Of a DNA stretch of 64,000 bases, positions 1 through 64,000 are shown one piece after another. The stretch's first letter is position 1. The number at the start of each line of letters is the position of its first letter. The notes beneath the pieces were generated by a model. The model saw nothing but the letters and a program-made list of their open reading frames with translations, made no database searches and was not told where the DNA came from. The position numbers and the translations under genes are program-made. The stretch covers positions 30,628 through 94,627 of the forward strand of contig CAVEPA010000007.1 of the NCBI GenBank assembly GCA_963617485.1. The letters are read 5' to 3'. The stretch comes from a bacterium. Its GTDB lineage: Bacteria > Bacteroidota > Bacteroidia > Bacteroidales > UBA1402.

Positions 1-363
1 ACGACGGTAGACAGTACCTGGTTCGACCTGATTGTGCAAGGTATGCGCGCATCGGTGACGGAGCCTTACGGTACATCGCGCGGCGTGGCCATACCCGGCA
101 TAGCTGTTTGCGGCAAGACCGGCACGGCCGAGAACGTGGGTGTGGACCACTCCATATTCATGTGCTTTGCGCCCATGGAGCAACCCAAGATTGCGCTGCT
201 GGTCTTTATCGAGAACGGCGGTTTCGGTGCCACTTGGGCAGTGCCGATGGCCTCGCTCTTGCTGGAACATTATCTCAAGGGCGAGATTGCACCCCAGCGA
301 CGCTGGATGGAAACAAGATTGTTGAACGCTAATTTGATGGAAGTTGAGCCCGAACGCAAATAA
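1..363 (+). CDS. mrdA: penicillin-binding protein 2 (peptidoglycan D,D-transpeptidase), C-terminal fragment; the 5' end lies upstream of the window
   Basis: Frame 1 is open from nt 1. The tail contains the KTGT box (AVCGKTGTAENV) of penicillin-binding transpeptidases. A RodA homologue follows and overlaps it by 20 nt, which is the canonical mrdA-rodA pair. Confidence 0.85.
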   Translation, partial: TTVDSTWFDLIVQGMRASVTEPYGTSRGVAIPGIAVCGKTGTAENVGVDHSIFMCFAPMEQPKIALLVFIENGGFGATWAVPMASLLLEHYLKGEIAPQRRWMETRLLNANLMEVEPERK

Positions 364-1813
364 CAAAACTTTCTGGGCGTCGCTCGACTACCAGATGATA
401 GTGATGTATCTGGCCTTGGTTTTCCTGGGCTGGATGACCATCTATAGTGCCAGTTACAATTACGAGGAGAGTCTGGATATTTTCAGCCAGAATATCGCCT
501 CGGGCAAACAGTTTGTATGGATAGTCATCTCTCTGTTGGCTGCCGTGCTGATGCTGCTGATTGACTCACGTTGGATAGGCGGCGCGGCCAACTACATTTA
601 TCTTCTGGTAATGGCTCTGCTGGCGGTGACCATCGTGCTTGCTCCGGAAATCAAAGGTTCGCGCTCATGGCTGGTGCTGGGACCCTTCTCGTTCCAACCG
701 GCGGAGTTCGCCAAGATGGCCACCTCTCTTGCCTTGGCCAAGTGCATCTCGCAACAAGACTTCGACCTGAAACGTTCCCGCCGCAAATATCTCGTTATCG
801 GTATCATCATGCTGCCTATCCTCTTGGTGCTGCTGCAGAAGGAAACCGGTTCGGCTTTGGTCTATCTTTCTCTGTTTCTGGTGCTTTTCCGTGTGGGAAT
901 GACACCTTGGGTGCTGGGAGCCGCCATCGCCGCCATCGTCTTGTTTATCGTGTCGATACGTTATAATGCAGCCATGCTGTGGCAACACACCTGTATGGGT
1001 ACCTTCATTTCGTTACTCTGCATTGAGGTGCTGCTCTTCTGCTGGTTCAGTCTGGCCAATCCGCGTGAAAGGAGAATGCGGCTCACCATCTTGCTGATTG
1101 ATGCCTTGCCGCTCTTGCTGGCCTGCATTTGCAATGCTTTCGTCTATCGCTTCAATCTGGATTACGTCCTAATAGGCAGCCTCTTGGTTACGGTGGTCTA
1201 CATAGCCGTGTCGGCACTCAAGAAAAACTTGAAGAACGTCCATTTGATGGCCTTTTCCATCGTGTTGGCCATCGGTTTCCTCTTTGCCACCGACTTTATC
1301 TTCGAAAAGGTGATGCAACCCCATCAGAAGGTGCGTATCGAGGTGCTGTTGGGCATGACCGACGACCCCGACAATGCCGGCTACAACGTGAATCAGGCCA
1401 AGATTTCGATAGGATCCGGAGGCTTGCTGGGCCGAGGTTACTTGAGCGGAACGCAGACCAAACTGAAATATGTACCCGAGCAGGATACCGACTTCATCTT
1501 CTGCACGGTGGGCGAGGAGTTCGGCTTTGTGGGTTCGGCCTTGCTGGTGCTCTTCTATCTTTATTTCATCGTCCGGCTGGTGTTGCTGGCCGAACGTCAA
1601 CGGCATCTCTTTGCCATGGTGTACGGCTATTGCGTGGCAAGCATCTTCTTTTTTCATGTGCTAATCAATTTGGGTATGGTGATGGGTATCATGCCTGTTA
1701 TCGGTATACCTTTGCCTTTCTTCAGTTATGGCGGTTCATCGCTGTTGGCCTTTACCATACTGCTGTTCGCCTTTTTGCGTATGGATGCCGACCGCATGAC
1801 TATCAGTGTGTAA
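344..1813 (+). CDS. rodA: rod shape-determining protein RodA (SEDS / FtsW-RodA-SpoVE family peptidoglycan polymerase)
   Basis: 489-aa polytopic membrane protein with SEDS motifs (GSRSWLVLGPFSFQPAEFAK, PEQDTDFIF, GIPLPFFSYGGSS). It lies directly after mrdA. The start is a TTG at 344, so the exact start is uncertain. Confidence 0.9.
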   Translation: MSPNANNKTFWASLDYQMIVMYLALVFLGWMTIYSASYNYEESLDIFSQNIASGKQFVWIVISLLAAVLMLLIDSRWIGGAANYIYLLVMALLAVTIVLAPEIKGSRSWLVLGPFSFQPAEFAKMATSLALAKCISQQDFDLKRSRRKYLVIGIIMLPILLVLLQKETGSALVYLSLFLVLFRVGMTPWVLGAAIAAIVLFIVSIRYNAAMLWQHTCMGTFISLLCIEVLLFCWFSLANPRERRMRLTILLIDALPLLLACICNAFVYRFNLDYVLIGSLLVTVVYIAVSALKKNLKNVHLMAFSIVLAIGFLFATDFIFEKVMQPHQKVRIEVLLGMTDDPDNAGYNVNQAKISIGSGGLLGRGYLSGTQTKLKYVPEQDTDFIFCTVGEEFGFVGSALLVLFYLYFIVRLVLLAERQRHLFAMVYGYCVASIFFFHVLINLGMVMGIMPVIGIPLPFFSYGGSSLLAFTILLFAFLRMDADRMTISV

Positions 1814-3742
1814 ATGACTTTAAACGAGAAGAATATGTCAAACTATCATTGGAATTATTGTTCATTGGGCGGAGTTGCCCGCGTTGCCATCAACAGTGGC
1901 GAAGACATCAGACATCTGTCTGAACTGGATGAAAAATTGTGGACGGTATTGAGCATGCCCATCACGGCACTGGAGTTCGATGCCAAGACCTTGGCTTTGG
2001 TCGACAAAGACCACGACGGACGTATCCGCATACACGAAATGGTGGCTGTCGGCGAATATCTCTGCGCCGTTGTGAAGGATGCCGACAGTTTGCTCAAGCG
2101 TGAGGATGCTATCGCTGTTGATGCTTTGAGCGATACCCCCGATGCCCAGACGCTGCGCGATGCCGCTGCTTTGCTTGGAAAAGATACCCTGAGCCTGGCT
2201 CAGGTGGCCGATCTGGCTGCGAACCTGGCTGTGAGCGTGGCTGCCCAAGAGGCTCCCGCCAAGCCCGAAGCTCCCTATGGTGAGCATACCCAAGCCGTGA
2301 TGGATGCCGTTGCCTCACTCAAAAACAAGGTGGCCGATTTCTTCATGCGCTGTCAGTTGATTGCCTTCAACCAAGAATGTGCCGCTTCGGTAGACACTTC
2401 GTTGACCAAAATCGCCGCCATTTCGGGCGAAGATATGTCGGCTTGCGCCGCCCAGATTGCCACTTGCCCCTTGGCCCAGCCCAACAAAGAAGGGCTGCTT
2501 CCTCTTAAGGGCGCTATCAATCCCGCTTTGGCCGCTACTTTCGGCGTGGTGGAAAAATTCGCCCTTACGCCGGATTATCCCGAGGCTGAGGCTGTGTCGC
2601 AAGAACAATGGAACGCTGTTGAGGCCAAACTCGCAGCCTATACCGCCGCACTCGACACTCAGGCCAAGTCCCAGACCGCCATTCAAGACGAGGCTTTGGC
2701 AAAACGCAAGGCTGCCATCGATATTTGGGACAATTTCCTGCATCTGTACCGCGACTATTACCGCTTGCTTTGCAACTTTGTGGTGATGTCCGATTTCTAT
2801 AGCAAAGAGGCCGACAAACAAGCCGTCTTCCAAGCCGGCAAGCTCTTTATCGACCAGCGCTGCTGCGAGCTCTGTCTCGAAGTGAGCGATATGGGCAAAC
2901 ATGGCGATATGGCCGGTCTGAGCGGTATGTTCCTTATTTATTGCACTTGTGTGAGCCGCACCAAGAACCAGACCCGCAACATCGTGGCCGTGCTTACCGA
3001 CGGCGACGTGGACGGTGTCCGTGTGGGCAAGAACGCTGTGTTCTACGACCGCTCGGGTGGCGATTGGGATGCCGTCATCACCAAGGTGATAGACAATCCC
3101 ATCAGCATAAAGCAGGCTTTTTGGTCGCCCTACAAGAAGTTGGGCCGCTGGATCAGCGACAAGGTGAACAAGGCTGCCGGTGACAAGGAATCCAACATCA
3201 CCAAGAATCTGACGGCCAGCACCGACAAGTTTATGGCCGATGCCGCCAAGCCCGCCGACAAGGCCACGGCCGATGCCGCCAAGCAAGCCCAGCCATTCGA
3301 CATTGCCAAGTTCTGCGGTATCTTTGCTGCCATCGGCATGGCCATCGGTTATATCGGCGGCTTCCTGACGCAGTTCGCCCAAGGTCTTTTGTCGCTGGGT
3401 TGGCTGATGCCGCTGGGCATTATCGCCATCTTCCTGCTGATTTCCGGCCCCTCGATGTTCATCGCCTGGAGCAAGCTCAAGAAGCGCGACCTGGGTCCTG
3501 TGCTCAACGCCAACGGTTGGGCCATCAACGCCAAGATTCTGGTGAACACCCGCTTCGGCTCTACGCTCACCTCACTGGCCAAGTATCCCAATATCATCGC
3601 CTTGGCTGCCAGTGATCCTTATGCCAAAAAGAAGAAAAAATGCAAGGCCGGTTATTGGATTCTGGCTATTGTCATCCTCTTGCTCGCTGCCGCTGCCGTA
3701 CTGCAATTCGGCGGTTTTTACCAGATAATCGTTATTGAATAA
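1814..3742 (+). CDS. conserved hypothetical membrane-anchored protein with one canonical EF-hand Ca-binding loop
   Basis: 642-aa ORF whose ATG directly follows the rodA stop. A 12-residue loop DKDHDGRIRIHE (nt 2003-2038) fits the EF-hand pattern D-x-D-x-D-G-x-I-x-x-x-E. The middle is Ala/Gln-rich, and there are three predicted TM helices near the C-terminus (FCGIFAAIGMAIGYIGGF, LMPLGIIAIFLLISGPSMFIAW, YWILAIVILLLAAAAVL). I do not recognise a family. Confidence 0.6.
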   Translation: MTLNEKNMSNYHWNYCSLGGVARVAINSGEDIRHLSELDEKLWTVLSMPITALEFDAKTLALVDKDHDGRIRIHEMVAVGEYLCAVVKDADSLLKREDAIAVDALSDTPDAQTLRDAAALLGKDTLSLAQVADLAANLAVSVAAQEAPAKPEAPYGEHTQAVMDAVASLKNKVADFFMRCQLIAFNQECAASVDTSLTKIAAISGEDMSACAAQIATCPLAQPNKEGLLPLKGAINPALAATFGVVEKFALTPDYPEAEAVSQEQWNAVEAKLAAYTAALDTQAKSQTAIQDEALAKRKAAIDIWDNFLHLYRDYYRLLCNFVVMSDFYSKEADKQAVFQAGKLFIDQRCCELCLEVSDMGKHGDMAGLSGMFLIYCTCVSRTKNQTRNIVAVLTDGDVDGVRVGKNAVFYDRSGGDWDAVITKVIDNPISIKQAFWSPYKKLGRWISDKVNKAAGDKESNITKNLTASTDKFMADAAKPADKATADAAKQAQPFDIAKFCGIFAAIGMAIGYIGGFLTQFAQGLLSLGWLMPLGIIAIFLLISGPSMFIAWSKLKKRDLGPVLNANGWAINAKILVNTRFGSTLTSLAKYPNIIALAASDPYAKKKKKCKAGYWILAIVILLLAAAAVLQFGGFYQIIVIE

Positions 3743-3744
3743 GA

Positions 3745-5406
3745 ATGAAGAATTTGCTTAAGATTACGGCCCTGAGCCTGATGGCGGCCTGCTGCCTGGC
3801 TTTTACGCCGCAAGAACAGAAAAAAATCACCATTTTCACCATCGGCGACTCCACCTGCGCCAACAAAAGTCTGAAAAAGAATGCGCAAGAAAGGGGTTGG
3901 GGCCAAATGCTGGGCGCTTACCTGGACAGCCGCTATGTGGTGGTCGACAATCATGCCCTGAACGGCCGCAGCAGCAAGAGCTTTCGCGACGAAGGCCATT
4001 GGCAGAAGGTGTACGACAAAATCCAGCCGGGCGACTACGTGTTTATCCAGTTCGGCCATAACGACCAGAAACCCAAGGAAGACCGTCACACCGACCCTGG
4101 CACGACCTACAACGAGAGCCTGCGCCAATATGTGAACGCAACCCGCGAGAAGGGTGGCATACCCGTGCTGCTTACTTCGATGGTGCGCCGCAAGTTCGAC
4201 GAAAACGGCCAGTTGCAGGAAACCCACGGCGACTATCTGCAAGCCGTCCGCGATGTGGCCAAGGAAATGGATGTCATCCTTATCGACCACAATGTCTCCA
4301 GCCGTGAACTGGTGAAGTCGCTTGGCCCTGAAGACTCCAAACGTCTGTATCTGTGGATTGAAAAGGATACCAATCTAGCTATGCCCGATGGCCGTGAGGA
4401 CGATACGCATCTGTGTGTATACGGTGCCAAACGTATGGCCTGGCTGATTCTGGACGAAATGTCGCAGAAAATTCCGCAGTTGGCTCCCTTTGTGCGTCAC
4501 TACGACTATGTGGTAGCCAAGGACGGTTCGGGCGATTTCTTCTCGGTGCAGGATGCCATCGATGCCGTGCCCGATTTCCGCAAGGCCGCCCGCACGCGCA
4601 TCTATATCCGCAACGGCGTGTACAAGGAAAAACTGATACTGCCTGCCAGCAAACTGAATGTCACCTTTATAGGCGAAGACGTGGAGAAAACCGTCCTAAC
4701 CTACGATGATTATGCTTCCAAAAAGAATGTCTTTGGCGAAGATAAGGGTACCTCGGGTTCCTCGAGCTTCTATGTCTATGGCCCCGATTTCCATGCCGAG
4801 AACATCACGTTCGAAAATTCGGCAGGTCCGGTGGGACAGGCAGTGGCCATCTTTGTGGCGGGCGATAAGGCCGCTTTCCGCAACTGCCGTTTTCTGGGCA
4901 ACCAGGACACCATGTACAACTGGGGACGCCAGAGCCGTCAGTACTACGAAAACTGCTACATCGAAGGCACGGTCGATTTTATCTTCGGTTCGTCGGTGGC
5001 TTACTTCAAGAATTGCGAAATCCATGCCAAGCGCGGTGGCTATCTGACGGCTGCCTCTACGCCCGAAGGTAACGATTACGGTTACGTGTTCGACCATTGC
5101 CGCGTTACGGTAGACGATGAGGCTGCCAAGGTATTCTTGGGCCGTCCTTGGCGTCAGTATGCACAGACGGTCTTCCTTTACTGCGAGCTGCCTGCAGGCA
5201 TTGCACCCGAAGGTTGGAACGATTGGGGCAAGAAGAACCTCAACAAGACCACTTGCTATGCCGAATATGGTTGCACGGGTCCTGGCGCCGACACTTCCAA
5301 GCGTGTCAAATGGGCGCAGAAACTGAATGCCAAGAAAGCTGCCCGCTACAGCGTCGATAAGGTGCTGGCTGGCGAAGACGGCTGGACGGTGCCTACGGAA
5401 TGGTAA
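3745..5406 (+). CDS. bifunctional pectin esterase: N-terminal SGNH/GDSL rhamnogalacturonan acetylesterase-like domain (CE12-like) fused to a C-terminal pectin methylesterase (CE8)
   Basis: Signal peptide, then the GDS block (TIFTIGDSTCANK) and the FIQFGHNDQ and DDTH blocks of SGNH hydrolases. The C-terminal half has CE8 signatures (GSGDFFSVQDAIDAVP, QAVAIFVAGDKAAFRNCRFLGNQDTMY, DFIFG, LGRPWR). Confidence 0.85.
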   Translation: MKNLLKITALSLMAACCLAFTPQEQKKITIFTIGDSTCANKSLKKNAQERGWGQMLGAYLDSRYVVVDNHALNGRSSKSFRDEGHWQKVYDKIQPGDYVFIQFGHNDQKPKEDRHTDPGTTYNESLRQYVNATREKGGIPVLLTSMVRRKFDENGQLQETHGDYLQAVRDVAKEMDVILIDHNVSSRELVKSLGPEDSKRLYLWIEKDTNLAMPDGREDDTHLCVYGAKRMAWLILDEMSQKIPQLAPFVRHYDYVVAKDGSGDFFSVQDAIDAVPDFRKAARTRIYIRNGVYKEKLILPASKLNVTFIGEDVEKTVLTYDDYASKKNVFGEDKGTSGSSSFYVYGPDFHAENITFENSAGPVGQAVAIFVAGDKAAFRNCRFLGNQDTMYNWGRQSRQYYENCYIEGTVDFIFGSSVAYFKNCEIHAKRGGYLTAASTPEGNDYGYVFDHCRVTVDDEAAKVFLGRPWRQYAQTVFLYCELPAGIAPEGWNDWGKKNLNKTTCYAEYGCTGPGADTSKRVKWAQKLNAKKAARYSVDKVLAGEDGWTVPTEW

Positions 5407-5845
5407 GTTCCAAGCCCAGGCGTTGCAGATGTGGTAGCTGCTCGTCCTGCATCAGATGATAAACCACCACACGGAACGGGAACCTGTCGGCCGAAAGCAC
5501 AAAAGGTGCGAGGCACGACGGGTTCTCTTTTTGCCGGTCGTGGGGACGCAGGTCGAGGGTATCGATGTGAACGCCGTTGTCGCATTGGGTCATAACGGCC
5601 ACCATCAGGTTGCGGTAGGGGTAAGCGGCCGTCTGGCTTTGGTCGATACACAGGTTGTAGCTGATAGGCAGCCCCTCTTCGTAGCGGGCCAGTAGCTGAG
5701 GCTCCACTTGAATGTCGAAGCTAAGGCTGTCTTGTTGCTGCCAGCTTTCGTGGGCAATATAGCGGTACTGGTGATAAAGGCAGCGCCGGTCTTGGCAGGC
5801 ATAGCAGCAACAGCACAGCAATAGGAGTAGGGTCAGCCGTTTCAT
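5393..5845 (-). CDS. gldH: gliding-motility / T9SS-associated lipoprotein GldH
   Basis: 150-aa lipoprotein (signal peptide ending in CYAC). It carries the W..D.LSF and AYPYRNLMV motifs I associate with GldH. It sits downstream of holB and the PSP1 gene, a common Bacteroidota arrangement. Its start overlaps the PSP1 stop by 4 nt (ATGA). Confidence 0.7.
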   Translation of the reverse strand: MKRLTLLLLLCCCCYACQDRRCLYHQYRYIAHESWQQQDSLSFDIQVEPQLLARYEEGLPISYNLCIDQSQTAAYPYRNLMVAVMTQCDNGVHIDTLDLRPHDRQKENPSCLAPFVLSADRFPFRVVVYHLMQDEQLPHLQRLGLELTIP

Positions 5846-7098
5846 GCCTGCTGGTTTTCGTTGCCAGAGCGATTTCCATTGCCCGAGCGGTTCTCTTTGC
5901 CGGGCTTGCCGTTATCGCCCTTGGGCTTGTGGTGACGGTTGCGGTTGCGATTTTCGGAACGCTCACGATTTTCAGAACGCTCGCGGTTGTCGGAACGCTC
6001 ACGATTGTCGGGACGCTCTTTGCGACGGTCCTTGTTGCGGCGGGGCTTGTCGAAGCGGGTCAGGTCGTTGCCAAGGATGTCGCCGAAATCGCTCTGTTCG
6101 CTGCGGATGCTGTTTTCCGACAGACTTTCCACCTTGACACCCCTGCGGTTAAGCTTGATGATTTGCCAGGCCCGGTCGGTGCTAATCACTTCCGTATTGA
6201 CAAAGGCATCTTTGGCCGTAGAGTAGGTAATTTCCTTTTTCAGCAGGTCGCATTTTACCTGATAATAAGTGGCGTCCTTGGTTTCCAGCGTGATATCTTT
6301 GGCGGGAAAGGCCTTGGCTGCTTCCACATAGGTGTCGATTTCGTAGTTCATGCAGCATTTCAGCTTGGCGCACTGGCCGGCCAATTTCTGCGGATTCAGG
6401 CTCATGTCCTGACAGCGGGCGGCATTGGTGGATACCGATACGAAGTTGCTCATCCACGACGAACAGCACATTTCGCGTCCGCAGGGACCGATGCCGCCGA
6501 TGCGTCCGGCTTCCTGGCGTGCGCCTATCTGCTTCATCTCGATGCGGATATGGAAAGCGTCGGCCAATACCTTGATGAGTTCACGGAAGTCTACGCGCCC
6601 GTCGGCAATGTAGTAGAAGATGGCCTTGTTGCCGTCGCCCTGATACTCGACATCGCCTATTTTCATGTCCAGATGCAGGTTCTCGGCAATTTTGCGCGAA
6701 CGCAGCATAGTGTCGTGTTCCTTGGCCTTGGATTCTTCGTATTTCTCCATATCGGCCGGACGGGCCTTGCGGTAGATGCGTTTGGGCTCCTGGTCGAAGC
6801 GGTAGCGCGTCTTCTTCATTTGCTTGAGTACCAGCTGACCGGTGAGGCTCACCTGGCCGATGTCGTGGCCCGGGGCCGACTCTACAGCCACCCAATCGCC
6901 TTTGCGCAGGTCTATCTTGTTGCTGTTCAGGTAATAGCCTTTGCGGGTATTCTTGAACTGAACCTCTACAAAATCGGTGGCCGACTGCGCCTCGGGCAAG
7001 TCGCAAAGCCAGTCGAAGGTATTGAGTTTCTTTAGGGTGACACCGCTGCTTCCCTTGATGTTCATCAGAAAGCCGGTATTTTGCAGTTTGTATTCCAT
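5842..7098 (-). CDS. PSP1 domain protein (RicT/YaaT-like) with a basic, repetitive C-terminal tail
   Basis: Conserved PSP1 core with a Cys cluster (GPCGREMCCSSW, CAKLKCC). I place the start at the internal ATG 7098 (MEYKLQN...), 5 nt after the holB stop, not at the track start 7161. The tail is RRNKDRRKERPDNRERSDNRERSENRERSENRNRNRHHKPKG... Confidence 0.85.
   Translation of the reverse strand: MEYKLQNTGFLMNIKGSSGVTLKKLNTFDWLCDLPEAQSATDFVEVQFKNTRKGYYLNSNKIDLRKGDWVAVESAPGHDIGQVSLTGQLVLKQMKKTRYRFDQEPKRIYRKARPADMEKYEESKAKEHDTMLRSRKIAENLHLDMKIGDVEYQGDGNKAIFYYIADGRVDFRELIKVLADAFHIRIEMKQIGARQEAGRIGGIGPCGREMCCSSWMSNFVSVSTNAARCQDMSLNPQKLAGQCAKLKCCMNYEIDTYVEAAKAFPAKDITLETKDATYYQVKCDLLKKEITYSTAKDAFVNTEVISTDRAWQIIKLNRRGVKVESLSENSIRSEQSDFGDILGNDLTRFDKPRRNKDRRKERPDNRERSDNRERSENRERSENRNRNRHHKPKGDNGKPGKENRSGNGNRSGNENQQA
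5956..6018. repeat. imperfect 18-bp tandem repeat (about 3.5 units) inside the PSP1 gene tail
   Basis: Units are ggaacgctcacgattttc / agaacgctcgcggttgtc / ggaacgctcacgattgtc / gggacgctc... On the coding strand they encode the (S-D/E-N-R-E-R)n repeats. Confidence 0.6.
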
Positions 7099-7102
7099 AA
7101 TG

Positions 7103-8266
7103 TCATTTCTTGAATAAAAGTATCGCCTTGAGCGCCAAGTCGAAAAAGACCATACGCGCATTGACGTTCTGTTCTATATGTCGTTCGGCCTCTTCGAATT
7201 CGGCCATGAATGCTTCTACGTTTCTTTCGTTGATAAAGGGGAAGAACTTCGACGAGAAGGCTTCCTGGTCGGGCTGCAGATAATTGAGCTGAGGCTCGTG
7301 CCAGTTCATGATGAAGTTTTCCCTGATAAGTTTCTGCGCATATTGGCAGAATTGCTTTTGCCGTTCGCGTCCGGTTTTGGCCATCTCTTCCGACCACAAT
7401 TTAAGGTCGATGAGGCTGTTCTGTTTTTCCAGTTTTTTGGCCGGTGAGAAATTGGCGATGGTGTAGGCTCCGCGCATGCAGCGGATAAACTGGTCGAGCA
7501 GCGCTTTTTGCTCGGCATTGTCTTGAACCACTTGTCTGAGACGCGTCCACGAACCTTCGCCCAGACGGACGTAAGCCTGGGCCTGATGGGCATCCAATTG
7601 GGGATATTGCCTTTGCAGCGCTGTCTGCAAGGCTTCCGGCTCGATGCGGCCCACTTTGAGCAGTTGACAGCGTGAATAGATGGTGCCGATAAGTTTGTCT
7701 ACCTGCTCGCAAACCAGCAGAAAGACGGTGTTTTGCGGCGGTTCTTCTATGATTTTAAGCAATTTGTTGGCGCACGCAGGATGCATTTTTTCGGGCAACC
7801 ATATCACCATACACTTATAATCGCTCTGGTAGGCTTTGAGCATCAGTTTGCGCAGAATCTCGCCGCTTTCTTTCTCGTAAATCTGTCCTTGGGCATTGTT
7901 GGCCCCGATGCGGTCCATCCACTGGTTGTAACTGAAGTAGGGGTCGCTGTGCAGCTGTGCGCGCCATTGTTGGATGAAATTGTCGCAAACGTAGTCGCCG
8001 CTGGAGGGCTTGAAAATGGGGTAGGCGAAGTGCAGGTCGGGATGGGCCAACTGGTTGAATTGCTGGCAGGAGGGACAAGAGCCGCAAGCGTCTTGCGGGC
8101 CGCGATTGCTGCAGCAGAGGTAGCGCGCAAAGGCCAGTGCGAGCGGCAGCTTGCCGGTCCCTTCGGGCCCGGCAAGCAACAGCGCGTGCGGCACTTTGTG
8201 CTCATGCACATAGTGCCGCAGGTGTTCCTTGACCTGTTCTTGTCCTATGATATCCTTGAAATACAT
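7103..8266 (-). CDS. holB: DNA polymerase III subunit delta' (clamp-loader AAA+ subunit)
   Basis: N-terminal AAA+ region HALLLAGPEGTGKLPLALAFARYLCC followed by the zinc-module Cys cluster CGSCPSCQQF. About 387 aa, typical of Bacteroidota delta'. Confidence 0.85.
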   Translation of the reverse strand: MYFKDIIGQEQVKEHLRHYVHEHKVPHALLLAGPEGTGKLPLALAFARYLCCSNRGPQDACGSCPSCQQFNQLAHPDLHFAYPIFKPSSGDYVCDNFIQQWRAQLHSDPYFSYNQWMDRIGANNAQGQIYEKESGEILRKLMLKAYQSDYKCMVIWLPEKMHPACANKLLKIIEEPPQNTVFLLVCEQVDKLIGTIYSRCQLLKVGRIEPEALQTALQRQYPQLDAHQAQAYVRLGEGSWTRLRQVVQDNAEQKALLDQFIRCMRGAYTIANFSPAKKLEKQNSLIDLKLWSEEMAKTGRERQKQFCQYAQKLIRENFIMNWHEPQLNYLQPDQEAFSSKFFPFINERNVEAFMAEFEEAERHIEQNVNARMVFFDLALKAILLFKK

Positions 8267-9525
8267 TGTACCAAACTGTCTTTAACCAACATGAAACTGT
8301 CGCGATAGCAAGCCTTCAGCGGCACCGAAGGCGGCGACTCCATCTTGAGCGGGTCGATGGCCTGGCCGTTCATATACACCCTGAAATCGAGGTGCGGTCC
8401 GGTAGACAGGCCCGTCGAACCAACATAGCCTATCACTTCGCCCTGCGAAACTTTCTGACCCACGGCCAGGCCTTTGGCAAAGCCCTTGAGGTGCATGTAG
8501 GTGGTGGTATAGGTGCCGTTATGCTTGATGGTGACATAATTGCCGCCGCCGTTTTTCTGATAGCCTTTCTTGACGACCACACCCGCGCCGATGCTCATCA
8601 CCGGAGTACCCGAAGGTGCGGCGTAATCAACCCCATGGTGCGGACGACGTATGCGCAGTACCGGATGCATACGGCCGTTGCTGAACTTGGAACTGATGCG
8701 CGAATATTTGAGCGGTGCTTTCAGAAAGGCACGCCGCAAGTTCACGCCCTCGGCATCGAAATAGTCGCGGTAGCCGTCCTGTACGAAGGGAATGGCGTAA
8801 TAGTCGCGGCCCCCGCTGTGAAAAAGGGCGGCGTGAATATCGCCCAAGCCCACCGAAACGCTGTCGTCAATGAAATACTCATCGTAAAGCACTTTATAGT
8901 AATCGCCGCTCTGGATGGCGAAGAAGTCGATTTGCCAAGCGTAGATGTCCGACAGAGCAAAGGTCAGATTGACATTGCTGTGGTTGTCTTGCAGGCTTTG
9001 CCAAAGCGACGATTTGATAACCCCCTGGCAACTTTGCTGGCGGCAGCAGACTTCCTTTTGGCTACGGTAGACGCTGATGCTGTCGTTGAAATTGAATACC
9101 ACAAAGTCGGTGAGGCTTTCGCGATACAGGAAGTAACGCAGGCGGGGCAGGCTGTCGCGGGTGCAAAGGCCGATGTACTGGTGGCCGGCCACCATGTGTC
9201 GCACGTCAAACACCGGTTTGGAAATGCGGGCGGTCCGGTCGATGGTGAGGGCCGATACCCCGTAGTGCCCCAAAAGTGTCGACAAGCTGCTGCCGTTGGG
9301 TACCCGGCCTTCGTGCATATCGAGCGTATCGATGCGGATGCCCATAAAATAGCGCGCCGGGTCTTCCGTCGGCTCGGTGGTGGTGTCGGAAGTGTTGGGG
9401 TTGAGGCCATGATCCGGACTCAGGCATTTGACCAAGAGGCCGACAAAAGCTACCAGCACTGCGGCGGCGAGCAGGTAACGCAGAGTTTTGGCAATTTGTT
9501 GGGGCTTGTGTATATGAAGAGGCAT
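8245..9525 (-). CDS. M23 family (LytM-type) peptidoglycan metalloendopeptidase with an N-terminal membrane anchor
   Basis: C-terminal M23 signatures HHGVDYAAPSGTPV and GSTGLSTGPHLDFRV. I place the start at ATG 9525 (MPLHIHK...LLAAAVLVAFVGLLV), not at the track start 9603. Confidence 0.85.
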   Translation of the reverse strand: MPLHIHKPQQIAKTLRYLLAAAVLVAFVGLLVKCLSPDHGLNPNTSDTTTEPTEDPARYFMGIRIDTLDMHEGRVPNGSSLSTLLGHYGVSALTIDRTARISKPVFDVRHMVAGHQYIGLCTRDSLPRLRYFLYRESLTDFVVFNFNDSISVYRSQKEVCCRQQSCQGVIKSSLWQSLQDNHSNVNLTFALSDIYAWQIDFFAIQSGDYYKVLYDEYFIDDSVSVGLGDIHAALFHSGGRDYYAIPFVQDGYRDYFDAEGVNLRRAFLKAPLKYSRISSKFSNGRMHPVLRIRRPHHGVDYAAPSGTPVMSIGAGVVVKKGYQKNGGGNYVTIKHNGTYTTTYMHLKGFAKGLAVGQKVSQGEVIGYVGSTGLSTGPHLDFRVYMNGQAIDPLKMESPPSVPLKACYRDSFMLVKDSLVQCISRIS

Positions 9526-9613
9526 TTTATTCTGTATAGAGCTTCTAAAAAGAGTGCTAAGGTAAGCAAAAGTGCGCAATAATCTCCCTATCTTTGCGCT
9601 CAAATTTTAAAAG

Positions 9614-9700
9614 ATGAGGAAAGTATTGCGTATCTCCTTGATGCTGATAGCATTGTGTCTGCTGATGATGGCTTGTGCAACGCCATGCAACTGCGGATAA
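9614..9700 (+). CDS. candidate micro-lipoprotein ORF (28 codons; predicted mature peptide CATPCNCG)
   Basis: ATG 9614 to TAA 9698-9700 translates to MRKVLRISLMLIALCLLMMACATPCNCG. This has a basic n-region, a hydrophobic core and an M-A-C lipobox-like site. A TAnnTTTG motif (tatctttg, 9589-9596) lies 18 nt upstream. It is too short for the ORF track. Confidence 0.35.
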   Translation: MRKVLRISLMLIALCLLMMACATPCNCG

Positions 9701-9727
9701 AACCCGCTGATAAATTATTATTTCTTG

Positions 9728-9758
9728 TTTGATTATTTGTCGGAAAAGAGTACTTTTG
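9728..9758 (+). promoter_or_regulatory. putative Bacteroidota sigma-A promoter for gapA (-33 TTTG / -7 TAnnTTTG)
   Basis: TTTG at 9728-9731 and tacttttg at 9751-9758, separated by 19 nt and about 80 nt upstream of the gapA ATG. This rests on motif matching only. Confidence 0.4.
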
Positions 9759-9826
9759 CGCCGAATTACGGAATAAAGGAAAAAAGTATTTATTAACCAA
9801 CGAACCTTGCTTTTTGAGGTTCATAA

Positions 9827-10849
<1,023 letters not shown>

Positions 10850-10875
10850 ATTTTGCACAACCGAGCATAAAGAAG

Positions 10876-10908
10876 GCGTGCCGTGGTTTTGCTGCGGCAC
10901 GCTTTTTT
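10876..10908 (+). terminator. intrinsic terminator after gapA
   Basis: 8-bp GC-rich stem gcgtgccg / cggcacgc (10876-10883 and 10895-10902) followed by TTTTTT (10903-10908). Confidence 0.7.
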
Positions 10909-10935
10909 GTCTGAATTCCGGTGATATTTCAAGCT

Positions 10936-11859
10936 ATGAACTTTCCCGACTATCCGCAAGACTGTAACCTTTTGGTGGTGTTAGGCCCGACAGCCTGTGG
11001 CAAGACGGCCTATGCCGTACAGTGGGCCGCACGCATCGGTGCCGAAATCATCTCGGCCGACTCGCGTCAGGTGTATCGTGGCATGGATATCGGCACAGGC
11101 AAGGATTTGTCGGAATACACGTTGCCCGATGGGCGGACGCTGCCGTATCATCTTATCGACATCTGTCCCGCCGGCAGTAAATACAATGTCTACGAGTTCC
11201 AGCGCGACTTTGTGCAGGCTTTCCACGACATCCGCGCACGCGGTCGTATGCCCATACTTTGTGGTGGCACCGGTTTGTACATCGAAGCGGTACTCAAGGC
11301 CTACCCGCTGGTTAACGTGCCGGTGAACGAGGCGCTGCGCGCGCGCTTGCAGGACAAGACCCTGAGCCAGCTCAGCGATATTTTGGAAGACTACAAACGC
11401 GCCGCCGGCCAGCACATGCACAACCAGACCGACGTGGACACCGTCAAGCGCGCGCTGCGCGCCATCGAAATAGAAGACTACTATGCCGCTCACGCCGACG
11501 AGATACGCAAAGGGGTAGAGGAATTCCCCCTTATCAAGCCTTATGTGGTGGGTCTTGAAGTTGACCGCGAACAACGCCGCGAGCGCATCTCACGCCGCCT
11601 GCGCGCCCGTCTGGCCGAAGGCATGATCGACGAGGTGCAGGCCTTGCTCGACAGCGGCATCAAGGCGGAGGACCTTATCTATTACGGGCTGGAATACAAG
11701 TATATCACCCTTTATCTGACAGGACAGCTGAGCTATGAGCAGATGCTGCACGATTTGGAAATCGCCATCCATCAGTTTGCCAAACGCCAAATGACCTGGT
11801 TTCGCGGTATGCAGCAGCGTCGCGGTATTGATATTCATTGGATTAATCCCGCTGTATGA
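10936..11859 (+). CDS. miaA: tRNA (adenosine37-N6)-dimethylallyltransferase
   Basis: P-loop VVLGPTACGKT, then SADSRQVYRGMDIGTGK and a HLID motif. The first ATG is 10936 (the track begins at GTG 10921). Confidence 0.9.
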   Translation: MNFPDYPQDCNLLVVLGPTACGKTAYAVQWAARIGAEIISADSRQVYRGMDIGTGKDLSEYTLPDGRTLPYHLIDICPAGSKYNVYEFQRDFVQAFHDIRARGRMPILCGGTGLYIEAVLKAYPLVNVPVNEALRARLQDKTLSQLSDILEDYKRAAGQHMHNQTDVDTVKRALRAIEIEDYYAAHADEIRKGVEEFPLIKPYVVGLEVDREQRRERISRRLRARLAEGMIDEVQALLDSGIKAEDLIYYGLEYKYITLYLTGQLSYEQMLHDLEIAIHQFAKRQMTWFRGMQQRRGIDIHWINPAV

Positions 11860-12329
11860 AAGTGATACTCTTGCAGGTGGGCAAGACCACCGACCCTTAC
11901 GCCATCAAGGCCATCGAGGAATATAGCGCCCGTCTGGGTCATTACGTCAATTTCCAGATAGAGAGCATTCCCGATTTGAAATCGACCAAAAACTTGAGCG
12001 AAGCGCAGATTAAAGCACGCGAGGCCGAACAGATATTGGCTTGGAACAAACCCGACAACCGCTTGGTGCTGCTCGATGAAAGGGGCTTGGAGCAGACTTC
12101 CTTGCAGTTCGCGCAGTGGATGCAGAAGAAAATGAATACCGGCCTGCGCCAGCTGGTATTTGTTATTGGCGGGCCTTACGGTTTCGACCAGACGGTGTAC
12201 GCGGCGGTGAAGGAACGCATATCGCTCTCGAAAATGACTTTTTCCCACCAAATGGTGCGGGTTTTCTTCGTGGAACAACTCTACCGCGCCATGACCATCC
12301 TCAACGGCGAGCCTTATCATCACGAATAG
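11856..12329 (+). CDS. rlmH: 23S rRNA (pseudouridine1915-N3)-methyltransferase (SPOUT family)
   Basis: 157-aa SPOUT protein (LVLLDERG, VFVIGGPYGF, LSLSKMTFSHQMVR). Its ATG overlaps the miaA stop (ATGA). Confidence 0.9.
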   Translation: MKVILLQVGKTTDPYAIKAIEEYSARLGHYVNFQIESIPDLKSTKNLSEAQIKAREAEQILAWNKPDNRLVLLDERGLEQTSLQFAQWMQKKMNTGLRQLVFVIGGPYGFDQTVYAAVKERISLSKMTFSHQMVRVFFVEQLYRAMTILNGEPYHHE

Positions 12330-12412
12330 GCTGGCCTCCTTAGCCGCTATCGGCTGCCGCTTTTGCATAAAGGCCGGATATTCATCCAATATGCAAAAAA
12401 ACTCAAATATTA

Positions 12413-12444
12413 TTTGCTCGGCACATATTTAAACTATAATTTTG
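12413..12444 (+). promoter_or_regulatory. putative promoter of the ilv leader and operon
   Basis: TTTG 12413-12416 and taattttg 12437-12444 are separated by 20 nt. They lie about 22 nt upstream of the leader-peptide ATG. Confidence 0.45.
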
Positions 12445-12465
12445 CGCCCGAAATAAAAAACAAGG

Positions 12466-12528
12466 ATGAATACCCTAGTCATTTTGGTGAATGTCGTGAT
12501 TCTTTTGGTCGTGGTGGCGAGAAGATAA
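12466..12528 (+). CDS. ilv leader peptide (20 aa, MNTLVILVNVVILLVVVARR)
   Basis: ATG 12466 to TAA 12526-12528. Thirteen of 14 consecutive codons (positions 4-17) are Val (7), Leu (4) or Ile (2). It sits immediately upstream of alternative hairpins and of ilvDBNC. Confidence 0.6.
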   Translation: MNTLVILVNVVILLVVVARR

Positions 12529-12602
12529 GGAAAGGCTTTTGCTTAAAATGACATATTCAAAATAAACTGACAAGCCTTTCCATTGCAGGAGAGGCTTTTT
12601 TT
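12529..12602 (+). promoter_or_regulatory. transcription attenuator: mutually exclusive antiterminator and terminator structures
   Basis: ggaaaggctt (12529-12538) is the perfect complement of aagcctttcc (12572-12581). That same segment also pairs with ggagaggctt (12588-12597, one G-U pair), which is followed by a T7 run. The 5' antiterminator arm starts at the first nt after the leader stop codon. Confidence 0.6.
12572..12602 (+). terminator. attenuator terminator hairpin upstream of ilvD
   Basis: 10-bp stem aagcctttcc / ggagaggctt, 6-nt loop attgca, then TTTTTTT (12596-12602). It ends 12 nt before the ilvD ATG. Confidence 0.65.
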
Positions 12603-12614
12603 ATTCAGGACAAG

Positions 12615-14441
12615 ATGAAAATCCAACTTCGCAGCGATGACTGCACCCAAGGAAGAAGAATGGCAGGCGCTCGTGCTCTTTGGGCTGCCAACGGCATGAA
12701 AAAAGAACAGATAGGCAAACCCATTATTGCCATCGTCAACAGCTTTACGCAATTTGTACCCGGACATGTGCATCTGCATGAAATAGGTCAGGAAATAAAG
12801 GCCGAAATTGAACGTCTGGGTTGCTTTGCGGCCGAATTCGATACCATCGCCATAGACGACGGCATTGCCATGGGTCACGACGGCATGCTCTACTCTTTGC
12901 CCAGCCGCGACATCATTGCCGATAGCGTGGAATATATGGTGAACGCCCACAAGGCCGATGCCATGGTCTGCATCAGCAACTGCGACAAAATCACCCCAGG
13001 CATGCTTATGGCCGCCATGCGACTGAACATCCCCACCGTTTTTGTTTCGGGCGGTCCTATGGAATCCGGCCATTTGGACGGCAATCAAATAGACCTTATC
13101 GATGCTATGGTGAAGTCTGCCGATGCCTCCGTCAGCGACGAAGATGTGGCCAGAATCGAAGCCAACGCCTGCCCGGGCTGCGGCTGCTGTAGCGGCATGT
13201 TTACGGCCAACTCCATGAACTGCCTCAACGAGGCGCTGGGTATGGCGTTGCCCGGCAACGGCACCATTATGGCTACGCACACGCTGCGCCGGGAACTTTT
13301 CTTGAAGGCAGCCCGCCAGATTGTGAAGAATGCCTTTGCCTACTACCGCGACGGCGATACATCGGTACTGCCGCGTTCCATCGCTACTCGTGGCGCTTTT
13401 CTGAATGCCATGACGCTGGACATTGCCATGGGCGGTTCTACCAATACAGTGCTGCATTTGCTGGCCATCGCCCAGGAAGCCGAAGTGCAGTTCAGCATGG
13501 ACGATATCGATGTTCTGTCGCGCAAAGTGCCCTGCCTGTGCAAGGTGGCTCCCAATACGGCCCTTTATCACGTTCAGGACGTAAATCGCGCCGGTGGCAT
13601 TCTTGCCATACTCTACGAACTTTCTAAGGCCGGTCTGCTCGACACCGGCGTTGGCCGCGTGGACGGTATGAGCCTGCAGGCCGCCATCGATGCCTACGCT
13701 TTGACATCGCCCACTTGCTGCCCCGAGGCTAAAAAGATATACAGTGCCGCTCCTGCCGGCCGTTTCAGCAATGTGCTGGCTTCGCAGGAAACTTATTACG
13801 ACAGCTTGGATACCGATAGGGCAACGGGCTGTATCCGCGATATGGCGCATGCCTATACCAAAGACGGTGGTCTGGCGGTGCTCAAAGGCAATATCGCTCT
13901 CGACGGCTGTGTAGTGAAGACGGCCGGTGTGGACAGCTCCATCTGGCGTTTCCAAGGTCCGGCCAAGGTTTTCCATTCTCAGGAAGACGCTTGCGAAGGC
14001 ATCCTCTCGGACAAGGTTCAGGCCGGCGACGTGGTGCTGATTGTTTACGAAGGCCCCAAAGGAGGCCCGGGTATGCAGGAAATGCTGTATCCGACTTCCT
14101 ACATCAAATCGCGTCACTTGGGCAAGCAATGTGCGCTGGTTACCGATGGACGTTTTTCGGGCGGCACTTCGGGCCTGTCGATTGGACATGTGTCGCCGGA
14201 GGCGGCAGCCGGAGGCGACATTGCTCTGGTACGCGACGGTGACATTATCGAGATTGACATTCCCGCCCGCCTTATCCAAGTGCAGCTGAGTGCCTCGGAG
14301 CTCGACCGTCGTCGTGCCGAAGAGCAGGCCAAGGGCAAAATGGCCTATCAGCCCCAGCGTAACCGTAGCGTATCCAAGGCCCTGCGTGCCTATGCCCAAG
14401 CCGTAAGTTCGGCCGATAAGGGAGCCGTTCGCATCATCTAA
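12615..14441 (+). CDS. ilvD: dihydroxy-acid dehydratase
   Basis: 608 aa with IlvD/Edd family motifs ([26 protein letters not shown]-like [23 protein letters not shown]). Confidence 0.95.
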
Positions 14442-14452
14442 TCCAAAACCGC

Positions 14453-16150
14453 ATGAAAATTAATGGAGCAGAAGCGCTGATGCGCTGTTTTAAAGAAGAA
14501 AATGTCGATACGATATTCGGCTATCCCGGAGGCTTTATCATTCCCGCCTTCGATGCCCTATATTCCTATCAGGATACTTTCCGTTACATACTGACCCGTC
14601 ACGAACAGGGTGCCGTACATGCAGCCCAGGGCTATGCCCGCGTTACCGGCAAGCCCGGTGTGGTGATGGTTACTTCGGGTCCTGCGGCCACCAATGTGGT
14701 GACGGGTGCCGCCGATGCCATGATGGACAGTACGCCCATGGTCATTGTTACCGGCCAGTCTACCGTGGCCCAGCTGGGTACCGACAGCTTTCAGGAAACC
14801 GATGTGATAGGCATTACCCAACCGGTTACCAAGTGGAGTTACCAGATTCGCCGTGCCCAGGATATTCCTTGGGCCGTGGCCCGAGCCTTCTACATTGCCC
14901 GTGTGGGCCGTCCCGGTCCGGTGGTACTGGACTTTTCCAAGGATGCGCAGGTGGAAATGCTCGATTTCCAGTACGAAGCCTGCGATTTCATCCGCAGCTA
15001 TCAGCCTTATCCCCAACCCAAGGCGGATGCCTTGCAAAAGGCGGCCGAACTCATCAACCAAGCCCAGCGACCTTTGGCCCTTGTAGGTCAGGGCGTACTG
15101 ATAGGCAAGGCTGTGCCAGAGCTGTATGCTTTCCTCGAAAAGGCCGATATTCCCGCAGCTTCCACCTTGATGGGGCTCTCCATTATGGACGATGACTATC
15201 CGCTGAATATGGGTATGGTGGGCATGCACGGCAATGTGGCCCCCAACCGGCAGACCAACAACTGCGATATGCTCATTGCCATCGGCATGCGCTTCTCCGA
15301 CCGCGTTACCGGCGAATTGGAGGCCTATGCGCCCCAAGCCAAGGTGATTCATCTAGATATCGATCCATCCGAAATAGACAAGAACGTCAAGACCGATGTG
15401 GCGGTGGTAGCCGATGTCAAAGAGTCGCTGCCCGCCCTGACGGCGCTGATAAAGCCCGCCAGCCACAAGGACTGGATTGCATCTTTCGAACCCTACCGCC
15501 AGCAGGAGTATACGCAGGTGATTGAAAAAGACCTGCATCCCAAGCAAGCGGCACTTACCATGGCCGAGGTGGTGAAATGTGTTTCCGACAAGGCCGGTGC
15601 CGAATCGACCTTGGTGGCCGACGTTGGTCAAAACCAGATGTTTTCGGCACGCTATTTCAGTGCCTCGCCGCATAGGCTGTTCATCGCTTCGGGCGGACTG
15701 GGAACCATGGGCTTCGGTCTTCCAGCTGCTATAGGAGCCGCTCTAGGCCGTCCTCAGGCAGAAACCTATATGATTTGTGGCGATGGCGGCATACAGATGA
15801 CCATACAGGAATTGGGTACCATCATGCAGTATCAAACCCCCGTCAAGATTGTTATCCTCAATAACGGCTATCTTGGTATGGTGCGCCAATGGCAGGAACT
15901 CTTCTGGCAGGAAAGATATTCTTCCACGCCCATGCTGAATCCCGATTTCGTTGCCATCGCCAAGGCCTACGGCATCGAAGGTGCTATGGTAGACAAACGC
16001 GAAAATCTGGAAGCTGCCGTAGAAACCATGCGCAAGCACCCGGGAGCCTATCTGCTCGATGTCAGGGTAGAATCGCTGGGTCTGGTGTATCCGATGATTC
16101 CCTCGGGCAGCCCCATTACCAATATCATCATGTCCAAGAACCAACAATAA
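14453..16150 (+). CDS. ilvB: acetolactate synthase (acetohydroxy-acid synthase) large subunit, ThDP-dependent
   Basis: 565 aa with N-terminal IFGYPGG and the ThDP-binding motif GDGGIQMTIQELGT...NNGYLGMVRQWQ. Confidence 0.9.
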   Translation: MKINGAEALMRCFKEENVDTIFGYPGGFIIPAFDALYSYQDTFRYILTRHEQGAVHAAQGYARVTGKPGVVMVTSGPAATNVVTGAADAMMDSTPMVIVTGQSTVAQLGTDSFQETDVIGITQPVTKWSYQIRRAQDIPWAVARAFYIARVGRPGPVVLDFSKDAQVEMLDFQYEACDFIRSYQPYPQPKADALQKAAELINQAQRPLALVGQGVLIGKAVPELYAFLEKADIPAASTLMGLSIMDDDYPLNMGMVGMHGNVAPNRQTNNCDMLIAIGMRFSDRVTGELEAYAPQAKVIHLDIDPSEIDKNVKTDVAVVADVKESLPALTALIKPASHKDWIASFEPYRQQEYTQVIEKDLHPKQAALTMAEVVKCVSDKAGAESTLVADVGQNQMFSARYFSASPHRLFIASGGLGTMGFGLPAAIGAALGRPQAETYMICGDGGIQMTIQELGTIMQYQTPVKIVILNNGYLGMVRQWQELFWQERYSSTPMLNPDFVAIAKAYGIEGAMVDKRENLEAAVETMRKHPGAYLLDVRVESLGLVYPMIPSGSPITNIIMSKNQQ

Positions 16151-16151
16151 T

Positions 16152-16709
16152 ATGACGAGCGAGAAAAAACTGTATACCGTAACGGTATATTCCGAAAACC
16201 AAGTCGGATTGCTGAACCAGGTAACCATCGTCTTTACCCGTCGTCAGGTGAATATCGAAAGCCTTACCGTGTCGCGTTCGGCCATTCCCGGCATACACAA
16301 GTTCACCATCACGGCTGAAACCGACGAGGACACCATTTCCAAAGTGGTGCGCCAGATTGAGCGCCGCATCGATGTGCTCAAGGCCTTCTACTATACCGAC
16401 GACGAGATCATCTTCCAGGAAGTGGCCCTCTATAAAGTGCCGACGGCCAACCTCTTGGACAACAACGATATAGAAAATATGGTGCGCCATTACAATGCCC
16501 GCATCCTGCAAGTTACCCGCGACTATTCCGTTATCGAACAGACGGGCCATACCGAAGAAATCGGTGCCCTCTACAACGAACTGAAGTCCTGCGATATCTT
16601 GCAGTTTGTGCGCTCGGGCCGCATCGCCATCACCAAATCCACTCAGGAAAGGGTTAGCGCCTTTTTGAGCGAAGTGGAGTCGCTGCGAAAATCGAAACAG
16701 AACAAATAA
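16152..16709 (+). CDS. ilvN: acetolactate synthase small (regulatory, ACT domain) subunit
   Basis: 185 aa. The N-terminal ACT domain LYTVTVYSENQVGLLNQVTIVFTRRQVNIESLTVS is typical of IlvN/IlvH. It starts 1 nt after ilvB. Confidence 0.9.
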   Translation: MTSEKKLYTVTVYSENQVGLLNQVTIVFTRRQVNIESLTVSRSAIPGIHKFTITAETDEDTISKVVRQIERRIDVLKAFYYTDDEIIFQEVALYKVPTANLLDNNDIENMVRHYNARILQVTRDYSVIEQTGHTEEIGALYNELKSCDILQFVRSGRIAITKSTQERVSAFLSEVESLRKSKQNK

Positions 16710-16734
16710 ATTCCATTCTTAAATTGAAAATAAC

Positions 16735-17778
16735 ATGGCAACAATGAACTTTGGCGGTGTAGAAGAAACCGTCATCACACGTGAAGAATTTCCTTTGGAA
16801 AAAGCATTGGATGTATTGAAGGACGAAACCATCGCCGTTATCGGATATGGCGTACAAGGCCCCGGTCAGTCGCTTAACCTGCGCGACAATGGTTTTAACG
16901 TCATCGTTGGCCAGCGCGAAGGCAAAACCTACCAAAAAGCCGTTGCCGACGGTTGGGTTCCCGGCGAGACGCTGTTCTCTATCGAAGAGGCTTGCCAGAA
17001 GGCCAGCATCGTCATGTGCCTGCTGTCGGACGCAGCCGTGATGAGCGTTTGGCCCAAGATGAAGCCTTATCTCACCCCCGGCAAGGCGCTGTATTTCTCG
17101 CACGGTTTCGCTATCACCTGGAACGACCGCACAGGCGTGGTACCTCCCGCCGACATCGACGTTATTATGGTGGCTCCCAAGGGTTCTGGCACTTCGCTCC
17201 GCACTATGTTCCTCGAAGGCCGTGGCCTGAACTCATCGTATGCCATCTATCAAGACGCAACGGGCAAGGCTCTGGAAAAAACGCTGGCGCTGGGTATCGG
17301 TATCGGTTCGGGCTATATGTTCGAAACCACTTTCCAGCGTGAGGCTACTTCCGACCTGACGGGCGAACGCGGCTCTCTGATGGGTGCTATCCAAGGTCTG
17401 CTGCTGGCTCAGTACGAAGTGCTGCGCGAAAACGGTCACTCTCCTTCGGAAGCTTTCAACGAAACGGTAGAAGAACTCACCCAGTCGCTGATGCCGCTGT
17501 TTGCCAAGAACGGTATGGACTGGATGTATGCCAATTGCTCTACCACTGCCCAGCGCGGCGCTCTCGACTGGATGGGTCCCTTCCACGATGCCATCAAGCC
17601 TGTGGTAGAAAAGCTGTATGCCAGCGTTAAGTGCGGCCATGAAGCCCAGATTTCCATCGACAGCAACTCCAAGCCCGATTATCGTCAAGGTTTGGATGCC
17701 GAGCTGAAGGCTTTGCGCGAAAGCGAAATGTGGCAGACAGGCGCTGTGGTGCGCAAGCTCCGTCCCGAAAACAACTGA
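16735..17778 (+). CDS. ilvC: ketol-acid reductoisomerase (class I)
   Basis: 347 aa with the Rossmann motif IGYGVQGPGQSLNLRDNG and SHGF, and a conserved C-terminal knotted domain. Confidence 0.95.
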   Translation: MATMNFGGVEETVITREEFPLEKALDVLKDETIAVIGYGVQGPGQSLNLRDNGFNVIVGQREGKTYQKAVADGWVPGETLFSIEEACQKASIVMCLLSDAAVMSVWPKMKPYLTPGKALYFSHGFAITWNDRTGVVPPADIDVIMVAPKGSGTSLRTMFLEGRGLNSSYAIYQDATGKALEKTLALGIGIGSGYMFETTFQREATSDLTGERGSLMGAIQGLLLAQYEVLRENGHSPSEAFNETVEELTQSLMPLFAKNGMDWMYANCSTTAQRGALDWMGPFHDAIKPVVEKLYASVKCGHEAQISIDSNSKPDYRQGLDAELKALRESEMWQTGAVVRKLRPENN

Positions 17779-17799
17779 TGTTCGCGTGCCTGAACGACT

Positions 17800-17837
17800 G
17801 CGGCCCCGCTTCGTCCCGAAGCGGGGCCGCTTTTTTT
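17800..17837 (+). terminator. intrinsic terminator of the ilv operon
   Basis: Perfect 14-bp stem gcggccccgcttcg / cgaagcggggccgc with a 3-nt loop, followed by TTTTTTT (17831-17837). Confidence 0.85.
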
Positions 17838-17887
17838 CTTGCATTTTCCGATTTGTGCGTATCTTTACGGACTATTTAAAACCTACG

Positions 17888-18664
17888 ATGAAAAGAATAA
17901 TCAGCTTGCTCTGTGGCCTTGCCCTTTGTGTATCGGCCCTGGGTGCCAAAGACGTGGACGACCCCAACCATCTGCAACTGCATGCCAAAGTGAACGAGGC
18001 CTTTTACAAGGCTTTTGTCTATCCCGAAATAAAAGACCCCAACAGCACGGAGTCCAAAATCAACAAGGCCCTCGACAAGGTGTTGAATTATCCTTCCAAC
18101 GACAGTTTGCGCTACGAAGGCCGGATAGTGTTGCGTTTCAGTGTGTATCAGCTGGGCCGCATCTCGCACGTGAGTGTGGTCAAAGGCCTTTGTCCCGAAA
18201 TAGACAAGGCAGCTGTCAAGGCCTTGAACAGCCAGCGCAGCAAAATGCGCTTCTCGAGCCAATACCGCAATAAGGTGTATATCCAGGCGTTCTATATTTC
18301 CAAGGACGGCTGCAACCAAACCGTTCTTACCGCCGATGAGCCAGTGTATGCCTTGCCCGATACGCCTTCGGTTCCCGCCGGTGGTGAAGCGGCTCTGATG
18401 CAGTTTCTGGCCGAAGAGTTGCAGTATCCTCACGATGCACTCCGTGAACAGTTGCAGGGCAGGGTGTTGGTGCAGTTCACCCTCGATAAGCAGGGCGATG
18501 TGGCTTTTGGCTATATCGAAGCCAGTGACGATGCCGGCACGCTCGATTTTGAAGCTGCCCGTCTGGTGGCCAATATTCCTCAAATGACACCGGCCCGTCA
18601 TCAAGGAGATGCTGTGCGTTGCGCCTGGCTGGTGCCGGTGGTGTTCCGCCTTACCAGCAAGTAA
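17888..18664 (+). CDS. secreted protein with TonB C-terminal-like (energy-transducer fold) domain(s)
   Basis: I place the start at ATG 17888 (MKRIISLLCGLALCVSALGA signal peptide). The C-terminal half (PSVPAGGEAALMQFLAEELQYPHDALREQLQGRVLVQFTLDKQGDV) resembles the TonB_C fold, and the N-terminal half has a weaker similar pattern. There is no Pro-rich spacer or N-terminal TM anchor of a true TonB. Confidence 0.6.
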   Translation: MKRIISLLCGLALCVSALGAKDVDDPNHLQLHAKVNEAFYKAFVYPEIKDPNSTESKINKALDKVLNYPSNDSLRYEGRIVLRFSVYQLGRISHVSVVKGLCPEIDKAAVKALNSQRSKMRFSSQYRNKVYIQAFYISKDGCNQTVLTADEPVYALPDTPSVPAGGEAALMQFLAEELQYPHDALREQLQGRVLVQFTLDKQGDVAFGYIEASDDAGTLDFEAARLVANIPQMTPARHQGDAVRCAWLVPVVFRLTSK

Positions 18665-18759
18665 GATAGTTTCCTGCCGGTTCATAACTTGTATCGGTGG
18701 TTGTTGCGCGCTAGGGCAGTCGGTGCTAAATTTGCCCGACACATTTTAATACCTTAAAA

Positions 18760-19320
18760 ATGGAAAACACCTTGTTTGTGCTTTCTGCCTTGAACGTGGA
18801 ATGCCAACAAACCTCCGAACACCGTCTGAGTATGGGTTCGAGTTTGTATTTCTCGAATATCGAGCGGGCAGAATCGGCCATGAAAAACTATCGTCAAAGC
18901 TATGCCAGCTTTTACGACGATGCGGCATTCGAAACCCAATTGTTTTGTCTGATTTTAGACGAGTACGAACTGGATCATCTGCATCCCCGGAAAATCTCGA
19001 GTAGGGTGTTCCGGCCCGATTTGGAGGAAGGACAGCGTATGGCCCTATGCGAACCAGATCCGGCGCGCGATTGCAGGCCCGGCGATGTGGTGGAAGTTGC
19101 GCTGGGCGATTGCCTGTACACCTCTATCGTGAGTGCTTGTCCCTCTTCAACTTCCTTGCAGGATTGCTACGAGGTGCTGGTGTATCCCGAAATGGAAAAG
19201 GAATATGTGGCCTCGCCCTGGCTGTTCAAGCCCTTGTTCCCGGTGCGCGCAGAGGTGCTTGCCGCTTTGCGGCAAGCACTGGCCCTAACCAAGGCCCAGT
19301 GTGAGTGCGAGTGCGAGTGA
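18760..19320 (+). CDS. hypothetical acidic, Cys-containing protein (186 aa), no recognisable family
   Basis: Clean ORF followed by a strong hairpin terminator. It ends in ...KAQCECECE, encoded by the hexanucleotide iteration tgtgag-tgcgag-tgcgag. I recognise no motifs. Confidence 0.5.
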   Translation: MENTLFVLSALNVECQQTSEHRLSMGSSLYFSNIERAESAMKNYRQSYASFYDDAAFETQLFCLILDEYELDHLHPRKISSRVFRPDLEEGQRMALCEPDPARDCRPGDVVEVALGDCLYTSIVSACPSSTSLQDCYEVLVYPEMEKEYVASPWLFKPLFPVRAEVLAALRQALALTKAQCECECE

Positions 19321-19345
19321 TGTCAACGCCAAGCGTCAAAGAAAA

Positions 19346-19374
19346 AGCCGCGTCAGTTCTCTGACGCGGCTTTT
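19346..19374. terminator. bidirectional hairpin terminator between the hypothetical gene (+) and tRNA-Pro (-)
   Basis: 11-bp stem agccgcgtcag / ctgacgcggct with loop ttct, flanked by AAAAA upstream and TTT downstream. Confidence 0.7.
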
Positions 19375-19379
19375 GGTTG

Positions 19380-19453
19380 TCGGGGTACCCCGACTCGAAC
19401 GGGGGACCTCCTGGTCCCAAACCAGGTGCGCTAGCCAACTGTGCTACACCCCG
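19380..19453 (-). tRNA. tRNA-Pro (anticodon TGG)
   Basis: The reverse complement folds as a cloverleaf. Acceptor stem is CGGGGTG/TACCCCG, anticodon stem CCTGG/CCAGG with loop TTTGGGA, and T arm CCCCG-TTCGAGT-CGGGG. CCA is not encoded. Confidence 0.9.
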
Positions 19454-19513
19454 CTTGACAACGGCGGCAAAAGTAGTACAAATTGCCCAAATGCACAACC
19501 TTGGGCTTGAAAA

Positions 19514-20920
19514 TTATTCAAAGTAGCTGCTGCCGTCGAAGCAGTGGGTACAGAGGTCTTCCTTGGGCAGTCCGATAGCTTTCACCAGATTGTCCAGCGA
19601 ACTGAACTTGAGCGAACTGATATTGAACTGTTTGCGGATAGACTCAACCAGATTCTTGTATTGCTCGCTGTTCTCGTCGGCATAGAGGTCAAGATTCTTG
19701 TCGTGCGCCCCTTCCATTTCCTGAATCTTGCGGCGGGCAATCAGTTCCAAATCGCTCTTCGATGCCGAAAACTTAAGGAACGGGCAAGAATACAAAATGG
19801 GCGGGCAGCCGATACGCATATGCACTTCCTTGGCACCGTATTGGAACAGCACAGCCACATTGTCTCTAAGCTGGGTGCCGCGCACAATGGAGTCGTCGGT
19901 GAAAAGTACGCGTTTGCCGGCAAGCAGCGAACGGTTGGCCATCAGTTTCATCTTGGCCACCAGAAAACGCCGCGATTGGTCGCTGGGAGTGAAGCTGCGG
20001 GGCCAGGTAGGCGTGTACTTGATAACGGCACGGCGGTAGGGGATATGACGGGCCTCAGAATAGCCCAAGCCCACACCGATACCCGAGTCGGGAATACCGG
20101 CAATGGTATCCACTTCCACATTGTCGCCTTCGGCTATGCCCATACCGCAACGGTAGCGGGCCGAGTCCACGTTGATACCTTCGTAGTCGGAAACCGGATA
20201 ACCGAAATAAACCCACATGAACGAGCAAATCTGCTTGCGCTTGTTGGGTTCGCGTATCTGTTCAAAACCATCGGCCGAGAGCTTGACAATCTCGCCCGGG
20301 CCTACATGGTATTCCAAAGCGAAATCGAGGTTCTGGAAGGCGCAAGGATCGCTCGAAACAGCCATGGCACCGTCTTTGCGGGCCAGCGAAACGGGCGTGC
20401 GGCCGAACTTGTCGCGGGCTACGATAATGCCGTCTTCGGTGAGCAGCAACATCGAGCAGGAGCCCTTCACTTTGTTGTACACATTCTCGATACCTTCCTT
20501 GAAGGTCTTGCCTTCGGTGATAAGCATGGCTACCAGCTCGGTGGGATTGGTGCTGCCTTGGCTCAATTCGGCAAAGTGGTTGCCTTTGGCGAGCAGTTCC
20601 TTTTCCAAATCGTCGATGTTGTTGATGCAGGCCACCGTTACCAGCGCGAATTTGCCCAAGAAAGAGTTGATGACAATCGGCTGGGAGTCGGTATCGCTAA
20701 TGACACCGATACCCGAGTTGCCGCCAAAATCCTTCAGATCTTCTTCGAATTTCGAGCGGAAGTACGAATTTTCCAAACTGTGGATAGAACGTTTGAACCG
20801 TCCGTTGTCGAAGGTGGCCATACCGCCACGTTTGGTTCCCAGATGGGAATTGTAGTCTGTGCCGTAGAACAAGTCGTTGACACAGGATGTTTTAGAAATC
20901 GTTCCAAAAAAACCACCCAT
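19514..20920 (-). CDS. PurF-like (amidophosphoribosyltransferase family) protein lacking the N-terminal catalytic Cys
   Basis: 468 aa. The C-terminal PRTase signature is VLFTDDSIVRGTQL and the N-terminal half is Ntn-amidotransferase-like. The N-terminus reads MGGFFG, not the canonical MCGI(V/F)G. It lies 34 nt downstream of carB on the same strand. Confidence 0.75.
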   Translation of the reverse strand: MGGFFGTISKTSCVNDLFYGTDYNSHLGTKRGGMATFDNGRFKRSIHSLENSYFRSKFEEDLKDFGGNSGIGVISDTDSQPIVINSFLGKFALVTVACINNIDDLEKELLAKGNHFAELSQGSTNPTELVAMLITEGKTFKEGIENVYNKVKGSCSMLLLTEDGIIVARDKFGRTPVSLARKDGAMAVSSDPCAFQNLDFALEYHVGPGEIVKLSADGFEQIREPNKRKQICSFMWVYFGYPVSDYEGINVDSARYRCGMGIAEGDNVEVDTIAGIPDSGIGVGLGYSEARHIPYRRAVIKYTPTWPRSFTPSDQSRRFLVAKMKLMANRSLLAGKRVLFTDDSIVRGTQLRDNVAVLFQYGAKEVHMRIGCPPILYSCPFLKFSASKSDLELIARRKIQEMEGAHDKNLDLYADENSEQYKNLVESIRKQFNISSLKFSSLDNLVKAIGLPKEDLCTHCFDGSSYFE

Positions 20921-20954
20921 AAGACTAAAGTATTAAGTAATAAATCAGCGGATG

Positions 20955-23900
20955 CTAAACATATTCCTGCCAGCTCTTAATCTGGATGTCGCTCTCTTGC
21001 ATTGAGCAGAAGGCTTGGATGAAGGCAGCGGCCAGACGGGCGTTGGTGATAAGCGGAATGTTGTGGTCGATAGAGGCGCGACGGATGCGGTAACCGTTGG
21101 TCAGCTCGCGCTTGGTCAGATCCTTGGGAATATTGATGACAAGGTCGAAATCGTGATGGGCAATCTTGTTGAGTACCTGCTCGGTTTCGTGTTCGTGGCT
21201 TTCATCGGGCCAGAGTACCATTTGAGCGTCAATGCCGTGGTCTTGGAGGAACTTCTGCGTACCGGCGGTGGCGCAAATCTTGTAGCCGTGGTCGCTAAGC
21301 AGCTTGCAGGCATCGAGCAAATCCACCTTCGATTTGCTGGTACCAGAAGAAACCATCACACCCTTTTCCTTGGAAGGAATCTTGAAACCGGTAGCCAGCA
21401 TGGCGTTGATAAGCGCTTCGTTGAAATCGTCGCCGATGCAACCGACTTCGCCCGTCGAGGACATATCCACACCCAGCACGGGGTCGGCCTTGTGCAGACG
21501 CGAGAACGAGAACTGCGAAGCCTTCACGCCAATCCAATCGATGTCGAAAGCGTTCTTGTCGGGCTTGGCGTAGGGAGCTTCCAGCATAATGCGGGTGGCC
21601 GTTTCGATAAAGTTGCGCTTGAGCACCTTGCTGACGAAGGGGAAGCTGCGCGAAGCACGCAGGTTGCATTCGATAACCTTCACCTCGTTGTTCTTGGCCA
21701 GATACTGGATATTGAACGGGCCGCTGATGTTCAGTTCCTTGGCAATCTTGCGGCTGATTTTCTTGATGCGGCGAGCCGTCTCGAAGTAAATCTTCTGAGC
21801 GGGGAAGCACATGGTGGCATCGCCCGAGTGGACACCGGCAAATTCGATGTGTTCGGAAATGGCGTATTCGATAATCTCACCCTTGTCGGCCACGGCATCG
21901 AATTCGATTTCCTTGGCGTTTTGCAGGAACTTGGAAACCACCACAGGATAATCCTTGGAAACCTCTTTGGCCATCTGCAGGAAGTTCTCCAGCGCATCGT
22001 TGTCGTAGCAGACATTCATGGCTGCGCCCGAAAGCACGTACGAAGGACGCACCAGTACGGGGTAACCCACCTTGTCGATGAATGATTTGATGTCGTCCAG
22101 GCTGGTCAGCTCTTTCCAAGCCGGCTGGTCGATATCCAGCTGGTCGAGCATGGCCGAGAACTTGTTGCGGTTTTCGGCGCGGTCGATGCTGACGGGCGAA
22201 GTACCCAGAATGGGCACATTCTGACGATGCAGCTTCATAGCCAAGTTGTTGGGAATCTGGCCGCCCACCGAAACAATCACGCCCTTGGGCTGTTCCAAAT
22301 CGATGATATCCAGCACACGTTCAAAGCTCAACTCGTCGAAGTACAGACGGTCGCACATATCGTAGTCGGTGGATACCGTTTCGGGGTTATAGTTGATCAT
22401 GATGGCCTTGTAGCCCAGCTTGCGGGCCGTCTGGATGGCGTTCACCGAGCACCAGTCGAACTCGACGCTGCTGCCGATGCGGTAAGCGCCCGAACCCAGC
22501 ACAATCACCGATTTGTCGTTCTTGTAGTAGGGGATATCGTGGTCGCTGCCATCGTAGGTCATATACAGATAGTTGGTCAATTCGGGATGTTCCGAAGCCA
22601 CCGTTTCAATGCGCTTGACGCTGGGCAGAATGCCTTGTTTCTTGCGCAGGTTGCGTACACGCAGCAGGTCTTTTTCGAGGTTGCCTTGAGCGTTTTCCGA
22701 ATAGCGGGCAATCTGGAAATCGGAGAAGCCCAGACGCTTGGCCTCCAGCATAACGTCTGCCGGAATGTCTTCGATGCGTTTGTATTGGCCCAGCACCTTG
22801 GTGTAGTCGCAGATGTTCTTCATCTTGCCGATGAACCAAGGGTCGATTTTGGTCAGCTCGTAGATGCGCTCAATGCTGTAGCCTCTTTCCAAAGCTTCGG
22901 CTATGGCAAAGATACGCAGGTCGGAGGGGTGCGAGAGCTCGTGGTCGAGGTCGTCGAAGTGCAGGTGATTGTTGCCCACGAAACCGTGCATACCTTGGCC
23001 TATCATACGCAGACCCTTTTGCAGGATTTCTTCGAACGATTTGCCGATAGACATGATTTCACCTACCGATTTCATCGAAGAACCGATTTCGCGCGAAACA
23101 CCCACGAACTTGGTCAAGTCCCAACGGGGAATCTTGCAAATCATATAGTCGAGCTGAGGAGCGACATAAGCCGAGTTGGGCGTGCCCATTTCGCCGATTT
23201 GGTCGAGGCTGTAGCCCAATGCCAGCTTGGCGGCCACGAAAGCCAAAGGATAACCGGTAGCTTTGGAAGCCAGGGCCGACGAACGGCTCAGACGGGCGTT
23301 CACCTCAATAATGCGGTAGTCGTTGGTTTCAGCGTTGAAGGCAAACTGTATGTTGCACTCACCCACAATGCCCAAGTGGCGGACGCAAGTCTTCGACAGG
23401 TTCACCAGCATATCAATCTGCTGCTGGTTCAGCGAGCAGGTAGGAGCCACCACGATAGATTCGCCCGTGTGGATACCCAGCGGGTCGACATTTTCCATAT
23501 TGGCCACCGTAAAGCAGTGGTCGTTCTTGTCGCGGATAACTTCGAATTCAATTTCCTTCCAGCCCTTGAGCGATTCTTCCACCAAAATTTGTTTGGAGAA
23601 GGAGAAGGACTGTTCGGCCAAGTCCTTGAATTCATCAGGATTGGTGCAGATACCGCTGCCCAAACCACCCAAAGCGTAGGCCGAACGTATCATCACAGGA
23701 AAACCGATGGTCTGGGCGGCCTTCTGGGCGTCTTCCATCGATTCTACCGCTTGGCTCACCGGCGATTTAAGGCCGATTTCGTTCAGCTTTTTTACAAAAA
23801 GGTCGCGGTCTTCGGTGTACATGATAGCTTCCACCGAAGTGCCCAAAACCTTAACGCCATACTTGTCAAGAATACCCTGAGTGTAAAGCTCAGTACCGCA

Positions 23901-24185
23901 GTTCAAGGCCGTTTGGCCACCGAATGCCAATAGGATACCATCGGGACGTTCCTTCTCGATGATTTTCTCCACGAAGCAGGTGTTGACGGGTAAAAAATAG
24001 ACGGTATCAGCAATACCGTCGGACGTCTGGATAGTGGCAATGTTCGGATTGACCAATACCGATTTGATACCTTCTTCGCGTAGAGCTTTCAACGCTTGCG
24101 AGCCCGAGTAGTCGAATTCGCCCGCCTGACCAATTTTCAAGGCGCCTGAACCGAGAACAAGGACTTTTTTAATTTCTTGATTCAT
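20955..24185 (-). CDS. carB: carbamoyl-phosphate synthase large subunit
   Basis: 1076 aa with two ATP-grasp halves, an oligomerisation domain and an MGS-like C-terminal domain. The N-terminus is KKVLVLGSGALKIGQAGEFDYSGSQA. Confidence 0.95.
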   Translation of the reverse strand: MNQEIKKVLVLGSGALKIGQAGEFDYSGSQALKALREEGIKSVLVNPNIATIQTSDGIADTVYFLPVNTCFVEKIIEKERPDGILLAFGGQTALNCGTELYTQGILDKYGVKVLGTSVEAIMYTEDRDLFVKKLNEIGLKSPVSQAVESMEDAQKAAQTIGFPVMIRSAYALGGLGSGICTNPDEFKDLAEQSFSFSKQILVEESLKGWKEIEFEVIRDKNDHCFTVANMENVDPLGIHTGESIVVAPTCSLNQQQIDMLVNLSKTCVRHLGIVGECNIQFAFNAETNDYRIIEVNARLSRSSALASKATGYPLAFVAAKLALGYSLDQIGEMGTPNSAYVAPQLDYMICKIPRWDLTKFVGVSREIGSSMKSVGEIMSIGKSFEEILQKGLRMIGQGMHGFVGNNHLHFDDLDHELSHPSDLRIFAIAEALERGYSIERIYELTKIDPWFIGKMKNICDYTKVLGQYKRIEDIPADVMLEAKRLGFSDFQIARYSENAQGNLEKDLLRVRNLRKKQGILPSVKRIETVASEHPELTNYLYMTYDGSDHDIPYYKNDKSVIVLGSGAYRIGSSVEFDWCSVNAIQTARKLGYKAIMINYNPETVSTDYDMCDRLYFDELSFERVLDIIDLEQPKGVIVSVGGQIPNNLAMKLHRQNVPILGTSPVSIDRAENRNKFSAMLDQLDIDQPAWKELTSLDDIKSFIDKVGYPVLVRPSYVLSGAAMNVCYDNDALENFLQMAKEVSKDYPVVVSKFLQNAKEIEFDAVADKGEIIEYAISEHIEFAGVHSGDATMCFPAQKIYFETARRIKKISRKIAKELNISGPFNIQYLAKNNEVKVIECNLRASRSFPFVSKVLKRNFIETATRIMLEAPYAKPDKNAFDIDWIGVKASQFSFSRLHKADPVLGVDMSSTGEVGCIGDDFNEALINAMLATGFKIPSKEKGVMVSSGTSKSKVDLLDACKLLSDHGYKICATAGTQKFLQDHGIDAQMVLWPDESHEHETEQVLNKIAHHDFDLVINIPKDLTKRELTNGYRIRRASIDHNIPLITNARLAAAFIQAFCSMQESDIQIKSWQEYV

Positions 24186-24313
24186 AATGAATTAATTAGA
24201 TTTGGTCGTGTTCAATATTCGCGTGCAAAGAAAGCGATTTCTCACGATTTAGGAAAGTGCTTAAGGCTATTTTTTAGTGAATAAATGCTATTTTTCCATG
24301 TCGTGAAACTTGA

Positions 24314-24345
24314 TTTGTTTTATGCGCATATTTGCCGTACTTTTG
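24314..24345 (+). promoter_or_regulatory. putative promoter of aspS
   Basis: TTTG 24314-24317 and tacttttg 24338-24345 are separated by 20 nt, about 45 nt upstream of the aspS ATG. This rests on motif matching only. Confidence 0.4.
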
Positions 24346-24390
24346 CAGTTCCCGTCCGAATAAACGAACAATCTTATAAAAATACAAAAA

Positions 24391-26151
24391 ATGTACAGAA
24401 CACATACTTGTGGAGAGTTGAGACTCAGCCACGTGGGTGCCGAAGTGACCCTGGCCGGTTGGGTGCAGCGTCTGAGAAAAATGGGAGGCATGACCTTCGT
24501 CGATTTGCGCGACCGTTACGGCATTACCCAACTGGTGTTCGACCAGAGCATCGAGCCCGCCTTGGCCGAAAAAGCCAATCATTTGGGCCGTGAATACGTT
24601 ATTCAAGTGCAAGGCAGCGTGCGCGAGCGCGAAAGCAAGAATGCCAAGATTGCCACGGGCGATGTCGAACTGGTGGCCCAAACCTTGACGGTGCTTAACG
24701 AATCGGCCGTTCCGCCTTTCACCATCGAAGACAACAGTGACGGTGGCGACGACCTGCGCATGCAATACCGCTATCTGGACCTGCGCCGCAGTTGTGTGCG
24801 CAAGAACCTGGAGCTGCGTCACAAGCTGGCCTTTGAAACCCGCCGCTACCTCGACGCCCAGCATTTCCTCGAAATAGAAACGCCCTTCCTTATCAAGTCT
24901 ACGCCCGAAGGAGCCCGCGACTTTGTGGTGCCTTCGCGCATGAACCCCGGACAGTTTTACGCTCTGCCACAATCGCCCCAACAATTCAAGCAGCTGTTGA
25001 TGGTGGCCGGCATGGACCGTTACTTCCAGATAGTCAAGTGCTTCCGCGACGAAGACCTGCGTGCCGACCGTCAGCCGGAGTTCACCCAGATAGACTGCGA
25101 GATGTCTTTCGCCCAACAGGAAGACGTTATCGTTATGTTCGAAGGCCTGATGAAGCATCTGTTCAAGGTGCTGAAAAATATTGAGTTCGAAGGCGATTTT
25201 CCCCGCATGACTTGGGAGGATGCTATGAAATATTACGGCAGCGACAAGCCCGATATCCGTTTCGGCATGAAGTTTGTCGAAGTGAAGGACCTCTTGCCCG
25301 AAGGCCATTTTCAGGTTTTCGACCAAGCACCTTATGTGGCCGGTATTTGTGTGCCGGGTTGCGCCGGCTATTCGCGCAAACAGCTCGATGCCCTTACCGA
25401 TTATGTCAAGCGTAGCCAGATTGGTGCCCAGGGCCTGATTTGGATCAAAAAAGACGCTCAGGGTCTGCTCAAGTCGAGCATCGACAAGTTTTACGATTCC
25501 GCAACCATCGCTGCGCTGGCCGAACGCTTCGAGGCTGCCGACGGCGATTTGATGCTGCTCATGTGCGGCCCCATGCGCAAGACCCAGAAACAGCTCTGTG
25601 CCCTGCGTCTGAAAGTGGCCGACGACCTGGGCCTGCGCAATCCTTCGGTTTACGCACCGCTCTGGGTGATAGACTTTCCGCTTTTCGAGTGGGACGAGGA
25701 AACCCAGCGCTATTATGCCACACACCATCCCTTTACCATGCCTAACCCCGAAGACATTCCTTTGCTCGACACCGATCAGGGCAAGGTGCGCTCTTGGGCT
25801 TACGACTGCGTGGTGAATGGAGTAGAACTGGGCGGCGGCTCGGTACGTATCCACGATAGCCAATTGCAGGAGAAGATGTTCGAGCTGCTCGGCTTCACGC
25901 CCGAAAAGGCCATGTCGCAGTTCGGTTGCATTATCAACGCCTTCCGCTACGGTGCTCCGCCACACGCCGGTCTGGCTTTCGGTCTTGACCGCGTAGTGTC
26001 CATGTTTGCCGAGCTCGACAGCATCCGCGACTGCATCGCCTTCCCCAAGAACAATGCCGGCCGCGACGTGATGATAGACGCGCCTTCGGTTATCGACGAT
26101 GCCCAGCTGGAAGAACTCTGCCTAAGCATTAATTTGCCCCAGCCCAAGTAA
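24391..26151 (+). CDS. aspS: aspartate--tRNA ligase (class IIb)
   Basis: 586 aa with an N-terminal OB anticodon-binding domain (THTCGELR...GWVQRLR), class II motifs ([34 protein letters not shown]) and the bacterial insertion domain. Confidence 0.95.
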
Positions 26152-26175
26152 TAGAACCAGCCCAAGTAATAGCAT

Positions 26176-26952
26176 ATGAAGGTTGCCGACATCTGTCAGA
26201 TTATCGAGAACTTCGCTGCGCTCGACAAGCAGGAAGCTTACGACAACTCCGGCCTGCAGCTGGGCGACCCGCTGATGCAGGTGACGGGCGTGCTTCTATG
26301 CCTCGACCTAAGCGAAGCCGTGCTGGACGAAGCCTTGGCCCAAGGCTGCAATATGATAGTCTCGCACCACCCCTTGCTCTTTCACGGCCTAAAACAGATT
26401 ACCGGCCGCAGCATGGTGGAAAGGGTGGTTATCAAGGCATTGCAGCACAATGTGGCCATTTATGCCGGTCATACCAATGTAGATTCCGTGCGTCAGGGGG
26501 TCAGTGCCAAGATGTGCGAAAAGCTGGGCTTGCAGACGCAGGGCTTCCTAGCCGCCAAAACGGAAGATGTCGGTCTGGGCATGATAGGGGAGTTGCCCTC
26601 GGCCATGTCGGAGCACGATTTCTTGCAGCTGGTGAAAGACGCTTTCCGTTGTCCTTGTCTGCGCCATTCGGCCTTGACGGGCAAAAGCATTAAAAAGGTG
26701 GCGCTTTGCGGCGGCAGCGGTGCAGAGTTCATCCCTTTGGCACTGTCCGTCCATGCCGATGCCTACCTGACAGCCGACCTCAAGTATCACGATTTTACCT
26801 CGGGCGAAGCCGCCTTGCTCTTGATAGATGCCGGGCATTTTGAAACGGAGCAATACACAAAAGAAATATTTTACCGTTTGTTATCGGAAAATAATGCTAC
26901 CTTTGCAGTCCGAATTTCGCAAACTGAACAAAATCCGGTTTGCTACTTTTGA
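26176..26952 (+). CDS. Nif3-like dinuclear metal centre protein (GTP cyclohydrolase 1 type 2 / YbgI family)
   Basis: 258 aa with the motifs AYDNSGLQLGD, MIVSHHPLLF, AIYAGHTNVD and IDAGHFETE. Confidence 0.85.
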   Translation: MKVADICQIIENFAALDKQEAYDNSGLQLGDPLMQVTGVLLCLDLSEAVLDEALAQGCNMIVSHHPLLFHGLKQITGRSMVERVVIKALQHNVAIYAGHTNVDSVRQGVSAKMCEKLGLQTQGFLAAKTEDVGLGMIGELPSAMSEHDFLQLVKDAFRCPCLRHSALTGKSIKKVALCGGSGAEFIPLALSVHADAYLTADLKYHDFTSGEAALLLIDAGHFETEQYTKEIFYRLLSENNATFAVRISQTEQNPVCYF

Positions 26953-26980
26953 TAAGTAATTTATATACAATATTTTAGCT

Positions 26981-27754
26981 ATGGCTACAGAAAATACGAA
27001 AGCAGATCTCAAGGACATTCCTGTAGAAGAAAAACTCAAAGTGCTGTACGAATTGCAGCTGGTGGCTTCCGAACTCGACAAGATTAAGATTCTGAGAGGC
27101 GAGTTGCCTTTGGAAGTGCAAGACTTGGAAGACGAAATAGCCGGTCTTCAGACCCGTATCGAAAACTTCAAGAACGATATGAAAGCTGCCGCCGATCTTA
27201 TCAAGACTCGCAAGGCCGATATCGAGAACGCTCAGGCTTTGATAGCCAAATACAAGGAACAGCAGGACAACGTCCGCAACAACCGCGAATACGACTTCCT
27301 TAGCAAGGAAATTGAATATCAAGGGCTGGAAATTGAGTTGGCCGAGAAGAAAATCAAGGAGGCCCAATACGCCGAAACCCTCAGAACCGAGGAACTTGCC
27401 ACCGCCCAGGCCGATTTGGAAGAACGCAAGCAAGACCTGGAAGTGAAGAAGGCCGAGCTGGACGATATCATCTCCGAGACCCGCGCCCAAGAAGAAGGCT
27501 TGCGCGAAAAGGCCGCCCAACTGGAAGCCAATATCGAAGACCGCTTGCTGACAGCTTTCAAGCGTATTCGTAAGAACGCCCGCAACGGTCTGGCTGTGGT
27601 AACGGTAGAACGTGATGCCTGCGGTGGTTGCTACAACAAGATTCCGCCACAAAGACAGCTCGATATCCGCATGCGCAAGAAAGTTATCGTTTGCGAATAC
27701 TGCGGCCGCATCATGGTAGACTCGGGCTTGGCTTCCAAGGAAGACATCGAGTAG
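26981..27754 (+). CDS. coiled-coil protein with a C-terminal C4 zinc ribbon (DUF164 / zf-RING_7-like), the usual Nif3 partner
   Basis: A long heptad-rich region is followed by CGGC...(18 aa)...CEYC. The Nif3-plus-zinc-ribbon gene pair is widely conserved in bacteria. Confidence 0.75.
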   Translation: MATENTKADLKDIPVEEKLKVLYELQLVASELDKIKILRGELPLEVQDLEDEIAGLQTRIENFKNDMKAAADLIKTRKADIENAQALIAKYKEQQDNVRNNREYDFLSKEIEYQGLEIELAEKKIKEAQYAETLRTEELATAQADLEERKQDLEVKKAELDDIISETRAQEEGLREKAAQLEANIEDRLLTAFKRIRKNARNGLAVVTVERDACGGCYNKIPPQRQLDIRMRKKVIVCEYCGRIMVDSGLASKEDIE

Positions 27755-27804
27755 TCAACCCAAGGAAAGACATCGAGTAGGCGCTGCCAAACTTGCAGAA
27801 CAAC

Positions 27805-27849
27805 AAAGAGTGACTAAAGGTCGAAAGACCGATAGTCACTCTTTATTTT
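27805..27849. terminator. hairpin between convergent genes (probable bidirectional terminator)
   Basis: 12-bp stem aaagagtgacta / tagtcactcttt (27805-27816 and 27833-27844) followed by ATTTT. Confidence 0.6.
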
Positions 27850-27897
27850 GTCCCATCGCTGGGTTGGCCAAACGGCTGGCCAAACAAATTTTTGCGC

Positions 27898-28989
27898 TTA
27901 ATTTTTGAAGGGGTCGAGCGCTATAGTTGGCCGGCCATCGGCAAAAGCACCCATGGCGTAGCCACCGTTATAGCCGTCGGGAGCTTCGGGTTCCCAATAG
28001 AAGACACCCTTGCAGTAGGACAGGGCTTGCGTTTTTTTCAGCAAGTAAGCCATCATTTCTTTGGCCACCTGTGGATTGGATACCGGCATACCGGTTTCGC
28101 AAATCATCACGTCCTTGCCGTAGCTGTTGTAGACCGAGGAAATATTGACAATGCAGGAATTTGTCAGCCCGGCCCAGTCTGTGGTGAAGCTCTTGGTTTT
28201 ATCGTCCCACCAGCAGGGATAGAGCGACATGCCTATCATATCGTACTTGGCGCCGTAGGTGTTCAGCAGGGGAAAAATGTGGGTATACAGGCTCAGCGTG
28301 TGGCCGTTGTCCAAATGCACGATAACTTTCGCTTCGGGATACACCGCCTTGACGGCATCGTAGCAGGCCGTGGTGAGTTCCGCATAGTTTTTGCCGCCGT
28401 TTTCTTTGTAAGACCCGAGCGGATACAGCATGCCGGAACGCGTTTCATTGCCAGCCTGGACCCATTCAACATCTACATCGTTCTTTTTCAGCAACGACAG
28501 CACTTCCGTCGTGTGGTCGGCTACGGCTTGCTTCAGCTCTTCAAGGTTGTAGGAAGCCCAAGCTGCGGGTGTCGCCTGGTTGCCAGGGTCGGCCCAAGTG
28601 TCGCTGAAATGGAAATCGATCATGATTCTCATGCCCAGCTTTTGGGCACGCATTGCCTTTACAAGTACGTCCGAGGCGGAATTCCAGCCATTGTCGGGAT
28701 TTACCCAAACGCGAAGCCGGATGGCGTTCATCCCGATTTGCTTCATCAAAGCGGTGAGTTCGGTTTCTTCGCCTTTGGCATTGTAGAACTTCATGCCCTT
28801 GCTTTCCATTTCCGTTACCCAGCTGATGTCGGCCCCTTTGGCGAAGGCCGTGCGGTCTATCTCAGTGGGCTTCTCGGGCGTGTCCGGGTTGGTAGGTTGT
28901 GTATTCTCCGGAGAACAAGAACAGCAAGAAAGACTGATTAGCGCCAGCAAGGCCAGGACGGCAGCCGGCAAATGTTTGAAAACTTTCAT
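27898..28989 (-). CDS. arabinogalactan endo-beta-1,4-galactanase (GH53)
   Basis: Lipoprotein-type signal peptide (LISLSCCSC), then GH53 hallmarks FAKGADISWVTEME, NAIRLRVWVNP, VQAGNE and ICETG. Confidence 0.9.
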   Translation of the reverse strand: MKVFKHLPAAVLALLALISLSCCSCSPENTQPTNPDTPEKPTEIDRTAFAKGADISWVTEMESKGMKFYNAKGEETELTALMKQIGMNAIRLRVWVNPDNGWNSASDVLVKAMRAQKLGMRIMIDFHFSDTWADPGNQATPAAWASYNLEELKQAVADHTTEVLSLLKKNDVDVEWVQAGNETRSGMLYPLGSYKENGGKNYAELTTACYDAVKAVYPEAKVIVHLDNGHTLSLYTHIFPLLNTYGAKYDMIGMSLYPCWWDDKTKSFTTDWAGLTNSCIVNISSVYNSYGKDVMICETGMPVSNPQVAKEMMAYLLKKTQALSYCKGVFYWEPEAPDGYNGGYAMGAFADGRPTIALDPFKN

Positions 28990-28999
28990 AGGCTATTGA

Positions 29000-29998
29000 T
29001 TATTCGGCTTCGATAAGCGGGTAGAGCAGGTCTTCGTCTATGCGGATGGCCGTTCCGTGGCGCATGCCGGCAGGGAACTTCGCTTTGCCTTCGAGCATCT
29101 CCCATTCGCCCTTCTTGAGGTTCTTGCAGCGGGCGGCCTGGTATTTGCCGTTGCGGTAAGCGTCCCAATATAAGTAGGTATACTTGCCAATCTTGATAGC
29201 GGCAGGCCCTTCGGCCCAAAGCTTGCCCGAGATGGGTTCGGAAACCTTAAGCGGAATCCGTTTCAGACTGGCACTCTTAACCATGCGGATGTTCTTCTCT
29301 ACGGGGTCGAGCGTTTCGTTCTTGAGGAAAATATAGTACTTGCACGACTCTTTCAGCACAAAGGCATCGATGACGTTGAAGCCCGGGTCGTAGAACAAGC
29401 GGGTGGGGGCGAAAGTCTTGAAATCCTTGGTGGTGGTGTAGTACAAGCGATGGTTGTATTGGTCTTCGCTGCTGGCTTGGGCCTCGAACTGCCCTTCGAT
29501 GGTGCTGGCCCAGATAATGTAGAACTTGCGCGAGGCCCGGTCGTAGAAAAGTTCGGGAGCCCAGACATTGCGCGTTTTAGGCTCTTGTGCCATCACGGCA
29601 ATTTCCTGTTGTTCCGACCAGTGCTGAAGATCGTCACTGCTGGCGTAGCCGATGCTGTTGCCCGTCCAGCTGCAAGTCCAAACCATGTGGAAACGGCCGT
29701 CGGGACCTTGTACGATGCTTGGGTCGCGCAGCAATTTTTCCTTGCCCACTTGGGGCGTGAGGAAGCTCTTGCCGTCTTGCACCTTCTTCCAGATAAGCCC
29801 GTCAAAACTATAGGCATAGTGCAGGCCATCGCCATTGCCCTGAAAATAGCAGAACAGATAGGCTTCCTGTTTGCCGTTCACCAAGTTCCAGAACCAGTTG
29901 TCGTTCTTGTCTTTCTTTTCGTCTTTGTTGGCGGCATTGCTGCCAAGCGGCATCAGCAAGGCGGCGAGCAGCAGCAAGCTCTGGCAAAATCTTTTCAT
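29000..29998 (-). CDS. secreted five-bladed beta-propeller glycoside hydrolase, GH43-like
   Basis: I place the start at ATG 29998 ([22 protein letters not shown] signal peptide). The track ORF extends to 30478 only because it is open across ribBA. Motifs LRDPSIVQGPDGRFHMVWT, VWAPELFYD and WAEGP fit the GH43/clan GH-F pattern. The subfamily is not assignable by eye. Confidence 0.6.
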   Translation of the reverse strand: MKRFCQSLLLLAALLMPLGSNAANKDEKKDKNDNWFWNLVNGKQEAYLFCYFQGNGDGLHYAYSFDGLIWKKVQDGKSFLTPQVGKEKLLRDPSIVQGPDGRFHMVWTCSWTGNSIGYASSDDLQHWSEQQEIAVMAQEPKTRNVWAPELFYDRASRKFYIIWASTIEGQFEAQASSEDQYNHRLYYTTTKDFKTFAPTRLFYDPGFNVIDAFVLKESCKYYIFLKNETLDPVEKNIRMVKSASLKRIPLKVSEPISGKLWAEGPAAIKIGKYTYLYWDAYRNGKYQAARCKNLKKGEWEMLEGKAKFPAGMRHGTAIRIDEDLLYPLIEAE

Positions 29999-31209
29999 CA
30001 CTTGATATTTTTTAAGGTGTGGCCCATGCGCGTCTTTTTGGTGTGCAGATAGGCTTCGTTGTAAGGATTTACGGGTGTTTCGATGGCCACGTTCTCGACA
30101 ATTTCCAGCCCATAGGCTTCCAAGCCGATACGCTTGACGGGATTGTTCGACATGAGGCGCATCTTGTGCACGCCCAGGCATTGCAGAATCTGAGCACCCA
30201 CGCCGTAGTCGCGCTCGTCGGCATCGAAGCCCAGGTGCAGGTTGGCGTCGACCGTGTCGTAACCCTCTTCCTGCAGCTTGTAGGCCTTGATTTTGTTCAT
30301 CAGTCCGATGCCGCGGCCCTCTTGGCTCAGGTAAACCACCACGCCCTTGCCTTCGTCCTGTATCTTCTGCATGGCCATGTGCAGCTGGTCGCCACAGTCG
30401 CAGCGCAGCGAGCCCAGCACATCGCCCGTCAGGCAGGAAGAGTGCATCCTCACCAGAATGCTTTCGTCTTCTTTCCATTCGCCCTTAACCAACGCGATAT
30501 GTTCCTGGCCCGTCGACAGCTGGCGGAAGGGAATCAGGTGGAAATCGCCGTATTTGGTGGGCATATGCACGCTGGGTCCCATCTCCACGAGCGACTCCTG
30601 CTGCAAACGGTAGGCAATCAGATCTTTGATGGTGAGCAGCTTGAGCTTGTATTTTTGGGCAATTTCGTAAAGCTGGGGCAGACGCGCCATACTGCCGTCC
30701 TCGTTCATCACCTCGATGAGCGCACCGGCAGGATGCAGACCGGCCATGCGGCAAAGGTCGACGGCGGCTTCGGTATGGCCGGCGCGACGTAGCACACCTT
30801 TGTTCTTGGCGTAGAGCGGGTTCACGTGGCCGGGACGTGCCAGGTCTTCGGGCTGGGTTTCCGGATTGGCCAGAGCCTTGATGGTTTCGGCGCGGTCGTG
30901 GGCCGAAACGCCCGTGGTGCAGCCCGCAATTTTATCGACCGTAATGGTGAAGGGCGTTCCCAGCAGCGAAGTGTTGGAAGCGACCTGCGGGTTCAGCTCC
31001 AGACGCTGGCACTGCTCTTCGGTGATGGGCGCACACAGCACACCACGGCCCATGGTAATCATAAAGTTCACCTTTTCGGGCGTAATCAGTTCGGCAGCTG
31101 TGATGAAATCGCCCTCATTCTCGCGGTCTTCATCATCCACCACAATCACAATCTCACCCTGACGGATGGCTTCGACGGTCTCTTCTACCGTATTCAACTT
31201 GATGTCCAT
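29998..31209 (-). CDS. ribBA: bifunctional 3,4-dihydroxy-2-butanone-4-phosphate synthase / GTP cyclohydrolase II
   Basis: 403 aa with the DHBP synthase N-terminal half ([13 protein letters not shown]) and the GCH-II C-terminal half ([28 protein letters not shown]). Its stop shares one nt with the ATG of the next gene (TGATG). Confidence 0.95.
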
Positions 31210-31224
31210 AATATCGTAGTTTTA

Positions 31225-32730
31225 TTATTTCCTTTTAATTCGCTTGATTTTTCTGCGGAAATATCTCCACAAAAGCTTCAACTTGAAGACTTGCTTTATT
31301 TTTGCCAACACCGATTCAAAATCGAAGAGCGTTGAGTCGTTTACTGCCGTGATAGTGAGGAAGATACCCAAGGGTAACATCACCGCCGAACTGAGTGCCA
31401 TGCCATAAATTGCGTCCCAATTGCCGCTTTTGACCAGTTTCTGCCCGGCCGTATCAATCAGGTAATAGGCGATGAAAAGCACCACCGACACCACCGCCGG
31501 CATACCCAATCCGCCCTTGCGGATAATGGCCCCCAAAGGCGCACCGATAAAGAAGAAGATAACGCAGGCAAAGGCCAACGAGAATTTCTTGTAGTATTCT
31601 ATGCCGCTGCGCCGGTAACGCATATTGTCGCGCTGGAGCGAAGCCTTCAGGTATTCGAAATCGTTGCGGGCTGACTCTACACGGCGCATACTCTTGGCCA
31701 GCACCTTCTCGGTCTGACGGACACTCAGGCTTAGGTAAAGACTGTCGACGTTGGGATTGAACAACGGCATTTTGGCCACTTTCGAGAGCGAATCCACGCT
31801 GAGTAGATTGCGCCCCTGCGTGTCGCCGCGCCCTAGAAAATAATGCTCGGTATAATGCTCTTGCTTGCGGCCCTGTATGCTGTCGATGCGCGTTCCCACC
31901 GAATCGAGAATGTGCCGTAGCTGGGAGCTGTTCATGCTGATATGCGAATTGTCGTAGGCCGACTCGTCCACACGCGTAAAGTTGGCGTCGAAAGGAATCA
32001 CCACCTCTTTGGTGCGGAAAATCTCGCGGCGGTAAGGAATGCCCACGTCACTGGCATGGTCTTGGTTGAAATTGCTGAAACCTTCGCCGTGATAGAGCGT
32101 CAGTACCAGATTGAGCTTGTCTTCGGTCATGCGAAGACGGCCTGAGTCGGCCAGCGTGACGGCCGCGTTGTCGAAGCCGTCGGAGAAGTCGTAAATCATC
32201 ACATCGAGCAGCAGGCCGCGCTTCACATCCTTGCCCTTGACGTAGATGGTCATGTCCTGAATGCCCGAATAGAAAGCCCCTTCGGGTATGGACAGCGTGG
32301 GCGACTTCTGCTGTATGGAAGCGATGAGCGAGTGCATCTTCACCTGCATCTTGGGCAGGTATTTGTCCTGAAAATAATACGAAGCACAAGCCACGATGCT
32401 CACGCAGATGATGATGGGCTTCATGATGTTGAACAGCGAAACGCCCGCGGCCTTCATGGCTAGCAGTTCCAGCCTTTCGCCGAAGTTGCCGAAAGTCATG
32501 AGCGAGGCCAGCAGGATGGCCAGCGGCAGGGTGGTGGGCAGTAGTTGCGCCGATGCGTAATAGAAAAATTCAAGATACACGCCCAGGCCTACACCTTTGC
32601 CCATAATCTGCTCGGATACCCTCCACAGCAACTGCATCACCAGGATGAAGTTGCAGATGAAAAAGGTCATCAGGAAGATGGGTAAAAAGTTTTGCAGTAC
32701 GAAAGTATGTAGTCTTTTTACGCGGAACAT
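31225..32730 (-). CDS. LptF/LptG (YjgP/YjgQ) family permease
   Basis: 501 aa. The N-terminus FVLQNFLPIFLMTFFICNFILVMQLLW is followed by LELLAMKAAGVSL, typical of LptF/G. There is a large periplasmic insert and C-terminal TM helices. Confidence 0.8.
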   Translation of the reverse strand: MFRVKRLHTFVLQNFLPIFLMTFFICNFILVMQLLWRVSEQIMGKGVGLGVYLEFFYYASAQLLPTTLPLAILLASLMTFGNFGERLELLAMKAAGVSLFNIMKPIIICVSIVACASYYFQDKYLPKMQVKMHSLIASIQQKSPTLSIPEGAFYSGIQDMTIYVKGKDVKRGLLLDVMIYDFSDGFDNAAVTLADSGRLRMTEDKLNLVLTLYHGEGFSNFNQDHASDVGIPYRREIFRTKEVVIPFDANFTRVDESAYDNSHISMNSSQLRHILDSVGTRIDSIQGRKQEHYTEHYFLGRGDTQGRNLLSVDSLSKVAKMPLFNPNVDSLYLSLSVRQTEKVLAKSMRRVESARNDFEYLKASLQRDNMRYRRSGIEYYKKFSLAFACVIFFFIGAPLGAIIRKGGLGMPAVVSVVLFIAYYLIDTAGQKLVKSGNWDAIYGMALSSAVMLPLGIFLTITAVNDSTLFDFESVLAKIKQVFKLKLLWRYFRRKIKRIKRK

Positions 32731-32773
32731 GACTCAGGCTTTAAAGCCTGCAAAGGTAAGCAAAAAAAGGAGA

Positions 32774-33154
32774 CTATAAACCGATTCGCCTGATAAGTGT
32801 ATCGATTTCGGCACTCCAAAGACTGATAAGGTCGTCTTTTTCGTTGTCCGAAGCAAAATCGGTGAGCAACAGCGAAATCTCGCCCGTCAGCTCCGACTTG
32901 ATAATTTCAATCTCGAAGAAGGTGTTTTCGGGTGCATTCAGCCAATGGAAGCGGACGCGCTCGTCGGGTTGCAAATCTATAAGTTTGGCCCTTTCGCTGG
33001 CTTTGTGCCACGAAAAGGTAAAAATGTGGTTATTATCTTCTTCTACGTTGTCGGCCATCCATTCAGCCAGCCCGTGAGGAGTGCTGATGAGCCGCCACAA
33101 AGCTTTGGTAGAGCCTTTCTTCAAACTGAACTCTATGGTAAACTTCTCTTTCAT
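32774..33154 (-). CDS. small START/SRPBCC-like (AHSA1-like) protein
   Basis: 126 aa. The pattern LWRLISTPHGLAEWMAD...RFHW resembles START-like domain proteins of Bacteroidota. Assignment is by weak motif similarity only. Confidence 0.5.
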   Translation of the reverse strand: MKEKFTIEFSLKKGSTKALWRLISTPHGLAEWMADNVEEDNNHIFTFSWHKASERAKLIDLQPDERVRFHWLNAPENTFFEIEIIKSELTGEISLLLTDFASDNEKDDLISLWSAEIDTLIRRIGL

Positions 33155-33339
33155 GAGTGAACTGCTGAAACTTTCGGCGAATATAGTTAAAGATTTTTAA
33201 TTATCAGCATTCAGACGATAAAGATTTTCGATTAAACGGAAGTTTCACGCTTTCGTAACAGAGCTAGGGCTGTTTGTAAGCTTGGAGAAAGCCCTTGTAG
33301 CGGCTATTTAGAAAGTTTTGAAAAATCTGGCGGAATAAG

Positions 33340-33370
33340 TTTGTCAATTCAAAATATGATATTACTTTTG
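33340..33370 (+). promoter_or_regulatory. putative promoter of the tRNA-Met gene
   Basis: TTTG 33340-33343 and tacttttg 33363-33370 are separated by 19 nt, about 27 nt upstream of the tRNA 5' end. Confidence 0.35.
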
Positions 33371-33396
33371 CCGTGCTTTTGAAAAGGCACAATGAT

Positions 33397-33470
33397 GGCG
33401 AGATAGCTCAGCTGGTTAGAGCGCATGATTCATAATCATGAGGTCCTCGGTTCAATCCCGAGTCTCGCTA
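33397..33470 (+). tRNA. tRNA with CAT anticodon, most likely elongator tRNA-Met (tRNA-Ile2/lysidine not excluded)
   Basis: Cloverleaf GGCGAGA-TA-GCTC-AGCTGGTTA-GAGC-G-CATGA-TTCATAA-TCATG-AGGTC-CTCGG-TTCAATC-CCGAG-TCTCGCT-A. Position 1 is base-paired (G1-U72), with no 1:72 mismatch and no GGG/CCC anticodon stem, so it is not an initiator. Confidence 0.85.
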
Positions 33471-33477
33471 CTGCAAG

Positions 33478-33532
33478 AACGGTTAATTTGCAAGCGTACC
33501 TGCACTTGGTACCGGCAGGTGACCGTTTTTTT
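33478..33532 (+). terminator. probable terminator after the tRNA
   Basis: Outer stem aacggt / accgtt encloses inner stem acctgc / gcaggt and is followed by TTTTTTT (33526-33532). Confidence 0.5.
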
Positions 33533-33561
33533 ATGTCTATCAACGAATAAAACGAGTCAAC

Positions 33562-34755
33562 ATGAACCCTATTTCCAATCGTTTGGCTGCTTTGGCCGCG
33601 TCCGAAACGCTGGCCATGTCGCAAAAGAGCAACGAACTGCGTGCCCAAGGTATCGATGTGATTAACCTGAGTGTCGGCGAACCCGACTTCTTTACGCCCG
33701 AGCACATAAAACAGGCTGCCAAACAGGCAATAGACAAGAACTTCTCGTTCTATTCTCCCGTTCCGGGCTATCCCGCACTGCGTCAGGCAATTGTGGCCAA
33801 GCTCAAGAACGAGAACGGTCTGGATTACCTGCCCGAACAGATTGTTTGCTCCAACGGTGCCAAGCAGTCGGTGTGCAACGCCATTTTGGCCTTGGTGAAT
33901 CCCGGCGACGAAGTTATCGTGCCGGCCCCCTATTGGGTAAGTTATGTAGAGATGGTCAAGCTGGCCGAAGGTACCAACGTAATCGTTCATGCCGGCATTG
34001 AGCAGGATTTCAAGATGACAGCCGCCCAGCTTGAAGCTGCCATCACGCCTAAAACCAAGGCCTTGATTCTCTGTTCGCCTTCCAACCCGACGGGTAGCGT
34101 TTACAGCCACGACGAGCTGCAGGCGCTGGCTCAAGTGCTGGAGCGTCATCCGCAGGTCTTCGTTATATCGGACGAAATTTACGAACACATCAATTACATA
34201 GGCAAACACGAAAGTATCGCCCAGTTCGAGGCTTTGCGCGAGCGCGTGGTCATTGTCAACGGCGTTTCCAAGGCTTATGCCATGACGGGTTGGCGCATTG
34301 GCTGGATAGCCGCTCCCAAATGGATAGCCGCTGCTTGCAGCAAGTTGCAGGGTCAGTACACTTCGGGTCCTTGCTCGGTGGCTCAGGAAGCCGCCCGCGT
34401 GGCCTATACCGGCAGTCAGGATTGCGTGGAAGAAATGCGTCAGGCCTTTATGCGCCGTCGCGACCTCATTATCTCGCTTATGCAACAAGTGCCGGGTTTG
34501 GAACTGTGCGTGCCCAAGGGGGCTTTCTACGTCTTCCCCAAGTGCAGCGCTTACTTTGGCAAGTCTTACAACGGACGCAGCATCAATACGGCAGCCGAAC
34601 TGGCCATGTATCTGCTGGAAGAAGGCCATGTGGCCTGTGTGGGCGGTGCCGCCTTCGGCGACCCCGACTGCCTGCGCTTCTCTTACGCCACTTCCGACGA
34701 GAACATCAAAAAGGCTGTTGCCCGCGTCAAAGAGGCTCTTGCCAAGTTGCAGTAA
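33562..34755 (+). CDS. class I/II PLP-dependent aminotransferase (aspartate aminotransferase-like)
   Basis: 397 aa with LSVGEPDF, the PNPTG-type SPSNPTGSVY motif, and NGVSKAYAMTGWRIGW containing the PLP lysine. Confidence 0.9.
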   Translation: MNPISNRLAALAASETLAMSQKSNELRAQGIDVINLSVGEPDFFTPEHIKQAAKQAIDKNFSFYSPVPGYPALRQAIVAKLKNENGLDYLPEQIVCSNGAKQSVCNAILALVNPGDEVIVPAPYWVSYVEMVKLAEGTNVIVHAGIEQDFKMTAAQLEAAITPKTKALILCSPSNPTGSVYSHDELQALAQVLERHPQVFVISDEIYEHINYIGKHESIAQFEALRERVVIVNGVSKAYAMTGWRIGWIAAPKWIAAACSKLQGQYTSGPCSVAQEAARVAYTGSQDCVEEMRQAFMRRRDLIISLMQQVPGLELCVPKGAFYVFPKCSAYFGKSYNGRSINTAAELAMYLLEEGHVACVGGAAFGDPDCLRFSYATSDENIKKAVARVKEALAKLQ

Positions 34756-34774
34756 TTACACCAAGTAGCAGTAA

Positions 34775-36553
34775 CTACAGTTTCAGAACGGCCAGGAAGG
34801 CTTTTTGCGGTACTTCCACCGAGCCGATCTGTTTCATACGCTTTTTGCCCTTCTTCTGCTTTTCGAGCAGCTTGCGTTTACGCGTAATGTCGCCGCCATA
34901 GCACTTGGCCGTCACGTCCTTGCGCACTTGACGCACCGTTTCGCGAGCGATAATTTTGGCGCCGATGGCAGCCTGTATGGCAATGTCGAACTGCTGGCGC
35001 GGGATAAGTTCCTTCAGCTTTTCGCACATGCGTCGGCCCAGGGTTTCGGCATTCGAGATATGCGTCAGGCAGGAGAGTGCGTCCACCGCTTCGCCGTTGA
35101 GCAGAATGTCGAGCTTCACCAGCTTGGATTCGCGGAAGCCGTTCATGTGATAGTCGAAGGAGGCATAGCCCTTGGAGATACTCTTGAGCTTGTCGTAGAA
35201 GTCGAAGACGATTTCGCCCAGCGGTAGGTCGAAAAGGATTTCCATGCGGTTGCCCGAAATGTATTCCTGCTTGACCAGTTCGCCGCGCTTGTCCAGACAA
35301 AGCGTCATGATGGGGCCGATATATTCCGTGCCGGTAATGATGGTGGCGCGGATAAACGGCTCTTCGATATGGTCGATGTAAGTGAGGTCGGGTAGGCCGG
35401 ATGGGTTGTTCACGTCCAGACATTCGCCCTTTTTGGTGTAGACCTTGTAAGGCACGTTGGGCACGGTGGTGATAACGTCCATGTCGAACTCGCGGTCGAG
35501 GCGTTCCTGTACGATTTCCATGTGCAGCAGACCCAAGAAACCGCAACGGAAGCCAAAGCCCAGCGCCACCGACGATTCGGGCTGGAAGGTGAGCGAAGCG
35601 TCGTTCAGCTGCAACTTCTCGATACTGCTGCGCAGATTCTCGTAATCTTCGCTGTCGATGGGGTAGACACCCGCAAAAAGCATGGGCTTCACCTCTTCGA
35701 AACCTTCGATGGCCTTGTTGCAAGGACGTTCCACATGGGTGATGGTATCGCCCACCTTCACTTCGCGCGAAGTCTTGATTCCCGAGATGATATAGCCGAC
35801 ATCGCCGCAAGAAAGCACTTCGCGGGGCTGCATGCTGAGCTTGAGCACACCAATTTCATCGGCATCGTACTGCTTTTGCGTGGCGAAAAATTTCACCAAG
35901 TCTTTGCTGTGCAGCGTGCCGTTGACAATCTTGAAGTAGGCGATAATGCCTCGGAAAGAGTTGAATACCGAGTCGAACACCAGGGCTTGCAGCGGCGCGT
36001 CGGGGTCGCCCTTGGGGGCGGGTACCCTTTCCACGATGGCCTTGAGAATGTCTTCCACGCCTTCGCCCGTTTTGCCGCTGGCCCGCAGAATCTCTTCGCG
36101 TTTGCAGCCCAGCAGTTCAATCACCTGGTCTTCCACTTCCTCCACCTGAGCGCTGGCCAGGTCTATCTTGTTGAGCACGGGAATAATCTCCAGGTCGTTG
36201 TCGATGGCCATGTAAAGATTGGAAATGGTCTGGGCCTGAATGCCTTGCGTAGCGTCAACCACCAGCAGCGCACCTTCGCAGGCGGCAATGGAGCGCGATA
36301 CCTCGTACGAGAAATCCACATGTCCGGGCGTGTCAATCAGGTTCAGCGTATAGTTTTCGCCCTGATACCGATACTGCATCTGGATGGCGTGACTTTTGAT
36401 GGTAATGCCGCGTTCTTTTTCAAGATCCATATCGTCCAGAATCTGGTTCTCGGTAATGGCAACGGTGGCGGTCTTTTCCAGCAAACGGTCGGCTAAGGTG
36501 CTCTTTCCGTGGTCGATATGGGCGATGATGCAGAAATTTCTGATATGTTTCAT
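34775..36553 (-). CDS. lepA: translation elongation factor 4
   Basis: I place the start at ATG 36553 ([24 protein letters not shown]). G-domain motifs DTPGHVDF and NKID are present, as is the LepA-specific C-terminal domain. Confidence 0.95.
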
Positions 36554-36649
36554 TGAAAAATGGATGTGCTTAAAGTTGATTAACGAATTTAAGGGCAAAA
36601 GTACCTAAAAACTTTCTATTTTTGCAGATTACTAAGTACAAAACCATCC

Positions 36650-38875
36650 ATGACACAAAACGAAATTGACCGACTTTACGGACGCATTTCCGCCCTGCTG
36701 GACGAAAAGCGTTACCGCGAGGCTATGCTGCAGTGTTATTACCTTATCCAGCAAAATGCTGATGCCGTGCTGCAGGAACGTCTCGAAAACCAGGAAAACA
36801 TCTACCGTAATCTTTTGCATTACCGTCTCGAAGGCGTGCAAGACCCGCAGCAGGCAAGCATACTGCAACGTCTGCAGGGCGATGTGCTGCTCATTGCCGA
36901 CTATGCCTATCTGCATTGGTGCCAAAGCTTTTCCAGCCGATGGACTTACGCACAATGGCGCTACCGCCGCATGAATCCGCAGGGCCGGCGCAGCCTCGAT
37001 GACATTGCCAAAACCATCGCCGACAGCCTCGACGAACTGCCTCTTCTCGACCCGCAGAAGAACCCGCAGACCAAGCCTCGCCGCCGCCAGTTGATGCGAC
37101 AGATTTCCGATGCCGAAACGGCCTTTTTTTACGACATACTACTTTCTGAACCCTGGCATAGCGCCGATTTGGAAAGCCATCGCAACTGTTTTGCCGCCCT
37201 TACCGCCAACGGACGCGCCACAGCCGTTTCGGCCTTGCTGCTGAGCCTGCAAGCCCTGTTTGACAAATACAAGCTGAGCTTCCTGATGGAGCTTTGCCAG
37301 TATCCGCAAGACATGGTGGCCATGCGCTCGCTGGCCGCCCTGCTGCTGATATTGTTGCAACACCACCGGCGTGTGCAGGCCAATCCTGCCCTCGCAGCCC
37401 AGCTCTCGCTGCTGCTCGGGCAGGAACAAATGCCCGCCCGCGTGGCCGAAGTCTGCGTGCAGCTCATACGCGCCAAATACAACGACCAGTTGCTGAGCCG
37501 CATGGAAAAAGAACTGCTGCCCGGCATGAACAAGCTGGGCGACAGCCTCAAAGACAAGATGTCGCGTCAGCAGAGTCTCAACCTCGATGCCGACGACCTG
37601 AACGAAATCCTTGCCGACGAAGACTTCAACGAATCCATGCACGAAATCTCCGACTTGCAAAGCGACGGCGAAGACGTGTATATGACCACCTTCGCGCACC
37701 TGAAGACCTACGCTTTCTTTAACGAACTCGCGCACTGGTTCGCGCCCTTCTGGCTGGAACATCCCGACCTCATTACCGATATAGACGATACCGCCACCGA
37801 TACGCTGCGCCATATGCAGCAGCTCGCCGACACCATGCTGCTCTGCGATTCCGACAAATACTCCTTCTGTATCAATATCTTCCGCGTGCCGGCCGAGTAC
37901 CGTTTGCCCATGCTCACCAACTTGGGTGCCGACAGCGAACAGTTCAAGGAAATACTCGAAATGGAGCGCAACGGCAACAAACATCTGGCCAAAGAGTATT
38001 TGAGCAACCTCTATATTCAGGACCTCTACCGTTTTTATAAGCTCTTCCCCTCGAAAAAAGATTTTTATAATCCCTTCGATGCCGAGATGGATTTCTTTGG
38101 CGTAACGGGCTTGGACGAAGTGCTGGCCGGGGAAGCGAGCCAGAACAAGATAGCCTCCATGTTGCTCAACCGTCAGCAGTTTGCGGCGGCCGGGCAAGTG
38201 TACAGCCGGCTCTTGCACGCAGCGGCCGACAACGTCGATTACCGGAGCTCGCTGGCCTGGTGTCTCGAGAAACAAGGCCGGTACGCAACCGCCGGTGTCC
38301 ACTACGAACAGTTGGCTGCGCAAGGCAGCAATACCGAATGGGCTTTGCGCCGTCTGGCCCATTGCTACAAACAACAGGGCCGCTACGACAAGGCGCTGAG
38401 CATCTACCAGCAGCTGGTGGCCCAACACACCGACAATCAGCAGTATCTGCTCTCGCTGGCCCATTGTCAGCTGCAACTCGACAATTACGATGCGGCCCTG
38501 AATACCTATTATAAGATGGATTTCCTCTTCGGCGAATCGTCCAAAACCTGGCGGCCGCTGGCTTGGTGTCTGCTTATGAAAGGCCAGTATCAACAATCGG
38601 AAAAGATTTACGAAAAGCTCTTGGCCGACAAGCCCGACTATGCCGATTATCTCTCTTACGGTCACTTGCAGGCGTCTCAAGGCAAATATCGCCTGGCGGT
38701 GGATGCCTACGAAAAATCTTACAAGACTTCCGGTTTGAGCCTGCAAGAATTCTACAAGAACTTCGAAAAAGACCTGCAACAGATGCCCGTGCTGGGCTTG
38801 GACAACACGCAGCTTGCCCTGCTGGCCGATGCTTTGCGCTATCGTCTCGAAGACAGTCCCTATAAGGCCGATTAA
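36650..38875 (+). CDS. large hypothetical protein with C-terminal tetratricopeptide repeats
   Basis: 741 aa. The last 260 aa or so show 34-residue TPR periodicity (LAWCLEKQGRYATAGVHYEQL, LAHCYKQQGRYDKALSIYQQL, LAHCQLQLDNYDAALNTYYKM, LAWCLLMKGQYQQSEKIYEKL). The N-terminal 480 aa are unassigned and there is no signal peptide. Confidence 0.7.
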   Translation: MTQNEIDRLYGRISALLDEKRYREAMLQCYYLIQQNADAVLQERLENQENIYRNLLHYRLEGVQDPQQASILQRLQGDVLLIADYAYLHWCQSFSSRWTYAQWRYRRMNPQGRRSLDDIAKTIADSLDELPLLDPQKNPQTKPRRRQLMRQISDAETAFFYDILLSEPWHSADLESHRNCFAALTANGRATAVSALLLSLQALFDKYKLSFLMELCQYPQDMVAMRSLAALLLILLQHHRRVQANPALAAQLSLLLGQEQMPARVAEVCVQLIRAKYNDQLLSRMEKELLPGMNKLGDSLKDKMSRQQSLNLDADDLNEILADEDFNESMHEISDLQSDGEDVYMTTFAHLKTYAFFNELAHWFAPFWLEHPDLITDIDDTATDTLRHMQQLADTMLLCDSDKYSFCINIFRVPAEYRLPMLTNLGADSEQFKEILEMERNGNKHLAKEYLSNLYIQDLYRFYKLFPSKKDFYNPFDAEMDFFGVTGLDEVLAGEASQNKIASMLLNRQQFAAAGQVYSRLLHAAADNVDYRSSLAWCLEKQGRYATAGVHYEQLAAQGSNTEWALRRLAHCYKQQGRYDKALSIYQQLVAQHTDNQQYLLSLAHCQLQLDNYDAALNTYYKMDFLFGESSKTWRPLAWCLLMKGQYQQSEKIYEKLLADKPDYADYLSYGHLQASQGKYRLAVDAYEKSYKTSGLSLQEFYKNFEKDLQQMPVLGLDNTQLALLADALRYRLEDSPYKAD

Positions 38876-38876
38876 C

Positions 38877-39743
38877 ATGAATAAAGCCGGGCTGAAATAT
38901 GGAATACTGTTGACAATCGGCCTGCTATGCGCTGTGTTGCCTCTGCTTGCCGCTGGACAAGACTCGCTCGATGCTAACGACGAGGCTATCTTCAACGCGC
39001 ATTGGATACGTCAGGAATACCAGCCTTATACGCTCAGCCGCCAGTCGTATGTGCTGCAGGGTGGGGACACCACCCAAATGGAGCGCCTGCTCTGCCAGGC
39101 CGATGTGCTGGTGTGCGACTCTACTTACAAGGCCTATCGTATGCAGTGGCGATTCTCTGGCATGGCCTGGCAGGGCAGGCACTATCTGCTTTCGCAATGG
39201 GTGGCCTCGCTCCAAGATTTTCGCGTGGAATGCGAAACCTCGCCCGCCGGGGTGCTCAAGGCCATAGATCAAGCCCAGACCTTGCGCGAACATATCAACG
39301 CCAGCATCGATGCCTTTTTTGCCCACCTGGACCAGGTGCCGCCCCTCGACGAGCGCGAACGCCTCTATGCCCTGGGCCGCCAAGTGGAAGACTGGCTCTT
39401 GGCCAGCGTCTACCAATTTTACGAATGCTATGGTTTGGGCTATCGTCTGGGACAGACCGTCCTCGTGCCCGACCAGATAGGCTGGGACGGCAAGACCTTG
39501 CCCGTGACGCGCTACAAAAAGCTGGAGTCGCTCCAAGACGGCATTGCTACGCTCATTACCGCTACCGTTCCCGACACGGTGCTTTACACGGCCGATTCCA
39601 CCCGTATGCAAATGGAACAGACCTCGGCCATGATGATGCATTTGTCCAGCGGCTGGCCTGTGTACAGCTACGAACAGCGTGAATACGGCATCGGCGGCTA
39701 CCAAGAAGGCGTACTTGACGAAATCACACTTAAATACAAGTAA
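38877..39743 (+). CDS. hypothetical secreted protein (288 aa)
   Basis: I place the start at ATG 38877 (MNKAGLKYGILLTIGLLCAVLPLLAAG signal peptide), 1 nt after the TPR gene stop. I recognise no domain. Confidence 0.55.
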   Translation: MNKAGLKYGILLTIGLLCAVLPLLAAGQDSLDANDEAIFNAHWIRQEYQPYTLSRQSYVLQGGDTTQMERLLCQADVLVCDSTYKAYRMQWRFSGMAWQGRHYLLSQWVASLQDFRVECETSPAGVLKAIDQAQTLREHINASIDAFFAHLDQVPPLDERERLYALGRQVEDWLLASVYQFYECYGLGYRLGQTVLVPDQIGWDGKTLPVTRYKKLESLQDGIATLITATVPDTVLYTADSTRMQMEQTSAMMMHLSSGWPVYSYEQREYGIGGYQEGVLDEITLKYK

Positions 39744-39747
39744 AGAT

Positions 39748-40812
39748 ATGAGTTTGAAAATCGAACAATTGCCCTTCGGCAAAATGCCGGACGGCTCGCC
39801 GGTGACGCTGCTGCGCCTGACCAACGAAAACGGCGCGGTGGCCGAAGTGTCCTCTTACGGAGCCACCTTGGCCGGCATCATCATCCCCGACAAAAACGGC
39901 AAGCCCACCCGCGTGGTGAAAGGCTTTCCCAGTGTAGACGGCTATTTGGCCGACCTTGAAATAGGTACCTATCTGGGCGCTACCTGCGGCCGTTATGCCA
40001 ACCGTATCAATCGCGGACATTTTGTCCTTGACGGCGAAGACCATCAGCTCGCCTGCAACAATGGTGACAACCATCTGCATGGTGGCCCCACGGGCTATCA
40101 CAGCAAGAACTGGGCCTTCCAAATCGAAGACGAGAGTGTGCTTTTCAGTCTGACTTCGCCCGATGGCGACGAAGGTTTCCCCGGCAAGTTGCAGATTCAA
40201 GTGCGCTACGGCTGGTCCGACACCAACGAGCTGAGCATTCATTATTGGGCCGTTTGCGACAAGAATACGCCCCTTAACCTTACCAGCCACAGCTATTTCA
40301 ATCTGGCAGGGCAGGGCGATATCCTCGATCATCAGCTGAAGATACATGCCGACAAGTATGTACCCATCTATGCCGATGCCATCCCTACGGGCGAAATCCG
40401 CCTGGTGGAAGGCACGCCCTTCGATTTTCGTCAGCCCAAGGCCATCGGCCGCGACATCAATGCCGACAACCAGCAGTTGAAAAACGGCTGCGGCTACGAC
40501 CATTGCTTTGTTATCAACAAGAAAGAGTTTGGCGATCTGGCCCTGGCTGTAGAAGCGGTGGCTCCCTCGACGGGCTGCTGTCTGAACGTCTGGACTTCGC
40601 TGCCCGGCATACAGTTCTATAGCGGCAACTACCTGCGCAGCGACCTGCCTTCTTGCGACGGCAAGCCACTGGCTTATCGCGAGGCCTTCTGTATGGAACC
40701 CGAATTTTTCCCCGACAGCCCCAACCAGAGCGGTTTCCCCAACTGCATACTGGCCGCCGGCGAAGAATTCGACCAAACCATCATCTATCAATTTTCTACG
40801 ATTAACGACTAA
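39748..40812 (+). CDS. galM: aldose 1-epimerase (galactose mutarotase)
   Basis: I place the start at ATG 39748. Family motifs include GRYANRI, NNGDNHLHGG, HSYFNL and CMEPEFFPDSPN. Confidence 0.9.
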   Translation: MSLKIEQLPFGKMPDGSPVTLLRLTNENGAVAEVSSYGATLAGIIIPDKNGKPTRVVKGFPSVDGYLADLEIGTYLGATCGRYANRINRGHFVLDGEDHQLACNNGDNHLHGGPTGYHSKNWAFQIEDESVLFSLTSPDGDEGFPGKLQIQVRYGWSDTNELSIHYWAVCDKNTPLNLTSHSYFNLAGQGDILDHQLKIHADKYVPIYADAIPTGEIRLVEGTPFDFRQPKAIGRDINADNQQLKNGCGYDHCFVINKKEFGDLALAVEAVAPSTGCCLNVWTSLPGIQFYSGNYLRSDLPSCDGKPLAYREAFCMEPEFFPDSPNQSGFPNCILAAGEEFDQTIIYQFSTIND

Positions 40813-40813
40813 A

Positions 40814-43516
40814 ATGAAAAAGTCCCTATATATAATAGGTATGGCCATGCTGATGGCTGTACCTGCTCCCTTGACGGCCCAAAGCAAGCCCAAGGCCAAA
40901 GTCGACCTCAGTTTCAACCGCAGCAACAACGATGAAATTCTGGAACCCGGCTATATCAACTGGATAGTGCCCACCTCGTACAAGGCCAGCAAAACCATCG
41001 ACGGCGTTACCTTTATCTGGAGTGCTCCCGAGGCCAACGGCTGCCAGTTGCGTGCGGGCTGGAGCAAAAGCTATGTGCAGAAAGCTGAATACAAGGCCAA
41101 GAATGGCCGCCTCACCTTCGACGGTCTGACGCTTGACCCGCGCACTTTTGGCTCTATGACGCTGAGCATTGCCGGACTGCCCGTGGGCAAGCACAGCCTG
41201 CAGACCTACCACAATCTGTGGGAAAACTCGGCCAATTTTTATGCCGCGCCCATTACGGCTACGCTCAACGGCGATACGGTGTATAAGTTTGTGACACCCA
41301 GCTTCGACCAGGCCGAGGCCGCCAATGCCTGCATCATGAGTTTTGATATCAATATTGAGAACGCCGGCGATACCGCACACATCACTTTCAGCACCTCTAC
41401 CGAAAATGTGGGCGAACCTACGGCCGGACAGAAGAACAACTTTGCGCCGCCCTTCTGCAACGGTTTCGAGCTGAATACCGTCAATGTGGCTCTGCAAGCC
41501 AAAGAACCCTATCCCGCCAGCGGCGACGAGCATTTTGATGCCGACAGCGGCAGTGTGCTGATGCATTGGACACCCGCATCGGCCGAAGTGACTCAACACC
41601 TATTATATATAGGTAGCGATTCGCTGCGCGTGGCCCGCATGAAAGATGCTACCGCCACCTTGGCCAAGGGCGACACCAGTTATCTGTTGCAGAACGTCTA
41701 CTCGATGGAAACCTATTATTGGCGCGTGGACGAAGTGGACAGCGAAGGCTATGTCACCACCGGCAAGGTTTGGTATTTCAAGCCCCGCCAGCTGGCCTTC
41801 CCCGGAGCCGAGGGCTATGGCCGTTATGCACAGGGTGGACGTGGCGGTGTGGTTTACCATGTCACCAACTTGAGCGGCGACCGTCAGCCGGGTTCGTTCC
41901 TGTATGGTTTGCTCGACCTGACCGGCCCGCGCACCATTGTGTTCGACGTTTCGGGTATTATCGACCTGGGTTTCAAGTCTATCTTCACGCCCAAGTATGT
42001 GACCATAGCCGGACAGACTGCTCCGGGCAAGGGTATCTGCATCAAGGGTAGCAATATCAATGTGGGTTCCGATAATATCTGCCGCCACATGCGCTTTAAA
42101 CGCGGCTATGGCAATACGGGCAACGCGCTGGGACTTTCCGGCTCCGACCATGCTATCGTAGACCACACCACGGCCGCCTGGGGTACCGATGAAACCGTAT
42201 CGGGCCGCGGTGCCAAGAATGTCAGCTTCCAGTACTCCATCATCGCTGAGGCCTTGGGTATTGCCGACCACAAGAACTATGCCACCGGCACCAACCACGG
42301 CTACGCCGCCACCATCGACGGCAAGATAGGCTCGTGGCACCACAACCTGCTGGTCAACTGCGCCGGCCGTAACTGGAGTATGGGCGGCGGCATGGACGGT
42401 AACAACACCGCCATCGGCCAGATGGATATCTTCAACAACGTGGTGTACAACTGGAACAAGCGCACCACCGACGGCAACTGCCACGAAGTGAACTTTGTGG
42501 GCAACTACTATAAGATGGGCCCCGCCACCAAGCACACGGTGCTCTTTACGCAGAACTACGAAAACATCGGCAGTGCCGAGAGCACCTGGCGTGCCTACAT
42601 TAAGGGCAATATCCGCGAGAACCTGAACGGCACGCTCAGCACCGACCGCCTGGACGATACCTACAACGTGGTGCTGAGCAACGGCGACCCGGGTCCCAAG
42701 TACCAGACGGTGGTAGACCAGCCCTTCTTTGAGTCGTATGCCAAGATACATAGCGCCCAGGATGCCTTCAAGATAGTGCTGAGCGAAGCGGGTGCCACCA
42801 TGCCTATGCGCGACAACCAACACTTGCGCGTGGTAAAGGAAACTTTGAACGGCAGCTACACCTATACAGGTTCCCGCTCGGGTCTTAAGGGCGAAATCGA
42901 CCACGAAAGCGATGCCGGCGGATTCGAGGCTTACCCCGAAGAGCACCGCGACGCCAACTTCGATACCGACCAGGACGGCATGCCCGACTGGTGGGAAGCC
43001 CTGACGGGCAGCGACGCTACGGTGGCCAACCACAACGATGACCCCGACCACGACGGTTGGACACTGCTCGAAGACTACCTGGAATTTATGGCCCATCCTT
43101 ATGTGGTACTGCAACCCAATGCCAAGGATACGGTAGATATGGCACCCTATTTTGTGGGCTTCAGCAAGAAAAGCCCCGTTTACAGCATCGAAGGCAGTAG
43201 CGACAATTGCAGCCTGAAAGTGGATGGCAGCAAGCTCTGCATCGAAGCCGGCAGCCAAAAAGGACTGGCCGTTTTCTACATGAAAGTGACCGACAGCGAA
43301 GGCGCAACACACAGCAAACGACTGAGCGTAGCCTTGACGGGCGATGTTACAGCCCTGCCTTCTGTTTGGAGCGAAGACAATCTCGATGTACAAAAACGCG
43401 AATTTTTTACCCTCGACGGAAAACAAGTTCGCGAATTGCAACCGCAGCAGGTTTACATCATGCGTCTGACCGACAGCCGGCAGCAAACCCAGAGCGTGAA
43501 AATCATCGCCGATTAG
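40814..43516 (+). CDS. secreted pectate lyase (PL1-like beta-helix) with an N-terminal accessory region and a T9SS-type C-terminal tail
   Basis: 900 aa with a signal peptide. The core has AFPGAEGYGRYAQGGRGG..VYHVTNL, TIAGQTAPGKGICIKG and RHMRFKRG, then a DTDQDGMPDWWE motif. The last 50 aa or so (FFTLDGKQVRELQPQQVYIMRLTDSRQQTQSVKIIAD) resemble a Por/T9SS C-terminal sorting domain. Confidence 0.75.
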   Translation: MKKSLYIIGMAMLMAVPAPLTAQSKPKAKVDLSFNRSNNDEILEPGYINWIVPTSYKASKTIDGVTFIWSAPEANGCQLRAGWSKSYVQKAEYKAKNGRLTFDGLTLDPRTFGSMTLSIAGLPVGKHSLQTYHNLWENSANFYAAPITATLNGDTVYKFVTPSFDQAEAANACIMSFDINIENAGDTAHITFSTSTENVGEPTAGQKNNFAPPFCNGFELNTVNVALQAKEPYPASGDEHFDADSGSVLMHWTPASAEVTQHLLYIGSDSLRVARMKDATATLAKGDTSYLLQNVYSMETYYWRVDEVDSEGYVTTGKVWYFKPRQLAFPGAEGYGRYAQGGRGGVVYHVTNLSGDRQPGSFLYGLLDLTGPRTIVFDVSGIIDLGFKSIFTPKYVTIAGQTAPGKGICIKGSNINVGSDNICRHMRFKRGYGNTGNALGLSGSDHAIVDHTTAAWGTDETVSGRGAKNVSFQYSIIAEALGIADHKNYATGTNHGYAATIDGKIGSWHHNLLVNCAGRNWSMGGGMDGNNTAIGQMDIFNNVVYNWNKRTTDGNCHEVNFVGNYYKMGPATKHTVLFTQNYENIGSAESTWRAYIKGNIRENLNGTLSTDRLDDTYNVVLSNGDPGPKYQTVVDQPFFESYAKIHSAQDAFKIVLSEAGATMPMRDNQHLRVVKETLNGSYTYTGSRSGLKGEIDHESDAGGFEAYPEEHRDANFDTDQDGMPDWWEALTGSDATVANHNDDPDHDGWTLLEDYLEFMAHPYVVLQPNAKDTVDMAPYFVGFSKKSPVYSIEGSSDNCSLKVDGSKLCIEAGSQKGLAVFYMKVTDSEGATHSKRLSVALTGDVTALPSVWSEDNLDVQKREFFTLDGKQVRELQPQQVYIMRLTDSRQQTQSVKIIAD

Positions 43517-43560
43517 TGTAAATTGTTGATACTCAACGCCAAGCTGCGAGCCTGAGCGTT

Positions 43561-43610
43561 GCGAAAAGCCGCGTGCGGCCTTGCCCTGCAAGGCCGCACG
43601 CCCTTTTCGC
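43561..43610 (+). terminator. long hairpin downstream of the pectate lyase gene (terminator-like, no T-run)
   Basis: Outer stem gcgaaaag / cttttcgc plus inner 10-bp stem gtgcggcctt / aaggccgcac with loop gccctgc. Confidence 0.5.
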
Positions 43611-43708
43611 ACATCCGCTAAAAACACCTTTTCCCGAATTCGCGAACCTGCTAAATGCAATATTTCGGATAAAAATGCGATTTTTTTTTGAAAAAATTAG
43701 TTCACAAA

Positions 43709-43739
43709 TTTGGTAATCGAAAAAAATGACATAACTTTG
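43709..43739 (+). promoter_or_regulatory. putative promoter of the XRE-family regulator gene
   Basis: TTTG 43709-43712 and taactttg 43732-43739 are separated by 19 nt, and the spacer contains an A7 run. They lie within a roughly 230-bp AT-rich stretch. Confidence 0.4.
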
Positions 43740-43851
43740 CAGCGTCTTTGAAACAAAAATGAAACCGAAACGTCTTATATGCGACAAAGACAAAACAAAA
43801 ACATTAACGAGCTAAACAATAACCACTAAAGAATAGGAGCGAAGACCACCA

Positions 43852-44409
43852 ATGGAAAGTCTTGAGATTACCGAAACAAACCGCAAGGCCCCGCATGTAG
43901 GGGCATATATCAAAGCGGAGCTGGATGCCAAAGGCATGCGGCAAAAAGAGTTAGCCAAGCTAACTGGAATTCAAACCTCAACCTTGAACGACATCATCAA
44001 GGGCAGACGCGACATTACGGCCGAACAATCCATCCTCATTGGCCACGCCCTTGACCTTACCGACAATTATTTTTACAATCTGCAGCAGCAGTACGACATG
44101 GACAAAGCCCGCGAGTCGGAACGTGTTACCATGCAGTTGGACGCCATCACGAACTGGAACGCCCTGAAACATTATGTTTCCGAGAGCTTCTTCGACAAGA
44201 TGGGTCTGCTTGGTTCTGACATTAAGCACAATGTCGATGTCATTTTCGAAGTGTTCGGCGTCAAGAACCTCGACGAGTTCTTCGCCCTTCGCAATCAGGA
44301 AGCCCGCGTGGAAGCCAGCAAGAAAACCAAAAGACAGCCGGCCAGCGAACGGGACCTCTTCTCATGGAAATTCTACGGTAAGTTCCTCACCCGAGACAAG
44401 CGTCATTAA
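43852..44409 (+). CDS. XRE-family helix-turn-helix regulator (HigA/VapI antitoxin-like N-terminal domain) with a C-terminal extension of about 100 aa
   Basis: The N-terminus HVGAYIKAELDAKGMRQKELAKLTGIQTSTLNDIIKGRRDITAEQSILIGHAL matches the HigA-type HTH_3 pattern. No toxin-sized ORF is adjacent. Confidence 0.75.
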   Translation: MESLEITETNRKAPHVGAYIKAELDAKGMRQKELAKLTGIQTSTLNDIIKGRRDITAEQSILIGHALDLTDNYFYNLQQQYDMDKARESERVTMQLDAITNWNALKHYVSESFFDKMGLLGSDIKHNVDVIFEVFGVKNLDEFFALRNQEARVEASKKTKRQPASERDLFSWKFYGKFLTRDKRH

Positions 44410-44492
44410 ACAACCTTTAAAAGCCTGATTTTCTCCTCGAAAAAAACGCCCGAAACCCTCCGCAAATAGCCCAAACTTTTAACAAAAAAGTG

Positions 44493-44524
44493 TTTGGAGA
44501 ATGCATAAATAACCAGTACCTTTG
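44493..44524 (+). promoter_or_regulatory. putative promoter of the pilus-like operon
   Basis: TTTG 44493-44496 and tacctttg 44517-44524 are separated by 20 nt, about 75 nt upstream of the first ATG (44599). Confidence 0.4.
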
Positions 44525-44598
44525 CGGCCGAAAAAAATAAGGGTAAGTCGATAGCGAAAACGGGATAAAAAATCCAACCAGAAAACTCTGTAAATCAG

Positions 44599-45924
44599 AT
44601 GACTAAGACTTTGTTCAACAAGACGGTAATCCTGAAGGCAATCGTGCTGATTTTGACCTTGGGTCTGTCGTTTGAAGCTTGGAGCGCTACCAACGAGACT
44701 TTCGTTGATATCAAGTTCCGCCTCGACGATGCCAGAATCGACACCGCTTATATGGACAACGCCACTGCCATGAACCGCCTGGCCGCAGTTATCGACAGCA
44801 TCGGTCGCGAGAACCTCGTTTCCGTCAAGGCTGTTTCGGTATCATCGCCCGAAGGTCCCTACTGGTACAACAAGCGCTTGTCTATGCGTCGTCAGCAGGC
44901 TGTGCTGGAGTACTTGAACAGAGAATTCCCCGAATACGAAAACCTTATCACCACCGACTGGCGCGCAGAATCTTGGGAAGACTTGGCCACCTTCGTTGCA
45001 GCCGACCAGAACCTGAGCGCCGAAAACATCGAAAAGGTTCTCAAAATTGTCAACTCCACGAAATTTTCCGACAAGCGTAAGAAAGACTTCTACACCTTGG
45101 GTTATCAAGACGGTCTGGGCAATATCTACCGCTACCTTTACAAGAGCTACTATCAGTACCTGCGTTACTCGGGCATCGTAGTCGTAAGCAACGGCAACGT
45201 GGCACTCGCTCCTCTGGCTTGCAACATCAAGCCCCTGCCCACCGACAGCCTGCAAGGCCCGCAGCTTTCCATCCTCGATATCCAGCAGAGCGCAGTGGCC
45301 AGCATCGACGATGCTGACAGCAAGGTTCGCGAACCCATGCTTTCAGTAAAGACCAACATGCTCTACAACGCCTTCTTCTATCCCGGCGTAGGTATGCGTC
45401 CCATCTGGAACGGCACCATCGAGTACTATCCCCGCCACAGCGAACACTGGACCTTCCTGGCCGAAGTGGAAATGCCTTGGTGGTCGAACTACGACGAGCA
45501 GCACTACTGCTTCCAAATTCGCAACTATCAACTCGAAGCAAGGCGTTACTTTGCTTCCGACAGAAAACATAACGGACTCTATCTCTCGGCTTACACCATG
45601 TCTAACCTCTACGACATCTGCCTCGACCTGAACAAGGGACGCGGCCGTCAGGGCGAAGGTTACGGCGCAGGCCTAGGCGTGGGTTACGTACTGCCTATCA
45701 GCAAGAACGGCAGCTGGAAACTCGAATTCCTGCTGAAGGCCGGTTACTATGAATCGCGTTACGATTCTTATCATGCAGGCAGACCTTTCGCAGGCAAGTA
45801 TTACTACGATTGGACTGGCGACGCCGCCGATTTCAAACCCAGAAACTGGCGTCTCAGATGGTTCGGACCTACCGGAGTAGGTATTTCGTTGAGCTATGAT
45901 TTGTTGAGCAGAAAAGTTAAGTAA
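44599..45924 (+). CDS. outer-membrane protein: N-terminal OmpA-like module fused to a C-terminal DUF3575-like beta-barrel
   Basis: 441 aa with a signal peptide. The OmpA-like signature is VSSPEGPYWYNKRLSMRRQQAVLEYL. The C-terminal roughly 200 aa have alternating aromatic/Gly beta-strand patterns ending in GVGISLSYDL, which I associate with DUF3575 proteins at the head of Bacteroidales fimbrial operons. Confidence 0.65.
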   Translation: MTKTLFNKTVILKAIVLILTLGLSFEAWSATNETFVDIKFRLDDARIDTAYMDNATAMNRLAAVIDSIGRENLVSVKAVSVSSPEGPYWYNKRLSMRRQQAVLEYLNREFPEYENLITTDWRAESWEDLATFVAADQNLSAENIEKVLKIVNSTKFSDKRKKDFYTLGYQDGLGNIYRYLYKSYYQYLRYSGIVVVSNGNVALAPLACNIKPLPTDSLQGPQLSILDIQQSAVASIDDADSKVREPMLSVKTNMLYNAFFYPGVGMRPIWNGTIEYYPRHSEHWTFLAEVEMPWWSNYDEQHYCFQIRNYQLEARRYFASDRKHNGLYLSAYTMSNLYDICLDLNKGRGRQGEGYGAGLGVGYVLPISKNGSWKLEFLLKAGYYESRYDSYHAGRPFAGKYYYDWTGDAADFKPRNWRLRWFGPTGVGISLSYDLLSRKVK

Positions 45925-45948
45925 GCGATGATGCGTTTTTGCCAAAAT

Positions 45949-47181
45949 ATGAAAAAGTCCTTCCGCATGCTGCTGATGATGGCAGTGCTCACCGTAGCAC
46001 TGGCCTCCTGCGAACGCAAGCCCCTGTATCTGGTGGGCGGCGGCAACGTGGAACTCGACGTGGCTATCTACGACATCCGTCTGAGCCTGCTCTGGGGTCT
46101 CAACTGGGAGACCGAATGGCAGTACGACTGGGCCGATGAGTACGGCGAAATCGGTTACACCCGTCCCGACTACGTTCGCGCCATCATGTACAATGTAGAC
46201 CAGTTCCTTGGCAAGAGAGAAAATCCGCAAACCAGAAACTTCGCCGCTACCGGCGGTATGGTTTCCCTGCTGCCCGGCAGCATGTACGACATGCTCTTCT
46301 ACAACTCGGGTTACGAATACATCCAGGTGCTCACCGACGATGACAACACCTATTACAAAGCAACCACCCGCCGCAGCAACACCAAGGCCTACTCCAAGAG
46401 CAAGGCTGCCGCAGAAGAAAGCGGCGACGATTCGCAATATGTAGACTACAACCAACCCGATGAATTCTTCGGAACCTTCCTGAGCGACCTCTGGGTATCG
46501 GACAACACCGACGATTACGAACAGACCGTAGCCGAAGACGGCACCATCGTTTACCTGTACAGAGTAAACGCCAGCCTGCGTCCTTACTCCATGATTTACC
46601 TCTATCAGATTATGGTTATCAACAACGAAGACTCTATCGGTAACAAGATTGTAGGCGCTCAGGGTTACACCGTAACAGGTTTGTCGAACGAAGTTAACAT
46701 GTTCAACCGCATGAACGACTCAACTTCCGTATCGGTATCGTCCGAAGTGGTTCGCCCGCTTATCGACAACAAGATGCTGACCTTGCCCGACGGCACACAA
46801 GTACAAGGCGATATCATGGCCAGCCGTATGCTTACCTGGGGTCTGTCGGGTATCAGCCCGCTGGACGAAGCCGACAAGTACATAGCCGGTGAAACCAAGA
46901 GCGGCAACACCAAATCGCGTGCCGACGAAGTGAACCCAGTAGACGACAACTATATCAACATAGGCGTAACGCTGCGCAACGGCGCTACCAAGGTGATTAG
47001 CAAGAACATCACCGAGCAGATGAACAACCATCCCGCCGGCGGCGTTATTACCGTTGTGATTGATGCAGCCCAGGAAATTTCCGCTTCCGACCTGAACGGC
47101 GGTTCGGGTTCGAAGGGTGGCGGTTTCAGTGCCGATGTTAACGACTGGGGCAACTCACAAGACGCTGAAATAACTATTTAA
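45949..47181 (+). CDS. lipoprotein of unknown function in the position usually held by the pilus anchor (Mfa2/FimB- or DUF5119-like)
   Basis: I place the start at ATG 45949 (MKKSFRMLLMMAVLTVALASC lipobox). It lies between the barrel gene and the fimbrillin array. Function is inferred from position only. Confidence 0.45.
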   Translation: MKKSFRMLLMMAVLTVALASCERKPLYLVGGGNVELDVAIYDIRLSLLWGLNWETEWQYDWADEYGEIGYTRPDYVRAIMYNVDQFLGKRENPQTRNFAATGGMVSLLPGSMYDMLFYNSGYEYIQVLTDDDNTYYKATTRRSNTKAYSKSKAAAEESGDDSQYVDYNQPDEFFGTFLSDLWVSDNTDDYEQTVAEDGTIVYLYRVNASLRPYSMIYLYQIMVINNEDSIGNKIVGAQGYTVTGLSNEVNMFNRMNDSTSVSVSSEVVRPLIDNKMLTLPDGTQVQGDIMASRMLTWGLSGISPLDEADKYIAGETKSGNTKSRADEVNPVDDNYINIGVTLRNGATKVISKNITEQMNNHPAGGVITVVIDAAQEISASDLNGGSGSKGGGFSADVNDWGNSQDAEITI

Positions 47182-47269
47182 CAAGGTGTTGACGAAAAAA
47201 ACGACAAAAAACTTGACAATTATATTTTTTAATTAATACTTTTACTAATTCTTCGAAAAGAACAAAACA

Positions 47270-48517
47270 ATGAAAAAGAGTTATTTGATTCTGCTTGCCG
47301 CTGTATGCGCATTTACAGCTTGCAAAAACGACGATTTCCTTGGAACCGTCAAGTCTGAAACCCCTGCTGCCGAACAGCAGATTGCTTTCTCAACATTCAA
47401 CAACAAAATGACCAAGGCTGAGAATTCTAATGAAACTGAAAAGATTTCTCTGCTTAAGCACCATGCCGATTTTTCCGTATGGGCGCTGAAAGACAACGAA
47501 ACCTCCAAGTGGGTGTTCAACGGCACCCAAGTTGAAGGCAAGGAAGAAAGCGGCGTTATCACTTGGGAACCCGTAGACGTACGTTTCTGGGACAAGACCG
47601 CTACCCGCTACGATTTCTACGCTGCCGCTCCTGCCAGTGCTGCTTGGGCGTTGAAAAATGTTGCTCCCAGCACGACTGCAACGGCTTACACAGGTGGTTA
47701 CTTCACCTTGGACGATGTTACTTTGGCAGACAAGACTTTGAATGCTAAGGACTATCAGGAATCTATGAAGGCTGACGAACAGACCAACATCGACTACATG
47801 ATTGCTACCGATAAGTTTGTTGAACAAGCCAATTTCGGTCAGGAAGTAGACCTCGACTTCAACCACATCCTTTCACGTTTGAACGTAACCGTTAAGCGCG
47901 GTCCCAGCCTCGAAAAGTGGGCCACCAAGAATCCAACCAAAGCCGAATATGCCAAGGTTGAGCTTACCGGCCTCGAGGTGGTAAAGATGCTCAGCAAGGG
48001 CTCTTTCGCTGAAAACGCTGTTAGCGGCACCGACCTGCAGCAGGGTACCACTGGCCGTTGGACCACCACCAGCGATGTTATCAACTACACCGCTTGCACC
48101 ACCAACGCTACCGACCTGACGGCTACTCCCGAAGTTTACGTGCTGCAATCGCTGGTAATGCCTCAGACCGTCAAGTACGAAGCTATCAACGCCGGTACCG
48201 GTAAAAAGGGCGATGGTACTGATGCCGCAGAAACCTATATCTGTGTAAAGTTCAAGATTGGTACGGAAGACTACACCACCTATGTAAACTTGGCTGCTGC
48301 TTTCGGTGCTAAGGAAGACGATTCTGCTACCACCGATATTGACGAATCTCTGATTGCCTTTAACGAAGGCTGGCAGAACACCCTGCGTATCGCCATCGAT
48401 GCTTCGGCTATCACCTTCACCGCTAACGCTTACAACTGGGCCGACGGTGCCGACAGCAGCTACACCATTGAGACTTCTATCAACATTCCTACCAACCTTG
48501 ATATTGTTGGTGAATAA
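47270..48517 (+). CDS. fimbrillin-family (type V pilin-like) lipoprotein, paralogue 1
   Basis: Lipobox AFTAC, then a first strand IAFSTF followed by KMTKAENS. It shares blocks with paralogues 2-4 (RFWDKTATRYDFYAAAP, DLDFNHILSRLNVTVKRG, IAFNEGWQNTLRIAID). Codon usage is gapA-like and T-ending. Confidence 0.7.
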   Translation: MKKSYLILLAAVCAFTACKNDDFLGTVKSETPAAEQQIAFSTFNNKMTKAENSNETEKISLLKHHADFSVWALKDNETSKWVFNGTQVEGKEESGVITWEPVDVRFWDKTATRYDFYAAAPASAAWALKNVAPSTTATAYTGGYFTLDDVTLADKTLNAKDYQESMKADEQTNIDYMIATDKFVEQANFGQEVDLDFNHILSRLNVTVKRGPSLEKWATKNPTKAEYAKVELTGLEVVKMLSKGSFAENAVSGTDLQQGTTGRWTTTSDVINYTACTTNATDLTATPEVYVLQSLVMPQTVKYEAINAGTGKKGDGTDAAETYICVKFKIGTEDYTTYVNLAAAFGAKEDDSATTDIDESLIAFNEGWQNTLRIAIDASAITFTANAYNWADGADSSYTIETSINIPTNLDIVGE

Positions 48518-48573
48518 TCCTTGGTATAAGACTAACCGATAAACAAGTAATAACAATAAAAAACATCATAACA

Positions 48574-49755
48574 ATGAAAAAGATTCTATTTCTGACTACG
48601 CTTGCAGCAGCTTTCGCCTTCGGCTTTAGCAGCTGCTCTAACGAGGAACTGGTAGAAAACATCGAGCAAGCTCAGGGTGCCGAAATCGCTTTCGATACCT
48701 TCGCCGACAAACTTACCAAGGCCGAAAACTCCGATAAGACAAGCACTACCGCATTGGAAGGCCACCACACAACTTTCAATGTATGGGGTACCAAAACGGT
48801 AGGTTCCACTACCAGTGTTGTTTACTCTGTAGCCGATAAGGGCTCGGTTTCATTCGCTTCCAGTGCTTGGACCGCTACTCCCAAAAAGTTCTGGGACAAG
48901 ACCGCTACCAACTACAACTTCTATGCAGCTGCTCCTGCTACCGCCAATTGGGCTTTTGCATTCACTACTGGCAATGCCGACGGCACCATTACGCTGGCCG
49001 ACTTTACCTTGGAAGGTAAGAACGCCCTTACCGCGGCTTCTGCCACTGCTGTTGATACTTGGAAGGATGTTGCTGACGATGTAGACCTGATGATTGCTTC
49101 TCCTTGCCTTGTGGCTCGTACCTCTTACAACAAGGCTGACCCCGACAAGGTGAACCTGCAGTTCAACCACATTCTTTCTCGCTTGAACGTGCTGGTAAAG
49201 AAGGGTGAAGTTTTGGAGAATGAAACAGTTTCTTTGACCGGTCTTAGCATTGTGAACCTCAAGAACAAGTCTTCTTTCGACGAAAGCAAGAAGACCGGCA
49301 CTGAACTGGCCGCTGGCACTACCGCCCGCTGGACTACTCCCGAGCTTGATGGTACTTACCAACTCGATGGTCTTACGCTGACCGCTACTACTAAAGAAGA
49401 CGGTGTTACCACCACCGCTCAGTATATAGGTGAATGGCTGATTATTCCGCAGGAAATCACTAAGAAGGTTCTGGATGTAGACTTTTCAGACAAGGGTGAG
49501 GGCTCTTCTACTGAAGATGGTGCCAAGAATGAAGCCTATGTAAAGGTTGATTACACCATCAACGGTGAAGAGTTCTTTGGTTACTACAACCTGGCTCACG
49601 CATTCAAGGCTGCCAATTCCGGCGACAAGATTGCCTTTAACGAAGGCTGGCAGAACAACCTTACCATCGTCATCAATCCCGATGTTATCGAATTCGATGC
49701 TGAGGTATTCGATTGGGCTACCAATGCCGAAAACGAGTTCAATATTCCTGAATAA
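48574..49755 (+). CDS. fimbrillin-family lipoprotein, paralogue 2
   Basis: Lipobox GFSSC, then IAFDTFADKLTKAENS, KKFWDKTATNYNFYAAAP, NLQFNHILSRLNVLVKKG and IAFNEGWQNNLTIVIN. It is clearly paralogous to 47270-48517. Confidence 0.7.
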   Translation: MKKILFLTTLAAAFAFGFSSCSNEELVENIEQAQGAEIAFDTFADKLTKAENSDKTSTTALEGHHTTFNVWGTKTVGSTTSVVYSVADKGSVSFASSAWTATPKKFWDKTATNYNFYAAAPATANWAFAFTTGNADGTITLADFTLEGKNALTAASATAVDTWKDVADDVDLMIASPCLVARTSYNKADPDKVNLQFNHILSRLNVLVKKGEVLENETVSLTGLSIVNLKNKSSFDESKKTGTELAAGTTARWTTPELDGTYQLDGLTLTATTKEDGVTTTAQYIGEWLIIPQEITKKVLDVDFSDKGEGSSTEDGAKNEAYVKVDYTINGEEFFGYYNLAHAFKAANSGDKIAFNEGWQNNLTIVINPDVIEFDAEVFDWATNAENEFNIPE

Positions 49756-49773
49756 GACTTAGGTTGCTTGAGG

Positions 49774-49804
49774 GCAGACGGGCGCGCGAAGCGCGCCTGT
49801 CTGC
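49774..49804 (+). terminator. strong intra-operon GC hairpin after fimbrillin paralogue 2 (attenuating terminator or RNA-stability element)
   Basis: 14-bp stem gcagacgggcgcgc / gcgcgcctgtctgc (one G-U pair) with loop gaa. There is no T-run. A second small hairpin cgcaag/cttgcg follows at 49807-49829. Confidence 0.5.
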
Positions 49805-49871
49805 ACCGCAAGACCAGGGACGGCTTGCGCCGCCCGACCAACAGATTGATTAACTACTTAAACAACCGATT

Positions 49872-50984
49872 ATGAAAAAGATTTTTGTTATTCTTTCAGC
49901 AGCACTTATGTTTGCCGCTTGCTCCAAGAACGATGTTATCGTTCCGGTAGAAGAAGACGAAACCGCTATCGATTTCAGCGCCGTAGCCGACAAGACTACC
50001 AAGGCCGCCATTAACGATAATGCCGACTTGGCCAAAGAAGGTGGTTTCGTGGTTTGGGGCTACAAGAACGCCAAGACCGCTACCGATTGGACTTCTGCTA
50101 CCACAATTTTTGATGCTCAGACTGTTACCGCTGCCGCCAACGATGGTGCTTACGTTTCAGGCAATGTAACCAACTGGACCTACACACCCAAACGTTTCTG
50201 GGACAAGAACGCCAACTACTGCTTCTATGCTGTAGCGCCTGTTAGCCCTGCCAATGGTACTTACTCTATCGCCGGCAATGCCAACGAAAAGAAAATCACC
50301 ATCGATGGTGCTGTTTCCGCTATCTCTACCGCTTCTGACGACCACCTGATTAGCCGCGCCGGTGTTATCGGCCGCGATGGCAAGACCACCGACAATGTAG
50401 ATTTCACCTTCAACCACGTTATGGCCAAGCTGACCTTCAAGGTTAAATTGCAGGACAAGCTCGTTCCCACCGACCTTAAGCAGATTGAAGTGAAAGAAAT
50501 CACTATGACGGGTTGGAATAATGGTGCCGGCAAATTCGTTCAGACGGCAACGACTACACCCGCTACTATCGAATGCAACGAGTGGAATATTGCTACGGCT
50601 GCCGATGGCAATATCATCCTGGTAGGTACTGGAGCTTCTCAAACCAGCATCGTACTGACACCAGAAACGGGTGATACCAACACTCCTACGGAGATTACCG
50701 ACTGGTACATTATGGTGCCTCAGGCTATTGCTTACACGGCTGCCTCAGGTGATGCTGCTGCCAAGGGTCTGACTTTCAATGTGAAGTACACCATGACGCT
50801 TGCCGATAACACCACCACCGAAGATTTCGAAGTGAGCGGTGTTGTTCCCGCTAGCCAGACTTGGGGTACCGACTCTTACACCAACTACACCATTATCGTA
50901 GGTCCGGAACCTATCGAATTTGATGTGGTATCAGTTGCCGGTTTCACCAACGATGGTGGCGACCAAACTGTAACGGTTCAGTAA
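49872..50984 (+). CDS. fimbrillin-family lipoprotein, paralogue 3
   Basis: Lipobox MFAAC, then IDFSAVADKTTKAAIN, KRFWDKNANYCFYAVAP and DFTFNHVMAKLTFKVKL. Confidence 0.7.
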   Translation: MKKIFVILSAALMFAACSKNDVIVPVEEDETAIDFSAVADKTTKAAINDNADLAKEGGFVVWGYKNAKTATDWTSATTIFDAQTVTAAANDGAYVSGNVTNWTYTPKRFWDKNANYCFYAVAPVSPANGTYSIAGNANEKKITIDGAVSAISTASDDHLISRAGVIGRDGKTTDNVDFTFNHVMAKLTFKVKLQDKLVPTDLKQIEVKEITMTGWNNGAGKFVQTATTTPATIECNEWNIATAADGNIILVGTGASQTSIVLTPETGDTNTPTEITDWYIMVPQAIAYTAASGDAAAKGLTFNVKYTMTLADNTTTEDFEVSGVVPASQTWGTDSYTNYTIIVGPEPIEFDVVSVAGFTNDGGDQTVTVQ

Positions 50985-51073
50985 TTGAATAACTCTTTTC
51001 GATGCAATATATAGGCTGGGTGGGCTTGGTTGTCTGCCCAGCTACTATGTAACCAGACGACAGGTTTAATACT

Positions 51074-52189
51074 ATGAGTAAGGCTTATATATATAAGGTA
51101 TGTTTGTTGGGCTTGGCCCTGCTGGGTTTGGCCTCGTGCGAAAGACGTAGCCAAAACACCGACAGGCTTATTTCCATGTCGGTGCTGGTGGAGCATACCA
51201 AAGCAGGACTCATAGAAGACAATGCCGGTTTCCAGCGTCAGGGCAATTTCGGGGTGTTCGGCTACAAGGCCATGAACAATACCGTAGATGCCAGTAGCCA
51301 GCTGATATTCAACAACCAGCTGGTGGAGAACGAAAACAAGGACACCGACCCCCTGCAAGCCGCTGTTTGGACCTACAGCCCCTTGCGCTACTGGGATACC
51401 CGTAAGGGCCAGTGGTACAACTATATAGCCTATGCGCCCCACAACTCGACGGGTGGTGTTACGGCTCAGGCCAGCATGACGTGTCAGGGTTCGGGCAGCG
51501 ATATGTATTACTCCCTCACGCTTAGCAATATTCCCGCTTGGCAACCGGCCGCTACGGGTATCGACTATCTGGTGTCGGATGTGTCGCGTGCCACGGGTGT
51601 GGATTATGTGAAGAATTACGCTTCGTGCGTAGACCTTACCTTCAACCATATTTTGGCGCTTGTAGACCTTGCGGCCTACAAAATTGATGGTACGGAATTT
51701 ACCATCGAAAAGGTACAGGCGGGCAGTTTGAGCGATGCCGACCGCATGGTGCCTACGGGCAACGACAATAGCTATGAACAGGCGGTGGTGTTTGGCGGCA
51801 GCCCTGCGGCGCTGCAAGCGCCGCAGCTGAGCCTTGGCTCCGCCAAGGGTCAGGCCTCCTGGTACCAGGAGGCTGCCGCTGACGGTGGAGTGGAGGTGCT
51901 CAGCAGTGACATGAACAACCCCACGCTTATCTGCCAGATGCTGGCTTTCCCCTTTAGCACAACGGGCGGCCTTAACCTGAACATCACCTTCAAGCGCGGA
52001 GCGCCCAGCGCTACGGTGGCCAGCGAAGTGGCTCAAGACAAGCTCATTACAAGTCTCAGCAAACTGGAGAGCGGCAAGCACTACAGTATCGTGCTCAAGT
52101 TCGAAGGCGGTCTGGTGGTAGACGTGCATGTGAGCGAAGTTCAAGATTGGATTATAAGAGACAGAAACCACAGTTTGTATAATTGGTAA
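51074..52189 (+). CDS. fimbrillin-family lipoprotein, divergent paralogue 4
   Basis: Lipobox GLASC, then ISMSVLVEHTKAGLIE, LRYWDTRKGQWYNYIAYAP and DLTFNHILALVDLAAYK. It uses ordinary (G/C-ending) codons. Confidence 0.6.
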   Translation: MSKAYIYKVCLLGLALLGLASCERRSQNTDRLISMSVLVEHTKAGLIEDNAGFQRQGNFGVFGYKAMNNTVDASSQLIFNNQLVENENKDTDPLQAAVWTYSPLRYWDTRKGQWYNYIAYAPHNSTGGVTAQASMTCQGSGSDMYYSLTLSNIPAWQPAATGIDYLVSDVSRATGVDYVKNYASCVDLTFNHILALVDLAAYKIDGTEFTIEKVQAGSLSDADRMVPTGNDNSYEQAVVFGGSPAALQAPQLSLGSAKGQASWYQEAAADGGVEVLSSDMNNPTLICQMLAFPFSTTGGLNLNITFKRGAPSATVASEVAQDKLITSLSKLESGKHYSIVLKFEGGLVVDVHVSEVQDWIIRDRNHSLYNW

Positions 52190-53251
52190 ATGAGCGAGCA
52201 AATGAGCAGGTATACCTTATATAATATATGTAAGACTTTGGCCATCGCCTGCATGCTACTGCTGACGGCCTGCCAGTCGGTGCAGGAATCCGACCTCGAT
52301 GCCGGTTTGCCTGTGGGAATCGGTGCTTTCGAAATGCAATCGCAGAGCGTGATAACGCGCGCCGTCAATGCCGGCTATCACGATTTCGACGCCACTGCCG
52401 ACATCACGGCCGATTCCAAACTCTACGGCTTTATCCAAAACTCGGCCGATACCTATATCAAGAGTGTTTCCACCTACGACTTTACGGCCGGTAAATGGAA
52501 TTCGGGCATGCGTCTGTTGTCGTATATGCCGCCCACGGGCTGGACTTTCCGCTTTTTTGCGCTCGTTACCGACAACACCGCCATTACCAGCAGCATGGCC
52601 AACAATGCCAGCGGCCAGCCTTGTATGACCATCGGCAATGTGCCGGCCTTCAGCCAATACAATATTATGCTTTCGAGCGGCGCGGTACTCAATGGCCTTA
52701 CTTTGGCCAAGGGCAGCTATACGGCCGCGCTCAGCAACGACAATCATCAGGTGAACTTTATGCTGGACAATCTTATGACAGCCCTCAACCTGAAAATCCT
52801 TATCGACAGCAAGTACAACGCCCTACGCGACGTGGTGGTAAAGGAAGTGAGGATAAATAGTCAGAATGCTGTTTACCAAGCCGTTGCAACTTTTACCACT
52901 TCGGGTATCTCGCTCACATCGAGCGTTACCGACGCCGAGGGCCAAGACTTTACGCTCAGTTTCGATCCGGGCCTGCAACTCACTACCACAGCCGCCGAGC
53001 TGGGCAGTTGCTACTTGGTGCCCAAACTGACAGGTCTCACTATGACCACTACCTACGACATCTACGACAAGAAGGGCAACCTGATTCGCGCCGACCAGAC
53101 GGCCGTCAACAACCTAGACAAGGCCCTGACCTCGGACGTGATGATGTCGAACAGCAAGATTAACCTCACCCTGAAGGTGGCTCCCACTTATTTGTATTCG
53201 CTCTCGGACGGCGATTTGGACAACCCCGGGGTAACCATTATAAAGAACTAA
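52190..53251 (+). CDS. fimbrillin-like lipoprotein, most divergent paralogue 5
   Basis: Lipobox LLTAC, then IGAFEMQSQSVITRAVN (strand plus R-A site) and VNFMLDNLMTALNLKILID at the position of the FNHILSRLN block. Its ATG abuts the previous stop. Confidence 0.5.
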   Translation: MSEQMSRYTLYNICKTLAIACMLLLTACQSVQESDLDAGLPVGIGAFEMQSQSVITRAVNAGYHDFDATADITADSKLYGFIQNSADTYIKSVSTYDFTAGKWNSGMRLLSYMPPTGWTFRFFALVTDNTAITSSMANNASGQPCMTIGNVPAFSQYNIMLSSGAVLNGLTLAKGSYTAALSNDNHQVNFMLDNLMTALNLKILIDSKYNALRDVVVKEVRINSQNAVYQAVATFTTSGISLTSSVTDAEGQDFTLSFDPGLQLTTTAAELGSCYLVPKLTGLTMTTTYDIYDKKGNLIRADQTAVNNLDKALTSDVMMSNSKINLTLKVAPTYLYSLSDGDLDNPGVTIIKN

Positions 53252-53273
53252 CGAGATAATATACCAGTTGAAT

Positions 53274-56200
53274 ATGAACCGCTATTTTACTGTTATCCTG
53301 ATATTGCTGACGTTTTCGGTATCGGCCAAGGCACAGATTACCATTGGCGGAAGCGTTTATGGTGGTGGCCGTAACGGCGCTGTGGGAACGGGCAACACCC
53401 CGGCCGCGCAGGTGGCTACGGCTGCCGACTTTGAGGCCGCTACGGTGGCCGCCCAGTCTACAGCCACGATGGTGACGGTAAACAGCGGTAGTTTGAACAA
53501 TATTTACGGCGGTGGCGAAAAGGGCAATAGCAAGGGCCAAACCAACGTCGTGCTCAGAGGCGGTTCGATAAACGGAAGTGTGTATGGCGGTGCCATGATG
53601 GCCGATATTGAGGGCTATTCGCACGTGAACATTGATGCTGCCAACCTGCGCAGCGACCTTGTGCTGGCCAATGTGTACGGCGGTAACGATATTGCCGGCA
53701 ACATCAGCCAGTTGGCCTATGTGGAATCTACTTACGCTTCCGACCTTGACAAGGCCGTGGCCGACGGCGGCAAGCGCTGCTATGTGCTGAACCTCTTTGG
53801 CGGCGGCAACGGCGACTATGCCGATTCGCTCTACACGGGCAGTCTTGAGCGTCCCACGCTGGCCCAAGCCGAGATTCACCTTACTTCGGGTTGCTACTAT
53901 CAGATTTTCGGCGGCGGCAATATGGCCACGGTAACGGCCAACACCACCATCGACCTGCAGAACCGGACACAATTGCGTTTCCATGCTTCGCAAAATGCAG
54001 ACGGCAGCTATAGCTTCGACGACGAAATTCCTGAATATCAGTTCGAAAGAGTATTCGGCGGCAACAACAAGGTGGCCATGGACATACGGCCCACTTGGAA
54101 CTTGCAAAAGGCTTCGGTAGAGAACCTTTATTCGGGCGGCAATGCCGGCGATATGACCTACCACACGGGTATCTTGCTCGAAATTGCCAGTGCCGACATG
54201 ACCGTCTACAACGTCTACGGCGGTTGCCGTATGGCCAATGTGAGCAATTCGGCCACGGTGACGGTGAGCGACGGTATCATTACCAATGTTTATGGCGGTA
54301 ACGATATCTCGGGCAATGTCTACGGCGGCACGCAGGTGAACATTCAAAGCAGCGTGCTGGGCGATGTTTACGGCGGCGGCAACGGTTCTTACGCCTATAC
54401 CGACAACATCAAGCTCAAGGACGATGCCCAATACAGCGATATTTTCTACGAAATTCCCGGTGTCGATTACGAGAATTTGCCCAGCGACATTTCCTTGCTC
54501 TCGGCCCAGGCACTCAACGCTTACCGACCCAATGCCGAGAACGTAACTATCTCGCTTTCAGGTAAGTCTGATGCCGAACCTACCTATATCGGCGGTTCGG
54601 TTTATTGCGGTGGCAACAGTGCTACACTGCGTTCCACCTCGGGCAATCTGGAAGCTGCTTCGGCCACGCTCAAGCTTGGTTCTTATGTGATAGCCAACCA
54701 CATTTTCTTGGGTAGCAACGGTGCCAATATGGTGGCCCGCGACCAGGCCGGCGATATGCTGCGTGTGCTTCGCGACGGCCCTGTCGACTACGATGCCACG
54801 GCGCAGGGTAAATATTCGCTGATGGATCTGACCGACCACGACACTTTCGAAGAATACATGAAGGGTGTCGAGGTGGCCATCAAGCCGCAAGTGGGTTTTG
54901 TGGATGATTATGTAGACTATTCGTCCAAGGTGGGTTCGGTGTATGTCGGTGGTAATGTGGGCAGTATGTCGGCCACGGGCTATTTCAACCTCTCGTTCCT
55001 GCAGAAGGTAGTGGTTTTCGAAAAGCTGGTGGGCGGCTGCAACAATGCCAATATATCGGCCGGTGCCTACAATGCCTATCACGAAGGCGGCCTTACTTCT
55101 TACAGTGCCACCAAGGTTATCATGAACGTGGAAGGCATGAAGCTGCAGCCCATGAAGCTGACGGCCAATGCCGACGGTACTTTTACCTTTGCCGAGAACC
55201 GTAATGCCGATGGCTTGCTGGTGGGTGGCAACATCTACGGCGGCTGCTACGAAAGCGGTTACATCAACGGTGGTGTGGAAATCAACATCAAGCAAGATGC
55301 CATCTCATCGTCCGTGAGCGATGCCGACCGTCAGCTTATCCGCGACAATGTTTTCTCGACAGCCCTCTCGGCTTTTGGCGGCGGTTATGGCCACAATGCC
55401 GAAATTTGGGGCGACGTTACGGTGAATATCAGCAACGATGCCAATATAATTAAGGTGTTCGGCGGTGGCGAAATGGGTGTGGTAGGACGCACCAAAGGCA
55501 GTGCCGCTCCCGAAAACCTTTTCCACGAACCTCTTACGGCCAACACCAATATCAGCATTACCGGCGGTACGGTGGGTAAAATCTACGGAGGCGGTTTCGA
55601 AGGTCTGGTAACGGGTAACACCAAGGTGATGCTCGACGGCGGTAAGGTGTACGATGCCATGGCCGGTGCCTGCAACGCCGATATTGACGGTTATGCCCAA
55701 ATGCTGATGGGTAGCGTGAACGGCGGTGCAACTACCACAGTGGAACACAACGTTTACGGCGGCAACGACTTTGGCGGACGCATTGCTTCGGCTGCCACCT
55801 ATACGGGTGCCAACGGCCAAAACGTGACGGCCAATACTTATGTGTCTTATCAAAAGGGTATAGTAGGGAACAGTATCTACGGCGGTGCTTGCGGCAGTTA
55901 CGACTATTCCGTTGCGCCTTACAGCACCAAGGCTGCCGAGGCCGGTTTCTACTATCCGAAATTCGAAACGCTACCCACGGGCGGCGACATCAATACCAAC
56001 AGTTTTGTGGATATCCGCACCACGGCTGCCAGCGACAAGGCCGACGGCAATATCTACGGCGGTGGCCGGGGCTTTTTGAATGCCAAGTCCGGCGATGCCC
56101 AGCTGGCCATTGTGGATATGAAACAGTCGTATGTGCTACTGCGCAGCCAGAACGCTACGGGTCTGGTGGCCGACAACATTCTGGGCGGCGGTTACTACTC

Positions 56201-59200
56201 GGTGGTTGAGCATACTTTGGTCGATGCCTTGAGCGGCCGTGCCAATATCCTTTACGGTGGTACTTACGGTGCTTCGGCCACCCTCATGGACGAAAACGTC
56301 AGCTACGACTGCAACACTACCACGGTGAACCTCAAGGGCATCAAGTACGACCAGCTGAATGTGTTCGGCGGCGGTGCCAATACGGGTGCCAGAATCACTT
56401 ACGTGAATCTGCTCGAAGGTTATGTGAAAGATGTCTATGGCGGTTCCAATATGGAAGGTGTCTGCGACAGCACTTTTGTTGATGTGCCTGCCAGCGGCAA
56501 GGAATTCATTGCCCATGCCATTTACGGCGGTGCTTACGGCAGCAGCGACAACCTGCCTTGCGATGTTTTGGTAGCCAACGTGAACTTCGCTTCCGACCAA
56601 GCTTATGTTTCGGGCGGCGAGCTGTTTGGCGGCAACAACAATGCCCGTGCTTCGCAAAAGACTTTTGTGACGGTGTCTGCACCGCTGCGTACGGCAGCCG
56701 GTGCTACGCTGGCCAGTGTGTTCGGCGGCGGCCAGGGTGTCAATTCGGTGGCCGGTTATACCAACGTTACGCTTAACAGCGGTGCCCAAGTGGGCAATGT
56801 CTACGGTGGCGGCGATGCCGGCAAGGTGTACGGCTATTACAACGACAACAGTGGCGCTGCTACTTACTACAACCAGACTTCGCATCCCGAGCATCCTTAT
56901 GCCCATTGGGCTTTTGAGGCTCCTGTTGCCGGAGGCAACTGGAGCACGGCAGCTGCCAGTCCCAATACCAATATTTATATCAACGAAGGTGCTACAGCCC
57001 AATATGTTTACGGTGCCGGTTACGGTTCGCAGGCCACCGTGTCGGGCAATACCTATGTGCTGCTCAACGGCGGTAAGGTAGAGAACGACATCTTCGGCGG
57101 CGGTTATTCGGGCAATGTACAGGCCATGGCCGCCAGCGACCTTGGCGCTGGCGGCACCATCCCTGCCGACCAGACGGACAATATCTACACCTATGTATTT
57201 GTACGCGGCGGTGCGGTGAACAACGTTTACGGTGGCGGTTACAACGGCCACGTCGGTCTGTCGGGCATAGCTTCGCAGGCCTCCACCGATGCCACCAACC
57301 CCAACACCCGCGTGGAAGTGGGTCTGTTGGAAGGCAGCAGCTTTACCGATGGTGTTCCTGCCATAACCCGCAGCCTTTACGGCGGCGGTTATAAGGGCGC
57401 TGTTTACGGTTTGGCCAAGGTGCAGATTTTCAACGGCTACACGGGCTATACCTACAACGCTGCCGGCCACTATGAAGAAAACCTCAACTATCAGGGTAGC
57501 ACGGCCAAACTGCTGAAAGAAAACGGCAATGTTTTTGGCGGCGGTTATGGTGAAGGTGCCACGGTAGACCGCACCGAAGTTTATCTCTGGAACGGTACGG
57601 TACGCAACAGCCTTTATGGCGGCGGCGAAATTGCAGCCATCGGCCGGGGTAGCGTGAACGATGACAAGAAGACCGCCACCATCAGCTTGCCCGGCAAGAC
57701 GTTGGTGGAAATGTACGGTGGTTTGGTAGCCGGCAATATCTTCGGCGGTGGCCGCGGTTATGCGGTAGATGCCTACGGTAACACGCAGAACGGCGAAATG
57801 GGTTATTCCGACGGTTATACCTTCGGCCATACCGAAGTTCACTTGCGCCGTGGCACCGTGGGTACGGACGACACTGTGCTGGAAGGCGACGGTAACATCT
57901 TCGGCGGCGGTAACATCGGTTATGTCTACACCGCTACCGGTACCAAGGATGCCAGCGACGGCTATTATTACAACAACGGTCTGCTTACCGAAGACTGCCG
58001 TGTGCTTATCGCACCCTATGCCAAGGTACTCGAAGCCGTCACCATAGACGGTACCAGCTACGGAGTGGGCGAGTTCGTTCCTACCGAAAAACTGAATACG
58101 CTCAGCGCTTCCGATGCTGCTTGGAGCAAGATAGACAATTTGGGTATCACCATCGGCAACGCCGTGTTTGCAGGCGGTAACGTTTCGGCCGGTTCCGATA
58201 AGGTATACGCCAATGCCAAGACCGTTTTCGGCAATGCCACGGCTTCCGTTACCGATATCTTCAACAAAGACTTTGTGGTAATCGGCGGCGATGGTATCGG
58301 CGGTTTGTATGGCGATGGCAACCTTACCTTTGTGGATGGCTACCGCGAGCTGAACATCACCAACTACGGTACCGACTACTACAACTTGAACAACCAGCTT
58401 ACCTACGAGCAATACATGATGCTCACCGACCGTGAGCGTGCCTATTTCGAGCTGCAATATATGTCCAATGTGGCACATACTTACGAATTCTACGAATGTC
58501 TCCATGCCGATTATTACGGCGAAATCTATTATAGAAAAGGCCAAAAACTGCCCGCATCCGCCTTCGAGGCGCTGGGCCTGACTGACGAAGAAAAAACGCA
58601 CTGGATACAGTCGTCGAAGAACTTCGACACGGGCGACAAGGTTTCGCAAGACGAATATAATTTGATGGATGATGCCGAGCAGGCCAACTGGGATTTGTTC
58701 GGTTTCTGTACCCTGTATGCCGGCCGTATGATTAACACCATACAGCGTGCCGACTTCTGCGGTGTGTTCGGCAGCCGTATCGTTATGCGTGGCGCGCGCG
58801 ACCGTGTGCCCTCCACCGTCGACTACACCTACTACACTATCAACCGTGTGGACGAAGTTTCGCTCAACCAAATGCCCGACCCCAAGAATCCTACCGATGC
58901 CAGCCAAAACCACGGCAACTACTTCGGTATCTATTCGGTGGTGAACTATCTGGGTGCCCTTACTTCGGATGTCGAGTTCGAGAGCGAACGTGTTACCGAC
59001 AATACCGATGCCAGCTATGCTCCCGATGGCCGTAGCTACTACGACTGGAAGAGCGCCAACTTGAACAACCGCAAGCGCAACAACGGTACCAGCCGCAACG
59101 AGGTGGCCCTGGCTTCCGGTGTATGGCTCGAAATTGTAGACAAGTCTACCGAAACGGCCGGTGAAAAGATTTACGGCCCCATCACCGGTGTGGTACAATT

Positions 59201-62200
59201 GGACTTGATTAACGTAGCTACCGGCGAAGGTGGCGGTTATGTATATGCCAAGAACATCCATGGTGTCAAGACCAAGCTCTCGCTTAAGCAGGTAACGCTG
59301 ACGGCTGCCAACCAAGGTGCCGTTTCGTACAAGGAGTTCTCTTATGCCGATGCCGTTCAGGCCGACCACATGCAGACTTCGGGCAACTTTGTGAATAGCC
59401 TCAAGCGCATTGTCGACGACTGCTATCCCGAAAACAACGCTTATGTGGGCAGCGATGCAGCTCCCGCCCATTACTGGTATGTGCGTGGCGACTTCTACGT
59501 TTACGAACAGAACATCTCGGCCTACACCGGTTCGTCGCAGGCTTATGCCGAGTCTATCACCATTCCGCTTACCATTACGGCCGAAGCTCAGGGCCGTCTG
59601 CGTCTGGAAAGTGTCAACGAAAACCTTTACGCCTACTGGAACGACAGCTACGATATCGACAAGTATCAAAGTCCGCTCGATGCCAACGCCATTATTGTGC
59701 AAGGTGTCACCTACCAGAAGAACGACCCCATTTCGTATTGGACCTATTCGCGTCTCACCGACGAGGAGAAACTGCTCTTCACCGATGAAACCTATGTCTG
59801 CTCCAAGGCTGTTTCCTACAATGGCAAAGACTACGCCAAGGGTGCCGTGCTGCTGCCTTCGGAATATGCCGCCATGCCTACCGACCAATATGTTTGCGAA
59901 TACGACTTTGTTGATGGCGATGCCGCCTACACCGAGGGTACGGTGCTGACGCAGGCCCAGTGGGAGTCGCTCAGTGCTTCCAACCAAGACAAGTGCGCTA
60001 CGGTGCGCTCGTTCTTCAACATCTCCAACGCCCTGTCGCACGACGAAGGCTTCCTGCTCACCTTCGACTGGGATAACCCCGACATCTGGAACGACTATTA
60101 CCAGCATGCCGCTACTGCCGGCGATGCCGACCAGCAAGTGGTGCGCAAGTCTGTTTACGATACTTACGATGCCACTACCAAGGCCGCTTACGTAACGGCT
60201 CCTTCGCTCAGGAGTACCACCACTTCGGTGATGGGTCAGTTGCAGTACACGCAGGGCGACCTTATCGAGAAGGAAATCTACGACTATCAGGCTCAGGTAA
60301 CCACCGACCTTGCTGCCAACGGCTTGACGGATACGCGTACCGGCCAGGCCAGCTTCGAAAAGGCTTGGGTGGCCAAGCAGGCCTGCAAGTTTACCGACAA
60401 TGGCCGCGACTACAATTATGTGGAAGGTGCCTGCATCTCCGATACCGAATATCAGGCCTTCAGCGCTACGGGCAAGGCTTACTTTACGCAAGGTATGCTC
60501 TGTACCAAGACCTATCAGCGCGGTGAAGACGAATATTACCTGCGCGGTTCGGTGCTGACTCTTGCCGACTACAACACACTCTTGGCCGAAGATGCCGAAA
60601 TAGCCGACCATTTCAGTGATCCTTACATTTGTACCAAGGACGGTGCTTGGGGCGGTAGCCTGTTTGTGCAGACCAACAATTACCCGGCACTGAAGTACGC
60701 CAACCTGACGGCGGCCGAACGCCAGAACTTCACCTACAACTACGATGCCCTCGACTTGATGTCGGAGAACTTCAATGCCAGCGACATCTTGCATTATCAG
60801 GGTGGGGTGGGCAACCATGCCAATGCGGGCAAGGCCATCGCCAAGCAGAACAACTATGCCGAAGAGGAGGCCATCGACTACACGGCCCGCTACGAAGGTG
60901 AGGATATGACCGCCGACAACTGTCTGGCCGAAGAGGTGCTTGTTACCCGCGATGGCAGCCAGCTGATGACCAATATGCTCAAGATGGGCGATATTCTTAA
61001 GAACACCGCTTACGAAAGCCTTACCAACGAGCAGTTCAAGTTTACGCCTATCACCGCCAGCGGTACCGACGATGCCGACAAGGTGTTCTATGTGGTGAAG
61101 GAAGGTTTCCAGACGGGCGACAACTATTACACCGTGGGCAACCAGATTACCGAGGCCATCTACCAAGGCATGACCAGCAGCAACAAGAACAAGGTGGCTT
61201 TGATATCGCGCAGCAGTCTGCCCAACTATCCTACGGGTAGCGAAACCAAGAGCTACTACTTCTGTACGCGCAAGTACACAGCCATATCGCCTCATACCGA
61301 CATCAACGGTGTCAGCTATGCCGTGGGCGACGAAGTGCCGGTAGGAACCATCATCTCGGCCGACCATTACAACACGCTGACGAACGAACAGAAGAACTTT
61401 GAAATAGACGGCAAGATTCCGACCTCGCTCACTACGCTCTATGTATCGCGCGAAGTGGACATCAACCAGCTGTCGCAAGACAAGATTGTTACCGTTATCT
61501 ATTGGTACGAATACATAGAAAGTGACGAAACGGGTATGTCGTACGAAACCATCCGCGAGCGTCATATCGTGAACATCCGCATCCATTTCGAGAGCGGTGT
61601 GCCCACCATCGGTGAGCTGCTGCCACCAAGTACGGTGCTGCCTTCGACGGCCGTGGGTCTGAATACGCCTACCATCGAGGAAGGTGCTTACGAACTGCTG
61701 GGTGGCGGTTGGGAAATGTACTCGAACGAGGCCGATGCCTACGCCCACAAGAACGGTGCCGAGTATGTGAACCGCAATACGCCCATGTACTGGTATCAGG
61801 ACGGTTACTATGTGGCCTACTACGCCAAGTCTTATCTGGGCAAGACTTACTCTAACCCCGTACAGTTCTCGGTGGCCAACTATCACCGTATGTCGGAAGT
61901 GATGAGCAATACGCACAGCGAAACCCTCGAAGACAACTCTACGGTAACGGTCAACGACTATATGTATCTGAACGATGCCATCAAGGCCGGCAAGCGTGCG
62001 CCCAAGGTTTACATCAAGGACAATGCCGATATGGAGGCTTTCGCAAGCTTCTTCAACAAGACTCTGACCGAAGAGAACCTCGACTTGGTACGCGGCGGTT
62101 CGGGTATCGACTTTATCCTTGCGGGCGATGTTGCCCTTAGCGGCAGCTGGACCTCGCTGGGCGACGACAGCCAGTGCTTCGAAGGTAACTTCCACGGCGA

Positions 62201-64000
62201 CGGTCATGCGCTGACCGGTCTCGACCATTCGCTCTTCGGCAATCTTTGCGGTAAGGTCTACAACCTGGGTGTGGCCGGTTCGTTCAGCTCGGCCGGTATT
62301 GCCGACCAGGGTAGCGGTAGCGTGAAGAACTGCTGGATTTACACCACCAACACTGCTGCCAAGGCTGTGAATGCCGTGCTGGGTACGCCTTCGCACAGCA
62401 ATGCTCAGGAACCTCAGATTATCAACTGCTACTATAACCAGGATGCCGCCTACAATAATCCTGTCAGCACCCACGGTCTTGCCAAGGCCATGCCGGTGCG
62501 GGCTTATCTGGATGGTCAGGTGGCCTTCCTGCTCAACGGCTTCTATCTGGAAAAACGTTATCAAGACAGCAAGAGCCTGACTGCCGGACAGCAATATCGC
62601 TACTGGCCGCTGGATAAACTGGATGGCAAGATAACGATGGCCAGCACCGCTTATTACGAAGACGATGTGGAAACCTATGTGGAAGAGCGTTATCAGTATG
62701 CCGACTTTATTTACGCCGACGGTACTATTCCTTTGACGACCGATGTGCGCCACAATATGAACGAAACCTATTCGCCGGTTTACCCCGACGACTACATCTA
62801 CTTTGGCCAGAGCCTGAGCTACAATATCGTTATGGGTGGTGGCAAGTCGGATGAATATCCGCATGCTGTGGCCCGTACCACCGACAAGAAACTGCTCCGT
62901 ACCGATGCCGCCGACACGCGTGTTTACCGTGCACCGGGCTACTACCAGAGCAAGCAGATGTCTACCGTTTACTTCAACGGCCATGCCGCCTTTGTAGATG
63001 ATTATGTGCTGACACCTGTAGCCGATGGCGGTATTTATGCGGCTGCCGAAACGATGGATGTCTACAAGACCTTGACGGCCATCGACTTTACCGGTCATGG
63101 CGATGCTTCTTGGCAAAGGGGCTGGAACGACGGTCTGTTCTATACGCCGCTGCTCGACTTCGAAGGCGTGTACTCCTTCCAGACCGATGGTATAACGCGC
63201 AACCTGCTGGTTTACATCAATCCCGCCGATGGCGATGCTTCTTCGGCCGACAGCCGCACCGACGCTGCGCTGGCCACTTTCTCGAAAGACCCCGCCTACG
63301 ACGATTACTATCAGGGCAACGGCTACCGTTCGGTAAGCAAGAACGAAATTGAAGTGATGGGCCACGTGGTATATAACAACGGCGGCAACTACATTGCCTA
63401 CAGCGACCACTTCCTGGTTGACAAGAACGACTTCAACGCGCCTATTGCCTATACCTTCGATACCGACAAGCGCATGTGGTACCAGCGCGAGCCAGACAAG
63501 TTCATCACCTCGATGACCCAAGGTTGGGAAAGCGTCAGCCTGCCCTTCGAAGTGGAACTGCTCAGCACCAACCAAAAGGGTGAACTTACGCACTTCTACG
63601 GCGACAGCAACAAGGGCCACGAATACTGGTTGCGTGCCTATGCCGATGCCACCGAGGATGCCACCGCTTCGCCTGTTAGCTACACGGTGAACATGAACCG
63701 TCCCGCCAGCCAGAGCGGCGCGTCCAAGACGGCCACCAGTACCTTCCTCTGGGATTACTACTACGAGGGTACGACCAGTGCCGGCGACAACACCGACGAA
63801 AATACCGACGCTTACCAGCGCCAGTACTACCAAAACGCCCGCGACTACGATGGCTACGCTTATCAGCAGGCAGCCACGCCTTACCTGGTGGGCTTCCCGG
63901 GCAGCAACTACTACGAGTTCGATTTGAGCGGCGGCTTCATTGCCCAGAATTCGGGCAGCGGAACGCCCGCCCAGCTGAACCGCCAGACCATCAGCTTTGT
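53274..64000 (+). CDS. giant secreted repeat protein (at least 3575 codons inside the window; the 3' end is beyond nt 64000), putative beta-helical surface adhesin
   Basis: ATG 53274 follows an in-frame TAA at 53241. By my own translation the frame stays open to the window end. The track lists no plus-strand ORF in this frame, as expected for an ORF with no stop in the window. The N-terminus MNRYFTVILILLTFSVSAKAQ is a type I signal peptide. About 40 [VIL]-[YF]-G-G-x motifs follow. Confidence 0.85.
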   Translation, partial: MNRYFTVILILLTFSVSAKAQITIGGSVYGGGRNGAVGTGNTPAAQVATAADFEAATVAAQSTATMVTVNSGSLNNIYGGGEKGNSKGQTNVVLRGGSINGSVYGGAMMADIEGYSHVNIDAANLRSDLVLANVYGGNDIAGNISQLAYVESTYASDLDKAVADGGKRCYVLNLFGGGNGDYADSLYTGSLERPTLAQAEIHLTSGCYYQIFGGGNMATVTANTTIDLQNRTQLRFHASQNADGSYSFDDEIPEYQFERVFGGNNKVAMDIRPTWNLQKASVENLYSGGNAGDMTYHTGILLEIASADMTVYNVYGGCRMANVSNSATVTVSDGIITNVYGGNDISGNVYGGTQVNIQSSVLGDVYGGGNGSYAYTDNIKLKDDAQYSDIFYEIPGVDYENLPSDISLLSAQALNAYRPNAENVTISLSGKSDAEPTYIGGSVYCGGNSATLRSTSGNLEAASATLKLGSYVIANHIFLGSNGANMVARDQAGDMLRVLRDGPVDYDATAQGKYSLMDLTDHDTFEEYMKGVEVAIKPQVGFVDDYVDYSSKVGSVYVGGNVGSMSATGYFNLSFLQKVVVFEKLVGGCNNANISAGAYNAYHEGGLTSYSATKVIMNVEGMKLQPMKLTANADGTFTFAENRNADGLLVGGNIYGGCYESGYINGGVEINIKQDAISSSVSDADRQLIRDNVFSTALSAFGGGYGHNAEIWGDVTVNISNDANIIKVFGGGEMGVVGRTKGSAAPENLFHEPLTANTNISITGGTVGKIYGGGFEGLVTGNTKVMLDGGKVYDAMAGACNADIDGYAQMLMGSVNGGATTTVEHNVYGGNDFGGRIASAATYTGANGQNVTANTYVSYQKGIVGNSIYGGACGSYDYSVAPYSTKAAEAGFYYPKFETLPTGGDINTNSFVDIRTTAASDKADGNIYGGGRGFLNAKSGDAQLAIVDMKQSYVLLRSQNATGLVADNILGGGYYSVVEHTLVDALSGRANILYGGTYGASATLMDENVSYDCNTTTVNLKGIKYDQLNVFGGGANTGARITYVNLLEGYVKDVYGGSNMEGVCDSTFVDVPASGKEFIAHAIYGGAYGSSDNLPCDVLVANVNFASDQAYVSGGELFGGNNNARASQKTFVTVSAPLRTAAGATLASVFGGGQGVNSVAGYTNVTLNSGAQVGNVYGGGDAGKVYGYYNDNSGAATYYNQTSHPEHPYAHWAFEAPVAGGNWSTAAASPNTNIYINEGATAQYVYGAGYGSQATVSGNTYVLLNGGKVENDIFGGGYSGNVQAMAASDLGAGGTIPADQTDNIYTYVFVRGGAVNNVYGGGYNGHVGLSGIASQASTDATNPNTRVEVGLLEGSSFTDGVPAITRSLYGGGYKGAVYGLAKVQIFNGYTGYTYNAAGHYEENLNYQGSTAKLLKENGNVFGGGYGEGATVDRTEVYLWNGTVRNSLYGGGEIAAIGRGSVNDDKKTATISLPGKTLVEMYGGLVAGNIFGGGRGYAVDAYGNTQNGEMGYSDGYTFGHTEVHLRRGTVGTDDTVLEGDGNIFGGGNIGYVYTATGTKDASDGYYYNNGLLTEDCRVLIAPYAKVLEAVTIDGTSYGVGEFVPTEKLNTLSASDAAWSKIDNLGITIGNAVFAGGNVSAGSDKVYANAKTVFGNATASVTDIFNKDFVVIGGDGIGGLYGDGNLTFVDGYRELNITNYGTDYYNLNNQLTYEQYMMLTDRERAYFELQYMSNVAHTYEFYECLHADYYGEIYYRKGQKLPASAFEALGLTDEEKTHWIQSSKNFDTGDKVSQDEYNLMDDAEQANWDLFGFCTLYAGRMINTIQRADFCGVFGSRIVMRGARDRVPSTVDYTYYTINRVDEVSLNQMPDPKNPTDASQNHGNYFGIYSVVNYLGALTSDVEFESERVTDNTDASYAPDGRSYYDWKSANLNNRKRNNGTSRNEVALASGVWLEIVDKSTETAGEKIYGPITGVVQLDLINVATGEGGGYVYAKNIHGVKTKLSLKQVTLTAANQGAVSYKEFSYADAVQADHMQTSGNFVNSLKRIVDDCYPENNAYVGSDAAPAHYWYVRGDFYVYEQNISAYTGSSQAYAESITIPLTITAEAQGRLRLESVNENLYAYWNDSYDIDKYQSPLDANAIIVQGVTYQKNDPISYWTYSRLTDEEKLLFTDETYVCSKAVSYNGKDYAKGAVLLPSEYAAMPTDQYVCEYDFVDGDAAYTEGTVLTQAQWESLSASNQDKCATVRSFFNISNALSHDEGFLLTFDWDNPDIWNDYYQHAATAGDADQQVVRKSVYDTYDATTKAAYVTAPSLRSTTTSVMGQLQYTQGDLIEKEIYDYQAQVTTDLAANGLTDTRTGQASFEKAWVAKQACKFTDNGRDYNYVEGACISDTEYQAFSATGKAYFTQGMLCTKTYQRGEDEYYLRGSVLTLADYNTLLAEDAEIADHFSDPYICTKDGAWGGSLFVQTNNYPALKYANLTAAERQNFTYNYDALDLMSENFNASDILHYQGGVGNHANAGKAIAKQNNYAEEEAIDYTARYEGEDMTADNCLAEEVLVTRDGSQLMTNMLKMGDILKNTAYESLTNEQFKFTPITASGTDDADKVFYVVKEGFQTGDNYYTVGNQITEAIYQGMTSSNKNKVALISRSSLPNYPTGSETKSYYFCTRKYTAISPHTDINGVSYAVGDEVPVGTIISADHYNTLTNEQKNFEIDGKIPTSLTTLYVSREVDINQLSQDKIVTVIYWYEYIESDETGMSYETIRERHIVNIRIHFESGVPTIGELLPPSTVLPSTAVGLNTPTIEEGAYELLGGGWEMYSNEADAYAHKNGAEYVNRNTPMYWYQDGYYVAYYAKSYLGKTYSNPVQFSVANYHRMSEVMSNTHSETLEDNSTVTVNDYMYLNDAIKAGKRAPKVYIKDNADMEAFASFFNKTLTEENLDLVRGGSGIDFILAGDVALSGSWTSLGDDSQCFEGNFHGDGHALTGLDHSLFGNLCGKVYNLGVAGSFSSAGIADQGSGSVKNCWIYTTNTAAKAVNAVLGTPSHSNAQEPQIINCYYNQDAAYNNPVSTHGLAKAMPVRAYLDGQVAFLLNGFYLEKRYQDSKSLTAGQQYRYWPLDKLDGKITMASTAYYEDDVETYVEERYQYADFIYADGTIPLTTDVRHNMNETYSPVYPDDYIYFGQSLSYNIVMGGGKSDEYPHAVARTTDKKLLRTDAADTRVYRAPGYYQSKQMSTVYFNGHAAFVDDYVLTPVADGGIYAAAETMDVYKTLTAIDFTGHGDASWQRGWNDGLFYTPLLDFEGVYSFQTDGITRNLLVYINPADGDASSADSRTDAALATFSKDPAYDDYYQGNGYRSVSKNEIEVMGHVVYNNGGNYIAYSDHFLVDKNDFNAPIAYTFDTDKRMWYQREPDKFITSMTQGWESVSLPFEVELLSTNQKGELTHFYGDSNKGHEYWLRAYADATEDATASPVSYTVNMNRPASQSGASKTATSTFLWDYYYEGTTSAGDNTDENTDAYQRQYYQNARDYDGYAYQQAATPYLVGFPGSNYYEFDLSGGFIAQNSGSGTPAQLNRQTISF
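53340..58320 (+). repeat. protein-level periodic region of the giant ORF (about 40 copies of the motif [NSD]-[VIL]-[YF]-G-G-[GNCAST], spaced roughly 20-60 aa apart)
   Basis: Examples read off the translation are SVYGGGRNG, NIYGGGEKG, NVYGGNDIAG, NLFGGGNGD, DVYGGGNGS, KIYGGGFEG, NIYGGGRGF, NVYGGGDAG, SLYGGGYKG, NIFGGGRGY and NIFGGGNIG. At the DNA level tacggcggcgg/ttcggcggcgg recurs. Confidence 0.7.

Follow-up and report, generated by a model that had tools for sequence, protein, structure and literature searches.

The 64,000-nucleotide stretch of DNA analyzed here (the window) stems from a gut or rumen Bacteroidales bacterium, and from position 44599 to its end it encodes what is, on balance, probably a type V (FimA/Mfa-type) pilus operon with a giant protein as last gene. 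Our favored explanation, which we rate as slightly better than even, is that this giant is a T9SS-exported accessory protein docked to the pilus through Fim5, the fimbrillin-like lipoprotein encoded immediately upstream. The conserved pairing of the Fim5 and giant genes makes this docking idea worth testing.

The operon comprises eight plus-strand genes in the order DUF3575 protein, DUF5119 anchor-like lipoprotein, four Mfa_like_1 fimbrillins (Fim1 to Fim4), Fim5 and giant (Table 1), which are separated by gaps of 3, 88, 56, 116, 89, 0 and 22 nt. Both the uninterrupted plus-strand run with gaps of 0-116 nt and the succession of barrel, anchor, five fimbrillin-like lipoproteins and giant had been proposed in the initial annotation; the gene coordinates bear out the former, and Pfam, hhalign and the lipoboxes (a lipobox Cys is present in the DUF5119 protein and in Fim1-5) bear out the latter. 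This arrangement suggests that the genes are co-transcribed. Nothing points to an independent promoter of the giant gene, which follows Fim5 after 22 nt in the window and after a median of about 22 nt across related loci. An AT-rich lead-in and a DNA character distinct from the upstream region, which had also been suggested, apply to positions ~43000-44999 and to the pilin genes (GC 0.47-0.50 vs 0.53-0.58 upstream), but not to the giant gene with a GC of 0.52-0.57.

Table 1. Coordinates of the predicted features in the window.
Feature	Position	Strand	Basis or remark
HTH_3 / HigA-antitoxin-like protein, 185 aa	43852..44409	+	Pfam HTH_3 E 7e-10
Candidate Bacteroidetes-type -7 element TAccTTTG	44517..44524	+	regex motif match only
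DUF3575 outer-membrane protein, 441 aa, first operon gene	44599..45924	+	Pfam DUF3575
DUF5119 (Mfa2/FimB-type) anchor-like lipoprotein, 417 aa	45928..47181	+	Pfam DUF5119
Fim1 fimbrillin-like lipoprotein, 415 aa	47270..48517	+	Mfa_like_1 E 1e-11
Fim2 fimbrillin-like lipoprotein, 393 aa	48574..49755	+	Mfa_like_1 E 4.5e-14
GC-rich hairpin, Fim2-Fim3 spacer	49772..49807	+	RNA folding
Fim3 fimbrillin-like lipoprotein, 370 aa	49872..50984	+	Mfa_like_1 E 1.6e-11
Fim4 fimbrillin-like lipoprotein, 371 aa	51074..52189	+	Mfa_like_1 E 4.5e-13
Fim5 divergent fimbrillin-like lipoprotein, 353 aa	52190..53251	+	hhalign, family alignment
Giant ORF, predicted T9SS cargo	53274..64000, open at window end	+	3,575 aa in window
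Giant, type I signal peptide	53274..53333	+	MNRYFTVILILLTFSVSAKA then Gln at +1
Giant, Gly-rich [YF]GG(G/N) repeat region, residues ~24-1640	53343..58193	+	motif count, AF2
Giant, most conserved core, residues ~1800-2110	58671..59603	+	alignment to homologues
Giant, module repeat region, 7-10 copies of ~35-50 aa	59790..61400	+	seed-built HMM
Giant, IgA1-protease-like N-terminal-region module	62076..62444	+	CFxGxxHGDGxxxxGL ... LCGxVYNLG

The protein of the first gene matches DUF3575 over residues 247-433 (E 7e-16). Its homologues (family O) are also the first gene in many related loci, and the orthologue in locus L056 of Prevotella sp. tc2-28 matches DUF3575 with E 3e-49, while its OmpA match stays below the cut-off (24.5 vs 27.2 bits). 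The anchor-like lipoprotein has the lipobox LASC and reaches the Pfam cut-off for DUF5119 (E 2e-8); in Prevotella-type loci, 10 of the 41 members of the family in the equivalent anchor role match Pfam Mfa2. Regarding the fimbrillins, Fim1 and Fim2 share 37% identity, the LPAM_1 lipobox match of Fim3 is weak and under the cut-off, and the C-terminus of Fim4 (...YNW) is common to its positional homologues. Their alignment contains a conserved T-[KR]-A site, in which Fim1 carries T-K-A where the Arg of pilin maturation would stand. The family profile matches solved Bacteroides fimbrillin-type structures (4qb7 with E 3e-26, 4k4k, 3ufi, 3t2l and 4eps). The assignment of the lipoproteins as fimbrillins is thus upheld by the four Mfa_like_1 matches and these PDB profile matches, together with DUF5119 for the anchor and hhalign for Fim5.

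Fim5 is more divergent and its window copy has no Pfam match, but it aligns over its full length with the Fim1-4 family (hhalign 98.5%, E 3e-15), and 11 of 73 Fim5 family members match Mfa_like_1. The family profile also weakly matches the fimbrial protein BF1861 (PDB 3sy6, E 0.005). As all of these 73 sequences have Cys28 in their alignment and at least 90% of them have Arg57, Fim5 is predicted to be fimbrillin-like with its own lipobox and an Arg57 maturation site.

Among 185,579 species-representative genomes we found 350 relatives. A set of 62 full-length homologues of 3,590-4,180 aa, each from a different species, is collinear with the window giant and 20-64% identical to it along the whole length. 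Of 78 informative loci, most of which come from different species, 76 have a Fim5 homologue directly upstream of the giant on the same strand, and further pilin, anchor and DUF3575 genes precede the pair, which agrees with the suggested association of the giant with pilus genes. The two exceptions are the loci L041 and L062, in which the giant has no Fim5 upstream. The pair is kept across two operon layouts with partly non-homologous lipoprotein families: in Prevotella-type loci the 'pilin' positions are occupied by lipoproteins of 600-750 aa (family A), which have no Pfam or PDB match and retain a Cys and Arg processing signature. Because the pairing recurs in 76 of 78 loci, in mostly different species and in two layouts, a chance adjacency of Fim5 and giant is excluded.

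The giant ORF runs out of the window, whose copy is 178 aa short of the 3,753 aa found in the source contigs, so that the end of the gene is expected around window coordinate 64535. Five independent MAG assemblies contain the identical locus and each of them calls the giant at 3,753 aa; therefore, the ORF is no assembly artefact. Searches of Pfam, NCBIfam and PDB sequences gave no match for the protein. Its signal peptide would be cleaved at ...SVSAKA / Q, with Gln21 present in at least 90% of the homologues. The estimate of about 40 [YF]GG repeats in the initial annotation is roughly right: the strict motif occurs 34 times, always at residues 29-1543 (composition shuffles yield 4.9 +/- 2.2), and a looser version 39 times, with 38 copies at residues 24-1633. 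An AF2 model of residues 1-700 (pLDDT 78, pTM 0.83) consists of short regular strands, and the repeat region is accordingly predicted to be beta-rich and solenoid-like. A Foldseek search returned nothing significant (best E 0.94), and the weak list contained mostly beta-helix proteins.

The core has a mean identity of 50-62% to the 62 homologues and invariant motifs including GRxxNTIQRADFCGVFGSR, HGNYFGIY and IPLT; the AF2 confidence over this part is below 50. An exhaustive HMMER search of 1.84 billion proteins found the core almost only in giants of the same family. The module pattern further downstream reads Y-x-C ... G-x-x-[IVL] ... Y ... L, and its HMM detects the seven seed copies strongly and three more weakly, two of which lie 5' of the module repeat region. 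Confident beta-beta-alpha units were modeled by AF2 at residues ~2114-2254. Over the motif of the IgA1-protease-like module, the C-terminal family profile weakly matches PDB 3n6z, a 'putative immunoglobulin A1 protease' (E 0.009).

The proposal that the last gene encodes a T9SS cargo like Mfa5 is strengthened by the homologues, since all 62 full-length proteins end with a CTD-like tail containing GxY-I and K/R motifs. The type A model TIGR04183 is above the cut-off in the L056 tail (29 bits vs 23) and in the L021 tail, and it matches nine of the ten closest-relative tails at 14-23.5 bits, most of them just under the cut-off. Two homologue fragments are named 'T9SS type A sorting domain-containing protein' by NCBI. 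As the homologues extend 154-196 aa beyond the window end, which fits the 178 missing residues, the giant of this window presumably carries a type A CTD as well. Secretion of the giant by T9SS in this organism is suggested by the sorting domain of its relatives; on the other hand, the annotated parts of the window lack T9SS component genes.

According to the favored model, the pilins and the anchor would be exported as lipoproteins, and the pilins would be trimmed at the conserved Lys/Arg site and polymerize by strand exchange. The giant would take a separate route, being exported by Sec via its type I signal peptide and then across the outer membrane by T9SS via its type A CTD. At the cell surface, the giant might be docked onto the pilus by Fim5 acting as a tip pilin or adaptor, much as Mfa3/Mfa4 keep Mfa5, which depends on T9SS, on the Mfa1 fimbria. 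Physically attached in this way, the N-terminal beta-solenoid-like region of ~1,600 residues could project outward as a long adhesive fiber, and the conserved central and C-terminal parts might bear binding or docking functions.

The closest parallel is the Mfa1 fimbria of Porphyromonas gingivalis, in which the mfa operon ends with the gene of Mfa5, a protein that requires T9SS as well as its own CTD and is located at the fimbrial tip (PMC7835359, PMC8512630). In both systems the last gene encodes a non-lipoprotein with Sec signal peptide and T9SS CTD (PMC7835359, PMC8512630), which is far larger than the pilins and is preceded by pilin-like genes, Mfa3/Mfa4 in the case of Mfa5. However, Mfa5 has 1,228 aa and contains an isopeptide bond besides its vWF and Ig-like domains, whereas the giant is about three times larger, shows no vWF match in Pfam and has a Gly-rich solenoid-like repeat as N-terminal half; it also matches no PDB chain, including the Mfa5 entries 6tnj and 6to1. 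Unlike the mfa1-mfa5 operon, the window operon starts with DUF3575 and has the anchor ahead of the pilins. With the type V pili of gut Bacteroidales (4qb7, 3ufi, 4k4k, 3sy6) it shares fimbrillin folds, lipoprotein precursors, a basic maturation site and Mfa2/DUF5119-type anchor subunits, but the window locus couples a dedicated fimbrillin subfamily, Fim5, to the giant. In our literature search we found no report of typical gut Bacteroides pilus loci ending in a giant T9SS cargo and no paper on this pilus-giant locus, in line with the initial annotation, which knew of no described example.

Alternatively, the giant could be an autonomous LPS-tethered T9SS surface protein that is only co-regulated with the pilus, with Fim5 as an ordinary tip pilin, which we regard as possible but rather unlikely. 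The type A CTD of the homologues fits this explanation and could fix the giant in the outer membrane with no pilus involved: type A cargo in well-studied cases is cleaved and then tethered to lipopolysaccharide, and in P. gingivalis and P. intermedia it is linked to glycan or LPS once cleaved (PMC13086638, PMC11969387). Pilus mounting is also at odds with the two loci containing a giant but no Fim5 and with the lack of a vWF domain, which is implicated in the incorporation of Mfa5. Furthermore, the giant is followed in related loci by additional large secreted proteins, whose modules are of the lectin, CBM, Fn3-associated or M26_N kind, an arrangement that resembles a general surface-protein island. 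Nevertheless, co-regulation leaves unexplained why the Fim5 pairing stays constant at a distance of ~22 nt while the upstream pilins are exchanged, and Mfa5 is itself a type A CTD cargo that reaches a fimbria.

It is doubtful, and clearly less probable than autonomy of the giant, that the lipoproteins form no long filament and instead provide a short membrane-tethered scaffold receiving, holding or helping to fold the giant, a role comparable to that of the SprF/PorP-type partners of the gliding adhesin SprB. The strict Fim5-giant pairing would be expected for such a scaffold, family A lipoproteins occupy 'pilin' positions, and the role of DUF3575 is unknown. But the type V set of the window is complete, with an anchor plus four genuine fimbrillins that carry maturation sites, and even family A keeps its processing signature. 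Moreover, sorting-domain matches in the giant family are of type A, with no type B match reported, and no PorP/SprF-like gene is among the gene families found at related loci. A chance neighbor, a misassembly or a decaying pseudogene has a negligible probability; many database entries for giant homologues are fragments and an ISL3 transposase cuts one homologue short, yet these readings are refuted by the five assemblies, the 62 intact collinear homologues and the synteny in 76 of 78 loci.

In Flavobacterium johnsoniae, the gliding adhesins SprB and RemA are giant proteins secreted by T9SS; SprB carries a type B CTD, has a partner of the PorP/SprF type and travels along a gliding track. Like them, the giant is a very large, repetitive predicted T9SS surface protein encoded beside a dedicated partner gene; in contrast to SprB, the giant family is matched by the type A model and its partner is a fimbrillin, and no sequence similarity to SprB/RemA was detected in Pfam or NCBIfam. 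The N-terminal region, a predicted extended series of short strands joined by Gly-rich turns, recalls tapirins and the beta-helix adhesins secreted by two-partner or autotransporter systems (HxuA, EtpA, Ag43), and proteins of this type make up nearly all of the non-significant Foldseek list. No structural or sequence match to them is significant, the route of the giant would be T9SS, and it has neither a TPS domain nor an autotransporter barrel. Conceptually, a shaft with a much larger tip adhesin is also known from sortase-assembled pili of Gram-positive bacteria (RrgA, GBS104), to which Mfa5 is structurally similar, whereas the giant shares no sequence or domain similarity with them, and envelope and assembly chemistry differ.

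Upstream of the operon, the HTH_3 protein passes the NCBIfam model TIGR02607 for HigA antitoxins (52.3 bits vs a cut-off of 47.7). The gene is also present in same-species contigs, whereas phmmer found no homologue in 80 related loci, for most of which the 10-kb flanks stop near the DUF3575 gene. It is a candidate, though unproven, member of the pilus locus or its regulator, as which it had been read in the initial annotation. TAnnTTTG is the established -7 consensus of Bacteroides promoters, and a regex search found it once in the 189-nt intergenic region (39% GC), 75 nt ahead of the operon, and in none of the remaining intergenic gaps of the operon. For the 116-nt Fim2-Fim3 spacer the computed folding energy is -54.8 kcal/mol (z = -7.3 vs shuffles), and its hairpin, which has no U-tract, may serve as an attenuator or mRNA-stabilizing element.

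From the DUF3575 gene onwards, ORF listing and translation revealed eight genes, all on the plus strand and with intergenic gaps of 3, 88, 56, 116, 89, 0 and 22 nt, which is the plus-strand run with gaps of 0-116 nt that the initial annotation had described. The run is preceded by an AT-rich spacer and a HTH gene, and the DNA upstream of the locus carries housekeeping genes (ilvD, an acetolactate-synthase-type TPP enzyme, carB, aspS and lptF/G) together with a pectinesterase gene. The ORF directly upstream of the locus is called in the source contigs as well (891 aa), again without a Pfam family.

Features of the pilus locus and its immediate surroundings
Feature	Position	Strand	Assignment
Upstream ORF	40814-43516	+	900 aa, no Pfam match
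HTH gene	43852-44409		185 aa, HTH_3 protein
Gene 1	44599-45924	+	DUF3575 (Pfam, E 7e-16)
Gene 2	45928-47181	+	DUF5119, Mfa2/FimB-type anchor family (Pfam, E 2e-8, above cut-off)
Genes 3-6 (Fim1-Fim4)	47270-52189	+	Mfa_like_1 fimbrillins (Pfam, E 1e-11 to 4.5e-14)
Hairpin, Fim2-Fim3 spacer	49772-49807		GC-rich
Hairpin, Fim3-Fim4 spacer	51014-51043		Weaker
Gene 7 (Fim5, window copy)	52190-53251	+	No Pfam match
Gene 8 (giant)	53274-64000, open at window end	+	No Pfam, no NCBIfam match
Giant residues 3301-3575	63174-63998		Highest partial correlation with Fim5

The last ORF, here called the giant, begins with an ATG and comprises 3,575 aa inside the window. A look-up with Fim5 traced the locus to contigs of ~113 kb from five NCBI MAG assemblies, each of which calls the giant at 3,753 aa; this length is a gene call, the 10-kb flanks from the source contigs ending within the giant. 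The end of the gene is accordingly predicted ~535 nt past the window edge and the window copy is short by 178 aa. As the call is common to all five assemblies, we regard the ORF as genuine, which confirms the claim that it exceeds 3575 aa. An exact 50-mer from the window end had no match in metagenome contigs, a protein-based scan for an extension of the window returned relatives at 45% identity or less only, and the species-representative contig L005 spans just 4.3 kb.

Both an anchor subunit of the Mfa2/FimB type and fimbrillin subunits are present in the front part of the operon. The profile of Fim1-Fim4 and their homologues (F family) matches solved Bacteroides fimbrillin-type structures, namely 4qb7 (E 3e-26) and furthermore 4k4k, 3ufi, 3t2l and 4eps. 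The lipoprotein proposed for the anchor position has a lipobox in addition to its DUF5119 match, and this protein alone gave no match in the PDB profile search. Lipobox cysteines were found in the DUF5119 protein and Fim1-Fim5 (LASC, FTAC, SSC, AAC, LASC and LTAC); in the alignment the cysteine is kept by 90% or more of the F family members and is followed by a conserved T-[KR]-A site ~25-35 residues C-terminal to it. In type V pilins, a protease removes the N-terminal strand at a basic residue about 25-35 aa after the cysteine, and the subunits of type V pili polymerise into a filament by donor-strand exchange. At the predicted maturation site, the window's Fim1-Fim3 contain Lys (T-K-A), and Arg is found in Fim5 and most homologues (fimbrillin alignment A3), a hint that the organism's processing protease has Lys or dual specificity.

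According to profile comparisons, Fim5 is a real but divergent member of the fimbrillins. The alignment of its family (73 orthologues) shows an invariant Cys and Arg57 in at least 90% of the sequences. Mfa_like_1 is matched individually by 11 of the 73 members, the family profile matches PDB 3sy6 (fimbrial protein BF1861) with E 0.005, and hhalign related it to the Fim1-Fim4 family over the full length with 98.5% probability (E 3e-15). Hence, the five lipoproteins described as fimbrillin-like held up in the HMM check, four by passing Mfa_like_1 and Fim5 by the hhalign comparison.

The N-terminal alignment of the giant was scanned against 185,579 species-representative genomes, which yielded 350 relatives, and the ORFs of the best 80 of these 350 loci were classified by phmmer, all-against-all clustering, family HMMs and hhalign. 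Almost all of the 80 loci come from rumen or hindgut MAGs (cattle, buffalo, deer, goat, sheep, yak, horse), and the cultured isolate Prevotella sp. tc2-28 (L056) is a carrier among them. Upstream sequence was readable in 78 loci, and in 76 of them a Fim5 homologue on the same strand ends just before the giant, at a median gap of ~22 nt, so that the co-occurrence with fimbrillin operons suggested in the initial annotation was borne out. The count includes L039 as well as L065 and L078, in the latter two of which Fim5 was recognised by HMM search of six-frame ORFs; L041 and L062 are the two loci without it. The remaining operon occurs in a window-type layout (DUF3575, DUF5119, several Mfa_like fimbrillins, Fim5, giant) and in a Prevotella-type layout, which reads DUF3575-A-B-A-C-Fim5-giant or B-A-A-A-C-Fim5-giant. 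Family C resembles fimbrillins (96.8% in hhalign against the F family) and family B is Mfa2-like (PF08842 matched by 10 of 41 members). Family A consists of lipoproteins of 600-750 aa that have no Pfam or PDB match and carry an invariant Cys and a near-invariant Arg as a pilin-like processing signature; judged by this signature, it may be an unrecognised large pilin class. Two or three family A paralogues are found per Prevotella-type operon (L014-L084), for example at 2608-4875 and 5951-7687 in L056.

The Fim5-giant pair is kept even where the other genes of the operon have been exchanged, which speaks for the two being specific partners in function and probably also physically. In a mirror-tree analysis across 60 loci, the distances of Fim5 and the giant correlated with r 0.60, and after removal of the overall trend the partial r was highest (0.32-0.37) between Fim5 and giant residues 3301-3575. 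These residues could be a docking segment for Fim5 or a rate artefact, and we treat the signal as a lead only, since rate heterogeneity may account for it. The MAG RUG12526 contains two separate Fim5-giant loci (L030 and L053), which shows that one genome can carry the module in duplicate.

The claimed type I (Sec) signal peptide of the giant was found (MNRYFTVILILLTFSVSAKA followed by Q, cleavage context ...SVSAKA/Q). Bacteroidetes signal-peptidase-I substrates commonly bear pyroglutamate N-termini, and the Gln at +1 of the mature giant, which is conserved in homologues, is consistent with this. The C-terminal sorting domain (CTD) was read in homologues, as the window copy stops before it. 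All 62 complete homologues (62/62) have GxY-I and terminal K/R motifs at the tail, in agreement with those reported for T9SS cargo of Prevotella intermedia (PMC11969387). The type A CTD model TIGR04183 (cut-off 23 bits) scores 29 bits in L056 and matches nine of the ten tails of the window's closest relatives with 14-23.5 bits (L021 23.5 bits, seven at 16-23, one at 14 bits with E 0.033), the tenth having no match. Apart from TIGR04183, NCBIfam scans of the giant family reported a T9SS DNase model weakly and no model of a type B sorting domain. The placement of a non-lipoprotein T9SS cargo at the last-gene position therefore agrees with the signal peptide and with the CTD of the homologues, and the organism would presumably export the giant by this route.

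Homologue searches with three pieces of the giant returned 130, 320 and 59 matches. None of these was longer than about 1,500 aa; all are fragments, derive from MAGs of Bacteroidales, Bacteroidaceae or Prevotella, and bear the names 'hypothetical protein' or 'T9SS type A sorting domain-containing protein'. A 5-kb contig with a giant fragment (L083, JAFOFS010000254.1) is binned as a 'Clostridia bacterium' MAG, probably a binning error because all other matches are Bacteroidales. From the genome loci, 62 complete giants of 3,590-4,180 aa were extracted, which are collinear with the window protein throughout and reach 154-196 aa past its last residue; identity is ~20% in variable stretches, 50-64% at residues 1600-2100 and ~50% at 2700-2900.

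The giant contains 34 [YF]GG motifs, all in residues 29-1543 (composition shuffles: 4.9 +/- 2.2). For residues 1-700, AF2 predicted a succession of short strands (pLDDT 78, pTM 0.83). A Foldseek search of the PDB with this model gave nothing significant (best E 0.94), the list consisting of beta-helix adhesins and enzymes (HxuA, Ag43, EtpA, tapirin, tailspike, PL6 lyases); since all these matches are non-significant, we call the region solenoid-like and not a proven beta-helix. PDB profile searches with the N-terminal and central regions found no match. The AF2 model of the conserved centre is poor (pLDDT 54, pTM 0.31), and its core at ~1800-2110, for which AF2 gave no usable model, has no PDB or Pfam relative. 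An exhaustive HMMER search with residues 1590-2290 against 1.84 billion representative proteins produced 184 matches, nearly all in proteins of 2,000-4,700 aa, or fragments thereof, at the equivalent relative position. Residues 2173-2709 contain 7-10 copies of a module of ~35-50 aa, and a motif block at ~2935-3057 weakly resembles 3n6z ('putative IgA1 protease', E 0.009). A polymorphic toxin of the CdiA/Rhs type was rejected, as the C-terminal part is conserved, ends in a CTD and lacks a variable tip.

A Bacteroidetes-type -7 motif (TAnnTTTG) is located 75 nt upstream of the DUF3575 gene and a second one upstream of the HTH gene; the motif search did not find it in the 22-nt gap between Fim5 and the giant, and a sigma-70 promoter scan was uninformative, with 9 sites versus 8.9 expected. 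We assume that the operon is co-transcribed. A phase-variable promoter was rejected, there being no convincing flanking inverted repeats upstream of the operon. The very stable hairpin in the Fim2-Fim3 spacer (spacer -54.8 kcal/mol, z -7.3) and the weaker one in the Fim3-Fim4 spacer (z -3.1) are without U-tract and may act as internal attenuators or RNA-stability elements setting the stoichiometry of shaft and accessory pilins. The product of the HTH gene, a putative regulator of the operon, scores above the cut-off of the NCBIfam HigA-antitoxin model (52.3 versus 47.7 bits). No evident HigB-like toxin ORF adjoins the gene, and the 80 related loci yielded no homologue of the protein.

The locus follows the logic of the mfa operon, with which it shares a non-lipoprotein last gene and would share the pairing of a type V pilus and an accessory protein delivered by the T9SS; the giant's protein family, conserved in hundreds of Bacteroidales species of the rumen and hindgut, is otherwise uncharacterised. 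To our knowledge, Mfa5 of P. gingivalis is the sole T9SS-secreted protein built into a type V pilus. It is a protein of 1,228 aa in the Mfa1 fimbria with a vWF domain and a CTD, requires the T9SS and its own CTD, is located at the tip of the fimbria and has the tip pilin Mfa3 as binding partner (PMC7835359, PMC8512630). The giant is about three times larger (3,753 aa), has no VWA or other Pfam match even at E <= 10 and matches no PDB chain at E <= 1 in a PDB that includes the Mfa5 entries 6tnj and 6to1. Judged on the vWF and Ig-like domains that define it, the Mfa5 family, whose genotypes all share a conserved C-terminal half, does not include the giant. Nor is it SprB-like, because its family matches the type A CTD model, no match to the type B CTD that marks SprB-type proteins was reported, and a PorP/SprF-like neighbour is missing, the classifiable neighbours belonging to fimbrillin, anchor or DUF3575 families. 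The literature covered, which excludes most subscription journals, contains no account of a type V pilus operon that encodes a giant T9SS protein and no 'Mfa5-like' proteins outside P. gingivalis.

As far as sequence analysis reaches, the earlier interpretation is supported: a type V pilus would carry the giant as T9SS-delivered accessory protein, with Fim5 as adaptor and the giant as distal fibre. Docking on the pilus via Fim5 seems probable to us, if not strongly so. The type A tail would also fit a giant that shares only its regulation with the pilus and, as is usual for type A cargo, is tethered to LPS; given the conserved pairing with Fim5 we consider this main alternative rather unlikely. 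That the lipoproteins form a docking platform without a filament appears quite improbable beside the fimbrillin homology and the predicted maturation site of Fim1-Fim4. An artefact or a chance neighbour, finally, is practically negligible in view of the concordant gene calls and the survey of related loci.

Beyond the docking via Fim5, we can imagine, with more doubt than conviction, that Fim5 and the giant represent an undescribed hand-off between the T9SS and a type V pilus. After export by the T9SS, a beta-solenoid protein of 3,600-4,200 aa would be taken over by a fimbrillin dedicated to it and borne on the pilus; the core at ~1800-2110 would adopt a new fold and serve in binding or catalysis, and residues 3301-3575, chosen for their strongest co-variation with Fim5, would be the docking site. 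If true, Prevotellaceae and Bacteroidaceae of the rumen and hindgut would bear a composite fibre that greatly exceeds a Mfa5-tipped fimbria in length and elaboration.

With 350 relatives detected and 80 examined, a predicted T9SS protein in a type V pilus operon is not peculiar to a single oral pathogen; in rumen and hindgut Bacteroidales a protein unrelated to Mfa5 is locked to its own fimbrillin partner. This offers a second, independent system to study how T9SS cargo is joined to lipoprotein pilins, and one carrier, Prevotella sp. tc2-28, is cultured. It also flags a large protein family without Pfam domain or solved relative. Members of the giant family probably form a major structure on the surface of abundant fibre degraders in the gut and would as such bear on attachment to plant particles, host mucus and other microbes, an adhesive role that we infer.

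In the metagenome contig L002 (9157-14536), a giant homologue is cut to its last 1,511 aa by the insertion of an ISL3-family transposase gene just upstream. The window itself ends inside the giant; in many related loci more large secreted proteins follow downstream on the same strand (L009, L010, L018, L021, L030, L064 and L077; L001 7499-17452; L003 4711-14696). Those of the M26_N/Fn3 type showed no similarity to the giant in phmmer and blastp. Some of the downstream proteins exceed 2,000-3,500 aa, and their modules comprise Peptidase_M26_N, Fn3_assoc, CHB_HEX_C_1, ricin-type lectin, Big_2 and CBM6.

Follow-up and report, generated by a model that had tools for sequence, protein, structure and literature searches.

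We propose that the last 10.7 kb of the 64,000-nucleotide stretch of DNA analysed here (the window) encode most of a giant surface adhesin or fibre from an uncultured Bacteroidales bacterium of the gut or rumen, which is probably exported through a type IX secretion system (T9SS) and linked to type V pili. The function of the protein is the part that we infer, the term adhesin being taken only from the predicted fold class and the operon context. The protein would cross the inner membrane via Sec, have its signal cleaved between AKA and Q and fold in the periplasm, after which the T9SS would move it across the outer membrane by means of a C-terminal type A sorting domain that would lie just past the window end. 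It would then be displayed either anchored to anionic LPS (A-LPS) or bound, like Mfa5, to the type V pilus encoded alongside it, at the tip, and its beta-solenoid would provide a rigid, long-reach adhesive fibre directed toward plant particles, host surfaces or other cells.

The gene is an open frame whose length is far beyond chance expectation:

53274..64000, plus strand: giant ORF, codons 1-3,575 of about 3,753 (from orthologs), no in-frame stop, cut by the window end

Direct translation from ATG 53274 gives 3,575 codons and zero stops up to the window end, over an interval in which the two other plus frames are stopped 126 and 80 times, two of the minus frames 264 and 159 times, and the minus frame that is codon-aligned with the gene only 4 times. 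The product begins MNRYFTVILILLTFSVSAKAQITIGG and its last residues at the window end are AQLNRQTISF. An earlier note on this DNA had described the same uninterrupted frame, and our retranslation reproduced its termini and found none of the in-frame stops that might have been misread. An in-frame TAA at 53241-53243 precedes the opening of the frame, ATG 53274 lies 22 nt past the stop (53251) of the preceding gene, and the sole alternative start is a TTG at 53268. This is indeed the largest gene of the window, as had been claimed, the second being carB with 1,076 aa, and it has the strongest codon bias among the window genes. Its reported absence from the ORF track is explained by the track itself, where ORFs running off the source go unlisted; stop-to-stop ORF tracks miss genes running off contig ends.

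All four minus-strand ORFs that had been listed opposite the gene are present at the coordinates claimed for them:

53238-54431, minus strand: shadow ORF, no gene; its stop sits upstream of the giant gene's ATG
54558-55295, minus strand: shadow ORF, no gene; its stop is the sense codon TCA 54558
55305-55853, minus strand: shadow ORF, no gene; its stop is the sense codon TCA 55305
56136..63833, minus strand: 2,565-aa shadow ORF, no gene, in codon register with the sense frame and stopped by the sense codon CTA 56136

Judged by codon alignment, substitution pattern, ortholog stops and the Pfam result, these ORFs are a non-coding artefact of codon usage, in agreement with their earlier description as an antisense shadow. 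They are long because NNA codons, specifically TTA, CTA and TCA, are nearly absent from the sense frame. TCA and CTA occur only four times in the giant gene (TCA 54558, TCA 55305, CTA 55971 and CTA 56136), the CTA at 55971 closing the codon-aligned minus frame above 55853, and TTA, CTA and TCA together number 4 against 22 expected from the window average of 0.62% (P=3e-6). This depletion beyond the window average is what would speak for the 2,565-aa ORF as a genuine gene, by itself or in overlap with the plus-strand gene, as an open antisense run of 2,620 codons has a probability of only about 1e-7 at the average frequency. However, several housekeeping genes are equally depleted (ilvD 0/608 codons, a GATase-domain gene 0/468 and aspS 1/586) and likewise carry full-length antisense shadows. 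Furthermore, in comparison with a 95% identical ortholog (L003), 195 of 288 differences (68%) fall at sense codon position 3, and the codon differences divide into 176 synonymous and 85 non-synonymous in the sense frame but 41 synonymous and 220 non-synonymous when read antisense. Stops, 27-103 of them, break the antisense frame in 11 other species in which the sense ORF is intact, and a Pfam scan of the minus-strand ORFs returned no match above threshold. An antisense gene is accordingly a reading to which we attach almost no probability, whereas the same comparisons show the predicted plus-strand gene to be a real protein-coding gene under purifying selection. In genomes that avoid NNA codons, stop-to-stop tracks show such long antisense ORFs, which are prone to mis-annotation.

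By homology, the giant protein is a member of an uncharacterised but widespread family. Queries with its C-terminal part (975 aa) and N-terminal part (1,000 aa) identified 126 homologs (top E=1.6e-228, ~40% identity) and 404 homologs, respectively, all of these matches being fragments of at most 1,738 aa, frameshifted or contig-cut; the full-length members were recovered by an exhaustive search. At 50% clustering it comprises 319 representatives, the full-length ones measuring 3,200-4,700 aa, and intact, colinear, full-length orthologs of 3,386-4,387 aa exist in at least 12 other species, the hosts of the orthologs being gut and rumen Bacteroidales. As the L003 ortholog runs 178 residues past the last codon of the window, the giant would be about 3,753 aa long, with the window covering about 95% of it; the earlier phrase "10.7 kb and counting" is thus correct in that the frame runs past the window end, but the gene is nearly finished there. 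Pfam and NCBIfam scans of the 3,575 aa and of three orthologs gave nothing above threshold, PDB sequence searches with the whole protein (phmmer) and with region profiles gave no significant relative, and we found no account of the family in the literature. One relative is split over three frames (L001) and another is cut short beside a phage-like insertion (L002), and such broken relatives raise the idea that the giant ORF is itself a pseudogene remnant or an assembly chimera. We consider this exceedingly improbable, given 10.7 kb of open frame that is colinear with the 12 intact orthologs over aa 1-3575, the strong codon bias, and a search of the gene that found no DNA tandem repeats able to cause misassembly.

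The predicted protein can be divided into five parts:

53274..53333, plus strand: signal peptide, aa 1-20, MNRYFTVILILLTFSVSAKA, followed by Gln, read by inspection
53337..57923, plus strand: beta-solenoid, aa ~22-1550, with 34 [YF]GG coil motifs and 14-20% Gly
57951..59663, plus strand: central core, the most conserved part, aa 1560-2130, 50-69% identity to 12 orthologs
59664..61373, plus strand: Tyr-rich variable region, aa 2131-2700, 28-41% mean column identity
61374..63998, plus strand: conserved C-terminal multi-domain module, aa 2701-3575, 126 homologs, AF2 pLDDT 74.7

By inspection, MNRYFTVILILLTFSVSAKA combines a basic n-region with a hydrophobic core and an A-x-A cleavage site, and is of the signal-peptidase-I type with no lipobox Cys; the Sec signal is conserved in the family, with the consensus QAQIxIGGNVYGGGN. 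We predict with high confidence that the N-terminal ~1,500 aa form an all-beta solenoid of diverged VYGGGN coils, in which [YF]GG motifs are spaced mostly ~25-55 aa apart; the AF2 model of aa 1-1000 (pLDDT 88.5, pTM 0.89) is nearly all beta. The central core contains many invariant Gly, Tyr and Arg residues, and PDB searches found no sequence relative for it and none for the Tyr-rich region. Within the C-terminal module there is a short beta-helix element near CFEGNFHGDGHALTGLDHSLFGNLCGKVYNLGVAGSF, Foldseek gave weak Ig/Fn3 folds and no significant match (none at E<=0.001), and the profile of the module matches PDB 3n6z, a "putative IgA1 protease", around aa 2960-3030 and below significance (E=0.026). 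A motif search of the protein turned up nothing noteworthy of the HExxH, CxxC or lipase type and no catalytic motif, and its invariant residues are mostly Gly (171) and Tyr (74), which together fit a structural role.

Of a type V pilus operon, the giant gene is the last member that falls inside the window, and it follows five fimbrillin-like genes on the same strand:

43852..44409, plus strand: HTH_3 (Cro/C1-type) regulator upstream of the operon (Pfam PF01381, E=7e-10)
44599-45924, plus strand: DUF3575 gene (Pfam), first of the operon
45928-47181, plus strand: DUF5119 lipoprotein gene (Pfam), second of the operon
47270-48517, 48574-49755, 49872-50984 and 51074-52189, plus strand: four Mfa_like_1 lipoprotein genes (PF13149)
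52190..53251, plus strand: divergent fimbrillin-like lipoprotein, 353 aa, no Pfam match, lipobox LTAC

The tie of the regulator to the operon is unproven. PF13149 matches the four Mfa_like_1 genes at E=1e-11 to 4.5e-14, and all four (4/4) have the lipobox Cys; the 353-aa protein aligns with the Mfa-like family by hhalign (probability 96.8%, E=2.5e-10). For the DUF5119, Mfa-like and 353-aa proteins encoded upstream, PDB searches returned nothing useful. Synteny is conserved in 12 of 13 related loci, where an ortholog of the 353-aa fimbrillin-like protein immediately precedes the giant gene, and homologs of the DUF3575 and DUF5119 genes hold the matching position at two related loci (L008 and L014). 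From the 22-nt gap and this conserved synteny we infer that the giant gene is co-transcribed with the pilin genes. A promoter and terminator scan, with a consensus unsuited to Bacteroidota, gave promoter-like sites at shuffle level, and a search ahead of the operon found no invertible-promoter-like repeats.

The case for the T9SS comes from the C-terminus, where relatives place the sorting-domain region of the giant past the window end. The C-terminal tails of 25 of 32 relatives match TIGR04183 (T9SS type A sorting domain, Por_Secre_tail; best E=1.4e-8), and the L003 tail aligns with these family tails while alone scoring below the TIGR04183 threshold. Two members, P0049 and P0402 (3,885 aa), carry the NCBI name "T9SS type A sorting domain-containing protein", and the family C-terminal profile has weak PDB matches to two T9SS cargos, RemA (8gl6_D, E=0.13) and HBP35, at their C-terminal ends. 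No T9SS machinery genes were found among the genes scanned within the window. Adhesins of several hundred kDa, SprB among them, are known T9SS cargos (PMC10202324).

The closest parallel that we can draw is with Mfa5, the T9SS-dependent accessory or tip protein of the Mfa1 type V fimbriae of Porphyromonas gingivalis, which has a vWA domain, Ig-like domains and an isopeptide bond (PMC8512630, PMC7835359). In both cases the gene comes after the pilins of its type V pilus operon, and each product has a Sec signal with no lipobox, unlike the lipoprotein pilins; the C-terminal T9SS sorting domain of Mfa5 has its counterpart in the giant's family and is predicted from it for the giant. The DUF5119 and fimbrillin-like genes upstream (seven) have a lipobox and the giant has none, which parallels Mfa1-4 versus the T9SS-dependent Mfa5 (PMC8512630, PMC7835359); the giant itself, with no lipobox Cys and no Mfa_like or FimA Pfam match, does not look like a type V pilin. 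The likeness has its limits, as the giant (~3,750 aa) is dominated by a beta-solenoid and Mfa5 is much smaller, and phmmer against the PDB found no similarity to the solved, N-terminal part of Mfa5. Furthermore, the giant lacks a vWA domain (Pfam and NCBIfam gave no such family at E<=1), through which Mfa5 is proposed to be joined to the tip proteins (PMC8512630). This absence, together with the A-LPS anchoring that type A sorting domains normally confer (PMC10202324), would also suit a T9SS-exported fibre that anchors itself to the outer membrane and is co-regulated with the pili yet physically separate from them. We regard such a self-anchored fibre as possible, although unlikely, since the same divergent fimbrillin-like lipoprotein precedes the giant in the 12 of 13 loci at about 35-53% protein divergence, and linkage this tight suggests a physical partnership over mere co-regulation.

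A pilus-linked fibre would have further, looser counterparts. SprB and RemA of Flavobacterium johnsoniae, very large T9SS cargos that form adhesive surface filaments (PMC10202324), resemble the giant in size and in its predicted export route, and RemA additionally in the weak C-terminal match described above. The tails of the giant's family, however, match the type A sorting domain where SprB has type B (no SprB repeats or type B sorting domain were matched in Pfam or NCBIfam), and its locus is a pilus operon with no sign of gliding motility, in contrast to the gliding operon of SprB/RemA. Foldseek gave no significant match for the aa 1-1000 model (none at E<=0.001); its list is mostly of beta-helical adhesins and tailspikes, dominated by the passengers of autotransporters (Ag43, Hap, EspC, IgA1 protease) and by HxuA and EtpA of the TpsA kind, whose long all-beta solenoid stalks resemble that of the giant. 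These adhesins of Proteobacteria match at E of at least 0.09 and TM of at most 0.2, the giant has no autotransporter barrel or TPS domain in Pfam or NCBIfam, its predicted secretion route differs from that of autotransporters and TpsA, and its VYGGGN coil is in no Pfam repeat family. Residues ~2960-3030 also weakly resemble the beta-helix modules that Bacteroidales surface proteins of the Peptidase_M26_N and 3n6z type contain, but the giant has neither the HExxH of the M26 catalytic domain nor another protease motif.

The beta-solenoid can also be read as a surface enzyme that degrades polysaccharides, a right-handed beta-helix of the pectate-lyase or glycosidase-like kind. The window encodes pectin-degrading enzymes (a pectinesterase/GDSL protein, a PelZ-like protein and a GH43), and among the non-significant Foldseek matches are tailspike depolymerases, an alginate lyase and a glucanase. 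Against this, no pectate-lyase, Beta_helix or glycoside hydrolase family matches at E<=1, conserved residues are chiefly Gly and Tyr with no catalytic motif among them, and the operon is fimbrial and not a polysaccharide utilisation locus. On these grounds a polysaccharide lyase was rejected, and an enzymatic role of any such kind appears improbable beside that of a pilus-linked fibre.

For gut and rumen Bacteroidales, binding to plant fibre, to mucus and to other cells is a central part of their ecology, and almost all of their large surface proteins are annotated "hypothetical". Here a giant family with no Pfam domain or solved relative is found consistently in type V pilus operons, and its Mfa5 position suggests that the cooperation of the T9SS with type V pili, reported from one oral pathogen, may be general and much more elaborate.

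Finally, a second giant protein is encoded directly downstream of the giant's orthologs, by a gene that overlaps the giant's stop codon, as it does at L003. Mfa5, which is highly variable, has in some cases a second copy in tandem behind it (PMC8512630), whereas the downstream partner of the giant lacks a sorting domain. In most relatives the partner measures 1,850-2,900 aa; it carries a Sec signal and, at its N-terminus, Ig/lectin-like domains, and its C-terminus is of the NVYGGGN solenoid coil type, identical to the N-terminal start of the giant. There is a slim chance that the two build one composite surface fibre of >6,000 residues. Providing the C-terminal solenoid of the partner stacks on the N-terminus of the giant, the giant, with its predicted sorting domain, would anchor the partner and carry it piggy-back through the T9SS, and the composite fibre would be mounted on or beside the type V pilus, an arrangement that would give the surface fibres of Bacteroidota a new principle of assembly. 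The partner genes of the orthologs match PF05342 just under threshold.

The giant gene, read on the plus strand from its ATG at 53274 up to the window end at 64000, is real and nearly complete, and the ORFs that lie opposite it are artefacts. Retranslation gave 3,575 codons and not one stop, which removes the earlier note's worry that it had misread an in-frame stop within 53274-64000, and the N- and C-terminal strings it quoted were recovered. The frame opens after TAA 53241-53243, and 22 nt separate the upstream gene's stop from the ATG. In this 10.7-kb span the other plus frames contain 126 and 80 stops and the minus frames 264, 159 and 4. An open frame this long is far beyond chance. As had been supposed, it is missing from the ORF track because the tool omits ORFs running off the source; the track does list four minus-strand ORFs (53238-54431, 54558-55295, 55305-55853 and 56136-63833).

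These four ORFs occupy the minus frame that is codon-aligned with the giant's own, where an antisense stop can arise solely from a sense TTA, CTA or TCA. The giant ORF has no TTA, two CTA and two TCA (sites 54558, 55305, 55971 and 56136); three of the four are the stops of three listed minus ORFs, and above the fourth the frame ends at the CTA of 55971. Together these codons amount to 0.11% of the giant ORF against a window average of 0.62% (4 observed, 22 expected, P=3e-6), a depletion that does not go beyond that of the window's most biased genes and is comparable to ilvD and aspS, and codons ending in A make up 7.8%. The strongest codon bias of the window is that of the giant gene (53274-64000), and this bias may reflect selection to translate a very long mRNA efficiently. 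The shadow effect is genome-wide: TTA, CTA and TCA account for 0 of 608 codons in ilvD, 0 of 468 in a GATase-domain gene and 1 of 586 in aspS, and these genes, among others, carry near full-length shadows. Third-position A stands at 9-14% in most window genes, and the rarity of NNA codons explains the long codon-aligned antisense ORFs beside many of them, for example:

Antisense shadows elsewhere in the window
12543-14399, minus strand, opposite ilvD (12615-14441, plus)
24274-25965, minus strand, opposite aspS (24391-26151, plus)
21015-23933, plus strand, opposite carB (20955-24185, minus)
41603-43660, minus strand, opposite the gene at 40814-43516 (plus)

Any stop-to-stop ORF track of this genome will be full of such false plus/minus pairs. 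A gene on the minus strand is rejected on three independent tests, in agreement with the earlier reading of the 2565-aa ORF as an antisense shadow. Of the 288 differences between the giant gene and its ortholog L003 (94.9% identical), 195 lie at the third position of sense codons, and the differing codons divide into 176 synonymous and 85 non-synonymous in the sense reading versus 41 and 220 in the antisense reading. In 11 orthologs of other species the sense ORF is intact but the aligned antisense frame contains 27-103 stops; long shadows are confined to cases with third-position A at or below 7%. Finally, a Pfam scan of the antisense translations returned nothing passing threshold.

Two homology searches gave 404 matches for the N-terminal 1,000 aa and 126 for the C-terminal 975 aa (top E=1.6e-228), all of 1,738 aa or shorter, which turned out to be fragments; all named matches but one are labelled 'hypothetical', and almost none has a precomputed Pfam domain. 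The word-indexed search stayed within this limit, whereas HMMER, run exhaustively against 1.84 billion representatives, recovered 319 members of the family (195 with E<=1e-30), mostly of 3,200-4,700 aa, the match stopping about 180 aa short of their C-terminus; match lengths from word-indexed searches may thus mislead on the architecture of giant proteins. Over aa 1675-3575 the L003 protein, which comes from an uncultured Bacteroidales bacterium, shows 95% identity, and it runs 178 residues further, which would put the full protein at about 3,753 aa. The gene previously described as '10.7 kb and counting' therefore does continue past the window end, but about 95% of the protein is already inside.

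Screening reference genomes brought up 16 loci, in Bacteroidales MAGs of rumen, horse and gut origin; their labels are Prevotellaceae, Bacteroidaceae, Ca. Colenecus caballi and Ca. Liminaster caballi. In 12 of the 16 the ORF is intact and colinear, at 3,386-4,387 aa, which contradicts a pseudogene reading of the giant ORF. Two homologs among the fragmentary matches are broken. The one in L001, colinear with giant aa 1231-3575 and cut by the contig start, is divided over frames 2, 1, 3 and 1 (L001:1-7452) and called as four genes, reflecting either a pseudogene or MAG assembly errors. The one in L002 (P0007) starts mid-protein beside a phage-like block (L002:1-9900) encoding VapE, DNA polymerase A, a PDDEXK nuclease and an Enc34 ssDNA-binding protein, which suggests that in this metagenome contig the giant gene was interrupted by a mobile element.

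Regions of the giant protein
aa 1-20, signal peptide of signal-peptidase-I type by sequence inspection, ending …SVSAKA before Q, no lipobox Cys
aa ~22-1550, predicted beta-solenoid, 34 [YF]GG motifs mostly 25-55 aa apart, 14-20% Gly
aa 1560-2130, core of highest conservation, 50-69% identity
aa 2131-2700, variable region, Tyr-rich
aa 2701-3575, conserved C-terminal multi-domain module, model pLDDT 74.7

The Gln following the cleavage site agrees with the 'Q-rule' of Bacteroidetes. An AlphaFold2 model of aa 1-1000 (72-sequence alignment; pLDDT 88.5, pTM 0.89) consists almost entirely of short beta-strands; Foldseek against the PDB gave nothing significant for it (best E=0.09), the non-significant list being mostly beta-helical adhesins, autotransporter passengers and tailspikes. 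The gene contains no DNA tandem repeats, so the coils would be old and diverged. The model of the C-terminal module has only generic Ig/Fn3-like fold matches, and its profile a single weak one (3n6z, 'putative IgA1 protease', E=0.026). An enzyme rather than an adhesin is an unlikely reading of the solenoid and has neither a family match nor a motif behind it. Neither Pfam nor NCBIfam yielded a family at threshold in the giant or three orthologs, PDB sequence searches returned no relative of the giant, and no catalytic motif, HExxH included, was found in it. Among 13 orthologs 569 positions are invariant, and the prominence of Gly (171) and Tyr (74) among them suggests that the protein is structural.

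A common pattern, …DVRIVN..G…FTIQPGETVET.V…GVYIV…KK..VK, runs through the tails of the family. In scans of individual tails, 25 of 32 hit TIGR04183, which models the T9SS type A sorting domain (best E=1.4e-8). The tail profile has weak matches at the C-terminal ends of RemA and HBP35, both T9SS cargos, and two members, one of 3,885 aa, carry the NCBI name 'T9SS type A sorting domain-containing protein'. Judged from these sequence matches, T9SS export of the family is well supported. The tail of L003 can be aligned to those of the family, yet alone it falls below the TIGR04183 threshold; we infer the same export for the giant gene's product.

Upstream on the same strand lie an HTH_3 gene and then DUF3575, DUF5119, four Mfa_like_1 genes and a 353-aa gene that lacks annotation; the run from DUF3575 to the giant gene would form a type V pilus operon. 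All six pilin-like genes carry lipoprotein signals. The 353-aa lipoprotein (52190-53251) has no Pfam or NCBIfam match passing threshold; hhalign places its family as a divergent fimbrillin (probability 96.8%), and its ortholog sits directly 5' of the giant gene in 12 of 13 loci with upstream flank, with several fimbrillin-like genes further upstream, and DUF5119 and DUF3575 where the flank extends. As a divergent fimbrillin adjoining the giant gene, it is a candidate adaptor between pilus and giant protein. Its C-terminus bears a conserved motif, A/TPTYLYxLSxxDLDxP.

We consider it likely that the giant is a T9SS-displayed beta-solenoid adhesive fibre linked in function to the type V pilus encoded with it. 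The protein would be exported by Sec, fold in the periplasm, be moved outward by the T9SS via its sorting domain, and be displayed as a long fibre. The gene holds the same place as Mfa5 in the P. gingivalis mfa operon, and PMC8512630 and PMC7835359 describe Mfa5 as a non-lipoprotein that bears a sorting domain and acts, dependent on the T9SS, as a tip or accessory protein. The T9SS is known to handle adhesins as large as several hundred kDa (PMC10202324). The fibre may sit on the pilus tip, like Mfa5, or be anchored independently to A-LPS. The giant belongs to an uncharacterised family yet fits known kinds, the giant T9SS adhesins and the Mfa5-type pilus accessories.

Outside the window, a second giant gene, the partner, follows the orthologs.

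Partner genes, downstream of giant orthologs and overlapping the giant's stop codon
L003:6236-8308, beginning 4 nt ahead of the giant's stop
L007:17321-23632
also in L005, L008, L009, L014, L015, L017 and L018

It is present in at least eight loci besides L003, seven at 1,850-2,900 aa and L009 at 747 aa, and combines a Sec signal with Fn3_assoc, CHB_HEX_C, Big_2 or RicinB domains (Ig/lectin-like) and a second, paralogous version of the giant's C-terminal module. The C-terminal end of the partner is conserved and, by hhalign, no sorting domain (probability 0.2%); it is of the 'NVYGGGN' solenoid coil type of the giant's N-terminus (96.7%), and one may speculate that partner and giant dock solenoid end to end.

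The remaining window is ordinary chromosome (carB, ilvD, ilvB, aspS, lepA, lptF/G) with pectin-degrading enzymes. Pectin/hemicellulose genes at 3745-5406, 29000-30478 and 40814-43516 (a pectinesterase-GDSL esterase fusion, GH43, and a 900-aa gene similar to PelZ-like pectate lyases) fit a gut or rumen organism that degrades plant fibre. The 900-aa gene is followed, 55 nt past its stop, by a probable terminator at 43571-43601, an inverted repeat with perfect 14-nt arms and a 3-nt loop (GCGTGCGGCCTTGC/GCAAGGCCGCACGC), which would set the 900-aa gene apart from the HTH gene and the pilus operon.
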